In this document: piece after piece, positions 1-24,672 of the stretch | Layout of the letters: every line of letters starts with the position of its first letter | Numbering within the stretch: position 1 is the stretch's first letter | From: Chitinispirillaceae bacterium | GTDB lineage: Bacteria > Fibrobacterota > Chitinivibrionia > Chitinivibrionales > Chitinispirillaceae | Length of the DNA stretch: 24,672 nt | Assembly (NCBI GenBank): GCA_016930275.1 | Contig: JAFGHA010000179.1 | Location: 1-24,672 of the forward strand | Direction: 5' to 3' | The notes under the pieces: generated by a model | Told to the model about the DNA's origin: nothing | Seen by the model: only the letters and a program-made list of their open reading frames with translations | Database searches by the model: none | Made by a program: the position numbers and the translations under genes

Positions 1-477
1 CTGTTTTTAAGCGGTGTCATCGATACCTGCACCGCGCTGCTCGATTCTCTGACCGCGGAAATTCCCCCGGGCGAAACCGCCCGCTACCAGGATTACCGCT
101 ACTGGCTGCTACGATTCTCGGACACACCGGAGGCGCTTGCCAAATTCATCCGAATCGAATATACTTTGTATAAGGGTGACCTGAACGGGGCTGGCCGGCA
201 GTTTTGTGAATCCGTCGGCAGTCTGAACGAAGCGTGGCGCATCGGCGTGCGCGTCGCGCGACGACTGATTGAAGGAAACGATGCCGCCGCAGCGGTCAAG
301 ACACTGAAGTGCGCACCGGCCGAAAAGGAACCGGAATATTGTTATTACCTTGCCGAAGCACTGCTTCACAACAGGGCGAACGGAGAGGCGCGCACCCTGC
401 TGCAGCGGCTGGTACTCGAATTTCCGGCCAATCAGTACTCGACACGGGCACGTCTGTTACTTGCCAGGGTCCCGTAG
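1..477 (+). CDS. 3' part of a helical-repeat (TPR-like) protein; the 5' end lies outside the window
   Basis: Frame 1 is open from nt 1 (LFLSGVIDTCTALLDSL...) and runs through the listed 166..477 ORF to TAG at 475-477. The C-terminal YYLAEALLHNRANGEARTLLQRLVLEFPANQYSTRARLLLA looks like a TPR/YbgF-type helical hairpin. No catalytic motif is visible. Confidence 0.5.
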   Translation: MFLSGVIDTCTALLDSLTAEIPPGETARYQDYRYWLLRFSDTPEALAKFIRIEYTLYKGDLNGAGRQFCESVGSLNEAWRIGVRVARRLIEGNDAAAAVKTLKCAPAEKEPEYCYYLAEALLHNRANGEARTLLQRLVLEFPANQYSTRARLLLARVP

Positions 478-504
478 GATATATCTTACCAGAGGAGAAA
501 CCGC

Positions 505-750
505 ATGAGCATCAGATGGCTCAGAAACGTCATCATCGACAATGAGAAAAGCACCATAGAAATCCAGATCGGCGACAGACGGATAGGCGATAAATGCTAT
601 ACCCGTATCAATCAGGAAACCGAAGTCTGGTTCGAGAACGCTTTTTTAGAAAGAACCGACATCATCGCTCAGGGAATCGACATCCTGAAACGCCGCCTGG
701 AAGGGAAGACCGTAACCAACCCCGACGGGACTCCGTATGCGTGGAATTAA
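505..750 (+). CDS. small hypothetical protein (81 aa)
   Basis: The ATG is preceded by AGAGGAGAAACCGC, a good Shine-Dalgarno sequence with good spacing. The ORF is on the same strand as its neighbours and its 3' end overlaps the next gene's start by 14 nt, which suggests translational coupling. I recognise no family. Confidence 0.45.
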   Translation: MSIRWLRNVIIDNEKSTIEIQIGDRRIGDKCYTRINQETEVWFENAFLERTDIIAQGIDILKRRLEGKTVTNPDGTPYAWN

Positions 751-3256
751 GCCTCAACCCGAGGCGAAAAAATGGGTCGTCATCCACGGACATTTCTATC
801 AGCCCCCCCGGGAAAACCCCTGGCTTGACCATATTGAGACACAGCCGAGTGCCGCACCGCATCACGACTGGAACGAGCGGATATATGCGGAGTGCTACCG
901 GCCCAACGGGTATTCGCGGCTGCTCGATCCCGACGGCATGATTACCGGTATACACAACAACTATCGTGACTTGAGTTTCAACTTCGGCCCTACGCTCATG
1001 TCGTGGCTTGAAGACAAACACCCCGTCACGACACAACGCATTATCGAAGGTGACCGTACGTCGGTGCAGCAATCCGGAGGCCACGGGAACGCCGTGGCGC
1101 AGGTATACAATCATATCATCATGCCGCTCGCTTCCCGCCACGACCAGATCACGCAGCTGCGGTGGGCGAAGGAATCGTTCAGGATAACCTTCAACAGAGA
1201 ACCGGAAGGCATCTGGCTTGCCGAAACCGCCATCAACATGGAAACCGCCCAGTGTCTCATCGACGAACATTTTTCTTTTGTCATTCTTGCACCGCAACAG
1301 GCGGATGCTTTCCGGTCGCTTGACGGATCAGCCGACTGGATCTCCACCGCCGACCATCCCGTCGATACGAGACGCCCGTATCGGCTCTTCGCCCGTAACG
1401 CCGCCGGTAAAAAAAGCGGCGGCCACCTCGATGTATTCTTTTTTGACGAGGGACTTTCAAAGGAAGTCAGTTTCAATGATCTGCTGCAGGATGCGCACAC
1501 CCTGGGCAACCGCATCAATGAGTGCTATTCTCCGGGAATGAAAACCGACGAGGTGGTCGTCATCGCGACCGACGGCGAAACGTTCGGGCACCACAAACCG
1601 TTCGGGGACATGTGCCTCGCCTATTTCTTCACCAATGTCGCTCCCGCGCTCGGTATACAACCGGTCAATTTCGCCACGTATCTCGCCCACCATCCGCCGC
1701 AGCACGAGGTGCGGCTCAAGAACGCCTTCGGCGAGGGAACCGCCTGGAGCTGCGCCCACGGAGTAGGCAGATGGACACGGGATTGCGGCTGCTCGACCGG
1801 CGGTGGTAAGGGATGGCACCAGAAATGGCGCGGACCGCTGCGGCAGGCGCTTGACAATCTGCAGGAATCGGTCGACGAGGCCTACTGCGCGGCATGTGAA
1901 ACGTTCGGTCTCGATCCGTGGAAACTGCGCAACCGGTACGGTACCCTGCTCAACCGGCAGACAAAGACCAGCTGGGGCCGGCTGCTCTCTTCGCAGAGAC
2001 CGAAAAAGAAAATCGCTCCGGAAGCTTCCAAAAAACTGCATCGCCTGCTCGAAGCACAGAAATTCATGCTGTTTTCATACACCTCGTGCGGCTGGTTCTT
2101 TTCCGAAATCAGCGGTATCGAACCGATGCAGAATCTCGCCTACGCCTGCAGAGCCCTGCAGCTCGGCATCGGACCCGACCGGCAGCCGGAAGTGCTCGAA
2201 ACCTTCATGCGCGATCTTTCGCATGCACCCAGTAATCTCAATAACGATACCGGTGCGACCCTCTTCGAACGGCTGGTCCTTCCCTACTTTTTCCATGAAC
2301 GGATGCTTGCTTTCGCCGCCGCTATGAAGGCAGCACTCGCCGTAACCCGGAAACACAGTTACGAACAGCACGGCTATCACTACAGGATCGAAAGTCTCTT
2401 CCCCGAGGAAGCCGCCGCTTCGGACGAAACACCTGATGAGTGGCCGCAGCTCTTTCATATCCTGATCGACCATACCGCATCGGGAGAAGCCGGCGAATGG
2501 CTGGTGATCATCGACGTGAGCAACCGGTTGGAACCTCTCGGGTGGGTGTTGCCCTGGAAGGGAATCCCGAATACGCAGGTCACCGATCCGATATGGCTCA
2601 CCAGTAATCCCGATACGCAACTGTACCTGCTGACCGACATTTTTCCCTCCCTGCGTGACGACATCGCACAGGTGTATCTGGAACGGATCGCCCGCCACTC
2701 GGAAAGCAGGTTTGAATCGTGGCTGCGTATCAACGAGCAGGATCTTTCGCTGCTTCAGTCGTTCCACCCCGACCTGCCTGATCATTTCAAGGCACCGTTA
2801 CGGTTTGAACTGCAGAAAGAGTGGGATACGACCTTTTCCCGGCTCGAAAAACCGGGTACCGAGGCAGACTGTATCGAACAACTTGCCGCGATTGCACAAC
2901 GGGCGACCCATTTCCGCTGCTCGCTTGAATTCACACCGTCCGGCAGGCTTGCGGAAAAACTTCTCACCGGTGAACTCGATGCACTCACCCATGAGCTTTC
3001 CATCGAGCAATGCGACCGGATCAGGTACCTTCTCAATACGGTCGACCGTTTTTCCCTTCCGGTATCCAAGCATCGTCTCGAAGATATCTTTCAACCGGTA
3101 CTTTCCGGCCCGGTTGCGGATTTGCACCGGGAAATCACCTCTCCCTTACAAAAAGATACCGAGATAATTGAAGAGAATAAAAGAGAATTATTGTTGAAAT
3201 TATTGAATTTTGCACGGAGGATGAATTTTAACACCGATACCTTCCCGCTTCCCTGA
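737..3256 (+). CDS. glycoside hydrolase family 57 protein (alpha-glucan-active) with a long helical C-terminal extension (DUF3536-like)
   Basis: The N-terminus WVVIHGHFYQPPRENPW, followed by NFGPTLMSWLE, GIWLAETA and ATDGETFGHH, matches the conserved GH57 motif order. The 839-aa length is typical of the long GH57+DUF3536 form. Confidence 0.9.
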   Translation: MRGIKPQPEAKKWVVIHGHFYQPPRENPWLDHIETQPSAAPHHDWNERIYAECYRPNGYSRLLDPDGMITGIHNNYRDLSFNFGPTLMSWLEDKHPVTTQRIIEGDRTSVQQSGGHGNAVAQVYNHIIMPLASRHDQITQLRWAKESFRITFNREPEGIWLAETAINMETAQCLIDEHFSFVILAPQQADAFRSLDGSADWISTADHPVDTRRPYRLFARNAAGKKSGGHLDVFFFDEGLSKEVSFNDLLQDAHTLGNRINECYSPGMKTDEVVVIATDGETFGHHKPFGDMCLAYFFTNVAPALGIQPVNFATYLAHHPPQHEVRLKNAFGEGTAWSCAHGVGRWTRDCGCSTGGGKGWHQKWRGPLRQALDNLQESVDEAYCAACETFGLDPWKLRNRYGTLLNRQTKTSWGRLLSSQRPKKKIAPEASKKLHRLLEAQKFMLFSYTSCGWFFSEISGIEPMQNLAYACRALQLGIGPDRQPEVLETFMRDLSHAPSNLNNDTGATLFERLVLPYFFHERMLAFAAAMKAALAVTRKHSYEQHGYHYRIESLFPEEAAASDETPDEWPQLFHILIDHTASGEAGEWLVIIDVSNRLEPLGWVLPWKGIPNTQVTDPIWLTSNPDTQLYLLTDIFPSLRDDIAQVYLERIARHSESRFESWLRINEQDLSLLQSFHPDLPDHFKAPLRFELQKEWDTTFSRLEKPGTEADCIEQLAAIAQRATHFRCSLEFTPSGRLAEKLLTGELDALTHELSIEQCDRIRYLLNTVDRFSLPVSKHRLEDIFQPVLSGPVADLHREITSPLQKDTEIIEENKRELLLKLLNFARRMNFNTDTFPLP

Positions 3257-3373
3257 ACGCTGCCTGCAAATTGTATGCGGAAAAGTAATACGTTGCTTTC
3301 ACCTCCAGCTGTAGCTATATTTATTAATAGTTTCAGTAATGCTGCAAGCATAAAAAGGAGGTTGAAACCTGCC

Positions 3374-3634
3374 ATGACACCAAGCTTTATAATCATACTT
3401 CTAGTTCAGGTTTTCATACTCCTTCTCGGTCTTTCAATCGGACACAGTATCGTTCTTTACAAGCTGCGTGCTGAAGAGAACCGCAAACGGGAACTGGAAC
3501 TCTCCCTGCTCGAAAAGCGTTCGGAAATACTCATGCAGGGTAAAAAAATCGCGCACGATCTCGAAGAAGTGCTCTACAAGGCGAAGGTGCAGCAGGAGAT
3601 CGACGATATCATCAGGAAGAATCAGAATAAATAA
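3374..3634 (+). CDS. small membrane-anchored coiled-coil protein (hypothetical)
   Basis: The track ORF begins at 3275, but the in-frame ATG at 3374 follows AAAAGGAGG with an 11-12 nt spacer. The product MTPSFIIILLVQVFILLLGLSIGHSIVL is one TM helix followed by a charged heptad-like tail. A strong terminator lies just downstream. Confidence 0.5.
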   Translation: MTPSFIIILLVQVFILLLGLSIGHSIVLYKLRAEENRKRELELSLLEKRSEILMQGKKIAHDLEEVLYKAKVQQEIDDIIRKNQNK

Positions 3635-3658
3635 CAGGTTGATCCGAAAATATTTCCG

Positions 3659-3691
3659 GGTATTATCAGTTTATGATAATACCTTTTTTTT
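3659..3691 (+). terminator. Rho-independent terminator
   Basis: Perfect 10-bp stem GGTATTATCA / TGATAATACC (3659-3668 / 3674-3683) with loop GTTTA, followed by a run of eight T (3684-3691). Confidence 0.8.
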
Positions 3692-3769
3692 ATTTTCGCT
3701 GTCCGGTCACGGCAACTGTCCTGATCCTGAAAACGACGATCGTTATCGGAACCATCCAGTGGAGTCCGT

Positions 3770-4549
3770 ATGAAAATTCTGCTCTGTGTTTATTCGAACA
3801 TGGGAAATACCCTGGCTGCCTGCGAATACCTCATCAGAAAGCTTCCGCAACAGGATATACTTCTTCACGACATCACCTCAAGCGACGATGTCAACCTTGA
3901 CCTGTATGATGCGGTCGGATTCGCCACCTGGTCGCATTTCCTCGTTTCCCCGGCTCTTTTCTCCCGTTTTGTCAATTCGTTGCCGCGCCGGAGCGGCACA
4001 CCGGCGTTCGTATTCAATACGTTCGGTAATTTCAATGCCGGCACGCTGGCGCATATCTGCAGTCTGGTTGCAAAACGCGGCTTCAAAATCATTGCCGCCG
4101 ATGCGCTGCATATGCCCGATACGCGTCCCGTCATGATCTGCATGCACAACGCGAATGCCGACGCACCGCACAAAGAGGAGCTCGATGCATTCGACCGTTT
4201 CATCAGCCGGCTTGCCGGACTTCTTTCCGGCGACATCTCCACCGCCCCCATCTTCAGACTGCCGCCCTCCCGCCGATTCGCGCTCCGCCTCCCCCGCTGG
4301 CTCGGTACCTGGCAGATGGGACCGAAGTTTGTTGATGCGGACACATGTATCCGGTGTGGTCTCTGCGCGCGGAACTGCCCCTACGGGGCCATCACGATGG
4401 ATGGTCTTCCCCGGTTCCATGAATCGAAATGCGCCGCCTGCTGGCGCTGTTACAACCGCTGCCCCACCCAGGCGATTTACACGAAGAAATACCGGGGCCG
4501 GGGGCATTACCCGGAACCGCTGCCGGCAGTGCGGGAGAAGCTGGAATAA
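3770..4549 (+). CDS. flavodoxin-like domain fused to a 2x[4Fe-4S] ferredoxin domain (EFR1-type ferredoxin)
   Basis: The N-terminal MKILLCVYSNMGNT...AVGFATW resembles a flavodoxin-like fold. The C-terminus has two cluster motifs, CIRCGLCARNCP and CAACWRCYNRCP. Confidence 0.85.
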   Translation: MKILLCVYSNMGNTLAACEYLIRKLPQQDILLHDITSSDDVNLDLYDAVGFATWSHFLVSPALFSRFVNSLPRRSGTPAFVFNTFGNFNAGTLAHICSLVAKRGFKIIAADALHMPDTRPVMICMHNANADAPHKEELDAFDRFISRLAGLLSGDISTAPIFRLPPSRRFALRLPRWLGTWQMGPKFVDADTCIRCGLCARNCPYGAITMDGLPRFHESKCAACWRCYNRCPTQAIYTKKYRGRGHYPEPLPAVREKLE

Positions 4550-4677
4550 GCTCGATCCCGAGATGCGATTACGCTTCTGTCATACTCCTCAGGAGAACGT
4601 TCTTCTCAATTGCTCATTTTAAATAGTATCATTATTATTTACGCAGCTGCGGATCAACAGCAACCTGTGGGAACCCC

Positions 4678-5571
4678 ATGTACCTCTTCTCACGAAATTA
4701 TTTCAAAGACGTTTTTCAGAACCCGGGCGACGCGCTGCTCATCCTGCGACGACAACGGAGTATCGTCTGGTACCAGTTAACCCGATTCTTCATTTTCTGG
4801 CGGATCGTGTTTTCGGAGTACGTGCTTAACCACTGCATCACCCGCAGTTCGGCGCTCGCCTATGCACTGCTGCTCGCCATCGTGCCGCTGGTGACCACCG
4901 CGGCGTTCATGATCGCCGGGTTCATCGAGGTGCAGCCCGAGCAGGTGCGGCAGTTCTTCGCACTGCTGCTGCCGTTCGCCCCCGATACCGTCCTTGAATA
5001 CATCACGATATTTTTTGTCAATGCACAGAAACTGCGCGGCGTGGGAATCATCGTGCTGATGGTGGTTGCCGTGGGGCTCTTCGGCAGTGTCGAGGAGTCG
5101 TACAACACCATCTGGAAAGTCGTCCGGTCACGGTCGATCTTCGTGCGGTTGCGTACCTTCACCATGGTGATGGTCTACAGCCCGCTGCTGTTCCTGATGT
5201 CGTTCCAGTTCCGGCGCAGCGAATGGTTCGATCTGGTATCGGGGTATTTCCTGCCGCTCGACATGGTACCCTTTCTCCTCATGGTACTTGCCTTCACCAG
5301 CCTTATCGTATTCGTTCCCAACACCAAGGTAGACTTTGTTTCCGCCATTGCCGGCGGACTCATTTCCGCGCTTTTCTTTGAATTGGAACGGCGGGGATTC
5401 AGCATGATCGTCAGGGCGTCCTTCCAGACCCAGACGATCTACGGCGCGGTCGGCATGCTGCCGCTCTTTCTGCTGTCACTGTTTCTGGCCGCGCTGATCA
5501 TTCTCTTCGGGGCACAGGTCGCGTACGTCTTTCAGAACTTCAAACCGCTCCTGCGTGCGAAACGGCGCTAG
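4678..5571 (+). CDS. YihY/BrkB-family polytopic inner-membrane protein
   Basis: The family-typical RSSALAYALLLAIVPLV motif sits near the N-terminus. At least 6 hydrophobic helices follow, and the tail ends with GAQVAYVFQN, as in YihY/BrkB proteins. Confidence 0.8.
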   Translation: MYLFSRNYFKDVFQNPGDALLILRRQRSIVWYQLTRFFIFWRIVFSEYVLNHCITRSSALAYALLLAIVPLVTTAAFMIAGFIEVQPEQVRQFFALLLPFAPDTVLEYITIFFVNAQKLRGVGIIVLMVVAVGLFGSVEESYNTIWKVVRSRSIFVRLRTFTMVMVYSPLLFLMSFQFRRSEWFDLVSGYFLPLDMVPFLLMVLAFTSLIVFVPNTKVDFVSAIAGGLISALFFELERRGFSMIVRASFQTQTIYGAVGMLPLFLLSLFLAALIILFGAQVAYVFQNFKPLLRAKRR

Positions 5572-5580
5572 GACCGGCGC

Positions 5581-6027
5581 GTGGGCGACTACAAAACCTA
5601 CATCACCATCCGCATGATGCTTGATTGCGTCGAGGCTTTCATCCGCAAACGGCCACCTCCCGTCCTGCGTTTTTTCTGTAACAAGTACGAGCTGACCGAC
5701 GCGCAGGCTTCCGGTATTCTCAACTGGCTCATTCACGAAGGCTTCCTGCACATCGTGGGTGACCGCAACGCCGGGTACGTTCCCACGAGGGACTTTTCCC
5801 AGACGCCGGTGATCGATATCATCAACGCGATCGAAAACCAGAACCGTCGCATCCCGAAGGCTCCCGACGACATCTGCCGGGAATTCGTGCAGGGCATGCT
5901 CGGCACCATCGCGGAACACTGCAGCATGATCATGAAAGATCTCACGTTTGCAATGCTCATCGAAAAAATCGAACAGCAGCGGGGAATTGAACGGAAGAAC
6001 AAAGGATCGCAGCGGAAGAAAAAGTGA
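5581..6027 (+). CDS. hypothetical protein, possibly winged-helix (Rrf2-like) DNA-binding
   Basis: GTG start 9 nt after the yihY-like stop. The segment LTDAQASGILNWLIHEGFLHIVGDRNAGYVPTRD resembles an HTH plus wing. The start codon is uncertain because in-frame Met codons occur at 5614/5617. Confidence 0.45.
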   Translation: MGDYKTYITIRMMLDCVEAFIRKRPPPVLRFFCNKYELTDAQASGILNWLIHEGFLHIVGDRNAGYVPTRDFSQTPVIDIINAIENQNRRIPKAPDDICREFVQGMLGTIAEHCSMIMKDLTFAMLIEKIEQQRGIERKNKGSQRKKK

Positions 6028-6127
6028 CCGGTATGGCAGGAGTGCGGTGAAGTCGGAATATTTATCAATCGTCAAAACCACTATCTAACCAAAATTCATC
6101 GGTCGCCGGTCCACCACCGCCACCCGG

Positions 6128-7972
6128 TCAACCCATTGATGCATCCTCATGCATCCGGCAGATGCACATTCTCTCCCGCTCGAGAATCGCGGGGATGTTC
6201 TGAACCGTCTGAATATCATATTCCTTTATCTCGTCCGGTAACTCCTCCCAATCCACCAGATAAGGACTGATTCTTTTTTCAACATTTTTCTCATTCCCCT
6301 TTTTCCACCCGAAGAGAAACCGCTCCGCGTTCCACCGGCGGTGTTCCATACGGGCAAGCAGCTCGATTTGCTCAGGAGTAAATACCGTCACCCGATCATC
6401 CTTCCCGCATTCATCCGTATCTACAGTATCATACCCGCATGCCCGAAGTTTGACCGGCAGGTGATCGGCCTGCTGCCGGTTCGAATCGCGCAGCGAGGAA
6501 TCGAGTTCCTCCCAGGAACACAGGGAAGGAGACTGAGGATCTCCCCCCTCGAAAATCCGCCTTTGCCGGTAGTCCTCATGAATCGCCCGTGCCGTGTGGT
6601 CAAGTTCCCAGCATTCGAATATTGCAGGCGTGCAGGTTTTGTCGATTCTGCCGAATCCGTGAATATTCAAAAGTTCCTCCCCTGCCTCTTCACTGCGCTG
6701 GAGCAGTACCCCCAGCCCGGAATTGTCATCCAGCCTGATGTACAGGGGGACATCACATTCACCGGTCAGACTCCGGAGCCGCAGCGCGCAGTTGACCGAT
6801 GCCATCGGATCGTTCATGCAGAAGACGACATAAGGAAGCGTATCCGGCAGTGCCATCTGTTCAGCCACGAAGTCACTGAATTCCCGTGTGTTGAAATCCA
6901 TATCTTTAAAGGAAATAGCACTGCACGACGCCAGCGCAGGAAGCACCTGCAGCAGCAACCCGCCTTTCTGAACGGCATCACGGTCGACTACCGTTACCTT
7001 CATCTTTTTCATATTGGCGAAATGGCCAAGCTTCACCGCCTGTAAAATAACGCTCTCCCCCATCGCCCCGAACCCCGCCACAATGCAGTGTATGATCGTG
7101 GGATCATCCGGCGCAATCGGTTTACGGTCAAGCGGAAACTCCCGGAAAAGCATGCGGGCGGCAAGATCGTTGACCCGCACTATCCGGGTGGTACTGTTTT
7201 TTGAAGAGTTTCTGAAAAAACCGCTGCTGGTGCTGATATCGGAAAGCAGCAGGTTGTTCACCGCCAGGTAACAGTTGACACGTCTCCCCGTGGTTTTTTT
7301 CCGGCAGCCGATCAGTCCGTTCACTTTCTCGCCGATTTCAATATTGCTGCCGTCGTCGCCGCTGATCGCATACACCAGCGCCGCTTTGGTGATATTCACT
7401 TTACGCAGCACCATCTCTTCGGCGGCGTCGCCAATGACAACGGGCACTCCCAGTTCCCGGCAGGTTGCGATAAGGTCATTCTCCGCATCGACCTCCACCG
7501 CCACCACCTTTCTGCCGAGGGCACGGTACCCCCGCGCGAGTTCGAGCCCCCGTACTCCCAGACCGCAGATGACCACATGGTCCCGATACAGAGGAAGACG
7601 GAAAAACCGGTGCAGGAGTGCGGCAAATGTTTTAAAAGCAGCATACCCGAAGGTCAGCGGTGCAAGCAACCGTGCGATCGCAAGAATGAGTGGCACCCGA
7701 CTTCCGGTCTCCAGATTCGATTCGAGTACAAAGAGCTGCGCAGTGAGCAGCAGTATTTCCAGAACACTTTGCGGCTGCAGTTTATGCGCGTCCCGCAGCA
7801 CGAAGTAAAACCCTGCTGCACCGAGTACGGCTGCGGTTGCGGCAAGCAGGATAAACACCCGGATCTCATTCTCCCGCCACCAGCTACGCAGTGCATTGGT
7901 ACGGTACACAGGAGCAAGTTCAGTACCAGACCTGAAATATGACGATTGACATGATTTTCTGTTTTTATTCAT
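6128..7972 (-). CDS. channel-like membrane protein: 2 TM helices with a re-entrant-like segment, two TrkA-N/RCK Rossmann domains, and a C-terminal RyR-like domain
   Basis: TM helices are IRVFILLAATAAVLGAAGFYFVL and PLILAIARLLAPLTFGYAAFKTFAALL, with SVLEILLLTAQLFVLESNLE between them and no TVGYG-type filter. Two GxGxxG Rossmann starts are present: VVICGLGVRGLELA...VVAVEVD and CIVAGFGAMGESV...VTVVDRD. The C-terminus ARAIHEDYRQ...WEELD... and LARMEHRRWNAERFLFGWKKG...ISPYLVDWEELPDEIKEYD fits the RyR-domain consensus (EH.RW...GW..G...HP.L.P...L...K..D). GGAG lies 10 nt upstream of the ATG. Confidence 0.8.
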   Translation of the reverse strand: MNKNRKSCQSSYFRSGTELAPVYRTNALRSWWRENEIRVFILLAATAAVLGAAGFYFVLRDAHKLQPQSVLEILLLTAQLFVLESNLETGSRVPLILAIARLLAPLTFGYAAFKTFAALLHRFFRLPLYRDHVVICGLGVRGLELARGYRALGRKVVAVEVDAENDLIATCRELGVPVVIGDAAEEMVLRKVNITKAALVYAISGDDGSNIEIGEKVNGLIGCRKKTTGRRVNCYLAVNNLLLSDISTSSGFFRNSSKNSTTRIVRVNDLAARMLFREFPLDRKPIAPDDPTIIHCIVAGFGAMGESVILQAVKLGHFANMKKMKVTVVDRDAVQKGGLLLQVLPALASCSAISFKDMDFNTREFSDFVAEQMALPDTLPYVVFCMNDPMASVNCALRLRSLTGECDVPLYIRLDDNSGLGVLLQRSEEAGEELLNIHGFGRIDKTCTPAIFECWELDHTARAIHEDYRQRRIFEGGDPQSPSLCSWEELDSSLRDSNRQQADHLPVKLRACGYDTVDTDECGKDDRVTVFTPEQIELLARMEHRRWNAERFLFGWKKGNEKNVEKRISPYLVDWEELPDEIKEYDIQTVQNIPAILERERMCICRMHEDASMG

Positions 7973-8148
7973 CGGCGATTACTCCGGTACACGGATTTCA
8001 GAAAGAGCTAAACAATACAGTACCGTCACGAAATGGTACATGGAAAAATATATATTCCCCATGACGCTGCGTTTGTAGGCGACCGTGATACAATAGCCAT
8101 TACATACAGATCGTTATGTTTATTCAATGATATAAAATAAGTGTCGTC

Positions 8149-8190
8149 ATCCCGGCGACCGCGAAGCAGCGGCGTAAGCCAACCCGGGAT
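8149..8190. repeat. imperfect nested hairpin (REP/MITE-like palindromic element) in a divergent intergenic region
   Basis: ATCCCGG (8149-8155) pairs with CCGGGAT (8184-8190), and an inner CCGC/GCGG stem encloses GAAGCA. The flanking ...GTCATCCCGGCG...CCCGGGATCCAG... resembles the short GC-rich palindromic elements scattered in many bacterial genomes. Confidence 0.3.
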
Positions 8191-8282
8191 CCAGTAGAAA
8201 GATGTCGTAACGCACTTATCTATTCCGGGCTCCGGCCTGAGGCAGAGTATTCATCAGACAACCACATTTAAAGAAACCGCTC

Positions 8283-8744
8283 ATGCAGTCAATCTTCGTT
8301 CTCTTTGCCTTCTGTATTCTGCTGGGTTCTTCGACTGGGAGTACCATAGTTACACAGGAAACCGTCCCGGTCGCGTCGGCCACTTCCCCTACCGGTACCT
8401 TCAAACTGATAACCGTCAACCGTGACTCATCCGTTACGGAAACCGGAACAGACTTTTCCACGGTAGTGAGTAACGATACGGTACCGGTACTCATTCATTT
8501 TTCCGCCGAATGGGCCGCGCCCTGCAAGACAATGCATCCGGTCCTGGTTGAAACGGCGAAAAAGTTCAGTAAACGGGCATTTGTCGGTACAGTGGATATC
8601 GAGGAGTCACCGGAAGTAGGAGCGTATTATATGATCCGCTCGGTTCCGACGTTTGTGGTTCTTGTGAAAGGACGGGAGGTCGCCCGTTCCGTCGGCATGA
8701 TGACCCAGAAGAAGCTTGCCGGTCTGGTTGAGATCAAACGGTAG
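8283..8744 (+). CDS. secreted thioredoxin-fold protein with a degenerate monothiol active site (WAAPC)
   Basis: The signal peptide MQSIFVLFAFCILLGSS is followed by a Thr/Ser/Val-rich linker. The Trx core is VLIHFSAEWAAPCKTMHPVL...VDIEESPEVGAYYMIRSVPTFVVLVKG. The canonical WCGPC is replaced by WAAPC, so the first Cys is lost and the second is kept. Confidence 0.8.
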   Translation: MQSIFVLFAFCILLGSSTGSTIVTQETVPVASATSPTGTFKLITVNRDSSVTETGTDFSTVVSNDTVPVLIHFSAEWAAPCKTMHPVLVETAKKFSKRAFVGTVDIEESPEVGAYYMIRSVPTFVVLVKGREVARSVGMMTQKKLAGLVEIKR

Positions 8745-8754
8745 AACGGTGGAT

Positions 8755-11700
8755 TCATTGTTTCTGTTTGCCGGTACGGCAAAACTCCTGGTACCGTTTA
8801 ACGGCTGCAGTGTGCTCTGATTCGGGAACATACTTGCTCTCAATCTTAGCACCAATTATCCCCTCAGGTAGATCAAAGGTTAAGAGTGTTTCACCCCGCA
8901 GGAGTACCCATGTTTTCGTGGTCGACCTGCATCGATCCATTTCTCCGAAAAACAACGTCAAGGCACCGGTATCAGCAATAGTCCAGTTTCCATAGCGCAG
9001 GAAAATATCCCCGGGCTGCATTCCAAGCGAATCGGCAATGGTGTTCGGAAAAACCTGAAAGATTTTCATGGTGACCACCACTTGTTTCCCGTTAATATCG
9101 TAAAATGTTTCGGATGTAATCTTTCCGCTGTCATCGTATGCCTTGTCCCACCTGGTATATCCACCCCTGGTTCGAACCGGTTTCCCATCAAGTCCGAGGA
9201 AAAGACTGGTGGTTACATTTCCACTCTGATCATACGTATCCCTGCATTTGGCATATCCTTCAGCCAATAAAAATGGAGCACCTTCCGAATTAAAAAATTC
9301 TCTCAGCTTGACATGATCAACAGTATCATGGGTAACGATCATTTTTGCATAACCGAAATTACTTATTACCGGTTTACCCTCGGTACCGAACGTCTCATAG
9401 GAGCATAGCTCTCCCCGCGCGTTGTAACTGAAGGCCGTACGGGCGTATCCATCCTTGTTTAAAACCGGCTTTCCATCGATGCCGAAGAAGGCTTCCGACG
9501 TTGTATTACTTTGGTTATCATATGTTAATTTAGTCGAAGCATAACCTCCAACAGCAACCGGTTTCCCGTCTAAACCAAAGGTAGTAACTTCCGTACGTTT
9601 CCCCTGCCGGTTGTATTTTGCAGTCCATCTCGTATAACCGTCCTTCTGCAGGACAGGCAGTCCTTTTTCATCGAAATAACTCACCTCAGTTCTATTTCCA
9701 TGCTCATCGTTTTTCATCCGCACCTTGTGGTATCCATCAGCCCAGAGCAATGGTCGTTTTTCTGAATCGAAAAGTGATATCTCTTTTAAAAAACCGTTCT
9801 CATCATAGTCGTAACACTGCCATGTGTTTATTGAAAAATCATAAGCGGACGTCTTTCTTACATTGACATCATAACCTTCTTTAACTAATGTATCTCCCTT
9901 TTCATCATATTGATAAATAGACTTTGCGATACCTGTACTTTTTACACCCACCGCACCGCCGTCAACATCAAGAAATTCCACAGTGACCTTGTTACCGTAA
10001 GCATCAAAAGTTTGTTTCATCCTGGCAAAACCTTCATTACACCGTTGCAATTCTCCGTCGGTACCAAACATTTCAATCTCTGTGCAGTTATTATAAATAT
10101 CATGGTGATATATGTATTTTGAAATCCCGAGTTCGTTAACCACCGGCTGTCCTTTTATACCGAAGGCCTCTTCTTCAATCATATTGCCACGATCATCATA
10201 TCGTCTGACAATTTTTGCCGATCTTTTACTGTTTTGTACGGGAAGACTATCCGCTCCAAAAAATTCACTGACAACCGGGTTGCCACGCTCATCCCGGGAT
10301 ACAACGGCACGCGAATACCCGTCAGGAATCATTACAGGCTGTCCAACCGAATCGAAATATGCGACCGAAATGATATCTCCACTTTCATTATAATCCAATT
10401 CCAGTTTCGAGTAGCCCGTTTTTTTATTTGTCACAGGTTTTCCTGCGATCCCGAAATATTCAGTCTGCAGACAATTTCCCTGGTCATCGCAGATATACCG
10501 TTCACTTGCCACACCTTGTTCATTCAACGCCGGTTTATCATCCGCATCAAGATACACCACTTCTATAATATTCCCTCGTTCATCATAGGTGTAAATCCGT
10601 GTTGCATACCCAACCCCCTTCCTGCCCGGATTCTCATTCGCATCAAAATACCGTTCCTCCTCCACAACATTGAATTTATCATGGTATTTCAACTCCAGTT
10701 TCGCATACCCGTCTTTGCCGACAACATAATTCCCATTCGCATCAAAACATTCAATTTGAACCCTGTTATTTCTTTCATCATATCTATAGGCAAAACTTGA
10801 ACATCCATCTTTGCTCATTGCAGGTTTTCCATCAATGCCATAATAGGAACCCGATATCTGTAATCCCCGGCTATTGTTTACTAAAACAATTTTTGAGTAA
10901 CCGCCCATATACAACGCAGGGTTCCCGACCGTATCACGATACTCTTCAGAGGTAACATTTCCCATCTGATCATAGGTCCACACCCTTTTATGATAGCCGT
11001 ATTTGTCCATTACAGGGCTGCCATTATCCCCCAGAAACGCCTGGGATACCTTGTTCCCATTCCGGTCATATTCATACACTTGCTTTGAATATCCCTCGTT
11101 CAGAATCGCGGGCCGGCAATCCAATCCAAAACACGATACTGATGTACTATTCCCGTAAGAATCATAGGTAAACCTTATCTCCGCACATCCGGCTCTAAAA
11201 ATAAAAGGCTCACCATCCGGCCCGATGTATTCCTGACTAACTCCTTCACCATCCTTGTTCCATACCTGTTTTGTTCCCATTAAACCATTTTTAAGTGCCG
11301 CCGGTTCTCCCTTCGAATTCAGATATAAAATCCATATTACTGTCTCTGCATCTTCCAATCTGGTCATCTCGCCGAAACTGCCAGTCGCATCACAGACATT
11401 ATTTCCGAGATAATCACGATAGCGACGTACTATAGTTCGACCATTAACGTCCAGAACCAGCAGGTGCTGACTGACTTTCGATTTTCGTTGAATATTGGTG
11501 AACCCGGCATCCGCATTAAATTCCACTCCTCCCTGATGAGCTGTTGTGTGGTCAAGGCTCTTAAGATCGATATAAATCGAATCCGGCCTGGCGTTACTGT
11601 CGGACAGACCGTAACCATAGTTCCACACCATAACAACTTTCCCCAGCCAATCTTTCTGCACGATCCGCTCCACTTTCCCGTCCTGCCGGTAGTCGATGCT

Positions 11701-12588
11701 CAGCTCCGCCACCCCTAATAACCCCCCCTCCAGATCCATCAGCTGGCCTTTACTGTTGACATACCCCGCTCGGACCACCTTCCCCCCGCGCTCTTCCAGC
11801 CGCCAGGTGCGATAGCGGTGGGAATGAAATTTCCGGGATACCCACCCCACCCCTTCGGGTGCGCCCCACCGCCAGGTAATGTTGCGGTAATACCGTACCT
11901 TGACACGGGTGTAATCCCACCAGGCCAAATATCCTCCCGCGATAAGCAGCACGACCGCCCCAATCGCGCCGATCTGCAACCGCAGCCGCCGCATACGACG
12001 CTGATGCTCCCGCCGTCGCAGTTCATCATAGGAACAACCGAGCACATGCGCCAGGATTCTCAGAAGCGCATTTGATTTGAGCGTTTTCAGCGGTTCAGAC
12101 GCACGCAGCCGCACATCCGCAAAGAGCGGTTCGGCATCCTCGTCTCCTTCAACGGCTGTTCCGTCTTCCCGCTGCACCACTTTTTTCAGTTCACGCAAAG
12201 CCTGCGGAAACGATTCTTCCGGAGTGCCTTCAATAAGCAACGGAATAATGCAATGCCCGCGCCCCATTTCCCTGAACTGCGCCACCTCCTGGTTTACCCA
12301 GCGCGATTTCGGAGTCGACCGTGAACAGATCACCACCAGGAATTTCGATGCGGCAAGAGCGTTTTTTATGTCATCCTTGAGGTCTGCCGAGGTTGGCAGT
12401 TCGTCCTCGTCGCGGAATACTCTCTTGAGCTTTGCGGGAATACCCTTTTTCACCAGTGCCGCAGGCGTCCGGAACGTTTCCAGCGCATGTATCAGCCACT
12501 GTGCATACTCGCGGTCGGCATCAAGATGCCGGTAGCTTATGAAAACGTCATATTCGAACACACTGCCTTTGTCGAGTTCTTCAGACAC
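8755..12588 (-). CDS. N-terminal TIR domain, single TM helix, long extracytoplasmic 32-aa repeat array and a C-terminal PDZ-like domain (1277 aa)
   Basis: GTG start with AGGAGA 7 nt upstream. The TIR region is YDVFISYRHLDAD...FLVVICSRSTPKSRWVNQEVAQF...IIPLLIEG, with the candidate catalytic Glu at aa 101. The TM helix LQIGAIGAVVLLIAGGYLAWW covers about aa 204-224. At least 22 repeat units follow. The PDZ-like end is SLGMQPGDIFLRYGNWTI...WVLLRGETLLTFDLP (about nt 8836-9075). Confidence 0.9.
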   Translation of the reverse strand: MSEELDKGSVFEYDVFISYRHLDADREYAQWLIHALETFRTPAALVKKGIPAKLKRVFRDEDELPTSADLKDDIKNALAASKFLVVICSRSTPKSRWVNQEVAQFREMGRGHCIIPLLIEGTPEESFPQALRELKKVVQREDGTAVEGDEDAEPLFADVRLRASEPLKTLKSNALLRILAHVLGCSYDELRRREHQRRMRRLRLQIGAIGAVVLLIAGGYLAWWDYTRVKVRYYRNITWRWGAPEGVGWVSRKFHSHRYRTWRLEERGGKVVRAGYVNSKGQLMDLEGGLLGVAELSIDYRQDGKVERIVQKDWLGKVVMVWNYGYGLSDSNARPDSIYIDLKSLDHTTAHQGGVEFNADAGFTNIQRKSKVSQHLLVLDVNGRTIVRRYRDYLGNNVCDATGSFGEMTRLEDAETVIWILYLNSKGEPAALKNGLMGTKQVWNKDGEGVSQEYIGPDGEPFIFRAGCAEIRFTYDSYGNSTSVSCFGLDCRPAILNEGYSKQVYEYDRNGNKVSQAFLGDNGSPVMDKYGYHKRVWTYDQMGNVTSEEYRDTVGNPALYMGGYSKIVLVNNSRGLQISGSYYGIDGKPAMSKDGCSSFAYRYDERNNRVQIECFDANGNYVVGKDGYAKLELKYHDKFNVVEEERYFDANENPGRKGVGYATRIYTYDERGNIIEVVYLDADDKPALNEQGVASERYICDDQGNCLQTEYFGIAGKPVTNKKTGYSKLELDYNESGDIISVAYFDSVGQPVMIPDGYSRAVVSRDERGNPVVSEFFGADSLPVQNSKRSAKIVRRYDDRGNMIEEEAFGIKGQPVVNELGISKYIYHHDIYNNCTEIEMFGTDGELQRCNEGFARMKQTFDAYGNKVTVEFLDVDGGAVGVKSTGIAKSIYQYDEKGDTLVKEGYDVNVRKTSAYDFSINTWQCYDYDENGFLKEISLFDSEKRPLLWADGYHKVRMKNDEHGNRTEVSYFDEKGLPVLQKDGYTRWTAKYNRQGKRTEVTTFGLDGKPVAVGGYASTKLTYDNQSNTTSEAFFGIDGKPVLNKDGYARTAFSYNARGELCSYETFGTEGKPVISNFGYAKMIVTHDTVDHVKLREFFNSEGAPFLLAEGYAKCRDTYDQSGNVTTSLFLGLDGKPVRTRGGYTRWDKAYDDSGKITSETFYDINGKQVVVTMKIFQVFPNTIADSLGMQPGDIFLRYGNWTIADTGALTLFFGEMDRCRSTTKTWVLLRGETLLTFDLPEGIIGAKIESKYVPESEHTAAVKRYQEFCRTGKQKQ
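9076..11190 (-). repeat. coding tandem repeat: at least 22 consecutive 31-34-aa units, consensus G-Y-[AS]-K-x5-Y-D-x2-G-N-x6-[YF]-F-G-x-D-G-K-P-V-x4
   Basis: Read from the translation at aa 467-1171. Examples are GYSKQVYEYDRNGNKVSQAFLGDNGSPVMDKY, GYSKLELDYNESGDIISVAYFDSVGQPVMIPD, GYASTKLTYDNQSNTTSEAFFGIDGKPVLNKD and GYAKCRDTYDQSGNVTTSLFLGLDGKPVRTRG. More degenerate copies extend upstream to about nt 11800. The units are diverged at the DNA level, so this is not a slippage-type repeat. Confidence 0.75.
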
Positions 12589-12614
12589 TGTCGTTCTCCT
12601 GTCTCATACAAATC

Positions 12615-12642
12615 ATTATGACTAAATTATTGCTACAGACAA
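12615..12642 (-). promoter_or_regulatory. candidate sigma70-type promoter for the TIR-repeat gene
   Basis: The - strand reads TTGTCT (12642-12637), a 16-nt spacer, then CATAAT (12620-12615), inside the AT-rich 104-nt spacer between the two TIR genes. This is a motif match only, and the promoter consensus of this organism is unknown. Confidence 0.25.
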
Positions 12643-12692
12643 ATACCCAAAATAGTCCATTGACACAGCAGGATCATTGCACCGGCTCAATC

Positions 12693-14543
12693 TCACCATG
12701 CGAAAATTCCCCCGGCGACAAGGAACAATACGGCACCAATTACCGCGGCTAATTGCCACAAACGCCGTATGCGACGCTGCCGTTCCCGCTGTCGAAGTTC
12801 GTCGAACGAGCAGCCCAGCACTTGCGCAACAATACGTAAGAGCGCCATAGACCTAAGTTTCTTCACCGATTCTCCTGACCGCGGCCGCACATCGGCAAAA
12901 AGCGGTTCAACATCCTCGTCACTTTCAACAAATGTTCCATCCTCGCGATTCACTACTTTTTTCAGTGCACGCAGGGCCGGCGGAAACGATTCTTCCGGCG
13001 AACCTTCAATGAGTAGTGGGATAATATGGTGCCCACGTCCCATCTCCCTGAACTGCACGACCTCCTGGTTTACCCAGCGTGATTGCGGTGTTGCGGGGGA
13101 GCAGATAACCACCAGAAAATTCGAGGCGGAAAGTGCTCGTGTTATATCATCTTTAAGATTCGCGGAGGTTGGCAGTTCATCTTCATCCCGGAAAACCTTT
13201 GTCAATCGTGACTTAGTTCCTTTTTTGACCAGTGGCAGAGGAGTGCGGAACATTTCGAGCGCATTGACTAACCACAGAGCATATTCACGGTCGGCATCAA
13301 CATGCCGGTAACTGATAAATGCATCATACTCATACCCGTTTTCAATACCGGCATTTTCCGGTACAATCATTATTCGTATACTATTGTAAAGTTCACTGTA
13401 TAGTCGTATAGCTAAGGCTGGGATTCGAAATTTGTTCATTGCCCTATTGTCGAGCACACGCAGATATACTCCAGCTACCAGCCAGCAGGAAACAGTCCAG
13501 TACCCGCCATACCCCGCGAATGGCATAGGAATAAAGGGTACCAGCCGCACCACCCCCGTTGATCTGGTTATATGTGCAATTGCTAAAAAAATAAGAATAA
13601 ATAACAGTACCCGGGCGACTTCTCGACTGTTTTCATCGCGTATTTTTCGACATCCTGCCCACATTACATATGCCAGTACTGCATAAACTCCACACAGTAT
13701 CGCCACTCCGATGCCACCGAACTCATACCATAACATTTGCAGCGTGGAATGAGCCGCCAGTAGTTCATACCTGACAGTATTCTTATTCAAACACTGTTGA
13801 CCGTTACGGTCCTTTGTATCCGATTGCACCCACGACTTGTAGCAGTTGCGACTGTCATGCAACCGGGCCGCCGCACGAACCTGATGAGCAGACGCTTTAT
13901 CGTATACTACCTCGTTATAGTCCGGATTGAACTTCACCAGCAGTAATATCGCCACAACACCACACACCACCGGCACAAGTGCAAGGGTGATTTTTATACC
14001 GGGCATACGCGAGACCAGCACCATATACAAAACCGTTGCATTGAAAAGCAGCAGCATCGCCGTGTCCGGCTGCAGTAACAGAAGCCCGTTGACGGCAACG
14101 GTCAACCCCGCGACTGCACCCGGATATTTCCAACCGTCCTTTTTACGGCAATCAGTGAAAATCAGATGCACCAGCAGCGGCAGAAGAAGGAGCAATGCCA
14201 AAGTTCCGGAATGCAGCGGGAAAGGCCCAAACCAAACAATCTGGGGCTCTCCAGAGCAAAAAGGACCCCATTGACCGCATTGGGCTTGGGCTGTAAGGAG
14301 GAGAACTCCCGCAGCTGCAGCAAGGTGATACCTGCTTCCACGCCAATTAACTCTGACCAGCACAAGCGATGTCGCAAGAACAATTCCGAAACAGTTTCTG
14401 CTCAGGAATCGCATGAAATATTCGATATCGAATCCTGCGAACGACCAGAATTGCCGGGTAAGATACCCGCCGATTATCGTCAGGGCCAGCATCAAACCAA
14501 CAATCAGGACTGCTGTGCCGATATTCCGTTCGGTTGTTCTCAT
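12693..14543 (-). CDS. polytopic FtsW/RodA/SpoVE (SEDS)-like membrane domain fused to a TIR domain and a C-terminal TM helix (616 aa)
   Basis: ATG with GGAGA 9 nt upstream. In aa 1-365 the SEDS-like motifs occur in the right order: LLLLQPDTAMLLLF (compare QPDLGT), ELLAAHSTLQMLWYEFGGIGVAIL (compare PE.HTDFIF..i.EE.G..G) and PFIPMPFAGYGGYWTV (compare g.pLPf.SYGGS). In aa 405-585 the TIR region is YDAFISYRHVDAD...FLVVICSPATPQSRWVNQEVVQF...IIPLLIEG. The terminal TM helix is LAAVIGAVLFLVAGGIFAW. Confidence 0.8.
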   Translation of the reverse strand: MRTTERNIGTAVLIVGLMLALTIIGGYLTRQFWSFAGFDIEYFMRFLSRNCFGIVLATSLVLVRVNWRGSRYHLAAAAGVLLLTAQAQCGQWGPFCSGEPQIVWFGPFPLHSGTLALLLLLPLLVHLIFTDCRKKDGWKYPGAVAGLTVAVNGLLLLQPDTAMLLLFNATVLYMVLVSRMPGIKITLALVPVVCGVVAILLLVKFNPDYNEVVYDKASAHQVRAAARLHDSRNCYKSWVQSDTKDRNGQQCLNKNTVRYELLAAHSTLQMLWYEFGGIGVAILCGVYAVLAYVMWAGCRKIRDENSREVARVLLFILIFLAIAHITRSTGVVRLVPFIPMPFAGYGGYWTVSCWLVAGVYLRVLDNRAMNKFRIPALAIRLYSELYNSIRIMIVPENAGIENGYEYDAFISYRHVDADREYALWLVNALEMFRTPLPLVKKGTKSRLTKVFRDEDELPTSANLKDDITRALSASNFLVVICSPATPQSRWVNQEVVQFREMGRGHHIIPLLIEGSPEESFPPALRALKKVVNREDGTFVESDEDVEPLFADVRPRSGESVKKLRSMALLRIVAQVLGCSFDELRQRERQRRIRRLWQLAAVIGAVLFLVAGGIFAW

Positions 14544-14595
14544 CGAATTGTTCTCCGTTGTATGTTAAATTAGATATACCTCAAATCATTCGACA

Positions 14596-17295
14596 TCATC
14601 TCTTCAGGTAAATCCCCAGCCCCGCGGCCTTCGCCAGTGCAGGAAGATCGCGGAATGGAGCCCGGTCCTTCTCCCGTTCCCCATCGAGTCGCGGATCGTT
14701 CCAGGGCAGAATACAGGGATGTTTTCGTGCAGGTTCGTCACGTACCGGACCGTACCGCCATCCCTCCATCAGCCGTTCGACATTCCAGCGGCCATGTTCC
14801 TCTTCGGCAAGAACCTCTATTCCCTCGTTGCCGATTGCCGCTTCGAGATCTTTCACCGGTTCTCCGTTTCCCTGACCCTGCGGAAGCAGTTCGAGCCCGT
14901 ACAATTCGAGCAGTCGCTTCATCTGAAATGCCTGATGTAAATTTGCCCTTTTGAAGGTTTCATCGAGTTCGTCCCATTGCGGCAGAGGGGCGCGGCGCGT
15001 TCCGGCGATGTATTTCTCGTGAAGCAGCCGCGCGAACGGTTCCACCTCACCGCGAACCGGTGAAATCACTCCGAGGTTTCCCGGAATCATCCGGCAGAAA
15101 TTCCGTATGGTCGCCTGATCATGCGGCAGTGAAAAGCAGCGTTTCCTGACGGTCGCCGACCATCGCGAAGCCTCCCCGGTGATCTCATCGGCACTGCGGC
15201 CGCTGCCCGCTATAATACCGACGGTTGCCCCGAGGGCGGCCGCAAGACGGTACTCAAAGAGCGATATCGGACCGCCGCCCGCTCCGAGCACCCGGACATC
15301 TTCCGGACGTACACCGGCTGAAAGCAGATCGATCCAGTTCTGCACCGGTTGAGCGAAGGTAAACCTTTTGGAACGCGGCACCGTGATCTGTTCATATGCC
15401 GGATGTTCGGCATCGTCATCCACATGACGCGACTCTGGCCGATACGCCTTCAACTGCGGCGACGCTCCGTTGCGCCGGGATGCGGCGATCGCATCGCCGA
15501 CGATTTTCGCGACGCCGACATCGGTGCCGCCGCAGTACACCGTTCCGTTGAATCCGTCAAGTGCGGAAGTTATCGCCCCCGAAAAGGCATCGAGTGTCTC
15601 CTGTTTGTCGCGGTCGCAGGTCCCGGCGACGATCAGTACCGGTCGTGTCGGATCGATTGACGTGTCAAGCGGAGTGAGAACGGAATCGCCACCGGTTTCC
15701 GGTGGTTCACCACCGGCCTCGACCACGACCATACCGATCGCAAGCACCTGCAGAAGCAGTTTGAGCTGCCGTGCGAAATCGGTGTCGAGCGATTTCACCG
15801 CGTCGTAGAGTTCCTGCAGGAGTTCCCGCTCTTCCGCCACCTGGCGGAAATCGGTACTTGACGCGATCCCCATGGTACAGCAGCGAAGACTTTCCGGCAG
15901 ATCACCCGCCAGAGCAAGGAGACGCGCACTGGTGAAATGGGCGAACGGCAGTTCAATCCCCGCCGTCGCATGCTCTTGGCAGCTTGCGACCGCCCCGGCG
16001 ATTGCCGACTGCATCGCGATCGCGGCAGACCGTGAACTCCTGCCGAGACAGAGCATGTGAACATAATGCCCGAACAGATAGGGATTTTCCGGAGCGAGCA
16101 GATGGGCCTGGAAATAGTAATTGCGGGCCGCCACAATACGTCTATGTGATGCAGTGTCGATCAGTTCACAACGGCCGCATTCGGCCATTGCCAGTGCCCT
16201 GACCGCCTTTTCCCGGTCGTCATCCTCAATATCCGCTTTCAATCGATGCACTATCGTGCAGAACTGCTGATCTTCGGTCAATGCATCGATATCGACGACA
16301 ACCGGCCGGGCAAGCGCGATAAGATCATCAAAACCCGCTCTGAATTCAGCCGATTTCCGTTCATGCACATACAATCGGCAGCGCGCCTCGGCAACGATAT
16401 ACCGCAACTCGTTTCGGAACGGCCCCCGCGCGGTTGCAATCCAGGGCGCACATTCCAGTACGTGTTTCCAGTCACGGAGACGACGATACAGCTTGCCGAG
16501 ACGCAGCGCGATCGGAGCCGTTTCTTCACCGAGGTTCTGTGCAAGAAGCAGCCTGAGCCGTCCGACCTCGGCCTCCATTTCTTCCTTATCAAGAAACGCG
16601 CCGTGATCGACTTCGTAGGTTTTCAACCGGTCAACCAGTGCATCGATCGAGCAGCTTGCCTCCTCGAGAACCGCCGAGAGGCGGTTCGATTCACGCACCA
16701 GTACCGCGGGAATTTCCGCTCCGCCCTTGTACAGCAGATCGTGCAGTGCATCCGCCCATACATGTTGAAGATCCGTACGGATCTGAATCTCCGCTTTACG
16801 CTGCAGCCTCGTTCCATCCGAAGCAGCCTTCCGTACCTCCTTGATCGCTTCGGCAATCGACGACGGTATCTCGATCCCGGCCAGTGCCATTCTCTGTTCG
16901 AAATCGGCGGGCAGGAGCACATCAAGATGCACCGAGCCGTACCCGAACCGCTCTACTCCGGCAACCGCAAGTTTATCCTCGCTCTTCTTCACATCGAGGA
17001 ACCGGCCGATCAACCGGTTGGCTTCTCTGACTTCCATCCCGGTATGAACGATAAGTCTGCCGCCGCACAGGTCGCCGAACTCGTGCACCGGATCGGTATA
17101 TCCCGTCTTGCGCAGAATTTTTTCCGCAAAACTCGCCGTTTCCTTGGTACGGACCGCAACCGTACCGAGCGGAGCCGTCCGGTCGCGTACCGCGGCGAGC
17201 AGCCAGGACAATATCTCTCCGAACGATTTGTAAATCGGCCGTTCATACGAAGTGAATTCCGTGATCTGTTGTTCGATAGTGACGGTACCGTCCAT
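14596..17295 (-). CDS. RelA/SpoT-family nucleotidyltransferase, helical linker, SLOG/LSDAT domain and RyR-like domain fusion (899 aa)
   Basis: The RelA_SpoT motifs lie in aa 55-190: FAEKILRK, GDLCGGRLIV, FGYGSVHLDV and AEIQIRTDLQHVWADALHDLLYK. The SLOG/LOG-like motifs lie in aa 550-705: VLIVAGT, YCGGTDVGVAKIVGD, LGAGGGPISLFEYRLA and IIAGSGRSADEI. The RyR-like region lies in aa 752-895: FARLLHEKY...WDELDE and LAEEEHGRWNVERLMEGWRYGP...KHPCILPWNDP...EREKDR. Confidence 0.9.
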   Translation of the reverse strand: MDGTVTIEQQITEFTSYERPIYKSFGEILSWLLAAVRDRTAPLGTVAVRTKETASFAEKILRKTGYTDPVHEFGDLCGGRLIVHTGMEVREANRLIGRFLDVKKSEDKLAVAGVERFGYGSVHLDVLLPADFEQRMALAGIEIPSSIAEAIKEVRKAASDGTRLQRKAEIQIRTDLQHVWADALHDLLYKGGAEIPAVLVRESNRLSAVLEEASCSIDALVDRLKTYEVDHGAFLDKEEMEAEVGRLRLLLAQNLGEETAPIALRLGKLYRRLRDWKHVLECAPWIATARGPFRNELRYIVAEARCRLYVHERKSAEFRAGFDDLIALARPVVVDIDALTEDQQFCTIVHRLKADIEDDDREKAVRALAMAECGRCELIDTASHRRIVAARNYYFQAHLLAPENPYLFGHYVHMLCLGRSSRSAAIAMQSAIAGAVASCQEHATAGIELPFAHFTSARLLALAGDLPESLRCCTMGIASSTDFRQVAEERELLQELYDAVKSLDTDFARQLKLLLQVLAIGMVVVEAGGEPPETGGDSVLTPLDTSIDPTRPVLIVAGTCDRDKQETLDAFSGAITSALDGFNGTVYCGGTDVGVAKIVGDAIAASRRNGASPQLKAYRPESRHVDDDAEHPAYEQITVPRSKRFTFAQPVQNWIDLLSAGVRPEDVRVLGAGGGPISLFEYRLAAALGATVGIIAGSGRSADEITGEASRWSATVRKRCFSLPHDQATIRNFCRMIPGNLGVISPVRGEVEPFARLLHEKYIAGTRRAPLPQWDELDETFKRANLHQAFQMKRLLELYGLELLPQGQGNGEPVKDLEAAIGNEGIEVLAEEEHGRWNVERLMEGWRYGPVRDEPARKHPCILPWNDPRLDGEREKDRAPFRDLPALAKAAGLGIYLKR

Positions 17296-17459
17296 TTTAT
17301 TTCTTTCTGTTGGTCATGATTTTTCGTATTTCCTCAGGAGTCGGAAGACAGAATCCATCCTACTGAACGGGATCACCTTGAGCGGGAGATGACAGTTATT
17401 CGCAATCATTTATGCCGTCGTGTAGAGCAGAATGTTTTTCTGATTCTGGATTCCGACTA

Positions 17460-17478
17460 CATCCCGCTTGGCGGGATG
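17460..17478 (-). promoter_or_regulatory. GC-rich stem-loop in the 209-nt spacer between the HD gene and the RelA/SpoT-SLOG gene
   Basis: CATCCCGC (17460-17467) and GCGGGATG (17471-17478) form a perfect 8-bp stem with a 3-nt loop, about 27 nt downstream of the HD stop on the - strand. No U-tract follows, so it is not a canonical intrinsic terminator. Confidence 0.4.
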
Positions 17479-17504
17479 GATACCTGCGTAGTTCCGAATT
17501 ATCT

Positions 17505-18089
17505 TTACACCTCTCCGAATAACTGTTCCACCAGATGCTGCAACTGCCCCACCAGTGGTTCGCACCGAAGCCCCGTAGACCGTTTTCCGAACAGACGTAC
17601 CAGTTCCCGGTAATACCACCGGGCTCCATCCTTTCCACCGTTGAAACGCTCCCAGACCATATCACCGGCAATCGCGACATCTGCAGCGATATCACTGAGG
17701 TTACAGAATTTATCCGCCGCGGCAACGGCGAGAGCTTGCTCATCAACGGTCATCAGCCGGGTAATGGTCCGCTGCTTTTTTCCCCGCCACCCGTCATCCT
17801 GATCATGAAAGGTCACCTGCTCAACAATACCGGTAATTCCCTCACCGAACTCTCCCGCCAGTTCACTGCGGGTCACGGTGGTATCCTCCAGTACATCATG
17901 CAGTATACCGGCCGTTACCACCGGATCGTCACACCCGAGCCGTACCAGTGTGCGGGCGACGTCGAGCGGATGACAGAGGTACGGTATGCGGGTGCATTTC
18001 CGGAATTGCCCCGCATGCGCCCGGGCTGCGAAAACCGTAGCTTTGAAAACAAACGTTCCCTCAACGGAATTGTTTCGCCAATTCTCCAC
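17505..18089 (-). CDS. stand-alone HD-domain (p)ppGpp-hydrolase-like protein (small alarmone hydrolase / SpoT-Mesh1 HD_4 type)
   Basis: GTG start with GAAAGG upstream. ARAHAGQFRKCTRIPYLCHPLDVA...AGILHDVLEDTTVT...EFGEGITGIVEQVT matches the H..Q.R / PY..HP..VA / LHD..EDT / FG..v...V..vT signature of SpoT-type hydrolase domains. The later AAADKFCNL corresponds to the ADRL.N helix. Confidence 0.85.
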   Translation of the reverse strand: MENWRNNSVEGTFVFKATVFAARAHAGQFRKCTRIPYLCHPLDVARTLVRLGCDDPVVTAGILHDVLEDTTVTRSELAGEFGEGITGIVEQVTFHDQDDGWRGKKQRTITRLMTVDEQALAVAAADKFCNLSDIAADVAIAGDMVWERFNGGKDGARWYYRELVRLFGKRSTGLRCEPLVGQLQHLVEQLFGEV

Positions 18090-18342
18090 AAAAAACCTTT
18101 CAGAATATGCAGCACCGGAAAAGTGAATGAACGGACTGCTGCGGTGCGAACAGAAAACGGATCAGACAGGGTGAAGGACCGGCAGACGGCCCGGAAAAGA
18201 TAAAATAGTTTGTCAACTCCGCGAAAGCACGTTTTTATTGATTTTACGGTATTGCCCTGCCGGGCATGAAAAACATCTGCGCTATAAATACGGTGGAAGT
18301 ACCGGAAGGATACCGGGTAACATGAGAAGAAGGAACAGCCGG

Positions 18343-18615
18343 TTATTTACCGGCACTTTTTTTACACGCTTCGACCGCGTCATTGCACTGCATCCGGTAT
18401 GCCTTGAGAATATTCTCGGCATCCTTTTTCTCATCGTCGGAGAGTTTCTGAAACGTGGCCTCGAATTCCCGCGCCTCTTTGCAGATATCCTTCATGTGAT
18501 TGCAGTAAGGGGTATCGGGAAGCTTGGCGGTATTGACGAACTCCGCCCCTCCGCAACCGGTTGCACCCATAACCGACAGCACCACAGACAGCACCGGTAG
18601 AATTCGTTTTTCCAT
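18343..18615 (-). CDS. small lipoprotein (hypothetical)
   Basis: The track ORF starts at 18633, but the second ATG (18615) has AAAGGAA about 7 nt upstream. MEKRILPVLSVVLSVMGATG|C is a signal peptide with a lipobox-like ATGC. The mature part is a helical, Cys-containing 65-aa domain. Confidence 0.6.
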   Translation of the reverse strand: MEKRILPVLSVVLSVMGATGCGGAEFVNTAKLPDTPYCNHMKDICKEAREFEATFQKLSDDEKKDAENILKAYRMQCNDAVEACKKSAGK

Positions 18616-18891
18616 GAAGGATTCCTTTCGCATGTTCCGGAGTCAGAGCCGCGGGAGAGATCCGGATAGTTCCGAAAATACCGACCGCAACCACATCGTG
18701 AAAATATACTTTCGGAATTGCAGTTGCGCGACGACGGAATGCTCGGTAACCTGCTCAGAGAGGACTTCACGCAAATGATATTCAGCCTGTACACTAGCTG
18801 CAACGGCCGTCGACGGCAGCTCCGCGACGATGGTACCTGCTGTACGCTGACGCGATTCAGCCACCGGTGACATTCGAGGTCACGATGAGAA

Positions 18892-20427
18892 TTATTTCAT
18901 CTGCAACTGCGGCAATTCCGTTGCAGCCGGTCCGAATGTTTTTATTTGCAGACGACAGGTCCGGTCAACGGCCACCGACGGCAACAGCCGTCCTGAAAGA
19001 TCGAAAACTTTTACTGCTCCATACCGCCCGCCGATCTTTCCGTTAACCGGGTATAAAGCATCCGGCAACGGTACCGGATAACTACCGGTCGGGTCCCGGT
19101 ATTCAAATGCACCCAGATCGGGGGCTGCTCCGGTAAACGGCAGTCCGACGTCCTCGCCTTTGTCGATAAGTTCGCTCCCGGCCGAGAGGTGCAGAAATTT
19201 GACATCAGGAAGACTGCCGTCGGCTTTGCGGGGCCCAAAGACTCCGGCGGTGTCCACGCTCAGGAAATCAGACTCGGAGATGTTCAGACCGGTAATGTCC
19301 CATGAATTGTGGGATGCATCGATCCCGGCACCTTCACAGTTTCTTACGACTCCGTTGTAGGAAAGGTTGTTTCGCAGGATGGCTTTATCGACCCTGGTAT
19401 AACTCTCTCCTCCCTGATAATCGATACCCTGCATAAAAACATTGCCGCCTTTATTGCCGAACGACGTATTGTTATACCATTTGCACGCGACAGGATGATA
19501 ATTTGCATTCAACCCCCGGTCACCGTTTAAAAACGAGACGCAGTTCCTGACGATGTTCTGCGGCACCACCGCAGGGACCCGGTTGGGCGGCAGATCGTAC
19601 CCGCCTGCTTTAATACCCTGCCCGTTGCCGGAGAGTGGCCGTTCCATCAGACCGGGCTTGTAACCGTTAAGCCAGAACCAGCTGTTTTCAAAGATAACCG
19701 CTGTATTCTGATGAATGCAGTCAATACCGTCATCGGAGTTCCACCACCCCCGGCAGCCGCTGACAATGGTGGTATCCGTGGCCGCCGTCTGGTAATGCAC
19801 ACCGAAACCATCGGCATTCTGCCCGTCACCCTGACTTGACAACGGATCGTAATTGTCGTGCGAATCACAGTTGAGTACCCGATGTCCTCCATCGCCGTAG
19901 GCGAAAAAAAGTCCTGTCCCGCCGTTGTGATGAAATTCGCACAATTCAAAGGTGATATGGCTGCTGTGATCGACCAGTACACAGTTTGGGGTGGCACCGG
20001 TGAGCTGAGGCACATTGCAGAATTCAAGTCCCTTGAAATAGAGCCAGTCGCTGTTGCTGACCGTTACCCCGTTGGCCTGAGTGCGGATTCCCGAAAAATC
20101 GAACACCGGCCGTTCCTTCTGATATGCAAGGAAATAAATTCTTCGCGTATCTGAGGCGCCGCTTTTGCGGATGGTGATCCCCGCAGTCTGCTCGTAGGTG
20201 CCGCCGCGAAAATAAACGGTATCTTCCGCACTCGCGACAGTACACCCTTTACTGAGCGACTTGAAGGGTTTCTCGAATGTTCCCGCATCACCATCGTTGC
20301 CGCCCGGGGCAACATAGTAGGTTTCTGCATAGAGCAGACCTGCTGCTGCAACGATAAATGCAGAAAACCATTGATACCATCCGGAGGCTCCGATACAAGT
20401 CCATACAGTCATTTTCAACCTCATCAT
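18892..20427 (-). CDS. secreted right-handed parallel beta-helix protein, pectate-lyase-like (PL9/DUF1565 type)
   Basis: AAGGAG lies 4 nt upstream of the ATG and an N-terminal hydrophobic signal or anchor is present. The entry motif YYVAPGGNDGDAGTFEKPFKSL is followed by HDNYDP...GQNADGF and repeated N/G-rich beta-helix turns. The C-terminal VKVFDLSGRLL segment resembles a secretion or sorting beta-sandwich tail. Confidence 0.8.
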   Translation of the reverse strand: MMRLKMTVWTCIGASGWYQWFSAFIVAAAGLLYAETYYVAPGGNDGDAGTFEKPFKSLSKGCTVASAEDTVYFRGGTYEQTAGITIRKSGASDTRRIYFLAYQKERPVFDFSGIRTQANGVTVSNSDWLYFKGLEFCNVPQLTGATPNCVLVDHSSHITFELCEFHHNGGTGLFFAYGDGGHRVLNCDSHDNYDPLSSQGDGQNADGFGVHYQTAATDTTIVSGCRGWWNSDDGIDCIHQNTAVIFENSWFWLNGYKPGLMERPLSGNGQGIKAGGYDLPPNRVPAVVPQNIVRNCVSFLNGDRGLNANYHPVACKWYNNTSFGNKGGNVFMQGIDYQGGESYTRVDKAILRNNLSYNGVVRNCEGAGIDASHNSWDITGLNISESDFLSVDTAGVFGPRKADGSLPDVKFLHLSAGSELIDKGEDVGLPFTGAAPDLGAFEYRDPTGSYPVPLPDALYPVNGKIGGRYGAVKVFDLSGRLLPSVAVDRTCRLQIKTFGPAATELPQLQMK

Positions 20428-20580
20428 CCATCTCCTTACCGGTAATGATTACACAAGAAATAGAATATAAGCCCCGGCTGATAATTTCAACCGACTGCGG
20501 CATCGGATACCCGGCGTTGTGACACTGAAATCAGCAGGTACGGGATCCGGCCGGCAGACGTATCAGCCCCTATTCTCCCT

Positions 20581-20606
20581 CTGCAGGTGAAAATAGGCAC
20601 CTGCAG
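20581..20606. promoter_or_regulatory. perfect 9-bp stem-loop upstream of the beta-helix gene
   Basis: CTGCAGGTG (20581-20589) pairs with CACCTGCAG (20598-20606) around an 8-nt loop AAAATAGG. The loop bases AATAGG are complementary to CCTATT at 20569-20574. Confidence 0.4.
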
Positions 20607-20752
20607 TAAAAACAGTCAAGGTACCGGCCATACTGCCGTAGAAGAATGTGGATATTATGCCGAAGCGTGCAGGAGCGGTTGGTGAATCGGTGCAGTCAAC
20701 TGCCGATACCCCGTTGGACTTCCGATCGGAAAGGGACCCGTACAAACAGTTT

Positions 20753-22330
20753 CTATAAATGCTTCAACACCAGGTTCCCGGTGGTAATCCCGGCGTCAAT
20801 TGATCCCATGACCCCGCCGAATGAGGTGAACGGCCCGGCAAGATAGAGGTTTTTAACCGGTGTTTCAGGTTGGGTCCGTTTGGAGAGGATCTGATCCGAC
20901 GTATACGCCGCACCCGCGAATGCACCGGAAGGGATCCCCGAATAATGCCGCATCGTACGGGGAGTGCCGCTGACCACCACATCCGCCAGTTCCCGCACCG
21001 GCATTCCGGTGATTTTTTCAACCTTCGAAAGTATTGTATCTGTTGTCAACTTTTTCTTCTTCTCATACGCTTCGGGAGAAAGCGTACCCCAGTCACCCAT
21101 CATCATACCTTCGGCAATACAGACGCGTACCGTCTTCTCTGCCGAAGGTATGTCGCCGGGCTCCGTATAGTTGGAGAAAATGAACGAGGTATCTGCCCTG
21201 CCCTGAGGAGTTGTCGCCTTCATCTGCATCGAGTAGCGTTCTGAGATGTCCCGGGTTGAATCGAAAAATGTTGTTGAAGCATTGAATCCGAATTCACGCG
21301 GATCCCGTTTCAAACCAAGGTATATCTGATATACCGAACTGGTCGGTACGACCCCGGTGACTTTCCTGACATATTCATCAGGCAACTGATCTGACGGTAT
21401 CATGGTTCCGAAGGTATCATTGGTATTTATCGCTGATATCACGGTATCCGCCGTGAATATTTTTCCGTCTCCGGTGACCACTCCGGTTGCGGTTCCGGCC
21501 GAAACCAGAATCTGCTTTACCGTACAGTTCGTGTATATCTTTCCTCCGTTTCCGGAGATACGTTTCTCCAGTTCATGGATCAGTACCGACGAGCCGCCCT
21601 TTACCAGATACGGTGCATCCTCCATGTACAGATAGTTGAGCATATTCATCACAAAAGCATTCAGGTGTTCCGGATCCGTCGCCAGATAACATGAGTAAAC
21701 TCCAAGCAGCCAGCGCAACCGTTCATTACCGACAAAGTTAATCGCATCGATGAACCGGGTATTCGCGAACCGAACCACCGGCCGGTATCGCAATTTTCCT
21801 ATCTCCCGGACGATTCCTTTTCCTTTATTGAGCATGAGTGCAAATAGTGCATCAAGCGACACCTTTTGGGGATCACGGCCGATTGCTTTGAGCATACAGG
21901 CTTTTCTACCGCACCGGTAAAACATATTCAACGCCTTTTTCACCTCATTTGTGTTTTCGGGAAAGTATCCGCGAAGTACGTCATGAATCGCAGCATAGCC
22001 TGTCGGTAACAGATAGCGGTCTTCGATTGCACCGGTAGTCCGGTTGAATGCAACCACTTCACACAATGAAGACGATTTCACCAGAGGCAGATTGTCGATT
22101 CCGAGCTTTTCAAACATTTTCCGTCCATATACCGGCATGCCACATCCGGCCATCTGATGTGTTGACGCTTCGAAGAGATATTTTCCCCGCTTGAACGTAT
22201 GAACAAAACCGCCGCATTTATCGAGCCGCTCCAGAAGTTTTACCCGGACTCCCATCCGTGAGAGAAAAGCGGCAACCGAAAGTCCTGAAAGTCCGGCCCC
22301 GATAATGATTACCGAGCTGTTTTTTTCCAT
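20753..22330 (-). CDS. FAD-dependent oxidoreductase of the phytoene desaturase (CrtI) / amine-oxidase superfamily
   Basis: VIIIGAGLSGLSVAAFLSRMGVRVKLLERLDKCGG is a classic GxGxxG...E...GG dinucleotide-binding start. The C-terminal LYLAGPFTSFGGVMGSIDAG matches the FAD-binding tail of this family. I chose the ATG at 22330 (TGGAG 8 nt upstream) over the TTG at 22366 used by the ORF track. Confidence 0.85.
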   Translation of the reverse strand: MEKNSSVIIIGAGLSGLSVAAFLSRMGVRVKLLERLDKCGGFVHTFKRGKYLFEASTHQMAGCGMPVYGRKMFEKLGIDNLPLVKSSSLCEVVAFNRTTGAIEDRYLLPTGYAAIHDVLRGYFPENTNEVKKALNMFYRCGRKACMLKAIGRDPQKVSLDALFALMLNKGKGIVREIGKLRYRPVVRFANTRFIDAINFVGNERLRWLLGVYSCYLATDPEHLNAFVMNMLNYLYMEDAPYLVKGGSSVLIHELEKRISGNGGKIYTNCTVKQILVSAGTATGVVTGDGKIFTADTVISAINTNDTFGTMIPSDQLPDEYVRKVTGVVPTSSVYQIYLGLKRDPREFGFNASTTFFDSTRDISERYSMQMKATTPQGRADTSFIFSNYTEPGDIPSAEKTVRVCIAEGMMMGDWGTLSPEAYEKKKKLTTDTILSKVEKITGMPVRELADVVVSGTPRTMRHYSGIPSGAFAGAAYTSDQILSKRTQPETPVKNLYLAGPFTSFGGVMGSIDAGITTGNLVLKHL

Positions 22331-23184
22331 GACGATACTCCATTTTTTCACGGTGGTGTGCCGCAACTGAAAATCACCAGCATTACGTTAATCGGATGCC
22401 CGTCGCATCCGGTTCTTCAAAATAGGTATCCAGTACGGTGAAAGGCAACACAAAGTATGATTGTCACAAGGTACTATAACCGGATGACAACTGCGGAAGG
22501 CTCCCTCACCTCCGTCATTCCCCCAAATCCCGGGACGCTCCCGCTTCACCATTCACCTTTTCCGTCCCCCGAAGGCGGGACTTTCATACTACAATACATT
22601 CATGAACCCGTAGTAAAACGAAAATCCCACCCTGGTTCGATTCCACTCCACAAGTTGGGGGAAGGAAACAGGTAGCAATGAAATGAGAGCATCCTGAGAG
22701 ACACGGTAGCGGTGTCGGGATAAAAAACAGAAGGTGAGAAGCTGATTTAAATGTTCAAAAAGCAAGTGGCAAGATACTTGAATTTGTTAATCCGCCGAAT
22801 CTCCCGGCGTCTCTTGCCATAATTCACCTCAACCACGAAGCATGGTAACAAATAGGAAGTAATTTGAACGATCTGGAATAGCTACCGGTATTTATTAAAA
22901 AAATACGCTTGAAAAACGCAGGTAACAAAATTGCTAAAACCTATGGCTTCATGGGAAGTCTTTTATCAACACTACTATGGCATGATGTGGAAAAAAAATG
23001 AAAAACTTTCCATTTAATAGCGTATATTACTGATACACAATGGGGAGACCTTCAAAAAAAGGTGTTCATCTTTACCTTCAACACCACAATTTAAGCACTT
23101 AAACGATCAGCGGAGGGCAGTAATCTGAAGCTGTCTTCTGATGGTATTTCATGAGTTATATCAACGTGCGTAAGGAGGTTCCCT

Positions 23185-24672
23185 ATGGCTATGCACAGTG
23201 CAGTATGTTTATTCTTGTTGATTGCCATGACGATCAACGCCCAAAATCAAACTATCAATCTTCGCGGTAAAGTCACCGGCACTGGTGACACTCCCGTATC
23301 CGGTGCCATCGTTACCCTCGTCAACCAGGATCTCTCGGACACCACCGGTTCGGATGGTATGTATGAGATCACGCAAACCACCGACGTAATCGCAGTTCAG
23401 GAACTGCAGCCTGAATACAAGAATTTCATCGTCGAAAAAGGTGCGCTTGTATTCAGCCTTCCTGAAGCTACTCCACTTAAAATTGAATTGTTTGACGTTA
23501 AAGGAAACCTTCTGAAGCGCGAAGCGATGTCGAGTGTTCCGAAAGGATTCTACCGTTTCGGTATCGCCGAAAACCTCCGGGCTGCCAGAGTGCTCATTAT
23601 CCGGGTGGTTATGGGAAGTGATGCGAAGACATTCCGCTATTTGCCGCTGAAAAACGGAAGTTATGTTATCGATCAGATACCTTCGGGCACTGCACCAGCT
23701 CAGGGAAGCCGGCTGATGAAGATCGCCGCGATAAACGATACGCTCAAAATCACGGCGAATGGGTATAAAGAAAAAAAGCAGGCGATTGTTTCGTACGATC
23801 AGGAAATGAATGTCACACTGGAAGTGGAAAGTTCCTCTTCCGATACCGGGAGGAGTGTCGGTTGCGGCAAGGAATTGGGATCCATAAATAAATCCGGTAC
23901 CTACCATATTTCCAGTGCCGGAGGCAGAGGAGACTACATCGTCGATATCCCGACTAACTACGATAAGGATAAACCCTACCGTTTAATTTTCGGTATGCAC
24001 TGCATGGGCGGAAGTGCCGTAAAAGTTGCAGGCACCGATGGCGGAAGAGATCAAACTGCATACTATTATCATGTTAAAACCCAGGCGGACAAAGACAATA
24101 TCCAGTGTATTTATGTTGCTCCACAGGGTGATGGGGGCGGTACCTGGAGTGCTTCTAATGACCCTAAATTCTTTTCCGACATACTGAAAACAATGAAGGA
24201 CAATTTATGCATTGATACCACACGTGTTTTTGTCTGTGGTTTCAGTTTCGGTGCAATGTTCTCGTATGCGCTTTCATTGGCATATCCGGAACAGATACGG
24301 GCAGTAGCCTGCTATGCTCCCGCCAACTGGAATTTTAATCCTCAGCCGACCAACAGGCATATTCCGATTGCCTATTATCAGACAACAGGCACCAGCGATG
24401 GAACCTGCAAATGGATCAATAATGACGGAAATAAAACCGGTGGTAAATATTGCCTCCTGCAACATGCCGAAGACAATGGGTGTACTACCAGTGGTGAAAT
24501 CAAACTTGCAAACAGTGGCACGCATGTCGTCACTGAGTTTCAGGGATGTGATGAAGGATACCCGGTAAAATTCAGCTCATTTCAGGGCGGGCATCAGTGC
24601 AATGCGACGGATGCAGGAACTAATTTTGACTGGATACCGGTTGAGACCTGGGAATTTTTCAAGCAATTCTAA
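23185..24672 (+). CDS. secreted serine esterase (PHB-depolymerase / feruloyl-esterase CE1-like) with N-terminal carboxypeptidase-regulatory-like and beta-sandwich domains
   Basis: TAAGGAGG lies 6 nt upstream of the ATG and the signal peptide is MAMHSAVCLFLLIAMTINAQ. INLRGKVTG...GAIVTLVN...TGSDGMYEI is CarboxypepD_reg-like. The catalytic half has LIFGMHCMGGS and the nucleophile elbow VCGFSFGAMFSYALS (GxSxG). TAA falls at 24670-24672. Confidence 0.8.
   Translation: MAMHSAVCLFLLIAMTINAQNQTINLRGKVTGTGDTPVSGAIVTLVNQDLSDTTGSDGMYEITQTTDVIAVQELQPEYKNFIVEKGALVFSLPEATPLKIELFDVKGNLLKREAMSSVPKGFYRFGIAENLRAARVLIIRVVMGSDAKTFRYLPLKNGSYVIDQIPSGTAPAQGSRLMKIAAINDTLKITANGYKEKKQAIVSYDQEMNVTLEVESSSSDTGRSVGCGKELGSINKSGTYHISSAGGRGDYIVDIPTNYDKDKPYRLIFGMHCMGGSAVKVAGTDGGRDQTAYYYHVKTQADKDNIQCIYVAPQGDGGGTWSASNDPKFFSDILKTMKDNLCIDTTRVFVCGFSFGAMFSYALSLAYPEQIRAVACYAPANWNFNPQPTNRHIPIAYYQTTGTSDGTCKWINNDGNKTGGKYCLLQHAEDNGCTTSGEIKLANSGTHVVTEFQGCDEGYPVKFSSFQGGHQCNATDAGTNFDWIPVETWEFFKQF

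Follow-up and report, generated by a model that had tools for sequence, protein, structure and literature searches.

The SAH-type antitoxins of toxSAS provide a well-established example of an alarmone synthetase paired with a hydrolase, and Thoeris is the precedent for a TIR product that is read by a SLOG domain. Experiments have shown DUF4062 to be a TIR-like NADase that produces ADP-ribose (ADPR) and serves as an Avs effector, and NIR-STAND (Avs-like) NADases have been shown to be anti-phage. In solved structures, the RY12 domain of RyR binds ADP/ATP (PMC13642953, PMC12627627), while MHR1/2 of TRPM2 binds ADPR (PMC13143021).

We analyzed five neighboring genes in a 24,672-nucleotide stretch of DNA from a Chitinispirillaceae bacterium (the window). 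The locus matched no named defence system in PADLOC, in NCBIfam, or in the available part of the Thoeris I-XI description, in keeping with the original prediction, which did not recognize this combination as characterized. In PADLOC, matches of the TIR proteins were weak and confined to two candidate families, PDC-S66 and SAVED_TIR, and the RelA/SpoT core matched the candidate PDC-S33 at 1e-8. For Thoeris itself, ThsB scored 0.0063 in PADLOC, and ThcB4 in NCBIfam reached 18 bits where its cut-off is 220. The accessible portion of the Thoeris I-XI preprint contains no mention of RelA/SpoT, RyR, or NUDIX.

Gene content of the locus

Checking of ORF positions revealed that all five genes are present on the minus strand at 6128-18089, and the coordinates and domains originally proposed all held (Pfam, NCBIfam, and models). 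Profile searches, together with two confidently predicted structures and the conservation of catalytic residues, confirmed every domain call (Table 1). The HD, RSR, and two TIR genes follow one another in the same direction, separated by 209, 52, and 104 nt; the gene for the 614-aa protein forms a separate transcription unit. Ordinary metabolic genes flank the cluster, and mobile-element and known defence genes are absent from the window. As first reported, the window contains no tRNA, and no integrase or transposase was found among its large flanking ORFs.

A thioredoxin gene also lies inside the cluster interval, on the strand opposite to the five genes. No counterpart was found in L175, the closest TrkA_N-RyR locus, and it is doubtful that the thioredoxin is part of the system.

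Table 1. Predicted genes and domains in the cluster interval (window positions)
Feature	Positions	Strand	Basis
614-aa channel-like protein: 2 TM, tandem RCK/TrkA_N Rossmann, C-terminal RY12	6128..7972	-	Pfam, model, Foldseek
Exported thioredoxin, 153 aa	8283..8744	+	Pfam Thioredoxin 5.4e-20; signal-peptide-like N-terminus
1277-aa TIR protein: cytoplasmic N-terminal TIR (aa 11-165), TM (aa 204-222), ~1050-aa YD-repeat ectodomain	8755..12588	-	Pfam, NCBIfam
616-aa TIR protein: SEDS/Wzy-like polytopic domain (aa 1-365), cytoplasmic TIR (aa 404-560), C-terminal TM	12693..14543	-	Pfam, TM prediction
RSR, 899 aa: RelA/SpoT synthetase, TPR-like helical region, LSDAT SLOG, RY12 (RyR)	14596..17295	-	Pfam, AlphaFold, Foldseek
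RSR aa 746-899: RY12 (RyR-repeat), predicted adenine-nucleotide-binding clamp	14599..15060	-	Pfam RyR, Foldseek
RSR aa 545-745: LSDAT-type SLOG (Rossmannoid), predicted ligand sensor	15061..15663	-	Pfam LSDAT_prok, family alignment
RSR aa 235-527: all-helical TPR-like linker or regulatory region	15715..16593	-	DSSP of model, Foldseek
RSR aa 1-230: small-alarmone-synthetase-type pyrophosphokinase domain	16606..17295	-	Motifs, PDB, Foldseek
Stand-alone SpoT-type HD hydrolase, small alarmone hydrolase family, 194 aa	17505..18089	-	Pfam HD_4 1.7e-17

RSR joins a RelQ/RelP-like synthetase to predicted ligand-binding domains

RSR, the name used here for the 899-aa protein, matched RelA_SpoT (2.4e-10) and RyR (3e-9) in Pfam. 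Its LSDAT_prok match, at 25.9 bits against a GA of 25.4, is marginal for a single sequence. The AlphaFold model had a pLDDT of 86 and a pTM of 0.75.

The RelA/SpoT core has intact catalytic residues, in line with the original prediction, and its catalytic motifs are invariant in an alignment of 21 homologues. Within the family alignment, R49xK51xxxS55xxxK59, D75xxGxR80, G118Y119..H123, and E169xQxRT174, together with H178/W180/H185/Y189K190, are invariant or nearly so. In both sequence and fold, the closest relatives of this domain are the housekeeping small alarmone synthetases RelQ and RelP, which were matched in the PDB at E ~1e-5 and by Foldseek with a TM of ~0.8 (5dec/6fgk), compared to 0.42 for CapRel. 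Because the synthetase resembles RelQ/RelP more than the known toxSAS, the earlier label of a toxSAS-type effector describes an analogy and not membership.

The region that follows the synthetase consists only of helices by DSSP of the model, and Foldseek matched it to the TPR arrays of SPY/OGT; some RSR homologues have Pfam TPR matches. In the SLOG domain, G590, G594, G671, and G675 of the Gly loops are invariant across the family alignment, as is E681, and the loop residues G589, T591, and G674 are each at least 90% conserved. The best PDB matches of the SLOG family profile were the MHR1/2 regions of TRPM2/7/8/3, which were weak but consistent (nvTRPM2, E 0.013) and include the ADPR-binding region of TRPM2. 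The C-terminal domain was matched by Foldseek to RyR3 Repeat12 (6uhb, and 9ls7 with AMP-PCP) and to the Bt-hRyR chimera 6uhi. Four of its residues, W837/R841/R852/H859, fall at the alignment positions of W882/R886/R897/H904, through which RyR1 contacts the nucleotide (contacts from PMC13642953).

Two membrane TIR proteins are candidate sensors

Both TIR proteins matched Pfam TIR_2 (616 aa, 9.7e-13; 1277 aa, 1.5e-13), and their TIR+TM modules are paralogues with 73% identity over 213 aa. The S.W..QE glutamate noted in the original prediction is retained. The motif reads SRWVNQE, with the Glu at the position that is catalytic in plant TIRs, which are the best PDB relatives of the 1277-aa TIR; in the 616-aa protein, this Glu is E494.

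The remainders of the two proteins differ. In addition to seven to eight hydrophobic segments, the 616-aa protein has a TM helix spanning aa 592-610, with a sub-threshold Pfam match to FTSW_RODA_SPOVE (4.2e-5, 23.1 bits vs a GA of 26.4) and partial rodA/ftsW matches in NCBIfam. The 1277-aa protein has a single TM helix, a repeat spacing of ~32/64 aa, and a match to YD_repeat_2x (TIGR01643) at 23.6 bits against a cut-off of 15.8. The predicted topology fits the proposal that these are envelope-embedded receptors, and TIR-TM-ectodomain or polytopic TIR proteins recur at other loci.

All 57 TIR neighbors of homologous RSR loci matched Pfam TIR_2, with the catalytic Glu at least 90% conserved among them. 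Their sensor parts are hypervariable and include TPR, NB-ARC, WD40, HSP70, CHASE2, YD, and beta-propeller ectodomains. Among these 57 partners, YD and SEDS-like sensors occur in this window only.

A pyrophosphohydrolase is the most conserved partner of RSR

Full-length RSR is present in at least 79 species-level genomes from many bacterial phyla and three archaeal lineages. The 93 RSR ORFs represent 86 distinct loci, with a SLOG match in every one. We compared gene neighbors at 85 distinct loci from many phyla, many of which have short flanks. A MutT-like NUDIX gene lies within 200 bp of RSR in 53 of these, on either side and often overlapping. A TIR gene occurs within 10 kb in 41/85 loci; counting DUF4062/NIR NADase-STAND genes as well, this rises to 58, leaving 27 with neither. 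Density dropped sharply away from RSR: for NUDIX, from 6.4 per 10 kb in the first 500 bp to ~0.1 farther out, and for TIR, from 2.1 per 10 kb in the first 500 bp to 0.05-0.5 at more than 2 kb. TIR genes near RSR are often on the same strand, with gaps of less than 60 nt. Pfam-annotated neighborhoods agreed with these counts. Conserved co-localization, whose absence the original prediction had named as a refutation, was found among these loci. The original prediction had asked whether TIR and HD genes are conserved neighbors; TIR genes recur, but the tightest partner is a pyrophosphohydrolase, most often NUDIX.

The HD protein of the window, correctly recognized as a stand-alone SpoT-type hydrolase, had Lmo0812 (4yf1, 3e-26) as its best PDB sequence match. 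Further matches were 7qoe, Rel hydrolase domains, MESH1, PaSAH, and the (p)ppApp hydrolase 7smg, and its HDxxED and ADKxxNL motifs align with those of solved relatives. Two other loci, L019 and L090, have a confirmed HD_4 neighbor as well, and among these three a NUDIX gene accompanies HD in L019 alone. The HD gene here sits in the slot taken by NUDIX in most homologous loci. The Nudix box is invariant across 55 NUDIX neighbors, which are of the MutT/NudG/NudI NTP-pyrophosphohydrolase type as opposed to ADPR-ases. Together, the shared slot and the type of NUDIX partner suggest that the hydrolase acts on the kinase product.

Since 27 loci lack TIR and DUF4062 genes within 10 kb, RSR and the hydrolase may work alone. 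They could form an autonomous two-gene toxin-antitoxin or abortive-infection-like module, comparable to fused or bicistronic toxSAS, with the trigger sensed directly through the TPR-like, SLOG, or RY12 regions and HD/NUDIX neutralizing the basal product. TIR, NIR-STAND, and RY12-channel genes would then be independent systems that merely share the same defence islands. The tightness of the hydrolase linkage and the precedent of the toxSAS antitoxins favor such a module, as does locus L001, where RSR and NUDIX accompany a STAND gene and TIR is absent; moreover, RSR is missing from roughly two-thirds of the metagenomic RCK-RY12 loci that have good flanks. However, TIR density peaks next to RSR, often in closely spaced, same-strand arrangements, every RSR keeps a SLOG of the ADPR-binding LSDAT type, RY12 links RSR to channel and AAA+ partners, and the synthetase fold is nearer to RelQ/RelP than to CapRel. 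We consider the autonomous module unlikely. The adjacency of RSR to Avs-like genes could nonetheless be mere defence-island clustering.

Several neighborhoods contain TA genes, transposases, or RHS genes, and one MAG has two RSR paralogues. These features and the hypervariable TIR sensors are each typical of conflict systems. They argue against a housekeeping pathway from envelope stress to the stringent response that has no role in phage defence, as do the apparently patchy distribution across phyla, the frequent association with anti-phage NIR-STAND NADases, and the restriction of YD and SEDS-like sensors to this window. In such a pathway, TIR receptors would report the cell-wall or envelope state, RSR would make (p)ppGpp or pGpp like RelQ/RelP in cell-wall stress, the SAH would reset the signal, and the RCK-RY12 channel would adjust ion homeostasis. 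Consistent with this idea are the RelQ/RelP-like synthetase, the metabolic flanks free of mobile-element markers, the exported thioredoxin, and two membrane-embedded TIRs, one with a large ectodomain and one with a SEDS-like domain. Moreover, viral contigs yielded no relative of RSR or RCK-RY12, and plasmids yielded no full-length RSR. On balance, we regard the housekeeping pathway as distinctly improbable.

The RCK channel protein and the RY12 module

The 614-aa protein, proposed to be a channel-like RCK protein, matched TrkA_N (6.9e-17) and RyR (7.2e-11) in Pfam. Between its two TM helices lies a segment that resembles a pore helix but has no GYG filter. The top Foldseek matches of the model (pLDDT 86) were the GsuK (ADP/NAD-bound), TrkA, MthK, and Slo1 RCK channels and RyR3 Repeat12. 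The family has at least 135 members, with the conserved segment 'D.LY..LQLFvLESG', and homologues adjoin RSR in 19/85 loci. The protein is a probable membrane effector or second receiver.

Although the RyR domains had been treated as incidental, RY12 is a module common to RSR, the channel, and AAA+ partners; an additional RY12 protein, either a GsuK-like channel or an AAA+ protein, occurs near RSR in 25/85 loci. The common modules, with their conserved RyR1 nucleotide-contact residues, suggest from sequence a further signalling tier. Alternatively, RY12 of RSR, the RCK channel, and AAA+ proteins would directly read the TIR/NIR product as parallel receivers, and SLOG would have another task, for example to bind substrate or product, or to process a nucleotide like LOG enzymes. 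TIR genes do adjoin RCK-RY12 without RSR (L156, L173, L146; CHASE2-TIR in L175), RyR RY12 is a known ADP/ATP binder, and manual motif comparison revealed that E681 lies six residues past the GG pair, the Glu spacing of the LOG 'GGxGTxxE'. However, known bacterial receptors of TIR signals include SLOG and Macro domains, with no known RY12 case. The channel might just as well sense nucleotides through RCK, as GsuK binds ADP and NAD, and among the sampled loci RY12 proteins are rarer partners of RSR than TIR/NIR genes. Direct readout by RY12 in place of SLOG is considered very unlikely.

Proposed mechanism

Overall, the earlier interpretation is partly supported. A tentative model, to which we give a little less than an even chance, is that the cluster belongs to a widespread multi-gene nucleotide-signalling system, most likely for conflict or defence, with RSR as its invariant cytoplasmic core. 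Weighing against this model are the loci without TIR (about half, though many have short flanks), the kinship of the synthetase with RelQ/RelP, the metabolic flanks of the window, the marginal LSDAT match, and the lack of relatives among viral contigs. By analogy to Thoeris, it is plausible that a TIR product acts through SLOG on a RelA/SpoT output that the hydrolase resets. We infer the following enzymatic steps, ligands, products, and signalling direction, as well as the biological role. Variable sensor parts would switch on proteins bearing a NAD-cleaving domain: here, the two membrane-spanning TIR receptors with YD-repeat or SEDS-like domains; elsewhere, TIR-NB-ARC/WD40/TPR or DUF4062(NIR)-STAND proteins. 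These would convert NAD+ to ADPR or an ADPR-derived signal. Binding of this signal by the SLOG of RSR, which is of the LSDAT family that binds ADPR in TRPM2, would relieve autoinhibition of the N-terminal pyrophosphokinase. The resulting 3′-pyrophosphorylated product, for example an alarmone of the (p)ppGpp or (pp)pApp type, or perhaps tRNA in pyrophosphorylated form, would cause growth arrest. RY12 clamps may also read the kinase or TIR product, providing feedback in RSR and a membrane output through the GsuK-like channel. The small pyrophosphohydrolase, SAH-type HD here and MutT-like NUDIX in most relatives, would set the activation threshold and reset the system.

The locus is one example of a widespread and apparently uncharacterized system of bacteria and archaea that ties TIR sensors to a putative alarmone synthetase, and this system combines domains found in the ADP-ribose-gated calcium channels of animals.

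Organisation of the cluster

Four genes of the cluster run head-to-tail. They encode an HD protein, two TIR proteins and the 899-aa core protein RSR, which consists of a RelA/SpoT synthetase domain, a TPR-like helical linker, a SLOG domain of the LSDAT class and a RyR-repeat domain (RY12). The gaps between HD, RSR, 616-aa and 1277-aa genes are 209, 52 and 104 nt, respectively. Pfam agreed with all of the domains named in the original prediction: the 614-aa protein carries TrkA_N plus RyR, both TIR proteins (1277 and 616 aa) carry TIR_2, RSR has RelA_SpoT, LSDAT_prok and RyR, and the 194-aa protein has HD_4. The flanks are ordinary genes (GH57, ferredoxin, BrkB, a Pel9A-like lyase and amine oxidase). 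No tRNA lies within the window, which has no island hallmarks except a lower-GC ectodomain segment (GC 0.45 versus ~0.55). A promoter and terminator scan of positions 5500-19000 returned counts near chance expectation and was uninformative on operon structure.

A thioredoxin gene (Pfam Thioredoxin, 5e-20; signal-peptide-like N-terminus of the product) sets the gene for the 614-aa protein apart from the HD-RSR-TIR-TIR run. This 614-aa protein belongs to a family of GsuK-like channel proteins with a C-terminal RY12 domain (RCK-RY12). L175, the closest sampled RCK-RY12 locus, holds no counterpart of the thioredoxin, which might be a partner for the Cys-containing ectodomain or else unrelated.

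Features of the window and of loci from other genomes anchored on RSR (L001-L093) or RCK-RY12 (L175)
Sequence	Feature	Coordinates	Strand	Remark
Window	HD protein, 194 aa	18089-17505	-	first of four head-to-tail genes
Window	RSR, 899 aa	17295-14596	-	second of four
Window	TIR protein, 616 aa	14543-12693	-	third of four
Window	TIR protein, 1277 aa	12588-8755	-	last of four
Window	exported thioredoxin, 153 aa	8283-8744	+	convergent with 1277-aa gene
Window	RCK-RY12 protein, 614 aa	7972-6128	-	beyond thioredoxin gene
Window	TIR+TM module, 1277-aa protein	11920-12558	-	
Window	TIR+TM module, 616-aa protein	12693-13334	-	
Window	YD ectodomain	8755-11919	-	GC 0.45 versus 0.51-0.58 in adjoining system genes
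Window	flanking ORF	5476-6081	-	120-222 aa (range of the flanking ORFs), no Pfam match
Window	flanking ORF	5581-6027	+	as above
Window	flanking ORF(s)	17535-18600	+	as above
Window	terminator-like bidirectional hairpin	18338-18354		upstream of HD gene
L041	RCK-RY12, TIR-TM-WD40, NUDIX, RSR, TIR-TM-beta-propeller	~4650-15470		Anaerolineae MAG
L002	VWA and Tubulin_2 genes, Asp-protease-TIR/RSR pair	3222-8470		VWA and Tubulin_2 directly upstream of the pair
L175	CHASE2-TIR membrane protein/RCK-RY12 pair	3783-5558, 6777-8630		8.6-kb contig without RSR
L055	AAA+-RY12 gene	15006-17690		next to RSR
L081	AAA+-RY12 gene	4541-7126		next to RSR
L046	AAA+-RY12 gene	14812-17604		next to RSR
L089	AAA+-RY12 gene	5984-8614		next to RSR

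RSR joins a RelQ/RelP-like synthetase core to SLOG and RY12 domains

Pfam recognised RelA_SpoT in RSR at 2.4e-10. Across 21 aligned homologues the RelA/SpoT signature was complete and nearly or fully invariant (RxKxxxSxxxK, DxxGxR, GYxSxH, EIQIRT and HxWxxxxHxxxYK), as were the Gly-rich loops and Glu of the SLOG domain and the RY-repeat motif EHxRW...GW. Using an AlphaFold model made from this alignment (pLDDT 86, pTM 0.75), we searched the PDB with Foldseek. The N-terminal domain resembled RelQ/SAS1 and RelP/SAS2 (TM about 0.8, E about 1e-7), with CapRel below them (TM 0.42); CapRel also gave no sequence match to the RSR synthetase at E<=1. In PADLOC, the synthetase region matched one family only, the candidate PDC-S33, at its catalytic motif. 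RelQ and RelP, both small alarmone synthetases, were the best match in sequence and structure for RSR aa 1-230, and all ATP/acceptor-site motifs are present. Unlike these stand-alone proteins of ~210 aa, which have a housekeeping stress role, RSR has ~40 extra residues inserted between the YxxH strand and EIQIRT, and ~670 aa of regulatory domains come after the synthetase. The closer kinship with RelQ/RelP weakens the original description of the synthetase as a "toxSAS-type effector". RelA-type domains are rare nucleotide-generating modules in vWA-MoxR systems (Kaur et al. 2020).

The helical middle of RSR resembled TPR arrays in the same Foldseek search. Beyond it, LSDAT_prok passed marginally (25.9 bits against a Pfam gathering score of 25.4), aa 553-735 alternate between beta and alpha elements in the model, and a profile of the SLOG region matched MHR1/2 of TRPM2/7/8/3 in the PDB, weakly but consistently at the same motif (E 0.013-1.5). 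The Gly-loop residues GGT..G and GGG....E are kept across the family, and every RSR ORF found, from 86 distinct loci, contains the SLOG domain. In TRPM channels the LSDAT SLOG corresponds to MHR1/2, which in TRPM2 forms an ADPR-binding site (PMC13143021).

The C-terminal domain matched Repeat12 of human RyR3, also in complex with AMP-PCP, as well as a chimera of Bacteroides and human RyR. Pfam RyR scored 3e-9 in RSR and 7.2e-11 in the 614-aa protein, and the Foldseek matches of these RY12 domains included 6uhb, 6uhi, 9ls7 and 9l9b, with a probability of 1.0. Repeat12 of ryanodine receptors is an ADP/ATP-binding clamp in which W882 stacks against adenine and R886, R897 and H904 touch the phosphates (PMC12627627, PMC13642953). 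RSR residues W837, R841, R852 and H859 align with these nucleotide contacts of RyR1 (W882, R886, R897 and H904). Prokaryotic RY12 domains, including those of "putative tetrameric cation channels", have been suggested as nucleotide sensors (PMC12627627, PMC13642953), a suggestion made without pathway context (Kim et al. 2026). With such contacts in place, RY12 might itself receive the product of the TIR proteins, the SLOG domain having some other role; we regard this as very unlikely.

Partners of RSR recur across phyla

In nine Pfam-annotated neighbourhoods of RSR homologues, NUDIX genes adjoining RSR, TrkA_N-RyR genes immediately upstream of it, and TIR domains fused to Asp-protease, TPR, STAND-WD40 or HSP70 sensors recurred. 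Scanning one genome per species with a sequence pattern added 79 loci with full-length RSR; this is the firm figure, the "480 relatives" from the genome scan being an upper bound only, as the pattern is generic to RelA/SpoT. Bacterial carriers belong to Fibrobacterota, Desulfobacterota, Nitrospirota, Planctomycetota, Verrucomicrobiota (including Kiritimatiellia and Lentisphaeria), Cloacimonadota, Hydrogenedentota, Gemmatimonadota, Chloroflexota, Acidobacteriota, Actinomycetota, Bacteroidota, KSB1 and Bacillota, and archaeal carriers to Methanobacterium, Methanoregulaceae and Bathyarchaeia.

Neighbouring genes were identified from six-frame ORFs with iteratively built custom HMMs, and the resulting sets were validated by sampling with Pfam/NCBIfam: 57/57 TIR matches agreed with TIR_2, and 3/3 DUF4062 neighbours checked with Pfam joined DUF4062 to STAND, with TPR as well in two. 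Among the 85 distinct RSR loci outside the window, a NUDIX gene lay within 200 bp of RSR in 53 and within 10 kb in 60. TIR genes were found within 10 kb in 41/85 loci, DUF4062 genes in 29/85, and one or the other in 58/85; a further RY12 protein was encoded near RSR in 25 loci, in 19 of which it was RCK-RY12. Since gene density drops steeply away from RSR, the association of partners is not an artefact of sampling 20-kb windows. Absences of partners are uncertain, because many RSR loci are on short MAG contigs. The co-localisation predicted for the cluster genes is borne out, with NUDIX, TIR/DUF4062 and RY12 partners recurring over the 85 loci.

DUF4062, since renamed NIR, is a TIR-like NADase that converts NAD+ to ADPR and serves as effector in the Avs, Swarozyc, Vulcan/Vesta and Evangelion anti-phage systems (three 2026 preprints). 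An hhalign comparison of DUF4062 with TIR gave a weak match (E 0.0026, probability 11%). NAD-cleaving partners of RSR thus take two unrelated-looking forms, TIR and DUF4062, and the NADase activity of DUF4062 strengthens the probable tie of RSR to NAD/ADPR chemistry. Genes of the Avs-type NIR-STAND-TPR kind accompany RSR, 13 of them within 500 bp. The window has none, and in the published systems NIR acts at the end of the pathway by depleting NAD and does not generate a signal. Many RSR loci adjoin genes with a demonstrated defence role (NIR).

Several individual loci deserve mention. Taken as a whole locus, L041 comes nearest to the window, with the same parts and NUDIX instead of HD. One Fibrobacteres MAG (nzgw217) has two divergent RSR paralogues (L016 and L023; 47% and 31% identical to the window RSR), each overlapped by a NUDIX gene. 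Downstream of the Asp-protease-TIR/RSR pair in L002 is a gene for a 1654-aa RHS/YD-shell protein, a conflict-system-like neighbourhood that echoes the YD theme of the window.

No RSR was found on viral contigs, and plasmids yielded short RelA/SpoT-domain matches, none full-length. Matches on the 3.5-kb Klebsiella record NZ_CP058965.1 and on NZ_OY725946.1 from Bacteroides finegoldii cover the RelA/SpoT region only (~185-210 aa), with 27-29% identity to the N-terminal domain of RSR; the plasmids are small or mobilisable, and the genes may be toxSAS-like. We also considered phage RY12 "sponges". A tblastn search of 50,697 phage records with the RY12 domain of the 614-aa protein gave one weak partial match, and a profile-pattern scan of IMG/VR, derived from the RCK-RY12 alignment, gave no RCK-RY12; within the limited sensitivity of both searches, the idea was unsupported.

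A small pyrophosphohydrolase is the most conserved partner

The 194-aa protein matched HD_4 with 64 bits (threshold 27.2). Its best PDB match was 4yf1 (3e-26), with HDxxED and ADKxxNL aligned, and further matches included Rel hydrolase domains, MESH1, PaSAH and a (p)ppApp hydrolase. By these matches it belongs to the small-alarmone-hydrolase (SAH) family. Pfam-confirmed HD_4 genes lie near RSR in 2/85 other loci. HD_4 takes the place of NUDIX in the window and in L090, and L019 carries both; with three HD loci, mutual exclusivity of HD and NUDIX is only suggestive (hypergeometric p about 0.2). An HD match of our custom HMM in L002 was dropped, since Pfam did not confirm it. The NUDIX neighbours matched MutT/NudG/NudI-type models in 55/55 cases and have an invariant Nudix box. 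The core unit is RSR plus a small pyrophosphohydrolase. SAH enzymes are specific for 3'-pyrophosphates, and the NUDIX partners look like NTP pyrophosphohydrolases more than ADPR-ases; the simplest substrate common to both kinds of partner would therefore be the predicted product of the RelA/SpoT domain.

Such a unit invites comparison with toxSAS systems (FaRel with its SAH antitoxin ATfaRel, CapRel and PhRel). Like them, RSR has an intact RelA/SpoT catalytic core; a small SAH-family gene adjoins it, upstream on the same strand, at the position that NUDIX occupies elsewhere, and its C-terminal regulatory regions could autoinhibit the enzyme as in CapRel. In contrast to toxSAS toxins of ~200-400 aa, RSR is a four-domain protein, not a small single-domain one, its fold and sequence are nearest to RelQ/RelP, and its usual partner is a MutT-like NUDIX protein, not SAH. 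An autonomous RSR-hydrolase module of the toxSAS or toxin-antitoxin type would explain this close pairing and make the TIR genes mere island neighbours; we consider it unlikely.

TIR proteins resemble envelope receptors

The two window TIR proteins matched TIR_2 (1.5e-13 and 9.7e-13) and ThsB_TIR (1.3e-9 and 5.6e-9) in Pfam. Their TIR domains were nearest to plant TIRs, with a Glu aligned to the catalytic Glu of L6/L7, and this residue is kept in at least 90% of the 57 TIR neighbours of RSR. From hydropathy, the 1277-aa protein is predicted to have a cytoplasmic N-terminal TIR domain, one TM segment (aa 204-222) and an ectodomain of ~1050 aa, and the 616-aa protein a polytopic membrane domain, a cytoplasmic TIR domain and a terminal TM helix. 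These topologies agree with the proposal that the TIR proteins are envelope receptors.

The YD repeats of the 1277-aa protein exceed the NCBIfam cut-off and are spaced at about 32/64 aa. Its last ~100 residues look PDZ-like by eye, with no Pfam match at E<=0.01. In the 616-aa protein, FTSW_RODA_SPOVE stayed below the gathering score (23.1 versus 26.4 bits), TIGR02210 matched the C-terminal 90 residues alone (30.9 bits; cut-off 336.7), and HpsL polymerase matched weakly. Using phmmer, we found no relatives of the YD ectodomain or the SEDS-like domain among the ORFs of the 93 other RSR loci (L001-L093); among the loci sampled, both sensors are specific to the window. Elsewhere, TIR neighbours of RSR carry TPR, NB-ARC, WD40, HSP70 or CHASE2 sensors, and many have a predicted TIR-TM-ectodomain topology in the style of Toll-like receptors.

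Between the two window proteins, the TIR+TM modules share 73% of their residues over 213 aa and 72% of their nucleotides, and just 49% at third codon positions. They are paralogues from an old duplication that purifying selection has preserved. The C-terminus of the 616-aa protein coincides exactly with the end of the shared TM helix.

Receptors of this kind, together with a synthetase akin to housekeeping RelQ/RelP, would also suit a housekeeping pathway from envelope stress to the stringent response. The frequent defence genes beside RSR speak for another role, and we judge this pathway distinctly unlikely.

RY12 is shared with a channel-like protein and AAA+ proteins

TrkA_N matched the 614-aa protein at 6.9e-17 (Pfam), hydropathy shows two TM helices, and its family numbers 135 or more proteins, each about 600 aa long. 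The top fold match of the model (pLDDT 86) was GsuK, which binds ADP/NAD (E 5e-11), followed by TrkA, MthK, Slo1 and R12 of RyR3. Like GsuK/MthK/TrkA channels, the protein has two TM segments, a pore-helix-like segment and tandem RCK domains. Unlike them, it has an extra C-terminal RY12 domain and a gene linked to RSR, TIR and AAA-RY12 genes, and its family replaces the TVGYG filter with a conserved "LQLFvLESG" (within "D.LY..LQLFvLESG", without GYG). The protein is channel-like; K+ selectivity should not be assumed.

We also started from RCK-RY12. Of 19 metagenomic loci with at least 4 kb on each side of the gene, 6 had RSR at a distance of up to 10 kb, 7 had another RY12 protein there and 4 had TIR, and 5-6 had none of the three. 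RCK-RY12 is a frequent, non-obligate partner of RSR. The exact gene order of the window was not kept in the nearest RCK-RY12 relatives sampled, all of them on short contigs. In L174 the RCK-RY12 protein is 71% identical to the 614-aa protein and its neighbour is an SNF2 helicase; in L175 it is 56% identical and adjoins CHASE2-TIR, with 911-aa and 143-aa neighbours that are neither RSR nor thioredoxin. TIR and RCK-RY12 are here paired independently of RSR, which the 8.6-kb contig lacks.

The remaining further RY12 proteins near RSR mostly belong to an AAA+(MoxR-like)-RY12 family of about 860-990 aa, and the RY12 module is common to RSR, channel and AAA+ proteins. This family, with C-terminal RyR and, in most members checked, a MoxR-like AAA+ domain, recurs beside RSR (examples in the table). 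In metagenomic loci, ORFs of this size that carry RY12 alone also adjoin RCK-RY12 genes.

Comparison with Thoeris and animal channels

Thoeris pairs TIR proteins with SLOG effectors: ThsB TIR with ThsA SIR2-SLOG in type I, several TIRs with SLOG in type III, TIR with SLOG in type IX and an ion channel in type X. A survey of TIR signalling distinguishes types I-XI and 29 putative effector classes, and in the portions accessible to us the named effectors include SLOG-patatin, SLOG-4TM, TIR-SLOG, ion channel, HIT/CMP hydrolases and SLATT. Like Thoeris, the RSR system places TIR genes with a catalytic Glu, in several paralogues per locus, beside a SLOG-bearing effector (in the window, RSR directly precedes the first TIR gene); both have modular, variable sensor parts on TIR proteins, and some Thoeris types share the channel-type partner. 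Unlike Thoeris, the RSR system has a RelA/SpoT pyrophosphokinase domain as output, which is not among the type I-XI effectors in those portions of the survey; its accessible text and supplements do not name RelA/SpoT, RyR or NUDIX. The SLOG domain here is LSDAT (TRPM-like), RY12 is common to partners, the TIRs are predicted integral membrane receptors, and the partner conserved most strongly is a gene for a dedicated pyrophosphohydrolase.

No ThsA or ThsB model scored above threshold (PADLOC ThsB E 0.0063, ThsA no match), NCBIfam ThcB4 reached 18.3 bits against a cut-off of 220, and the novelty claimed for the locus held in that neither PADLOC nor NCBIfam models matched it to a named system. 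On this evidence, the system would be a form of TIR/SLOG signalling whose output is new and which has additional tiers, outside all named families. LSDAT/SLOG was reportedly defined by Burroughs et al. in 2015 (NAR), and RelA/SpoT-LSDAT fusions may have been mentioned briefly in earlier computational work.

TRPM2 (LSDAT/MHR1-2 plus NUDT9H) and the RY12-bearing ryanodine receptor are built from similar parts: one bacterial system brings together LSDAT SLOG, NUDIX and RY12 with a predicted NAD-cleaving TIR. Unlike the animal proteins, the bacterial domains sit on a pyrophosphokinase and an RCK channel, not on TRP/RyR pores, and the NUDIX is MutT-like, not NUDT9-like. By analogy, we infer that a functional homology with TRPM2/ryanodine receptor signalling may exist.

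A model for RSR signalling

Domain identities, intact active sites and linked genes are the observed basis of a Thoeris-like relay with a new output. This is the best-supported model, to which we give somewhat less than an even chance, and we infer its chemical steps. Sensor-activated TIR/NIR enzymes would convert NAD+ to ADPR or a derivative; the LSDAT SLOG of RSR would bind this ADPR-type signal and release the RelQ/RelP-like kinase. The kinase product would arrest growth and perhaps also be read by the RY12 clamps on RSR and the channel, while SAH/NUDIX enzymes would set an activation threshold and reset the system.

A more far-reaching version, which we think improbable, is a two-tier second-messenger cascade in which a TIR/NIR ADPR-type signal passes through LSDAT SLOG and RelA/SpoT to RY12 receptors, and which would also be the prokaryotic source of the animal toolkit of ADPR/adenine-nucleotide Ca2+ channels. 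The RelA/SpoT domain would make an adenine alarmone or 3'-pyrophosphorylate a captured ADPR-derived molecule, an undescribed messenger class. RY12 clamps would read this messenger, gating a non-K+-selective RCK channel and driving AAA+ effectors, and NUDIX/SAH enzymes would erase it. Were this cascade real, RY12 would be a dedicated bacterial second-messenger receptor, and a first link would exist between TIR signalling and the enzyme family of the stringent response.

Nearly all sampled RSR carriers come from uncultivated anaerobic/sediment lineages, including Fibrobacterota, Desulfobacterota, Planctomycetota, Verrucomicrobiota/Kiritimatiellia, Chloroflexota, Gemmatimonadota and methanogens, through which the system may have been overlooked. 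The sole cultured isolate among them, Oligosphaera ethanolica DSM 24202, makes it directly testable; its locus (L074) contains RSR, NUDIX and RCK-RY12, and a TIR gene lies 6 kb off. If the wiring of the Thoeris-like relay is right, TIR immunity would gain a new output, alarmone-type nucleotide synthesis in contrast to NAD depletion, pores or proteases, and Thoeris/TIR immunity would be joined to RelA/SpoT stringent-response enzymology. The bacterial RyR domain, whose counterpart in RyR1 has lately been identified as a sensor of ADP/ATP and which is a proposed nucleotide sensor never placed in a pathway, would obtain its first functional context, and the co-occurrence of TIR/NIR, LSDAT SLOG, NUDIX and RY12 would bear on the origin of animal TRPM2/RyR signalling.

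Follow-up and report, generated by a model that had tools for sequence, protein, structure and literature searches.

The question raised by this locus is whether a channel-like protein of 614 aa belongs to the same system as a RelA/SpoT-SLOG protein that appears to carry the same C-terminal module and, if so, what that module might do. Both open reading frames were found as the first-pass annotation had described them in the window (the whole stretch of DNA analysed, 24,672 nucleotides from a Chitinispirillaceae bacterium): a gene for a 614-aa TM/2x Rossmann (RCK)/tandem-RyR protein at 6128..7972 on the minus strand, characterised by its ORF, Pfam, AlphaFold2 (AF2) and Foldseek, and a gene for an 899-aa RelA/SpoT (SAS-like)/TPR-like helical/SLOG/tandem-RyR protein at 14596..17295 (minus strand; Pfam, AF2, Foldseek). 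The two RyR genes flank two genes for TIR proteins, of 1277 aa (8755..12588, minus strand; Pfam TIR_2, 51.8 bits) and 616 aa (12693..14543, minus strand; TIR_2, 49.1 bits), all four being on the same strand. The opposite-strand gene previously noted between the RyR genes was also confirmed; it encodes a thioredoxin (8283-8744, plus strand) and lies divergently between the 614-aa gene and the remaining genes. No sigma-70-like promoter was found in a scan of positions 7973-8282 upstream of the 614-aa gene, using a consensus that may not be that of the host. Among 160 related loci there was no counterpart of the thioredoxin gene or of the small ORFs (17535-18203 and 5476-6081), and none of these was counted as part of the system. 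NUDIX, DUF4062 and AAA-RyR genes, which are common at other loci, are missing from the window.

The two proteins had been proposed to end in the same bipartite RyR-like module, and the suggested profile search bore this out: Pfam RyR (PF02026; cut-off 27.4 bits) matched aa 536-593 of the 614-aa protein (42.6 bits) and aa 826-884 of the 899-aa protein (37.4 bits). A direct BLASTP comparison aligned 153 aa of the tails at 28% identity (E=2e-13), taking in the [I/L]HE.Y...W.EL part as well as the LA..EH.RWN.ER part, and the proposed intervals (nt 6179-6601 and 14611-15042) correctly correspond to aa 458-598 and aa 752-895, respectively. The first part scored below the Pfam RyR threshold; comparison of the part-1 and part-2 profiles by hhalign gave a probability of 96.9% (E=1.9e-10) with the two in register (H465=H544, Y468=W547, N498=D586). 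The two parts thus represent an internal duplication, so that each tail forms one tandem-repeat, Repeat12-like RyR domain. In the 614-aa protein this domain consists of a diverged repeat 1 (aa 455-514; 6431..6610, minus strand; H465, Y468, W487 and N498), delimited by hhalign and conservation, and a canonical repeat 2 (aa 530-606; 6155..6385, minus strand; H544, W547, S569 and D586), delimited by Pfam RyR, PDB matches, hhalign and Foldseek. The tandem domain of the 899-aa protein spans aa 745-897 (14605..15063, minus strand), with H759, Y762 and N785 in repeat 1 and H834, W837, H859 and D877 in repeat 2. Foldseek aligned both models to human RyR3 Repeat12 (9l9b_B at TMt 0.56 for the 614-aa model, 6uhb_A at TMt 0.50 for the 899-aa model), the matches covering the whole bipartite module (183 and 203 columns). 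PDB sequence matches of repeat 2 of the 614-aa protein were to RyR Repeat12, down to E=1e-12, and to 3NRT.

The rest of the 614-aa protein had been described as having a K+-channel-like topology without a TVGYG-type filter. The topology and the missing motif stood; the pore itself is putative. The AF2 model (pLDDT 87.3, pTM 0.81) consists of a helix (22-62), a short helix (70-82), a loop, a helix (95-124), two Rossmann domains and the RyR domain, in that order. Within it, the membrane region (aa 36-124; 7601..7867, minus strand), delimited by AF2 secondary structure, hydropathy and column conservation, comprises TM1, the short re-entrant-like helix (70-82), a loop (83-94) and TM2, the last of no more than moderate hydrophobicity. 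Conserved in this region are an invariant Q79, L-F-x-L-E-S in the short helix, and A100, R101 and P105 in TM2. At the loop site after the short helix the family consensus reads LQLFVLESG.V.G, with ESG.V.G in most members and ESNLETG, EANLDAA or KSSFGTN in the window's own clade. No GYG, GFG or GIG motif occurs in aa 1-130, G.G being found only within the Rossmann folds, and the protein did not match Pfam Ion_trans_2. The TM-region profile gave zero matches among PDB sequences, even at E<=10, and hhalign of this profile to KcsA gave nothing (0.3%). A likeness to NavAb-type pores (Y..LQLFVLES vs Y..FQVMTLES) was considered and discounted as evidence, hhalign to the NavAb pore (with an approximate query sequence) having given a probability of 2% (E=0.021 in one comparison).

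The tandem RCK assignment was upheld, as both Rossmann domains carry the dinucleotide-binding motif, GxGxxG with a conserved acidic residue, with only the first passing the Pfam TrkA_N threshold. Domain 1 (aa 131-280; 7133..7582, minus strand) contains GLGVRG (G137, G139, G142) and E160 and matched TrkA_N (PF02254) over aa 133-220 with 62.3 bits (cut-off 23.8). Domain 2 (aa 293-453; 6614..7096, minus strand) contains GFGAMG (G300, G302, G305) and D330 and was assigned from AF2, the alignment and the Foldseek match to TrkA/GsuK tandem RCK. These glycines and acidic residues are kept in 86-100% of 36 sequences (D330 in 35). The best Foldseek matches of the whole model were GsuK, TrkA, MthK and Slo1, the top one being GsuK with E=1.4e-10, its full-length chains aligning over approximately 524 columns, a match that may come from the RCK part without the TM part. 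Modelling therefore supports a protein that is channel-like at the level of the fold, with a putative pore.

For the 899-aa partner, Pfam RelA_SpoT (PF04607) matched aa 49-192 (41.1 bits, cut-off 27) and the SLOG profile LSDAT_prok matched aa 551-710 (25.9 bits, cut-off 25.4). Its AF2 model (pLDDT 86.0) was matched by Foldseek to SAS1 (5dec, TMt 0.80), and the synthetase motifs (K51, S55-F56, K59, D75-L76-C77-G78, R80, E169, Q171, R173-T174 and H178) were invariant in 20 sequences. A relative with 47% identity has an adjoining NUDIX gene and a TIR gene approximately 1.6 kb away.

Both TIR proteins of the window are predicted to be membrane-anchored. The 1277-aa protein has an N-terminal TIR domain (aa 11-150) and one predicted TM helix (approximately aa 205-225), followed by approximately 1,050 aa that, as read from the sequence, are probably extracytoplasmic; this long C-terminal region had no informative PDB or Pfam match. 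The 616-aa protein has a polytopic membrane region (sub-threshold FtsW/RodA-like), a TIR domain at aa 404-540 and a C-terminal TM helix. The two TIR domains are 73% identical to each other and share the motif S-R-W-V-N-Q-E. Bacterial TIRs usually show an S.W..E motif, on which basis the Glu is the presumed catalytic residue. Neither TIR gene contains tandem repeats. With PADLOC, the 614-aa protein had no match and the others matched PDC-S33, PDC-S66 and ThsB only weakly, and the NCBIfam model for Thoeris type III ThcB4 scored 18 bits against a cut-off of 220.

The 614-aa family is large and uncharacterised, with 5,955 representatives of 50%-identity clusters at E<=1e-30. A search of 185,579 species genomes, with a 9-sequence alignment as query, found 184 relatives, which are spread across numerous phyla and also occur in archaea; the same search with the single 614-aa protein as query found no relative. 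Some sources label relatives 'Kch' or 'NAD-binding protein'. Gene neighbourhoods were counted in the best 80 RCK-anchored and the best 80 RelA-anchored loci. A second RyR-bearing gene, AAA+-RyR or RelA/SpoT-SLOG-RyR, was present within 10 kb in 28 of the 80 RCK-anchored loci and in 15 of the 32 whose flanks extend 5 kb or more in each direction; in the other half or so of these 32, no partner lay within this distance. Partner genes were often close (19 of 39 within 64 bp) and on the same strand (30 of 39), and overlapping stop and start codons were frequent between linked genes. Full-length homologues of the 899-aa protein occurred in 8 of the 80 RCK-anchored loci; RelA-anchored loci contained NUDIX (59 of 80), DUF4062-STAND (25), RCK-RyR (16) and AAA-RyR (10) genes. 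TIR genes were counted in at least 1 to 2 of 80 anchored loci, figures that are lower bounds because the TIR profile was built from four sequences. Eight assemblies were common to both top-80 lists, relative to approximately 0.03 expected by chance. The co-occurrence check thus showed RyR-bearing genes recurring together, along with NUDIX, DUF4062-STAND and TIR-repeat genes, and the recurrent adjacency across phyla (8/80, reciprocally 16/80) supported the claim that the 614-aa gene is part of the same system as the RelA/SpoT-SLOG and TIR genes.

At one locus (L102), RCK-RyR, TIR-WD40, NUDIX and RelA-SLOG-RyR genes succeed one another on a single strand, separated by 166, 43 and 15 bp. The window's TIR clade occurs inside other RyR systems as TIR-TPR (L053) and TIR-WD40 (L102) proteins, to whose TIRs that of the 1277-aa protein is 35-39% identical. 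Among intact relatives, those closest to the 614-aa protein lie beside a CHASE2-TIR gene (L002) or between DUF4062-NACHT-TPR genes, with no RelA gene; at L002, which encodes a 56% homologue, the neighbouring 911-aa and 591-aa proteins were considered as homologues of the 899-aa and 616-aa proteins and rejected, being transglutaminase-like and CHASE2-TIR, respectively. DUF4062 has been described as a TIR-like NADase making ADPR (10.64898/2026.05.01.722283; 10.64898/2026.09.04.749371); its TIR-likeness rests on these preprints, as hhalign of a thin DUF4062 alignment against the TIR alignment found no relationship.

A possible function for the module came from phage proteins of the same fold. Phage RyDEP binds and cleaves 2'/3'cADPR via H75, W78, H100 and D117; further phage RyR proteins have nanomolar affinity for such signals (PMC13232231). 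The module profile aligned with RyDEP by hhalign (93.9% probability, E=1.6e-7), and the four RyDEP residues corresponded to H544, W547, S569 and D586 in the 614-aa protein and to H834, W837, H859 and D877 in the 899-aa protein. Across RCK, RelA, AAA and free-standing modules, these pocket residues were kept in 94 (H), 89 (D) and 88 (W) of 95 sequences, and the repeat-1 equivalents (H, Y/F and N) were almost invariant, with Asn always at the acid position. The near-invariant residues are the ADPR/cADPR contacts of RyDEP, which suggests that the modules have a ligand-sensing role in common. At the position of H100, members of the RCK class have Ser, Thr, His or Asn, the 614-aa protein having Ser, and ligand specificity may therefore differ from that of RyDEP; the 899-aa protein has His there. 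RyDEP and the modules have in common the PF02026 fold, a diverged first half with a canonical second half, and a link to TIR/ADPR biology. RyDEP itself, however, is a free 138-aa viral counter-defence protein (glycosidase or sponge), whereas the modules described here form the C-termini of large proteins of the cell, an arrangement suggestive of receptors. The best reading of these alignments is that the RyR modules are common sensors of a putative ligand on several effectors.

On balance, we lean towards the 614-aa protein being one output arm of a Thoeris-type conflict system that uses NAD+-derived nucleotides. This reading is built on the domains, the duplication of the module, the conservation of its pocket and the gene linkage; the ligand, the conduction, the activation logic and an anti-phage or conflict role are what we infer from them. 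On some trigger, the two membrane-anchored TIR proteins would convert NAD+ to an ADP-ribose-type signal, which would be read by the RyR modules of the channel-like and RelA/SpoT-SLOG proteins and by the SLOG domain; the RyR domain is probably a reader of the NAD-derived signal. The channel-like protein, possibly a tetramer with an RCK gating ring by analogy with GsuK, would then pass ions or otherwise perturb the membrane, and the RelA/SpoT domain would pyrophosphorylate a nucleotide or tRNA, the two actions together leading to growth arrest. For the family as a whole, a prokaryotic ADPR/cADPR-gated membrane channel with a Repeat12-type RyR sensor, in operon with SLOG, NUDIX and TIR/DUF4062 NADase genes, is a tentative proposal, about which we are more doubtful than confident.

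Other explanations of the shared module were weighed against a sensor role. The first-pass annotation had suggested docking through RyR-RyR contacts, and in its broader form, which we consider unlikely, the modules would be homotypic or heterotypic adaptors joining channel-like, RelA-SLOG and AAA+ proteins into one complex in the manner of the effector-associated domains (EADs) known from other conflict systems, with ligand binding secondary or absent. The same C-terminal module is indeed found on up to three co-encoded proteins (L011, L030 and L148), some family members have two to four additional RyR repeats, RyDEP is a homodimer through helices alpha1 and alpha4 (PMC13232231), the crystal of a single-repeat Bacteroides RyR protein (3nrt) contains six chains, and the EAD-coupling principle is documented (PMC7159879). 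However, EADs encoded by neighbouring genes resemble one another more than they do copies elsewhere (PMC7159879), whereas the RyR modules of co-encoded proteins clustered by protein class and not by locus, the same-locus partner mostly being ranked 20th-35th of 39. Docking is also less supported in that the near-invariant positions are polar residues of the pocket (H, W, D, N), equivalent to the RyDEP ligand contacts, and not a hydrophobic interface, and RCK-RyR genes also occur beside TIR or DUF4062 genes without a second RyR protein. We give little credence to the modules being RyDEP-like glycosidases that cleave cyclic ADPR signals, either making the active ligand or switching the system off. 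The catalytic dyad of RyDEP (H75/D117) is kept as H544/D586 and H834/D877, H100 is retained as well in the 899-aa protein (H859), and the commonest neighbour, NUDIX, likewise degrades ADPR; yet 6 of 8 tested phage homologues bound the signal and only DyoEdafos RyDEP cleaved it despite high conservation (PMC13232231), so residue conservation is no predictor of catalysis. In addition, the acid position of repeat 1 is always Asn, and it is less easy to see why an enzyme, and not a sensor, should be attached to effector-type proteins of three kinds.

Two further explanations concern the place of the 614-aa protein in the pathway. A cascade in which a TIR product acts on SLOG, SLOG on RelA, and the RyR modules of effectors sense an alarmone-like product of RelA/SpoT seems very improbable: the synthetase motifs are conserved, the fold matches alarmone synthetases, and PDB entry titles show RyR3 Repeat12 with adenine nucleotides bound (ADP in 9l9b, AMP-PCP in 9ls7), but the RelA protein bears its own RyR module, and at the loci of the closest intact relatives, as at many others, RCK-RyR is paired with TIR or DUF4062 genes and a RelA gene is absent from the surrounding 10 kb, which favours the sensing of an NADase product over that of the RelA product. 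That the protein is an ordinary ligand-gated K+/cation channel or K+-transport regulator, its proximity to TIR and RelA genes being coincidental, we find scarcely credible. Its RCK/KTN architecture and GsuK-like fold, the 'Kch' and 'NAD-binding protein' annotations, its separate transcription unit in the window and the housekeeping neighbourhood of one sub-clade all fit such a protein. Against this, the sub-clade in housekeeping surroundings (P0006) is the one whose RyR pocket has degenerated, a K+ filter is absent, and the family is strongly linked to other RyR, NADase and NUDIX genes, with frequent overlaps between stop and start codons. The distribution (184 among 185,579 species genomes) is likewise patchy, unlike the conserved housekeeping K+ regulator that the first-pass annotation had set against its own proposal.

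Three preprints of 2025-2026 have reported phage RyR proteins that bind or cleave TIR-made cADPR, the DUF4062 NADase and many Thoeris effector types; cellular proteins with RyR as the receiving end are not described in them, and no description of the present system was found in the literature searched, the reach of which excluded the 2015 paper defining SLOG/LSDAT. Here the RyR module was found on three different effector-type proteins, whose genes recur together with those for TIR/DUF4062 NADases, NUDIX and SLOG across numerous phyla and also in archaea. If the conflict-system reading is right, a novel sensor domain would join NAD-based immunity, as would three novel effectors (a GsuK-like channel-type protein, a RelA/SpoT enzyme and an AAA+ protein), phage RyR sponges would be explained as mimics of a host receptor, and there would be a tractable bacterial model for Repeat12 and for the TRPM2-type SLOG/NUDIX ties to ADPR/cADPR in animals. 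If the channel reading also holds, cells would generally use the RyR domain to receive immune signals derived from NAD, with three or more effector types bearing it, and the response of animal ryanodine receptors to cADPR, long debated, would trace back to bacterial immunity, an ancestry testable on small soluble domains.

Among known systems, Thoeris combines a TIR signal generator with an effector carrying a signal-binding domain (types I-XI), type X having a membrane or ion-channel effector (10.64898/2025.12.03.692087). The locus resembles it in that TIR genes with a catalytic-type motif (two TIR_2 matches, 49-52 bits) adjoin genes for effector-type proteins, one of which carries SLOG, as does ThsA. 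It differs in being multi-effector, in often having DUF4062-STAND in place of TIR and in the near-constant NUDIX. None of the described Thoeris effectors (ThsA, ThsC to ThsL) is reported with RyR, RelA/SpoT or RCK; 'RyR' has zero occurrences in that preprint (10.64898/2025.12.03.692087), in which the ryanodine receptor family is mentioned only as cADPR-activated calcium channels. The N-terminus of the 899-aa protein shares the SAS fold and synthetase motifs with small alarmone synthetases and toxSAS such as CapRel (5dec, 7ztb); unlike these, it continues into a TPR-like region, SLOG and RyR and has no antitoxin-type C-terminal domain. GsuK, the multi-ligand-gated K+ channel of Geobacter sulfurreducens (4gx0, 4gx1, 4gx2, 4gx5), likewise has two TM helices and a short helix followed by two RCK/Rossmann domains, which in its structures hold ADP and NAD (PDB entry titles). 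The 614-aa protein keeps both GxGxxG...D/E motifs at an identity to GsuK of only 12-13% but, unlike that channel, lacks a TVGYG-type filter and an Ion_trans_2 match, has the extra C-terminal tandem RyR and is encoded with NADase, RelA-SLOG and AAA+ genes. Animal RyR Repeat12 (9l9b, 9ls7, 6uhb, 6uhi) and the bacterial modules both form one pseudo-symmetric domain from tandem repeats (TMt 0.50-0.57). The animal domain is peripheral to a 5,000-aa Ca2+ release channel with its own six-TM pore, whereas the bacterial module is carried by a 2-TM RCK protein, a RelA-SLOG enzyme and an AAA+ protein. TRPM2 is an ADPR-gated cation channel with an N-terminal SLOG/MHR region and a C-terminal NUDT9-type NUDIX domain. 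Although the parts are separate polypeptides here and the channel-like protein is of the RCK and not the TRP type, the same elements recur, SLOG (Pfam 'SLOG in TRPM, prokaryote'), NUDIX and a channel-like protein being encoded together with an ADPR-producing NADase.

The four long genes of the window lie in one orientation on the minus strand and were delineated as open reading frames (ORFs) with Pfam matches. They encode an 899-aa protein (17295-14596; RelA_SpoT, LSDAT_prok SLOG and RyR), a 616-aa protein (14543-12693; TIR_2), a 1277-aa protein (12588-8755; TIR_2) and a 614-aa protein (7972-6128; TrkA_N at aa 133-220, and RyR). The 614-aa gene forms a transcription unit of its own, located behind a plus-strand thioredoxin ORF (8283-8744) that lies between it and the rest of the cluster. 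This thioredoxin, which carries an N-terminal extension of about 50 residues ahead of the thioredoxin fold, had no counterpart in 160 related loci. The cluster is flanked by ordinary genes (GH57, ferredoxin, BrkB/YihY, a pectate-lyase-like beta-helix protein and amine oxidase), and NUDIX, DUF4062 and AAA-RyR genes are absent from the window.

The structural model of the 899-aa protein has four regions, namely a small-alarmone-synthetase fold (5dec, TMt 0.80) whose synthetase motifs do not vary among 20 homologues, a TPR-like helical region, a SLOG domain and an RyR domain. Both TIR proteins are, as read from their sequences, membrane proteins: the 1277-aa protein consists of TIR, a single transmembrane (TM) helix and about 1050 residues of unknown sequence, and the 616-aa protein of a polytopic membrane region, TIR and a C-terminal TM helix. 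The TIR, linker and TM helix of the two (aa 404-616 of the 616-aa protein, 12693-13334, and aa 11-223 of the 1277-aa protein, 11920-12558) are 73% identical, and this TIR-TM cassette has recently been duplicated onto two different membrane sensor bodies. The approximately 1050 residues past the TIR-TM part of the 1277-aa protein (8755-11970) matched nothing in Pfam or the PDB, apart from a faint YD-repeat signal and an avidin-like one near aa 1120-1190. The G+C content at 9-11 kb is 0.42-0.43, relative to about 0.55 around it, and the region is possibly an extracytoplasmic sensor domain that evolves fast or was gained by horizontal transfer.

The two-part C-terminal module that the first-pass annotation had recognized in both the 614-aa and the 899-aa protein was confirmed by alignment of the two tails (E=2e-13 over 153 aa, spanning both motif parts), as well as by matches to the Pfam RyR profile (PF02026) at aa 536-593 and aa 826-884, respectively. 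Part 2 of the module matched animal RyR Repeat12 structures and a Bacteroides 'putative ryanodine receptor' (3NRT), and part 1 is a diverged copy of part 2 (profile against profile, 96.9% probability, E=1.9e-10, in register); the bipartite module is thus a single tandem-repeat RyR domain. AlphaFold2 models of the 614-aa and 899-aa proteins (pLDDT 87.3 and 86.0, respectively) both matched human RyR3 Repeat12 over the whole module (TMt 0.56 and 0.50).

Gene neighbourhoods were sampled for two families, RCK-RyR (relatives of the 614-aa protein) and RelA-SLOG-RyR (relatives of the 899-aa protein), with 80 loci each. ORFs were called and searched with profiles made from the window and from the first matches, and recurrent neighbours were named by Pfam; since these profiles were home-made, all neighbour counts are lower bounds. 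A second RyR-bearing gene was present within 10 kb of the channel-like gene in at least 28 of 80 loci, and in at least 15 of the 32 loci having at least 5 kb on each side, about half of the well-flanked loci having no partner within that distance. Most RyR partners were on the same strand as the channel-like gene (30 of 39), and 19 of 39 were no more than 64 bp away; in several of these cases the stop codon of one gene overlaps the start codon of the other. An AAA+-RyR protein of roughly 900 aa was found in 17 of the 80 loci and a full-length RelA/SpoT-SLOG-RyR homologue in 8, and the other partners were small stand-alone RyR proteins and genes encoding SLOG only. The 80 RelA-SLOG-RyR loci contained NUDIX (59, adjacent or fused), DUF4062-STAND-TPR/WD40 (25), channel-like RCK-RyR (16) and AAA+-RyR (10) genes. 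Eight assemblies were common to both top-80 lists, where about 0.03 would be expected by chance. Two loci carry extended single-strand arrays: RCK-RyR, TIR-WD40, NUDIX and RelA-SLOG-RyR in L102 (gaps of 166, 43 and 15 bp), and DUF4062-STAND-WD40, AAA-RyR, RCK-RyR, NUDIX and RelA-SLOG-RyR in L148. The TIR domains of L102 and of a TIR-TPR protein in L053 are 35-41% identical to the window TIR clade. Of the intact proteins closest to the 614-aa protein, one (L002, 56% identity) is encoded beside a CHASE2-TIR membrane protein and another (P0005, 52%) between DUF4062-NACHT-TPR genes. The gene for a 47%-identical relative of the 899-aa protein adjoins a NUDIX gene, and a TIR gene lies at a distance of about 1.6 kb. 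This recurrent linkage with RyR, NADase and NUDIX genes argues that the 614-aa gene is part of the gene set, as had been proposed. The family is large (5,955 clusters at 50% identity, E<=1e-30) and patchy, with relatives detected in 184 of 185,579 species genomes, from many bacterial phyla and some archaea; its distribution and linkage are not those of a housekeeping K+ transport regulator, the alternative raised in the first-pass annotation.

Several variants of the recurrent neighbours were observed. Lone tandem-RyR proteins (166-346 aa) adjoin RCK-RyR in L048 (11759-12259), L070 (10814-11377), L073 (7619-8659) and L029 (8296-8964); by analogy with phage RyR sponges, they could be built-in signal buffers or regulators. 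SLOG-only genes (approximately 300 aa) lie directly upstream of RCK-RyR in L045 (1398-2294) and L049 (2005-2922), with matches to the RelA-SLOG-RyR profile in its SLOG region (E=6e-68 and 1e-63, respectively); DUF4062-STAND genes lie downstream. NUDIX is fused N-terminally to RelA-SLOG-RyR in L030 (3192-6095), L056 (5763-8708), L140, L150, L157 and L163, and C-terminally to an AAA-RyR protein in L030 (7679-10867); another RelA-SLOG-RyR relative (P0138) has a KaiC-like ATPase domain. The AAA+-RyR partner (about 900 aa; L008, L010, L012, L028, L041, L064 and L073) has approximately 430 N-terminal residues without a Pfam match, and in some members both RyR repeats are canonical (L038 4909-7635, L063 and L064). 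Transposases and toxin-antitoxin genes (PIN/FitA, HipA) surround the nearest relatives of the 899-aa gene (L167, identical to L084, 4671-7329 and 16161-16830, and the P0125 locus), an island-like context that is absent in the window itself.

As to the function of the module, RyDEP, an RyR-domain protein of a mycobacteriophage, both binds 2'/3'cADPR and cleaves it, and further phage RyR proteins have nanomolar affinity for these TIR signals (PMC13232231, 2026 preprint). The RyDEP ligand contacts H75, W78, H100 and D117 are shared with RyR3 Repeat12 (PMC13232231). Our module profile matched RyDEP (DyoEdafos gp78, L164 388-804) with 93.9% probability, and the profile alignment placed these four residues at H544, W547, S569 and D586 in the 614-aa protein and at H834, W837, H859 and D877 in the 899-aa protein. 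Over 95 modules from four protein classes, the pocket residues H, D and W were kept in 94, 89 and 88, respectively, and in repeat 1 the corresponding H, Y/F and N were almost invariant. NUDIX enzymes cleave ADPR-type molecules. DUF4062 is a TIR-like NADase that produces ADPR (10.64898/2026.05.01.722283; 10.64898/2026.09.04.749371), and the cADPR sensor of ThsA is a SLOG domain (10.64898/2025.12.03.692087). All the recurrent parts thus point in one direction, to NAD-derived nucleotides. Read most simply, and most probably, the RyR module would act as a ligand sensor that several effectors share and that couples them to one signal.

Alternatively, the RyR modules could be adaptors that dock co-encoded proteins, like effector-associated domains (EADs), for which copies in neighbouring genes are each other's closest relatives (PMC7159879). 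The RyR modules instead grouped by protein class, with same-locus partners usually ranking 20th to 35th of 39, and this grouping and the invariance of the polar pocket speak for sensing rather than for the RyR-RyR docking suggested in the first-pass annotation. RyDEP is nevertheless a homodimer, so that dimerization of the module is possible and could matter in a tetrameric channel. A link between pocket and system would fit the degenerate pocket and housekeeping surroundings of one sub-clade of the 614-aa family (P0006-P0010, 45-46% identical), in which the RyR pocket residues are gone and no Pfam RyR match is obtained; its gene in L165 (10001-11794) lies among parAB, gidAB, trmE and yidC, with no conflict genes there, and the branch looks orphaned or re-purposed. 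Longer family members (P0146, P0147, P0149, P0151 and P0156; 750-1,300 aa) contain two to four extra RyR Pfam matches past the usual module.

The model of the 614-aa protein contains, in order, two helices, one long and hydrophobic (22-62) and one short (70-82), then a loop of 12 residues and a further helix (95-124), followed by two Rossmann domains, both of which keep GxGxxG and the acidic residue past strand 2, and then the RyR domain. This helix order and the absence of a K+ filter agree with the channel-like topology lacking a TVGYG-type filter that had been described. Where the short helix ends, the family has a Gln that never varies and the conserved stretch L-F-x-L-E-S-G, after which the loop is variable within the window's own clade, and a TM-region profile of the family gave no matches to PDB sequences. 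For these reasons the protein is termed channel-like, rather than a channel, and its pore is hypothetical. A conserved family stretch, Y..LQLFVLES (7735-7751 region; aa 70-95; alignment A3), is in register with Y..FQVMTLESW, the P1-helix/filter part of a bacterial sodium channel, with an hhalign probability of only 2%; a sodium-channel-like P1-helix/filter is a lead only. Structure searches gave GsuK, the K+ channel of Geobacter sulfurreducens, as the best match, followed by TrkA, MthK and Slo1, and the predicted layout of the 614-aa protein is that of GsuK, in which each chain has a 2-TM pore with two RCK domains behind it.

In the literature searched, only the RyDEP preprint, on viral proteins, connects an RyR domain with TIR/NAD immunity (PMC13232231), and RyR-bearing effectors are not mentioned in a Thoeris survey (10.64898/2025.12.03.692087), the DUF4062 preprints or a 2020 paper on conflict systems (PMC7159879). 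An earlier mention of the RelA-SLOG-RyR architecture in the 2015 work defining SLOG/LSDAT is possible. TIR/NADase signalling is itself known; what is rated as new here is that such systems would have a new sensor domain, RyR, and a new set of putative effectors.

Follow-up and report, generated by a model that had tools for sequence, protein, structure and literature searches.

The closest known system to the protein described here is type X Thoeris, which consists of a TIR protein (ThsB) and an ion-channel effector (ThsK) and is defensive by experiment (Yirmiya et al., bioRxiv 10.64898/2025.12.03.692087). Our locus resembles it in that a TIR protein is encoded beside a P-loop/channel-type membrane protein, and in its presumed logic, whereby a product of the TIR would gate the channel. 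A further likeness is that the type X Thoeris effector sequence that we retrieved is an Ion_trans_2 protein, and genes with Ion_trans_2 and RyR domains flank TIR genes of the present family in Clostridia, lying directly upstream of the TIR gene in two loci. The systems differ in that the TIR of type X Thoeris is a ThsB-type protein, small (~170 aa) and soluble, whereas ours heads a 1277-aa putative membrane receptor, and in that the type X channel has ~208 aa and neither RCK nor RyR domains, whereas the candidate partner here has a RyR domain in addition to a pair of RCK domains but no K+ filter.

Animal Toll-like/IL-1 receptors provide the second comparison. Like them, our protein is single-pass, with a large repeat ectodomain predicted outside and a TIR domain inside, and it may likewise be activated by receptor clustering. 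Unlike them, its TIR is N-terminal, giving an inverted order (type II topology), its ectodomain is built of YD-type hairpins and a PDZ domain instead of LRR or Ig domains, and its TIR keeps an enzyme-type Glu and is nearest in sequence to plant TIRs. An earlier note on this DNA had called the protein the logical equivalent of a Toll-like receptor with inverted order; the architecture and topology agree with that description in part, but the ectodomain is not homologous and has no LRRs. The likeness is, as we see it, convergent or modular and not one of orthology, and it is by analogy only that the protein might be called a bacterial equivalent of a Toll-like receptor that senses the outside.

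The gene lies in a stretch of 24,672 nucleotides (the window) and encodes a single-pass membrane protein composed of a TIR domain, a TM helix, a YD-type hairpin array and a C-terminal PDZ domain, the hairpins and PDZ together spanning roughly 1,050 residues. Its features are as follows.

8755-12588, minus strand: the entire ORF, 1277 aa, GTG start
12166-12552, minus strand: TIR domain, predicted cytoplasmic, aa 13-141
11980-12165, minus strand: conserved linker carrying LRILAHVLGCSYDELRRRE as a motif and the basic stretch RRREHQRRMRRLR at its end, aa 142-203
11917-11979, minus strand: single TM helix, predicted N-in/C-out, aa 204-224
11374-11916, minus strand: juxtamembrane ectodomain with the motif WWDYTRVKVRYY...RWGAPEGVG and five irregular beta-hairpins, aa 225-405
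9073-11373, minus strand: regular YD-type beta-hairpin array, ~24 units of 32 aa, aa 406-1172
8758-9072, minus strand: divergent C-terminal PDZ domain, predicted HtrA/RseP type, aa 1173-1277

An AGGAG sequence is located 7 nt upstream of the GTG start. The four-part architecture had been read from the letters in the earlier note and was recovered here by Pfam, hydrophobicity, a repeat HMM, AlphaFold2 and a tail profile. That note had also raised decay to a pseudogene in close relatives as a point that would weaken a receptor interpretation; relatives carry the gene intact, apart from one copy that is split. In our view the protein crosses the inner membrane once, in type II orientation, and works as an outside-in TIR receptor, a reading for which confidence and doubt are evenly matched.

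The TIR domain, earlier placed at aa 12-125, was identified by Pfam TIR_2 at aa 15-137 (E=1.5e-13), as well as by ThsB_TIR (1.3e-9) and TIR (2.8e-5), with all three matches exceeding their own gathering scores. Its best PDB sequence matches were the plant L6/L7 TIRs, in which "SKWCLMEL" aligned to "SRWVNQEV" of our protein. WVNQEV begins at aa 97, making the Glu E101, and the L6 Glu aligned to it is one that we take to be the catalytic residue. By this alignment E101 occupies the catalytic-Glu position of NADase TIRs, and the enzyme-type Glu together with the closeness to plant TIRs points to a catalytic role and not to that of a scaffolding adaptor. The domain would probably act as an NADase and signal as part of a receptor. 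The module of TIR, linker and TM helix is also ~50% identical to the N-termini in >100 clusters of TIR-TM-WD40, TPR, PQQ or PDZ-S41 proteins.

Residues 204-224 form the sole strongly hydrophobic segment (Kyte-Doolittle maximum 1.99, with all other 19-residue windows at <=1.2), and the basic stretch RRREHQRRMRRLR (aa 191-203) abuts it, as had been noted before. The C-side flank of this helix is also fairly basic (+5/-1). Among 93 single-TM relatives, the mean number of Lys and Arg residues beside the helix was 5.8 on the N side versus 2.0 on the C side, and the N side was the richer in 97% of them. Placement of the repeats outside the cytoplasm is well supported because of this positive-inside bias, the periplasmic-type PDZ domain, and the recurrence of this TM-plus-ectodomain module on Ser/Thr kinases, on STAND and AAA ATPases, or with a signal anchor only. 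Further support comes from the locus itself, since the SEDS-like polytopic domain of the neighbouring paralogue leads into a TIR-TM module; SEDS proteins have 10 TM helices and a cytoplasmic C-terminus. Taken together, these patterns strongly indicate that the TIR is cytoplasmic and that the repeats and PDZ are periplasmic. The comparative analysis accordingly agrees with the cytoplasmic TIR proposed earlier by the positive-inside rule, and nowhere put the repeats in the cytoplasm, a placement that had been named as damaging to the receptor idea.

A repeat HMM seeded with 12 units of the protein detected 23 units at aa 444-1171 with a period of 32-33 aa and the consensus xxxGYAKxxxxYDxxGNxxxxExFGxxGxPVx; six non-seed units scored E=1e-6 to 6e-14, and there were no matches at E<=1e-5 in 200 shuffled ectodomains. 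AlphaFold2, applied to aa 226-1277 (mean pLDDT 81.9), predicted 29 beta-hairpins, comprising 24 regular 32-aa units (aa ~406-1163, pLDDT mostly >85), against the at least 22 counted previously, and five irregular hairpins (aa 230-405), the juxtamembrane strands being at ectodomain residues 5-166. The juxtamembrane motif WWDYTRVKVRYY...RWGAPEGVG is common to TIR-type and kinase-type relatives. No DNA tandem repeat was found, so the repeats exist at the protein level only.

The repeat is a diverged YD/Rhs-type hairpin, and such hairpins make up about 950 aa of the protein. TIGR01643 (YD_repeat_2x) matched at 23.6 bits versus a cutoff of 15.8, the only PDB sequences matched by the repeat profile, and those weakly, were Rhs and teneurin, and the best Foldseek matches of the ectodomain model were T6SS Rhs effectors, Tc toxins and teneurins (E down to 1e-30). 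The YxYDxxGN core is shared with the shells of Rhs, Tc-toxin BC and teneurins, and in teneurins the YD repeats are likewise extracellular on a type II membrane protein. In contrast to those shells, the units here recur every 32 aa and have a second half peculiar to the family (F-G-x-D-G-K-P-V), which bears out the earlier description of the repeat as YD-like but not canonical YD, and the protein has no Rhs core (the DPxG[LWIVF] motif was sought and not found), no aspartyl autoprotease motif and no toxin domain, encapsulated or otherwise. The overall shape predicted for the array by the model did not superpose on closed Rhs cocoons (TM-score 0.2-0.39). The earlier note had held that a match to a family with a non-receptor role would count against a receptor; the YD/Rhs superfamily was indeed matched, but it covers receptor/adhesion uses (teneurins) as well as toxin containers.

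The tail (aa 1173-1277) had no Pfam match on its own. It was connected by phmmer with tails from 44 of 150 family representatives (E down to 2e-10), and a profile of 23 tails, 20 of which contain Pfam PDZ_6, matched the PDZ domains of DegP, DegQ and RseP at ~E=1e-18. A beta/alpha module was modelled at the C-terminus with pLDDT 60-80. The PDZ-like tail suspected earlier is, judging from these profile matches, a PDZ of the periplasmic protease type (DegP/RseP).

The ectodomain family comprises 4,583 representative clusters. Among the top 150 ectodomain relatives, the outputs were Pkinase in 82 (some with nSTAND1), TIR in ~42, AAA_35 in 6 and a signal anchor only in 5, and the single TM preceded the first strong repeat by a median of 238 aa. 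The majority form of the family is a Hanks kinase, and its plan of a cytoplasmic output, one TM and an extracytoplasmic repeat sensor is that of the PASTA kinases PknB/PrkC, from which our protein differs in its TIR output and in sensor repeats unrelated to PASTA. The survey of ectodomain length suggested in the earlier note revealed wide variation, with 3-20 HMM-detected units across TIR relatives.

The earlier note did not touch on the genomic context, in which a TIR-TM paralogue lies in tandem and two of the encoded proteins have RyR domains. The genes of a minus-strand island run in the order HD_4 hydrolase, RelA/SpoT-SLOG-RyR protein, SEDS-like TIR-TM protein, the 1277-aa protein and GsuK-like RCK-RyR protein, and the neighbours are as follows.

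17505-18089, minus strand: HD_4 protein resembling SpoT/Mesh1-type alarmone hydrolases, 194 aa (Pfam HD_4 E=1.7e-17)
14596-17295, minus strand: RelA/SpoT-type nucleotide pyrophosphokinase with SLOG (LSDAT_prok) and RyR domains, 899 aa (Pfam)
12693-14543, minus strand: upstream paralogue, SEDS/RodA-like polytopic domain plus TIR-linker-TM, 616 aa
8283-8744, plus strand: exported thioredoxin-like protein, 153 aa (Pfam Thioredoxin E=5e-20)
6128-7972, minus strand: GsuK-like RCK-RyR channel-like protein, 614 aa (Pfam TrkA_N and RyR)

In the upstream paralogue, TIR_2 was located at aa 409-528, and the polytopic part gave weak matches to Pfam FTSW_RODA_SPOVE and to NCBIfam rodA, ftsW and MrdB (the last at E=5e-5 over aa 16-360). 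Its C-terminal module is 73% identical to aa 11-223 of the 1277-aa protein in both protein and DNA, and its TGA stop is aligned with the W224 codon, such that it ends with the TM helix and has no ectodomain. The RelA/SpoT-SLOG-RyR protein, whose gene has the HD_4 gene upstream on the same strand, is a candidate signal-gated effector.

In the RCK-RyR protein, TM1, a pore-like helix and TM2 precede a pair of RCK (TrkA_N) Rossmann domains, and a RyR domain stands at the C-terminus. Its AlphaFold2 model (pLDDT 86.5, pTM 0.80) had as its top Foldseek match the ADP- or NAD-bound GsuK channel (E=5e-11), followed by TrkA, MthK and Slo1, and the C-terminus matched an RyR3 Repeat12-ADP structure. The succession of a 2TM pore-like module and a pair of RCK domains is as in GsuK, a K+ channel with tandem RCK that is gated by NAD+/ADP and Ca2+; the 614-aa neighbour differs in its additional C-terminal RyR and in lacking the TVGYG filter, in place of which the family consensus reads YLxLQLFVLESG. 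Ion conduction and the channel function are for that reason putative.

A homologue of the RCK-RyR protein was present within 10 kb at 8 of 21 TIR-type loci (from Fibrobacterota, Bacteroidales, Brachyspira, Vreelandella and Clostridia) versus 0 of 26 kinase-type loci (Fisher p=6e-4), and it was the sole neighbour family conserved across phyla. It is thus a candidate partner or effector of the TIR, although, unlike in type X Thoeris, the adjacency is limited to those 8 loci. The partnership is not obligatory, since the other 13 loci have no such neighbour (the flanks of some are truncated) and several of them sit amid housekeeping genes. PADLOC returned nothing beyond weak TIR-level matches, and no match for the candidate RCK-RyR partner.

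Under the receptor reading, the repeat array and PDZ would bind to, or keep watch on, some part of the cell envelope or its contents, with a glycan/peptidoglycan feature, a phage component and the exposed C-terminus of a protein as candidates, and sensing of an external ligand by the ectodomain is probable in such a scheme. The envelope event would alter receptor clustering in the membrane, allowing the cytoplasmic TIR domains to self-associate, perhaps also with the 73%-identical module of the adjacent SEDS-like protein. The assembled TIRs would cleave NAD+, resulting in NAD+ depletion and/or an ADP-ribose-derived messenger. The likely receivers in the locus would be the two neighbouring RyR-domain proteins, namely the GsuK-like channel-like protein and the SLOG-gated RelA/SpoT alarmone synthetase paired with the HD_4 hydrolase, and growth may finally stop, with collapse of the membrane or of nucleotide pools, similar to Thoeris-type abortive defence. 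In many relatives the TIR may be the sole effector, because those are solitary genes.

A possible but rather improbable alternative is that the protein senses envelope status for normal physiology and not immunity, with the YD and PDZ domains monitoring an endogenous cell-wall/outer-membrane cue, in parallel to the PASTA domains of PknB/PrkC, and with an NAD-derived second messenger or the NAD+ level tuning RCK-RyR ion flux and RelA/SpoT-SLOG alarmone synthesis. Ser/Thr kinases account for over half of the nearest ectodomain relatives, and the kinase version has the conservation expected of a core gene, with kinase domains 65-78% identical in many genera of gut Bacteroidales; sharing an ectodomain with such conserved kinases suggests that an endogenous envelope cue rather than phage may be sensed. 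Consistent with this, housekeeping genes surround many TIR versions, the PDZ belongs to the envelope-stress type known from DegS and RseP, and the paralogous TIR module on a SEDS/RodA-like domain points to the cell-wall machinery. The locus mix of TIR, SLOG, RelA/SpoT with an adjacent hydrolase (toxin-antitoxin-like) and channel-like genes is, however, typical of conflict systems, one relative adjoins CHAT and AAA+ genes, and the tandem paralogue arrays in Brachyspira fit diversifying immune receptors better. Moreover, the bacterial TIR enzymes characterised so far are mostly defensive, as is also the case in the Thoeris preprint.

We consider it unlikely that the protein is a membrane-tethered NADase with an ectodomain that only anchors or localises it (e.g., by peptidoglycan/glycan binding), the TIR and linker being activated by cytoplasmic phage proteins or nucleotide signals without outside-in signalling. 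YD repeats do occur in wall-associated and carbohydrate-binding proteins, such as WapA and teneurins, the upstream paralogue indicates that the TIR-TM module can exist without an outside sensor, and known bacterial TIR sensors detect phage cytoplasmically (Thoeris literature), but a conserved ectodomain of at least 950 aa ending in a PDZ would be a costly anchor, the module is combined with kinases and NTPases as sensor domains are, and its unit number ranges widely. That the protein is an Rhs-type polymorphic toxin or container, whose YD cocoon encapsulates a C-terminal domain for delivery to competitors, is scarcely credible and largely refuted, given that the Rhs, Tc and teneurin matches and the TIGR01643 score are set against a missing core motif, a PDZ in place of a C-terminal toxin, an N-terminal cytoplasmic TIR and TM anchor, low TM-scores to cocoons, a period of 32 rather than ~21 aa, and a window with no PAAR, VgrG or secretion context.

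The thioredoxin-like gene lies on the opposite strand between the genes for the 1277-aa protein and the RCK-RyR protein, making their co-transcription unlikely. Its product has a signal-peptide-like N-terminus and WAAPC instead of WCxxC. The gene was not conserved beside relatives, save for one chance-like match in a kinase locus (L018), and its membership of the system is uncertain. The RelA/SpoT-SLOG-RyR family is small (24 clusters); in two of the three other contexts examined TIR genes were nearby, and in two of the three a NUDIX gene followed.

The open reading frame at 8755-12588 on the minus strand begins with a GTG codon, has AGGAG 7 nt 5' of that start and encodes 1277 aa; an identical protein has been deposited under the title 'MAG: TIR domain-containing protein [Chitinispirillaceae bacterium]'. 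An earlier note on this DNA had read the gene as a receptor in the style of the Toll-like receptors, with a TIR domain near aa 12-125, a basic stretch before a sole transmembrane (TM) helix, at least 22 regular 32-aa units and a PDZ-like tail, and, based on the results for the TIR domain, TM helix, basic run and repeats, all of these elements are present where it had placed them. The finding is real and its architectural interpretation holds; the function that would go with it is one that we infer. The main features of the protein are as follows:

aa 15-137: TIR domain, matched by the TIR_2 profile above its curated threshold (51.8 bits, cutoff 28; E=1.5e-13)
aa 191-203: basic run RRREHQRRMRRLR, directly before the TM helix
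aa 204-224: TM helix, the one hydrophobic segment of the protein
aa 444-1171: 23 repeat units with a period of 32-33 aa

The units were delimited with our own HMM, built from 12 seed units, which scored six non-seed units at E=1e-6 to 6e-14 and gave no match at E<=1e-5 on 200 shuffled ectodomains. Their consensus is xxxGYAKxxxxYDxxGNxxxxExFGxxGxPVx. No tandem repeats were found at the DNA level, which argues that the units are old and diverged, and a recent DNA-level expansion or cassette switching was rejected on the same ground, the only direct repeats being short and chance-like. Over a stretch coinciding with the repeat-coding region (9001-11000), the GC content is 0.42-0.43, against 0.53-0.59 across most of the window, and the plus strand has a GC skew that is strongly negative; the low GC is probably due to an amino-acid composition rich in Tyr, Asp, Asn, Lys and Gly, with foreign origin as a possible alternative. 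A promoter and terminator scan returned counts near those of shuffled sequence.

The part of the protein that follows the helix (hereafter the ectodomain) was modelled with AlphaFold2 over aa 226-1277 from a 20-sequence family alignment (mean pLDDT 81.9, pTM 0.59). The model is an unbroken run of 29 beta-hairpins, in which five irregular hairpins nearest the membrane (aa ~230-405) are followed by 24 regular 32-aa units, with a low-confidence break at aa ~894-923, and it ends in a small alpha/beta module. The top Foldseek matches in the PDB were YD-shell proteins only, namely T6SS Rhs effectors (7q97, E=1e-30), Tse5, RhsP, teneurins and the BC components of Tc toxins. Since these shells and cocoons were matched with a probability of 1.0 yet with TM-scores of just 0.12-0.39 and rmsd values of ~23-36 Å, the local hairpin is, in the model, YD-like, but no superposition of the model on a closed cocoon was obtained. 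Profile searches gave a similar picture: NCBIfam TIGR01643 (YD_repeat_2x) reached 23.6 bits (cutoff 15.8) with no single stretch passing alone, Pfam RHS_repeat reached 14.7 bits, under its cutoff of 22, and a profile of the unit had weak PDB matches to Rhs and teneurin sequences only, through its YxYDxxGN half. The 32-aa period and the second half-unit, F-G-x-D-G-K-P-V, are specific to the family; the repeat is YD-like and non-canonical, as had been proposed. A precomputed Pfam match, PF27244.1, is recorded for the target and three relatives (P0001, P0008, P0010, P0017), and this model may already cover part of the protein.

With phmmer, 44 of 150 relatives had tails that could be linked to the C-terminal tail of the target. 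A profile of 23 such tails (A2) matched the PDZ domains of DegP, DegQ and RseP at E~1e-18, and 20 of the 23 were also matched by Pfam PDZ_6. The target's own tail is sub-threshold for PDZ profiles when scanned alone and aligns within the family; it is therefore at the level of the family, as judged by profile comparison, that the PDZ-like tail of the earlier note can be identified as a PDZ domain of the HtrA/RseP type.

Four independent lines of evidence argue strongly that the TIR domain is inside the cell and the repeats and PDZ domain outside. A search with the ectodomain only, against 1.84 billion representatives, returned 4,583 relatives (1,354 at E<=1e-30), and 98 of the top 150 had exactly one TM helix, at a median distance of 238 aa ahead of the first strong repeat. 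Among 93 single-TM relatives, the mean number of Lys and Arg was 5.8 in the 15 residues that precede the helix versus 2.0 after it, and the N side was the more basic in 97% of cases. By N-terminal region, the top 150 included 82 with Ser/Thr protein kinases (in some cases together with an nSTAND1 NTPase), ~42 with TIRs that belong to more than one subtype, six with AAA_35 ATPases, a small number with polytopic domains and five with a signal anchor only; because nucleotide-dependent enzymes belong in the cytoplasm and a single helix separates the two parts, the repeats are placed outside. The positive-inside statistics and the kinase and NTPase fusions support the cytoplasmic TIR of the earlier note, and on these grounds an inverted topology with the TIR outside was rejected. 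The PDZ profile is nearest to PDZ domains of periplasmic proteases, and a protein in which TIR and TM are followed by a PDZ-peptidase S41 region (cluster P0033) represents a sister architecture. In an upstream paralogue, the TIR-TM module is placed after a SEDS/RodA-like polytopic domain, and SEDS proteins have a cytoplasmic C-terminus.

The ectodomain is an abundant module, for which we found no description and which is also carried by conserved Ser/Thr kinases of gut Bacteroidales. A kinase-TM-YD protein of ~1270 aa (the P0019 family) is kept across many gut Bacteroidales genera, at loci L009, L013, L015-L031 and others (Phocaeicola, Bacteroides, Prevotellaceae, Muribaculaceae), with kinase-domain identities of 65-78% among genera; it looks like a core receptor kinase, a description of which was not found in the literature. 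As the ectodomain occurs on both TIRs and these kinases, identifying what it binds would account for two large signalling families together.

In addition to TIR_2, the target TIR is matched by ThsB_TIR (38.8 bits, cutoff 21.2) and TIR (24.4 bits, cutoff 21.3), and its closest PDB sequences are the plant L6/L7 TIRs. E101, in 'SRWVNQEV', occupies a near-invariant column of the 20-sequence family alignment and aligns with the Glu of 'SKWCLMEL' in the flax L6/L7 TIR, a residue that we take to be catalytic in L6; this alignment favours an enzymatic TIR. The first ~225 aa, in which a conserved helical linker joins the TIR to the TM helix, are ~50% identical to the N-termini of >100 clusters in which the C-terminal parts are WD40, TPR, PQQ or PDZ-S41 rather than YD repeats, and the TIR-linker-TM unit is, on this comparison, a mobile module.

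In the window, the gene is part of a nucleotide-signalling island of five minus-strand genes, with one plus-strand gene between the last two:

18089-17505, minus strand: HD_4 alarmone-hydrolase-like protein, preceding the RelA/SpoT-SLOG-RyR gene
17295-14596, minus strand: RelA/SpoT synthetase with SLOG (LSDAT_prok) and RyR domains
14543-12693, minus strand: SEDS/RodA/FtsW-like protein with TIR-linker-TM, 616 aa, next to the target
12588-8755, minus strand: the target, TIR-TM-YD/PDZ
8283-8744, plus strand: exported thioredoxin-like protein, between the target and partner genes
7972-6128, minus strand: the partner, TrkA_N with RyR, 614 aa

The TIR-TM module of the SEDS-like protein is 73% identical to that of the target, in protein and DNA alike, and its TGA stop aligns with the W224 codon of the target; the gene is an old tandem paralogue that has no ectodomain, and the two TIR modules could co-assemble. 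The fusion of a TIR to a cell-wall-polymerase-like domain is unusual in itself. The HD_4 and RelA/SpoT-SLOG-RyR genes look like a toxic small-alarmone-synthetase/hydrolase pair with a SLOG sensor. The thioredoxin-like protein has a signal-peptide-like N-terminus, and WAAPC (monothiol) replaces the WCxxC of the active site. The target and partner genes are separated by 782 bp, with this opposite-strand gene between them.

The juxtamembrane motif WDY[NT][RT][LV][KH][VTI]xY was used to collect loci, with each species represented by one genome. The 45 loci obtained comprised 26 of the kinase type, mostly from gut Bacteroidales, 17 of the TIR type (Brachyspira, Rhizomicrobium, Nitrosomonas, Vreelandella, Planctomycetota, Chitinophagaceae, Clostridia and Verrucomicrobia) and two with N-termini cut by the edge of the locus; together with the window and three further loci, the scan gave 21 distinct TIR-type loci. 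Pfam lists around five TIR-type homologues revealed no recurrent operon partner, and it was only from tblastn of the window neighbours and unbiased ORF clustering over the 21 loci that a single neighbour family conserved across phyla emerged, TM-RCK-RyR. This family was present at eight of the 21 TIR-type loci versus none of the 26 kinase-type loci (Fisher p=6e-4, or p=5e-3 with lineages collapsed); when Ion_trans_2-RyR neighbours are counted with it, the figure is likewise eight of 21, from five lineages. The RCK-RyR gene mostly lies directly beside the TIR gene, with a gap of 18 bp in locus L032, and in two Clostridia loci a gene for a bona fide channel lies between the RCK-RyR and TIR genes:

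L050, 7846-9423: Ion_trans_2 with RyR
L052, 7801-9378: Ion_trans_2 with RyR

Many relatives are solitary genes, also at other TIR-type loci, and a TIR-TM-WD40 relative (P0023) had no RyR neighbour; on present gene neighbourhoods, RyR-domain channel-like partners seem to belong to part of the target family only.

The AlphaFold2 model of the partner (pLDDT 86.5, pTM 0.80) is ordered as TM1, a short pore-like helix, TM2, a pair of Rossmann RCK domains and a C-terminal helical RyR domain. Its best structural matches were the NAD-/ADP-bound GsuK channel (E=5e-11), then TrkA, MthK and Slo1, and its C-terminus matches the ADP-bound Repeat12 domain of RyR3, the human form of which is present in the PDB bound to ADP. 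We term it channel-like because a TVGYG filter is absent from it. The partner family has at least 133 clusters; in a reverse check of three members, two adjoined DUF4062-STAND or DUF4062-WD40 sensor genes and one did not. RCK-RyR genes flanked by large DUF4062-NACHT/AAA_16-TPR or DUF4062-WD40 proteins were also seen (L054 7529-15784; P0298), and the sole match of the DUF4062 region among PDB sequences was the N-terminal domain of TEP1 (11gz). The RelA/SpoT-SLOG-RyR family has 24 clusters; of three other contexts, two had TIR genes close by and two had a NUDIX gene after it in place of HD_4. Taking the RCK-RyR, Ion_trans_2-RyR and RelA/SpoT-SLOG-RyR contexts together, three RyR-domain architectures recur beside TIR genes.

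The nearest described system is type X Thoeris, in which a small ThsB TIR and an ion-channel effector were shown to defend Bacillus (bioRxiv 10.64898/2025.12.03.692087). The logic is common to the two systems, whereas the TIR protein and the channel both differ in architecture; at one type X locus the effector, an Ion_trans_2 protein of 208 aa, has neither RCK nor RyR, so the idea of a RyR domain in the type X channel was discarded. The target system is best classed as a variant of TIR-based signalling with a TIR of the membrane receptor type. With regard to the Toll-like receptors, the equivalence suggested by the earlier note stands as an analogy of layout only: those receptors are type I proteins with an LRR ectodomain and a C-terminal TIR, whereas the target has an N-terminal TIR, YD hairpins and a PDZ domain, and no LRR was matched in it by Pfam. 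Within the limited literature accessible to us, no description was found of a bacterial TIR-TM-YD/PDZ receptor, of the present ectodomain family or of a TIR-RyR association, and no paper joined TIR, transmembrane and YD repeat or mentioned PF27244; the architecture is likewise absent from a TIR survey (PMC7075850), a paper on Planctomycetota kinases (PMC11032199) and Kaur et al. 2020 (PMC7159879).

Going beyond the domain architecture, modularity and gene associations, which were observed directly, we propose a mechanism in which an event on the envelope side, felt by the YD array or the PDZ domain, would alter receptor clustering, upon which the TIR domains would assemble and cleave NAD+. The loss of NAD+ or an ADPR-type product would then act on the RCK, RyR and SLOG domains of the neighbouring effectors, all putatively adenine-nucleotide-binding, and ion leak together with disturbance of the alarmone or ATP pools would lead to growth arrest; at loci with no partner, the TIR may be the only effector. 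A wider reading, which we consider rather unlikely, is that bacteria have true outside-in TIR receptors: a YD/PDZ sensor outside the cytoplasm would detect an envelope event, for example phage adsorption or wall damage, and switch on the TIR, and the receivers of its ADP-ribose-type product would be the RyR domains of ion channels and of the SLOG-RelA/SpoT enzyme. The strongest rival is that the target is a physiological envelope sensor, as suggested by the kinase majority among ectodomain relatives and by the conserved Bacteroidales kinases that carry the same ectodomain. The target might otherwise be an anchored NADase that is switched on from inside the cell. A Rhs-type toxin or cocoon container is essentially excluded by the low TM-scores, by the absence of the DPxG[LWIVF] Rhs-core/aspartyl autoprotease motif throughout the protein and by a C-terminus that is a PDZ domain and not a toxin of the Rhs type.

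To our knowledge, every bacterial TIR immune sensor characterised so far senses infection within the cell. If a TIR were coupled by one helix to a large sensor in the periplasm, bacterial TIR signalling would extend to events at the surface or envelope, and bacteria would have in such a protein their nearest functional counterpart to a Toll-like receptor. If the wider reading is true, the RyR domain would be a general receiver module for TIR output, and there would be a prokaryotic axis from TIR through (c)ADPR to RyR-domain channels that prefigures animal cADPR/ryanodine-receptor signalling. The recurrent pairing of TIR and RyR-domain genes suggests, in a concrete form that can be tested, what bacterial RyR domains may do, and it may shed light on how cADPR came to be linked to the ryanodine receptor in evolution.

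Several relatives' loci showed further features. In L005 (8001-11308), the gene of relative P0005 is split into ORFs of 924 aa and 177 aa, the latter with the last repeats and the PDZ domain, which reflects a sequencing error, a frameshift or decay to a pseudogene. In L039, L043 and L044 (Brachyspira pulli, an uncultured Brachyspira sp. and B. innocens), two or three paralogous TIR-TM-YD genes are arranged in tandem over 6-10 kb, and in L037, L039 and L043 the RCK-RyR gene is separated from the first TIR gene by a small sigma-70 region-2-like ORF. In L008 (8546-17696), the gene 15 bp upstream of a RelA_SpoT-RyR gene encodes a TIR_2 protein that also has an aspartyl-protease-like region, and a 1654-aa RHS/TEN_YD-shell protein is encoded convergently downstream.

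Follow-up and report, generated by a model that had tools for sequence, protein, structure and literature searches.

To our knowledge, proteins of the SEDS family (FtsW, RodA, SpoVE) have been described solely as essential peptidoglycan polymerases, and they are targets of antibiotics. Structures of RodA have shown that the SEDS fold contains a large cavity that is exposed to the membrane, and the catalytic Asp of its periplasmic loop 4 is D262 in E. coli RodA and D255 in the T. thermophilus protein. The TIR proteins described in bacterial immunity are mostly soluble, and their triggers are largely unknown. Mutagenesis of E. coli RodA found the D262A and P257A substitutions each to be inactivating, and in WaaL a histidine, His338, was assigned a role analogous to that of the catalytic Asp (PMC10449877). 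Among the TIR-based systems, type I Thoeris uses a SLOG domain as the receptor of the TIR signal, type III Thoeris comprises several TIR proteins and a SLOG-domain effector, many predicted Thoeris effectors bear TM helices, and the characterised bacterial TIR domains either generate signals or consume NAD (10.64898/2025.12.03.692087). In the toxSAS systems, SAH enzymes neutralise the toxSAS toxins (PMC7229694).

The gene studied here joins elements of these systems. It lies in a window of 24,672 nucleotides (24.7 kb, the whole stretch of DNA that was analysed) in one contig of one metagenome-assembled genome (MAG) of an uncultured Fibrobacterota bacterium. The ORF runs from ATG to TGA, has an SD-like GGAG 9 nt 5' of the ATG, and encodes a protein identical to NCBI P0001, which is annotated as 'MAG: TIR domain-containing protein [Chitinispirillaceae bacterium]'. 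This one gene joins a SEDS-derived membrane domain that has lost its catalytic residues to a TIR domain, and it is a real new domain architecture (Table 1). The initial annotation had proposed an in-frame fusion of a SEDS-like domain to a cytoplasmic TIR domain and a terminal TM helix, and the distribution of charged residues bore this out, with 13 K/R in the short cytoplasmic loops versus 1 in the periplasmic loops of the SEDS-like domain. The motifs that it had listed, QPD (158-160), FPLHSGTL (108-115), EFGGIG (274-279) and PMPFAGYGGY (339-348), were all correctly placed. The internal Met391 of the linker at the fusion junction is not preceded by an SD.

Table 1. Coordinates of the SEDS-TIR fusion, its parts and the neighbouring features, numbered along the window.
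Feature	Coordinates	Strand	Evidence or remark
Fusion ORF, 616 aa + stop	12693..14543	(-)	SEDS-like domain, linker, TIR, connector helix, TM helix
SEDS-fold polytopic domain, aa 5-370, ten TM helices, N-in/C-in	13434..14531	(-)	PF01098, P0005 bridge, AF2, Foldseek, positive-inside
Degenerate QPSE..K segment, aa 108-117, FPLHSGTLAL	14193..14222	(-)	Q->H111, P->S112, E->T114, K->L117; column audit
QPD motif, kept, aa 158-160	14064..14072	(-)	Invariant in divergent clade; D 98% in canonical SEDS
Periplasmic loop 4, aa 206-266, ending in His265	13746..13928	(-)	Not alignable to canonical SEDS; low model confidence
Kept C-terminal SEDS motifs, Q269..E274-F-G276-G-I-G279 (TM8 start) to P341-F-A-G-Y-G-G347	13503..13724	(-)	Column audit, register count
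Cytoplasmic linker, aa 371-403, fusion junction	13335..13433	(-)	AF2 predicted helix 376-393
TIR domain, aa 404-545; putative catalytic Glu494 codon 13062-13064	12909..13334	(-)	PF13676, ThsB_TIR, AF2, Foldseek
Helical connector, TIR to membrane, aa 546-590	12774..12908	(-)	AF2 helices; dN/dS 0.11 versus paralogue
C-terminal TM helix, aa 591-616	12696..12773	(-)	Hydropathy (about 594-616); dN/dS 0.08; TGA 12693-12695
Paralogous (donor-type) TIR-connector-TM module, aa 11-223 of downstream gene	11920..12558	(-)	BLASTP, dN/dS, Pfam/NCBIfam
RelA/SpoT synthetase-like (aa 49-192), SLOG/LSDAT_prok (551-710), RyR (826-884) gene	14596..17295	(-)	Pfam
HD_4 gene (SpoT/Mesh1-type small alarmone hydrolase-like)	17505..18089	(-)	PF13328 E 1.7e-17; upstream of RelA/SpoT-SLOG gene

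Peptidoglycan polymerases of the SEDS family (FtsW/RodA) gave rise to the N-terminal domain with its ten helices. Its match to Pfam PF01098 (E 4.2e-5, 23.1 bits) spanned profile positions 107-352 of 356 and lay below the gathering score of 26.4, and of the NCBIfam matches, rodA (E 1.5e-7) and ftsW (E 1.6e-6), the former scored 30.9 bits against a curated cut-off of 336.7. A profile HMM of 110 canonical SEDS proteins matched at E 1.5e-16, in an alignment split into residues 13-202 and 274-370. The nearest relative in a search of 1.84 billion proteins was P0005 (E 2.5e-40, 34% identity over 370 aa), which itself scores 99.7 bits on PF01098. Based on this transitivity, from the fusion through P0005 to PF01098, and on the canonical-SEDS HMM, the homology is secure despite the sub-threshold profile scores.

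The predicted structure agreed with this assignment. The AF2 model of the domain had ten TM helices (pLDDT 83, pTM 0.83), and a Foldseek search of the PDB with this model, whose input MSA consisted mostly of SEDS sequences, returned only FtsW and RodA at E 6e-10 to 1e-6, with target TM-scores of 0.68-0.80 (best matches FtsW 8p1u/8bh1 and RodA 6bas/6bar/6pl5/8tj3); the next match had an E of 0.07 and a TM-score of 0.16. The SEDS fold that the initial annotation had assigned to the first 370 aa was thereby upheld by both profile and structure. An identity as an O-antigen ligase, the alternative named in the initial annotation, or as a Wzy protein (PF04932) was considered and rejected, as there was no Wzy_C match at E<=1 and no WaaL among the Foldseek matches at E<=0.001. 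The domain keeps the ten-TM fold, the N-in/C-in topology and the QPD, E-x-G-x-x-G and PF.(S/G)YGG motifs of the family. It differs in its low profile score, in the TIR domain fused at its C-terminus, and in its surroundings, as the window has no bPBP partner and no dcw/mrd context: none of its ORFs of 100 aa or more encodes a transpeptidase or PBP_dimer domain, and no genes for cell-wall synthesis were found in it.

The domain also differs in the residues linked to catalysis. Counting without gaps, the residue 11 positions before the invariant Gly276 is Asp in all 110 canonical SEDS proteins and His265 in the fusion. The Glu and Lys of the QPSE..K segment (among the 110 canonical SEDS, Q is conserved at 99%, E at 98% and K at 97%) are replaced, a 100%-conserved Arg (column 508) is gapped, and Leu262 stands in place of the Pro that corresponds to E. 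coli RodA P257; the Glu, Lys, Arg and Pro that are absent are 96-100% conserved in canonical SEDS. Loop 4, which would face the substrate, cannot be aligned and has both the lowest model confidence (pLDDT about 48-56 across 210-260) and the lowest conservation of the domain. The loss of catalysis-linked residues that the initial annotation had reported therefore stood and was extended to the Arg and Pro, whereas its replacement of the Asp by Thr did not, the Thr in question being Thr267. As the catalytic Asp and other residues of glycosyl transfer are lost, polymerisation of lipid II by this domain is very unlikely. There is a small chance of an altered chemistry with His265 in the position of the Asp, since WaaL uses a His.

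This loss is not peculiar to the fusion and is common to a small, pre-existing SEDS clade. The domain falls in a very rare divergent group, with five clusters among 1.84 billion representatives, whose other members are P0005 (from a Fibrobacter sp. MAG), P0006, P0007 and P0013. The derived features common to the clade are the lack of Asp at -11 (the five proteins have H/S/K/K/T), a Gln at -7 and the loss of E/K in TM4, and all five members share two changes in the C-terminal motifs that mark the clade, S->G344 and G->P336. P0007 is a SEDS protein fused to a class B PBP (bPBP), and the P0006 gene overlaps a bPBP gene. Both of these bPBPs are missing the SxxK nucleophile; the bPBP part of P0007 reads EPGNDIAN where SpoVD has EPGSTFK, and in the one that overlaps P0006, HLGPVIQP stands against the EPGSAIKP of gonococcal PBP2. 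We count these apparently dead partners in support of the clade being a probable non-catalytic lineage. The relatives have no TIR domain, and the genes of P0005 and P0013 adjoin ankyrin/WG-repeat genes rather than TIR genes, so the clade is without a single recurrent partner. In P0007 the parts are arranged as in the fusion, SEDS domain, cytoplasmic linker and TM helix, with the difference that the terminal TM helix of the fusion bears no periplasmic domain.

The TIR domain was identified by PF13676 (TIR_2; E 9.7e-13, residues 409-528, 49.1 bits versus a threshold of 28), with further Pfam matches to ThsB_TIR (E 6e-9, 36.7 bits versus 21.2) and TIR (21.7 versus 21.3). Its AF2 model (pLDDT 93) matched 49 TIR structures of the PDB at E<=1e-3 in Foldseek, among them SARM1/TIR-1, RUN1 and AbTir, and the nearest were those of NADase TIRs. 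Glu494 lies within S-R-W-V-N-Q-E, as the Glu of W-x-x-x-E in the helix that follows strand C, and is kept in 121 of 122 family members; in plant TIRs its counterpart is the Glu of WCxxEL (WCLMEL in flax L6/L7). The equivalent of this residue is the catalytic one in SARM1 and plant TIRs, and the alignments show that the putative catalytic Glu of NAD-cleaving TIRs is kept in the fusion. Behind the TIR domain, the AF2 model has a rigid helical connector, with helices spanning residues 166-182 and 186-221 of the module; the second continues unbroken into the TM helix. No ectodomain follows this helix in the fusion.

The origin of the TIR-connector-TM cassette was evident from the co-directional downstream gene (8755..12588, minus strand), which encodes a 1277-aa protein with a TIR domain, a TM helix and a YD-repeat ectodomain (Pfam/NCBIfam TIR and YD-repeat matches). 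The two modules are 73% identical over 213 aa without gaps (BLASTP, E 4e-93) and 72% identical in nucleotides, with dS about 1.75 and dN/dS 0.095. The similarity does not extend into the linker upstream of aa 404. A TGG->TGA change ends the fusion ORF at the match to codon 224 of the paralogue, which continues there with Trp, and leftover nucleotide similarity persists for a few codons beyond the stop. These comparisons show that the cassette arose by an ancient duplication of the start of the downstream gene and is truncated. Because dN/dS is 0.08-0.11 across the TIR, connector and TM parts at saturated dS, both copies have been under strong purifying selection for most of the time since they separated. 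This duplication had been absent from the initial annotation.

The cassette is also 35-56% identical to more than 120 bacterial membrane TIR proteins ('toll/interleukin-1 receptor domain-containing protein'), with which it has the motifs F-x-S-Y-x-H, FRD..E and S-x-W-x-x-x-E in common. In 72 of the 79 relatives that cover the region, an N-terminal TIR is followed by a TM helix, and full-length examples of 814 and 918 aa come from cultured bacteria. These receptors carry the TIR N-terminally; strand A is preceded by 11.5 residues at the median and by 115 at most, and a variable ectodomain comes after the TM helix. By contrast, the fusion has a polytopic domain of 400 aa before its TIR and nothing after the TM helix.

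Upstream on the same strand, the gene order is HD, SLOG-RelA/SpoT and then the two TIR genes, with gaps of 52-209 bp. The RelA/SpoT-SLOG-RyR gene ends 52 bp upstream of the fusion gene, and no terminator-like sites above chance were found between the two. Its 899-aa product has PDB matches to the SAS YjbM and to RyR repeats, and its SLOG domain passes the LSDAT_prok threshold marginally (25.9 bits versus 25.4). We consider this protein a candidate reader or effector, and the HD_4 protein might be a candidate antidote by analogy with the SAH enzymes. As in toxSAS/SAH pairs, a hydrolase gene (HD_4) immediately precedes a RelA/SpoT synthetase-like gene in which EIQIRT..W..H is conserved, although such pairs contain a single-domain SAS rather than a protein with SLOG and RyR domains. 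This comparison concerns the neighbouring genes and not the fusion itself.

The locus also resembles Thoeris, in that two TIR proteins with an intact predicted catalytic Glu, matching Pfam ThsB_TIR at E 6e-9 and 1e-9, are encoded beside a SLOG-superfamily protein, as in the logic of types I and III. However, the TIR proteins here are integral to the membrane, and the SLOG protein has RelA/SpoT-like and RyR domains, not SIR2. The curated ThsA/ThsB/ThcB models were not reached (ThcB4 18.3 bits versus a cut-off of 220; no ThsA match), and PADLOC ThsB1 matched the paralogue only, at E 0.006. SLOG, RelA or HD neighbours were found at none of four loci of TIR-module homologues, a small sample of two long contigs and two plasmids, and no close relatives of the SLOG protein were detected.

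Based on these comparisons, we tentatively propose, with a probability of roughly 0.4, that the dead SEDS bundle acts as an input domain that gates the TIR, such that a ligand or a disturbance of the envelope would give rise to an NAD signal for local readers. The mechanism is speculative. The initial annotation had suggested a sensor of lipid II, undecaprenyl-linked intermediates or the divisome/elongasome state. In the parent family, the extracytoplasmic domain would control the cytoplasmic TIR via the TM helix, and in the fusion the dead SEDS bundle would have replaced the lost ectodomain. The terminal TM helix may pack on this bundle, in the manner of the bPBP anchor helix on SEDS TM8/9. 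Once an undecaprenyl-linked ligand is bound, or the envelope or cell-wall machinery is perturbed, the TIR would change its self-association, possibly in mixed assemblies with the 73%-identical neighbour, leading to NAD+ cleavage or an ADPR-derived signal. The most plausible local readers would be the adjacent SLOG RelA/SpoT-like protein and the HD hydrolase, with a Thoeris-like logic. A broader version of this proposal is a long shot: a pseudo-enzyme lineage derived from FtsW/FtsI (SEDS without the catalytic Asp, bPBP without the SxxK serine) would serve as envelope sensors of lipid II, of other undecaprenyl-linked intermediates or of how the cell-wall machinery is faring, and here the SEDS domain would gate a membrane-tethered TIR NADase, the SLOG domain of the RelA/SpoT-RyR protein would read its ADPR-derived product and the HD protein would reset the system, linking Thoeris-like envelope surveillance, for immunity or stress, to an alarmone-type growth arrest.

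Several other explanations were weighed against the proposed gating. The SEDS bundle might be a mere anchor or assembly platform, the fusion being an accessory subunit that co-assembles with the TIR-TM-YD-repeat receptor, whose ectodomain would be the real sensor, and that may tune or nucleate TIR oligomerisation. The adjacency and common direction of the two genes, the close identity of their cassettes, both of which carry the small-residue TM motif IGAV..L.AGG..AW, the lack of any ectodomain in the fusion, the loss of most residues of the SEDS catalytic cavity and the poor conservation of loop 4 all fit such a role. On the other hand, the TIR module has its own TM helix for anchoring, and the retention of ten helices, of the QPD, Q..ExG..G and PF.GYG motifs and of 34% identity to P0005 goes beyond what simple anchoring would require; we regard this explanation as rather unlikely.

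The rarity of the fusion bears on a second explanation. No orthologue was found in 15 billion proteins, nor in genome and metagenome scans, and the sequence databases and literature searched yielded no second SEDS-TIR fusion, in agreement with the initial annotation, which knew of no such fusion. The gene is a singleton in every database searched and its neighbourhood is not conserved. Such a gene could be a functionless by-product, in which a truncated tandem TIR duplicate fused with a SEDS paralogue undergoing decay, or an artefact of MAG assembly or annotation. The TGA that ends the ORF relative to the paralogue, the lost SEDS catalytic residues and a GC3 of 0.49-0.50, compared with 0.59-0.78 in most neighbouring genes, would be in keeping with this. 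Against it are the low dN/dS of the TIR-TM copies at saturated dS, the 616 open codons with ten TM helices intact at high model confidence and family motifs kept, the good SD-like site before the start, and the finding that intact relatives in other organisms have lost the same catalytic residues. At 72% nucleotide identity, the TIR paralogues are too far apart for an assembly collapse. We therefore consider a by-product or artefact improbable.

An effector role of the polytopic domain, in which activation of the TIR, for example by the neighbouring receptor, opens or disorders the SEDS bundle and damages the membrane as in CBASS or Thoeris, seems very doubtful. The membrane-exposed cavity of the SEDS fold and the TM helices of many predicted Thoeris effectors would suit it. 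However, the TM effectors known so far sense their signal via a dedicated sensor domain and not a TIR. The characterised bacterial TIRs make signals or consume NAD (10.64898/2025.12.03.692087). We know of no indication of pore formation by any SEDS protein. Finally, an active, non-canonical glycosyltransferase or polymerase of a lipid-linked glycan, using His265 or another base and regulated or localised by the TIR, is highly improbable: His265 sits exactly at the Asp position, as His338 does in role in WaaL (PMC10449877), two elements of the RodA active-site shell, QPD160 and the YGG motif, persist and there is a weak NCBIfam match to the polysaccharide protein HpsL (E 6.6e-4, 18.4 bits versus a cut-off of 640), but the Asp position is variable in the clade, the nearly invariant Glu, Lys, Arg and Pro are missing, of which the Pro is essential in E. 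coli RodA (PMC10449877), the bPBP partners of the clade have no nucleophile, no glycan-synthesis genes flank the fusion, and neither sequence nor fold matches Wzy_C or WaaL.

The weight of the finding is limited by its resting on a single gene from one metagenome-assembled genome, with its function inferred. If a catalytically dead SEDS lineage is confirmed, it would provide the first hint of this fold being put to non-enzymatic uses, with members of the lineage coupled to dead PBPs, ankyrin proteins or, as here, a TIR domain. If the proposed gating is correct, a TIR wired to a fold that binds cell-wall precursors would provide a concrete, testable input for the activation of membrane TIRs, and may link envelope surveillance, NAD-derived signals and alarmone synthetases.

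The ORF of the fusion protein is preceded by an SD-like GGAG 9 nt 5' of its start and had been placed exactly by the initial annotation, which also gave the correct positions for its motifs (FPLHSGTL at residues 108-115, QPD at 158-160, EFGGIG at 274-279 and PMPFAGYGGY at 339-348). An identical NCBI protein, from a Chitinispirillaceae (Fibrobacterota) metagenome-assembled genome (MAG), carries no annotation beyond "TIR domain-containing protein" and belongs to a cluster of one member. Two separate genes, the second a TIR-TM ORF starting at Met391, are unlikely because no stop lies between the halves and Met391 has no SD-like site; such a site precedes both annotated starts in the locus. We consider the fusion architecture itself very probably real.

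A word-index search with aa 1-400 returned the protein itself, three RodA sequences and nothing else. Profile scans of genome and metagenome contigs, using an alignment of the query and P0005, its best match, recovered the P0005 locus alone. Among plasmids only the TIR part had matches, and phages gave none. No description of a SEDS/FtsW-TIR fusion or of SEDS pseudo-enzymes was found in the literature searched. The suggestion that no other SEDS-TIR fusion is known thus held across the protein, contig, plasmid, phage and literature searches. The parts, a SEDS fold and membrane TIR receptors, were already known; what is new is their combination, which was not found elsewhere.

The N-terminal domain is SEDS-derived, as had been proposed. 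Direct SEDS profile matches were weak, as PF01098 gave 23.1 bits (E 4.2e-5; profile positions 107-352 of 356 covered), under its gathering score of 26.4. The NCBIfam rodA and ftsW models gave 1.5e-7 and 1.6e-6, and PDB sequences searched with the single query sequence yielded TIR proteins only. Exhaustive HMMER comparison of aa 1-400 with 1.84 billion representatives identified ten proteins in all, the best of which, P0005 (372 aa, 35% identity, E 2.5e-40, from a "Fibrobacter sp." MAG), scored 99.7 bits on PF01098, and this intermediate makes the link to SEDS proteins firm. In addition, an HMM of 110 canonical SEDS proteins matched the query with an E of 1.5e-16, in two pieces (aa 13-202 and 274-370). 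The halves of the protein, aa 1-400 and aa 395-616, were modelled separately by AF2. The model of aa 1-400 had ten TM helices (pLDDT 83, pTM 0.83) and its sole significant PDB neighbours were FtsW (8p1u, 8bh1) and RodA (6bas, 6bar, 6pl5/6, 8tj3), at E 6e-10 to 1e-6, the next neighbour having an E of 0.07 and a TM of 0.16. This fold match is supportive and not independent, since the underlying MSA consisted mostly of SEDS sequences. Profile search and fold comparison gave no assignment to another polytopic family and ruled out an O-antigen ligase/Wzy identity, with no WaaL among the fold matches.

To what extent the SEDS active site persists was read from the columns conserved in the 110 canonical proteins, audited in the query and its four nearest relatives.

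Residues of five conserved SEDS columns in the query and its relatives
Column	Canonical SEDS	Query	P0005	P0006	P0007	P0013
Q of QPSE..K	99%	H	H	Q	Y	R
E of QPSE..K	98%	T	T	V	P	H
K of QPSE..K	97%	L	I	L	I	I
Arg (column 508)	100%	gap	gap	S	R	Q
Pro (E. coli P257)	96%	L	K	I	P	M

The column of the catalytic Asp was gapped by MAFFT, and its loop was left unaligned by HMMER. In 110 of 110 canonical SEDS proteins this Asp precedes the invariant E-x-G Gly by 11 residues with no gap, and a Gln at -7, absent from canonical SEDS, is common to all five divergent proteins. Together these fix the register and place His265 of the query at the Asp position, where the other four have S, K, K and T. The initial annotation had matched HTDF to HSTL, with Asp replaced by Thr267; that register was discarded for the ungapped one anchored on Q269/E274/G276, so that the absence of the Asp stands and the identity of its replacement does not. 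The Glu and Lys of QPSE..K, the Arg and the Pro are likewise absent from the query. In E. coli RodA, activity is abolished by D262A and by P257A (PMC10449877). QPD160, E274/G276/G279 and P341/Y345/G346/G347 are kept. Based on these losses and retained motifs, the query has kept the SEDS fold and lost the known catalytic apparatus. Periplasmic loop 4 (aa 206-266) is unalignable and has low AF2 model confidence. The predicted periplasmic loops hold two Cys pairs, C89/C96 and C234/C251.

P0005, P0006, P0007 and P0013 form with the query a rare divergent SEDS clade in which catalytic loss is older than the TIR fusion; the literature searched describes no SEDS clade stripped of its catalytic residues. 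P0007 is fused to a bPBP whose transpeptidase domain has EPGNDIAN where SpoVD has EPGSTFK, and the P0006 gene is overlapped by that of a 520-aa bPBP with HLGPVIQP where gonococcal PBP2 has EPGSAIKP. By these readings neither bPBP has the SxxK nucleophile or Lys. In the PDB both match SpoVD/FtsI-type proteins best, a hint that the clade stems from an FtsW-FtsI pair, and the missing SxxK residues suggest that P0006 and P0007 with their bPBPs are whole SEDS-bPBP pairs minus both enzymatic activities. The clade looks like an offshoot of SEDS-bPBP pairs that is non-catalytic and has changed partners. P0005 is followed by a 520-aa WG_beta_rep and Ank protein with a signal-peptide-like N-terminus, and P0013 by a 1370-aa Ank protein, the ankyrin-repeat partnership being thereby recurrent.

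The TIR-connector-TM cassette of the fusion (aa 404-616) is 73% identical, ungapped, to aa 11-223 of the paralogue encoded downstream, and upstream of aa 404 the query has no similarity to it. The paralogue seems to be a TIR receptor whose repeat ectodomain is very large. Its C-terminal ~100 aa weakly match MamE (PDZ region). The cassettes share 72% nucleotide identity (49% at third positions), with a dS of ~1.75 and a dN/dS of 0.095 (TIR core 0.084, connector 0.112, TM helix 0.083). These values (dN/dS 0.08-0.11) indicate that the duplication is old and that both copies are under purifying selection. The fusion has a TGA stop where the paralogue has TGG (Trp224), and the copy was cut off directly after the TM helix. 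Weak similarity between the two runs a few codons past the stop, within 12589-12692 (TGG TGA GAT T.. vs TGG TGG GAT T..), which suggests truncation by a nonsense change and then loss of the copied ectodomain by decay or deletion. The YD-repeat ectodomain has a GC3 of 0.45 and the fusion gene one of 0.49-0.50, against 0.60 in the TIR-TM part of the paralogue and 0.59-0.78 in flanking genes; the dip across 8755-14543 may reflect a foreign origin or a difference in codon constraints.

The cassette is that of a widespread family of membrane TIR proteins (35-56% identity to the query cassette), in which the TIR is N-terminal, with strand A preceded by 11.5 residues in the median, and a hydrophobic helix follows it in 72 of the 79 relatives covering that region. 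Full-length members from Butyrivibrio and Sinorhizobium have 814 and 918 aa. The TIR-module search was evidently biased to short or truncated proteins, its matches all being of 382 aa or less, with the query and the paralogue absent, and so does not exclude other long TIR fusions. The AF2 model of aa 395-616 (pLDDT 93) showed a TIR and then a continuous helix into the membrane, and its nearest structures were NADase TIRs (TIR-1/SARM1, RUN1, RPV1, AbTir, RPP1 and SPARTA). Glu494, in S-x-W-x-x-x-E, is conserved in 121 of 122 family members, and the plant WCxxEL motif has its Glu at the aligned position; the query TIR thus retains the conserved, putatively catalytic Glu. By AF2 helix boundaries the short loops of the query hold 13 cytoplasmic Lys/Arg versus 1 periplasmic, in agreement with the N-in/C-in topology of SEDS proteins, which bears out the cytoplasmic placement of the TIR first suggested. 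The last helix therefore runs out through the membrane and stops at its periplasmic face, with no ectodomain beyond.

Features of the window and of the loci of clade relatives
Feature	Location	Strand	Remarks
HD_4 hydrolase gene, small-alarmone-hydrolase-like	17505..18089	-	precedes SLOG protein gene
SLOG protein	14596..17295	-	899 aa; RelA/SpoT synthetase-like + SLOG (LSDAT_prok) + RyR
Fusion ORF	12693..14543	-	616 codons, ATG to TGA
Paralogue	8755..12588	-	1277 aa; TIR, one TM helix, ~900 aa YD-type repeats, possible PDZ-like end
Ectodomain of paralogue	8755-11916	-	~900 aa of ~40-residue YD/RHS-like repeats, extramembrane
Thioredoxin-fold gene	8283-8744	+	signal-peptide-like N-terminus; between TIR-YD and TrkA_N-RyR genes
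Second RyR protein	6128-7972	-	614 aa; N-terminal hydrophobic helices, TrkA_N, C-terminal RyR
P0007, SEDS-bPBP fusion	L006:3698-6433		911 aa
P0006 and its bPBP	L007:2303-3865 plus 3852-5036		genes overlap
Ankyrin gene after P0005, a closest stand-alone relative	L001:1694-3256		
Ankyrin gene after P0013, a closest stand-alone relative	L005:6541-10653		

The fusion gene is the third of four minus-strand genes in a row (HD_4, SLOG protein, fusion, TIR-TM-YD), with gaps of 52-209 bp and no enrichment of terminator-like sites between them. In the SLOG protein the LSDAT_prok match is barely over threshold, and the RelA/SpoT synthetase-like domain has an EIQIRT motif. In type I Thoeris a SLOG domain is the receptor of the TIR-made signal, and type III combines several TIR proteins with a SLOG-domain effector (10.64898/2025.12.03.692087); toxic RelA/SpoT homologues are neutralised by SAH-type HD enzymes (PMC7229694). 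These precedents make a Thoeris-like reading of the locus attractive, though adjacency is its whole basis. No curated Thoeris model reached its cut-off, SLOG/RelA/HD neighbours were absent at four loci of TIR-module relatives, and metagenome contigs held no relatives of the RelA/SpoT-SLOG-RyR protein. The HD_4 and SLOG proteins are similar to a toxSAS/SAH pair, with an additional nucleotide-sensor domain. The second RyR protein, encoded ~800 bp downstream of the TIR-YD gene, means that RyR, uncommon in bacteria, occurs twice within 11 kb. The thioredoxin-fold protein has WAAPCK in place of WCGPCK at its active site, leaving a single Cys.

The fusion joins a dead SEDS fold to a cytoplasmic TIR whose cassette was duplicated from the neighbour and is under selection. 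For the sensor role first proposed, we envisage that the SEDS-derived bundle would stand in for the lost ectodomain as input, with the terminal TM helix perhaps packed on it like a bPBP anchor on TM8/9; P0007 has the same order of parts. A bound ligand or a disturbed envelope would change how the TIR assembles, by itself or together with the paralogue, and thereby affect NAD+ cleavage or the production of a signal, for which the SLOG-RelA/SpoT protein would be the likeliest local reader. We give this whole mechanism, of SEDS-derived input, TIR output and SLOG-RelA/SpoT reader, a probability of about 0.4. That the fusion instead serves the neighbouring receptor as an accessory or anchor subunit is possible but rather unlikely. 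A functionless by-product or artefact is improbable, the cassette having been maintained by selection. The fusion occurs in one MAG only, as a singleton whose genomic context is not conserved. A membrane effector is more doubtful again. An active non-canonical transferase is the least credible; in WaaL a His has a role analogous to the SEDS Asp (PMC10449877), which makes His265 a possible caveat on the loss of catalysis, but the position is variable within the clade. Beyond the sensor mechanism, the lineage of dead SEDS and dead bPBP proteins with shifting partners is perhaps worth more attention than the fusion itself.

Follow-up and report, generated by a model that had tools for sequence, protein, structure and literature searches.

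Several described systems resemble the locus analysed here. Type I Thoeris combines ThsB, a TIR protein with a catalytic glutamate that adjoins the effector and occurs as several paralogues per locus, with ThsA, in which a SLOG domain lies C-terminal to the SIR2 NADase that serves as killing enzyme, and it was shown that this SLOG domain is the 3'cADPR receptor of ThsA (10.64898/2025.12.03.692087). The toxSAS toxins (FaRel, FaRel2, PhRel2 and CapRel; Tas1/Apk1) are small, essentially single-domain RSH synthetases without HD, TGS and ACT domains, encoded beside a neutralising gene, which is either a small alarmone hydrolase (SAH), as ATfaRel for FaRel, or a protein-binding antitoxin; SAH enzymes neutralise every toxSAS toxin tested (PMC7229694). 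In the long bifunctional RSH enzymes Rel and SpoT, HD, SYNTH, TGS and ACT domains are united in one chain, the hydrolase preceding the synthetase and the C-terminal regulatory domains gating it. Proteins with RyR domains (PF02026) bind or cleave 2'cADPR and 3'cADPR, which are TIR products, and in the homodimeric phage protein RyDEP, which acts in immune evasion, and in other viral RyR-domain proteins the H, W, H and D positions are the ligand-binding or catalytic ones, serving 3'cADPR binding and ribose-ribose cleavage (PMC13232231, a 2026 preprint). Finally, the TRPM2 channel joins an LSDAT-type SLOG (MHR1-2) to a NUDT9-H domain.

The locus lies in a stretch of 24,672 nucleotides from a Chitinispirillaceae bacterium (GCA_016930275.1, JAFGHA010000179.1:1-24672; hereafter the window), and all features described below are on the minus strand. 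Its central gene (14596..17295) is an intact open reading frame encoding a protein of 899 aa, which matches a hypothetical protein of a Chitinispirillaceae MAG at NCBI with 100% identity and consists of four parts, namely a RelA/SpoT synthetase, about 330 aa of TPR-like helices, a SLOG domain of the TRPM (LSDAT) type and a tandem RyR module. We propose that this protein is a signal-gated effector and probably the core of a multi-gene nucleotide-signalling system acting as an undescribed anti-virus switch.

The synthetase (pyrophosphokinase) domain comprises residues ~1–195 (16711..17295), and Pfam RelA_SpoT matches residues 49–192 with 41 bits (cut-off 27). Membership in the RSH SYNTH group was judged by the SYNTH fold together with the motifs RxKxxxSxxxKxxRK, DxxGxR, GYxSxH and EIQIRTxxxxxWAxxxHxxxYK; profile, fold search and motifs all place the protein there. 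The motifs R49xK51, SFxEKxxRK, D75LCGxR80, FGY119xxxH123 and AE169xQxRTxxxH178xWxxxxH185xxxYK190 are invariant in 21/21 family members, which bears out the claim of an earlier sequence-only reading that the hallmarks of the core are intact, and the domain is apparently catalytically active. In Foldseek the best match is RelQ/SAS1 (5dec, TM 0.80), followed by RelP and then by CapRel (7ztb, TM 0.42). That reading had also stated that TGS and ACT are lacking, and indeed a Pfam profile search of the 899-aa protein returned no TGS, ACT or HD domain, so that the domain set of the long RSH enzymes is absent from this chain. Its regulatory part is TPR-SLOG-RyR rather than TGS-helical-ZFD-ACT and therefore the input would be a small ligand, not the ribosome. 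The PADLOC defence models match a motif of 19 residues in the protein and cover no more of it.

The region connecting synthetase and SLOG, previously described as a helical linker of about 350 aa, is all-helical and TPR-like according to DSSP on the AF2 model (residues 197–527; 15715..16707); TPR Pfam matches are present in several homologues and Foldseek returns partial matches to the TPRs of SPY/OGT. The SLOG domain that follows (residues ~550–740; 15076..15648) is a candidate sensor for an ADPR-type ligand. Its assignment to the LSDAT type, proposed in the sequence-only reading, was examined by profile and structure comparison. Pfam LSDAT_prok matches residues 551–710 with 25.9 bits, barely over the threshold of 25.4, and is matched by 16/21 family members. 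An AlphaFold model of the SLOG part alone (pLDDT 90) finds the N-terminal domains of TRPM2/4/5/7/8 as top Foldseek matches (8sre, E 2.5e-7), with ADPR-bound forms of TRPM2 ranking first, and then the MoCo carrier protein, LOG and PpnN, and this comparison of the predicted structure confirms the SLOG fold behind the borderline profile call. The Rossmann-like fold, the glycine-rich loops and the conserved glutamate of LSDAT SLOG domains accompany the profile match, G590, G594, G675, E681 and G689 being invariant among the 21 family members.

The C-terminal module (residues ~745–897; 14605..15063) had been taken for a RyR-like tail. The RyR assignment holds, with Pfam RyR matching residues 826–884 at 37.4 bits (cut-off 27.4), but the word tail does not describe a tandem R12-like module, composed of a degenerate repeat 1 and a canonical repeat 2, that keeps the residues binding or cleaving 2'/3'cADPR. 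Its relatives in the PDB are Repeat12 of RyR1/2/3 and Bacteroides RyR-like proteins; about 196 columns are aligned with 6uhb in Foldseek, and two stretches match the chimera 6uhi. By alignment, H834, W837, H859 and D877 correspond to the H/W/H/D positions of RyR1; among the 21 family members H834 and W837 are invariant, D877 is kept in at least 90% and H859 is variable. Profile match and residues thus place the module in the PF02026 family, and because the 2'/3'cADPR-binding or -cleaving residues (PMC13232231) are retained it is a second candidate sensor, for a cADPR isomer, and possibly a glycosidase. In contrast to RyDEP, it is host-encoded, forms a pseudo-dimer within one chain, stands at the C-terminus of large multidomain proteins beside TIR genes, and would act as sensor and/or timer. 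Both ligand modules of the 899-aa protein thus have relatives that bind ADP-ribose-type ligands, and the earlier suggestion of an allosteric ligand gate on the synthetase is plausible.

The architecture is not restricted to the window. A survey of 185,579 species genomes gave at least 480 relatives of the protein; the top 79 loci are all full length and stem from more than 10 phyla, archaea included. Moreover, 1371 clusters at 50% identity match the synthetase domain at E<=1e-10, and the nearest 150 of such clusters are mostly proteins of 800–1000 aa. RSH-TPR-SLOG-RyR proteins thus constitute a large uncharacterised family in many bacterial phyla and some archaea. A neighbourhood census of 84 distinct related loci revealed a MutT-like NUDIX protein as the conserved partner, adjacent or N-terminally fused in 61/84 loci. 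Where the two genes are separate, they often overlap by a few bases; fusions are found in P0042, P0076, P0095, P0119, P0130, L037 and L083 and mirror the hydrolase-before-synthetase order of the long Rel/SpoT enzymes. In about 25 related loci NUDIX is encoded at position −1, and in the window this place is taken by a gene for a stand-alone SpoT-type HD hydrolase of 194 aa (17505..18089), the proposed off-switch removing the synthetase product. As the sequence-only reading had recognised, the gene encodes the HD hydrolase half only: Pfam finds a single HD_4 domain (64 bits), the motifs H40, H64D65, E68D69 and D126xxxN130 are present, and TIGR00691 spoT_relA is matched by its N-terminal part only. 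Among solved structures, its best relatives are small HD hydrolases and hydrolase halves of Rel/SpoT (4yf1, E 3e-26; 7qoe, 7qoc; e.g., 1vj7; further MESH1 and a (p)ppApp hydrolase), so that the single HD_4 domain, the HD and ED motifs and the kinship to Rel/SpoT identify the protein as SAH-like.

SpoT-type HD proteins occur in merely 4/84 loci, 3 of the 4 being without NUDIX, and since NUDIX is present in 61/84 the window appears to represent the displacement of one hydrolase type by another and not the founding arrangement. The NUDIX partner is closer to MutT/NudG/NudI than to ADPR-pyrophosphatase, and MutT and NudG degrade (p)ppGpp and permit deletion of spoT in E. coli (PMC5845004); therefore the exchange of NUDIX for HD points to an alarmone as the shared substrate, although an ADPR-type signal could alternatively be the substrate of NUDIX. 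The nature of the product bears on a variant of the TIR-gated system in which no free alarmone is made and the synthetase instead acts like CapRel, FaRel2 and PhRel2, which pyrophosphorylate tRNA at its 3' CCA end. The structural matches of the synthetase include CapRel, the toxSAS toxins so far tied to phage defence are the tRNA-targeting ones, and SAH enzymes reverse the toxicity of these as well. However, RelQ and RelP, which rank first in the structural comparison, make nucleotides, and a MutT-like NUDIX, the usual partner, converts ppGpp cleanly to pGp whereas its action on tRNA would presumably leave the 3' end blocked by a phosphate, making a tRNA target unlikely.

Downstream of the effector gene two TIR genes follow on the same strand. 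The first (12693..14543) begins 52 nt past the effector stop codon and encodes 616 aa with a polytopic membrane region of weak FtsW/RodA similarity, a TIR domain (TIR_2 49 bits, ThsB_TIR 37 bits), whose catalytic glutamate lies in SRWVNQE, and a C-terminal TM helix. The second (8755..12588), about 2000 nt downstream, encodes 1277 aa with a TIR domain (TIR_2 52 bits), a TM helix and YD/RHS-like repeats, which span about 1000 aa and give weak profile matches. The two TIR domains share 73% identity, both keep the catalytic glutamate, and both proteins are proposed signal generators. As in Thoeris, TIR genes with catalytic glutamate thus adjoin an effector in which domains predicted to bind the signal (SLOG and RyR) are fused to a domain of toxic or arresting potential, here the RSH synthetase. 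In the census TIR genes are present in 41/84 loci, and in 18/33 of those where each flank spans 8 kb or more, and the catalytic glutamate is kept in 57/59 TIRs adjoining family members; TrkA_N-RyR proteins occur in 17/84 loci. The sequence-only reading had described a two-gene toxin/antitoxin unit ending at 14596, which omits the two TIR genes and a TrkA_N-RyR gene further downstream; as TIR and TrkA_N-RyR genes recur in related loci, a reading from TIR signal to effector replaces it.

We therefore lean, with somewhat better than even confidence, towards a Thoeris-like system in which a TIR-made signal of ADPR type binds SLOG and/or RyR and turns on the synthetase, the product of which is removed by NUDIX or HD; its mechanistic steps are inferred. 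When triggered, probably by infection or by damage to the envelope, the TIR proteins in the membrane would use NAD+ to make a signal derived from ADPR, for instance a cADPR isomer. Binding of this signal to SLOG and/or RyR would relieve auto-inhibition or drive assembly via the TPR region, and the synthetase would move pyrophosphate from ATP onto a 3'-OH. The product would most likely be (p)ppApp or (p)ppGpp, whose synthesis would deplete ATP/GTP and arrest growth; blocked tRNA CCA ends would be the less likely outcome. The adjacent hydrolase, SpoT-type HD here and MutT-like NUDIX in most relatives, would break down the product and thereby, like a type IV antitoxin, set a threshold against leaky activity and permit recovery. 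Moreover, since the RyR module has kept the His/Asp pair of RyDEP, a phage glycosidase, it may cleave the signal too and serve as an intrinsic timer. Compared to type I Thoeris, a RelA/SpoT pyrophosphokinase replaces the SIR2 NADase as effector enzyme, the SLOG belongs to the TRPM/LSDAT type and is accompanied by the tandem RyR module and the TPR-like region, a NUDIX or HD hydrolase is present as dedicated partner, and the TIR proteins are membrane-anchored and very large. The system is absent from Thoeris types I–XI of the preprint searched, and a published description of an RSH-TPR-SLOG-RyR/TIR system was not found in the literature searched. With slightly less than even confidence, the family as a whole may represent an undescribed, widespread form of TIR-dependent immunity, in which a NAD-derived signal elicits an alarmone burst via a SLOG/RyR-gated RelA/SpoT synthetase, a NUDIX or SpoT-type hydrolase resets the system, and host RyR modules, carried by effectors as different as the synthetase, a TrkA_N channel-like protein and AAA proteins, serve as their common receiver and may double as a self-limiting glycosidase timer. 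If true, one prokaryotic signalling system would unite ligand modules known from two animal Ca2+ channels, TRPM2 (SLOG and NUDIX) and RyR (R12), but its output is an enzyme instead of an ion channel and its NUDIX is MutT-like and not NUDT9/ADPRase-like.

About half of the related loci have no TIR within 10 kb, and for this reason TIR may be non-obligatory or act in trans. In L001, L008 and L009, which encode the closest homologues of the 899-aa protein, NUDIX is present but no TIR is nearby. Loci lacking a nearby TIR would suit a housekeeping stress regulator, in which SLOG and RyR sense the NAD+/ADPR status, (p)ppGpp is adjusted and NUDIX or HD opposes, as a split analogue of bifunctional Rel/SpoT. 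The hydrolase-before-synthetase order, NUDIX fusions included, does resemble the long RSH enzymes, with the hydrolase here being a separate HD gene or an adjacent or fused NUDIX, plain ADPR is bound by the TRPM2 SLOG, and no other recognised defence genes were found in the window. However, the family is spread patchily over distant phyla and archaea, recurrently adjoins TIR, STAND NTPase, WD40/TPR and YD-repeat genes, and shares its islands with RyR-terminated proteins of several kinds; because of these features a conflict system is favoured over core metabolism, and a housekeeping role is improbable. The STAND NTPases, which are immediate neighbours in related loci, carry TPR or WD40 repeats, and such proteins are typical of conflict systems.

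The toxSAS/SAH arrangement named in the sequence-only reading stands insofar as a hydrolase is paired with the synthetase. As a full account, it would be a plain type IV pair, with the toxin curbed by the adjacent HD protein alone, the TIR genes unrelated, and SLOG and RyR sensing an endogenous metabolite. In its favour are the position of the HD gene, next upstream and in the same orientation, the neutralisation by SAH antitoxins of every toxSAS toxin tested, and a synthetase fold nearest to small alarmone synthetases and CapRel. A conserved adjacent gene of predicted neutralising function is found by position, but across the family it is NUDIX and not HD, and the case for linking HD to the synthetase in the window is made by position and by a single comparable locus (L082, 33% identity). 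Furthermore, 899 aa with three extra sensor or scaffold modules do not describe a small single-domain synthetase, TIR linkage recurs, and SLOG and RyR are both from families reading TIR products, making the plain pair quite unlikely. The gap of 209 nt between the HD and synthetase genes contains a hairpin (17460..17478) with an 8-bp stem, a 3-nt loop and no T run, 27 nt past the HD stop codon, and the two genes may or may not be co-transcribed.

A relayed or reversed order, in which the synthetase product is a second messenger for other components (e.g., the TrkA_N-RyR protein, or the TIRs as NADase effectors) or RyR and SLOG mainly degrade or buffer the TIR signal, could draw on nucleotide binding by TrkA_N/RCK domains, on TIR NADase effectors in other systems, on the RyDEP dyad in the RyR module and on the enzymatic nature of the SLOG relatives LOG and PpnN, but is very unlikely given that Pfam recognises no alarmone-binding module on the TIR proteins and that the RyR module, not an alarmone sensor, is common to the co-located proteins. 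Since the RyR module is this shared element, several effectors reading one ADPR-type signal fit well, and within the Thoeris-like reading the TrkA_N-RyR protein may act in parallel, as an effector responding to the same signal as the synthetase. This protein of 614 aa (6128..7972), a candidate second, channel-like effector, consists of N-terminal hydrophobic helices, TrkA_N (Pfam 62 bits) and a tandem RyR module (43 bits), and its C-terminal 150 aa align with the RyR module of the 899-aa protein at 29% identity (E 1e-15).

The 899-aa effector protein (window 14596-17295, minus strand) is identical to a hypothetical protein of a Chitinispirillaceae (Fibrobacterota) MAG and is divided by Pfam into a RelA_SpoT domain (residues 49-192), an LSDAT_prok SLOG domain (residues 551-710), which scores barely over the cut-off, and a RyR domain (residues 826-884). 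SLOG/LSDAT was reportedly defined by Burroughs et al. in 2015 (NAR). HD, TGS and ACT domains have no Pfam match in the protein, in line with the sequence-only reading, which had noted that TGS and ACT are lacking. That reading had also judged the hallmark motifs of the synthetase to be intact, and in an alignment of the window protein with 20 full-length homologues (27-49% identity) the RSH motifs R49xK51, SFxEKxxRK, D75LCGxR80, FGY119xxxH123 and AE169xQxRTxxxH178xWxxxxH185xxxYK190 are indeed all invariant. The same alignment shows invariance of the SLOG glycine loops and glutamate (G590, G594, G675, E681, G689) and of the RyR core (E833, H834, R836, W837, W846, W865), with D877 conserved in at least 90% of the sequences.

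An AlphaFold model built from the homologue alignment is confident (pLDDT 86, pTM 0.75) and consists of the synthetase domain (residues 1-195), an all-helical region (residues 197-527), an alpha/beta domain (residues 550-740) and a C-terminal two-repeat helical module (residues 745-897). In Foldseek searches the synthetase domain matched RelQ/SAS1 best (TM 0.80), followed by RelP and then CapRel, the helical region matched the TPRs of SPY/OGT and the C-terminal module matched the Repeat12 domain of RyR3 over about 196 columns. Because of its borderline score the SLOG domain was additionally modelled separately (pLDDT 90); for this model the best matches come from TRPM channels (N-terminal domains), with ADPR-bound TRPM2 ahead of TRPM4/5/7/8, and are followed by the MoCo carrier protein, LOG and PpnN. 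As LSDAT_prok also matches 16 of the 21 homologues, the SLOG fold is recognised by profile as well as by structure. PADLOC returned nothing for the effector beyond a 19-residue match to the candidate system PDC-S33.

The effector belongs to a large family. Scanning one genome for each species yielded at least 480 relatives, and the best 79 loci, in which the protein is full length in every case, stem from Fibrobacterota, Desulfobacterota, Planctomycetota, Verrucomicrobiota, Chloroflexota, Actinomycetota, Bacteroidota, Gemmatimonadota and others, archaeal MAGs included. For the synthetase domain alone a word-indexed search gave 2 matches, and an exhaustive search of representatives was used instead; it gave 1371 clusters at 50% identity (E<=1e-10), the nearest 150 of which are mostly proteins of 800-1000 aa. 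A phage origin of the family was dropped, as zero relatives were found among IMG/VR viral contigs.

Upstream of the effector gene on the same strand, the 194-aa HD protein (17505-18089, minus strand) consists of one HD_4 domain, and its match to the spoT_relA model is limited to the hydrolase part, as proposed from the sequence. Its nearest solved relatives comprise the small HD hydrolases 4yf1, 7qoe and 7qoc, a (p)ppApp hydrolase, MESH1 and the hydrolase halves of Rel/SpoT; PADLOC gave no match for it. Together with the domains of the effector, this bears out the description of a RelA/SpoT-SLOG-RyR fusion beside an HD hydrolase. The two genes are 209 nt apart, and the intervening DNA contains an inverted repeat (17460-17478; perfect 8-bp stem, 3-nt loop), which lies 27 nt past the HD stop codon, is not accompanied by a T run and may form a transcript-end or processing signal between the two genes. 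Rfam and tRNA scans across the window gave no matches, and a promoter/terminator consensus scan of the window stayed at chance level. Just upstream of the HD gene lies a 96-aa ORF (18343-18633, minus strand), for which Pfam gave no match and whose signal sequence (…LSVMGATGC…) resembles that of a lipoprotein.

The sequence-only reading had overlooked the genes on the other side of the effector. Directly downstream and on the same strand follow the gene of a 616-aa TIR protein (12693-14543) and that of a 1277-aa protein with TIR and YD/RHS-like parts (8755-12588), at gaps of 52 and 104 nt, respectively. Further on, separated from the 1277-aa gene by a thioredoxin gene on the opposite strand, a 614-aa TrkA_N-RyR protein is encoded (6128-7972, minus strand). 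The YD-repeat-coding DNA at 9000-11000 is anomalous in composition, with a GC content of 0.42-0.43 and a strongly negative GC skew (-0.2 to -0.33), compared with a GC content of about 0.55 in the genes around it.

Both downstream proteins have a TIR domain (TIR_2 with 49 and 52 bits, plus ThsB_TIR matches). In the 616-aa protein the TIR domain is preceded by an FtsW/RodA-like polytopic membrane region; in the 1277-aa protein it lies ahead of a TM helix and a YD/RHS-like repeat region of about 1000 aa. The two TIR domains are 73% identical over 213 aa, though joined to these different membrane or extracytoplasmic parts, and in both paralogues a conserved helix and TM segment, the same in each, come after the TIR domain. 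The catalytic glutamate is present in both (SRWVNQE), and judged by sequence the TIR genes beside the effector look active. The 614-aa protein starts with two to three hydrophobic helices, continues with a TrkA_N (RCK-like) domain and ends in a tandem RyR module with 29% identity over 150 aa to that of the effector; it could act as a second effector that is channel-like and gated by a ligand.

The neighbourhood of the family was surveyed at 84 distinct loci with HMMs for HD, NUDIX, TIR and TrkA_N-RyR, which were made from seed neighbours and run on six-frame ORFs of all loci, after which the genes were re-called by a codon-usage score. NUDIX is the most frequent of these partners (61/84), mostly at position -1 or +1 on the same strand and frequently with an overlap of a few bases with the synthetase gene. 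TIR was found at 41 loci (18 of the 33 with at least 8 kb on each flank) and TrkA_N-RyR at 17; 57 of 59 linked TIR domains keep the catalytic glutamate. About half of the 84 loci have no nearby TIR, and at the loci of the window protein's closest homologues NUDIX is present but no TIR lies within 10 kb. Precomputed Pfam annotation of six independently fetched contigs gave the same partners. The remaining immediate neighbours are heterogeneous; among them are STAND NTPases carrying TPR or WD40 repeats. HD was detected at four loci (the window, L082, L011 and L002), three of which are without NUDIX.

In the window, HD occupies the place that NUDIX usually takes in related loci. Moreover, NUDIX is fused N-terminally to the synthetase in P0042, P0076, P0095, P0119 and P0130 and at loci L037 (5763-8708) and L083 (9608-12493), with one or two NUDIX domains before RSH-SLOG-RyR, which reproduces the hydrolase-then-synthetase order of long Rel/SpoT enzymes. 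In view of both arrangements, the synthetase product is the most economical choice for a substrate shared by the two hydrolases. Both in vitro and in vivo, MutT and NudG turn (p)ppGpp into pGp, and they even permit spoT deletion (PMC5845004), so that MutT-like NUDIX and SpoT-type HD proteins are known functional analogues in alarmone removal. Alternatively, the target of NUDIX might be a TIR signal instead of an alarmone, with NUDIX serving as an ADPR pyrophosphatase; this is ranked lower, as the NUDIX of the family is closest to MutT, NudG and NudI and not to ADPR pyrophosphatases such as NudF or NUDT9. With the synthetase product as the probable common substrate, the toxin/antitoxin-like pair of the sequence-only reading stands in spirit, given that all tested toxSAS toxins are neutralised by small alarmone hydrolases (PMC7229694). 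The usual antidote in this family would be NUDIX. For the synthetase we favour free nucleotides over tRNA as the acceptor, based on its RelQ/RelP-like fold and on the blocking 3'-phosphate that NUDIX would leave on tRNA.

The 3'cADPR that a TIR protein produces in type I Thoeris is bound by the SLOG domain of ThsA, whose SIR2 NADase is thereby turned on (10.64898/2025.12.03.692087). A 2026 preprint (PMC13232231) shows phage proteins with a RyR domain to be nanomolar binders of 2'/3'cADPR or to degrade it to ADPR; the residues used are H75, W78, H100 and D117, which also occur in animal RyR R12 domains. H834, W837, H859 and D877 of the window protein align with the RyR1 ligand positions, a mapping based on the RyR1 alignment and on the statement in PMC13232231 that these positions are shared. 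On these precedents and aligned residues, SLOG and RyR of the effector both come from families whose members recognise TIR products. The parts list, its conservation and the gene linkage are established; for the steps of the mechanism, all of which we infer, a Thoeris-like system is the best explanation. The TIR proteins would make an ADPR-type signal, which SLOG and/or RyR would take up, and in the signal-bound effector the RelA/SpoT domain would be switched on, leading to an alarmone burst or nucleotide drain and to growth arrest. HD or NUDIX would set the threshold and reset the system, and the RyR module might also cleave the signal. Large RyR-ending proteins in the same islands, i.e., proteins of about 860 aa with an unrecognised N-terminus and AAA ATPase-RyR proteins of 900-990 aa (L050 7841-10447; L054 7907-10447; L034 3215-5806; L047 15006-17690; L071 18557-21529), suggest that RyR is a receiver common to several effectors.

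From TIR signal to sensor, the input of the system would resemble that of Thoeris, and its output that of a toxSAS/SAH or Rel/SpoT pair. The system matches none of the Thoeris types I-XI (10.64898/2025.12.03.692087), and the terms RelA, RyR, Nudix, PF04607, PF02026 and PF18171 do not occur in the Thoeris V-XI preprint and its supplements. The effector is not a long RSH and, clade placement aside, differs from the toxSAS subfamilies as defined in being neither small nor single-domain. A literature search found no paper tying RSH enzymes to TIR, SLOG or RyR; an earlier in-silico mention is possible. If true, the mechanism would join TIR/NAD-derived immune signals to RelA/SpoT alarmone chemistry, which have so far been treated separately, and give Thoeris-like defence a new effector class. 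It would assign a function to host-encoded RyR domains, the characterised ones being of phage only and anti-Thoeris proteins, and offer a concrete case among prokaryotes of cooperation between the ADPR-sensing modules of TRPM2 and of the ryanodine receptor, both animal channels. Furthermore, it makes a testable prediction of why MutT-like NUDIX and SpoT-type HD are interchangeable.

Individual loci show additional features. In the homologue P0018 (L004 3701-6877) a KaiC-like ATPase domain follows RyR, and its 215-kb contig carries an archaeal-type histone gene. At the Syntrophobacteraceae-like locus L002 (5486-8470 and 12732-17696) the effector is flanked by Asp-protease-like/TIR, Tubulin_2 and VWA proteins and by a 1654-aa TEN/YD-shell protein; YD-shell proteins were found with the family at two or more loci.
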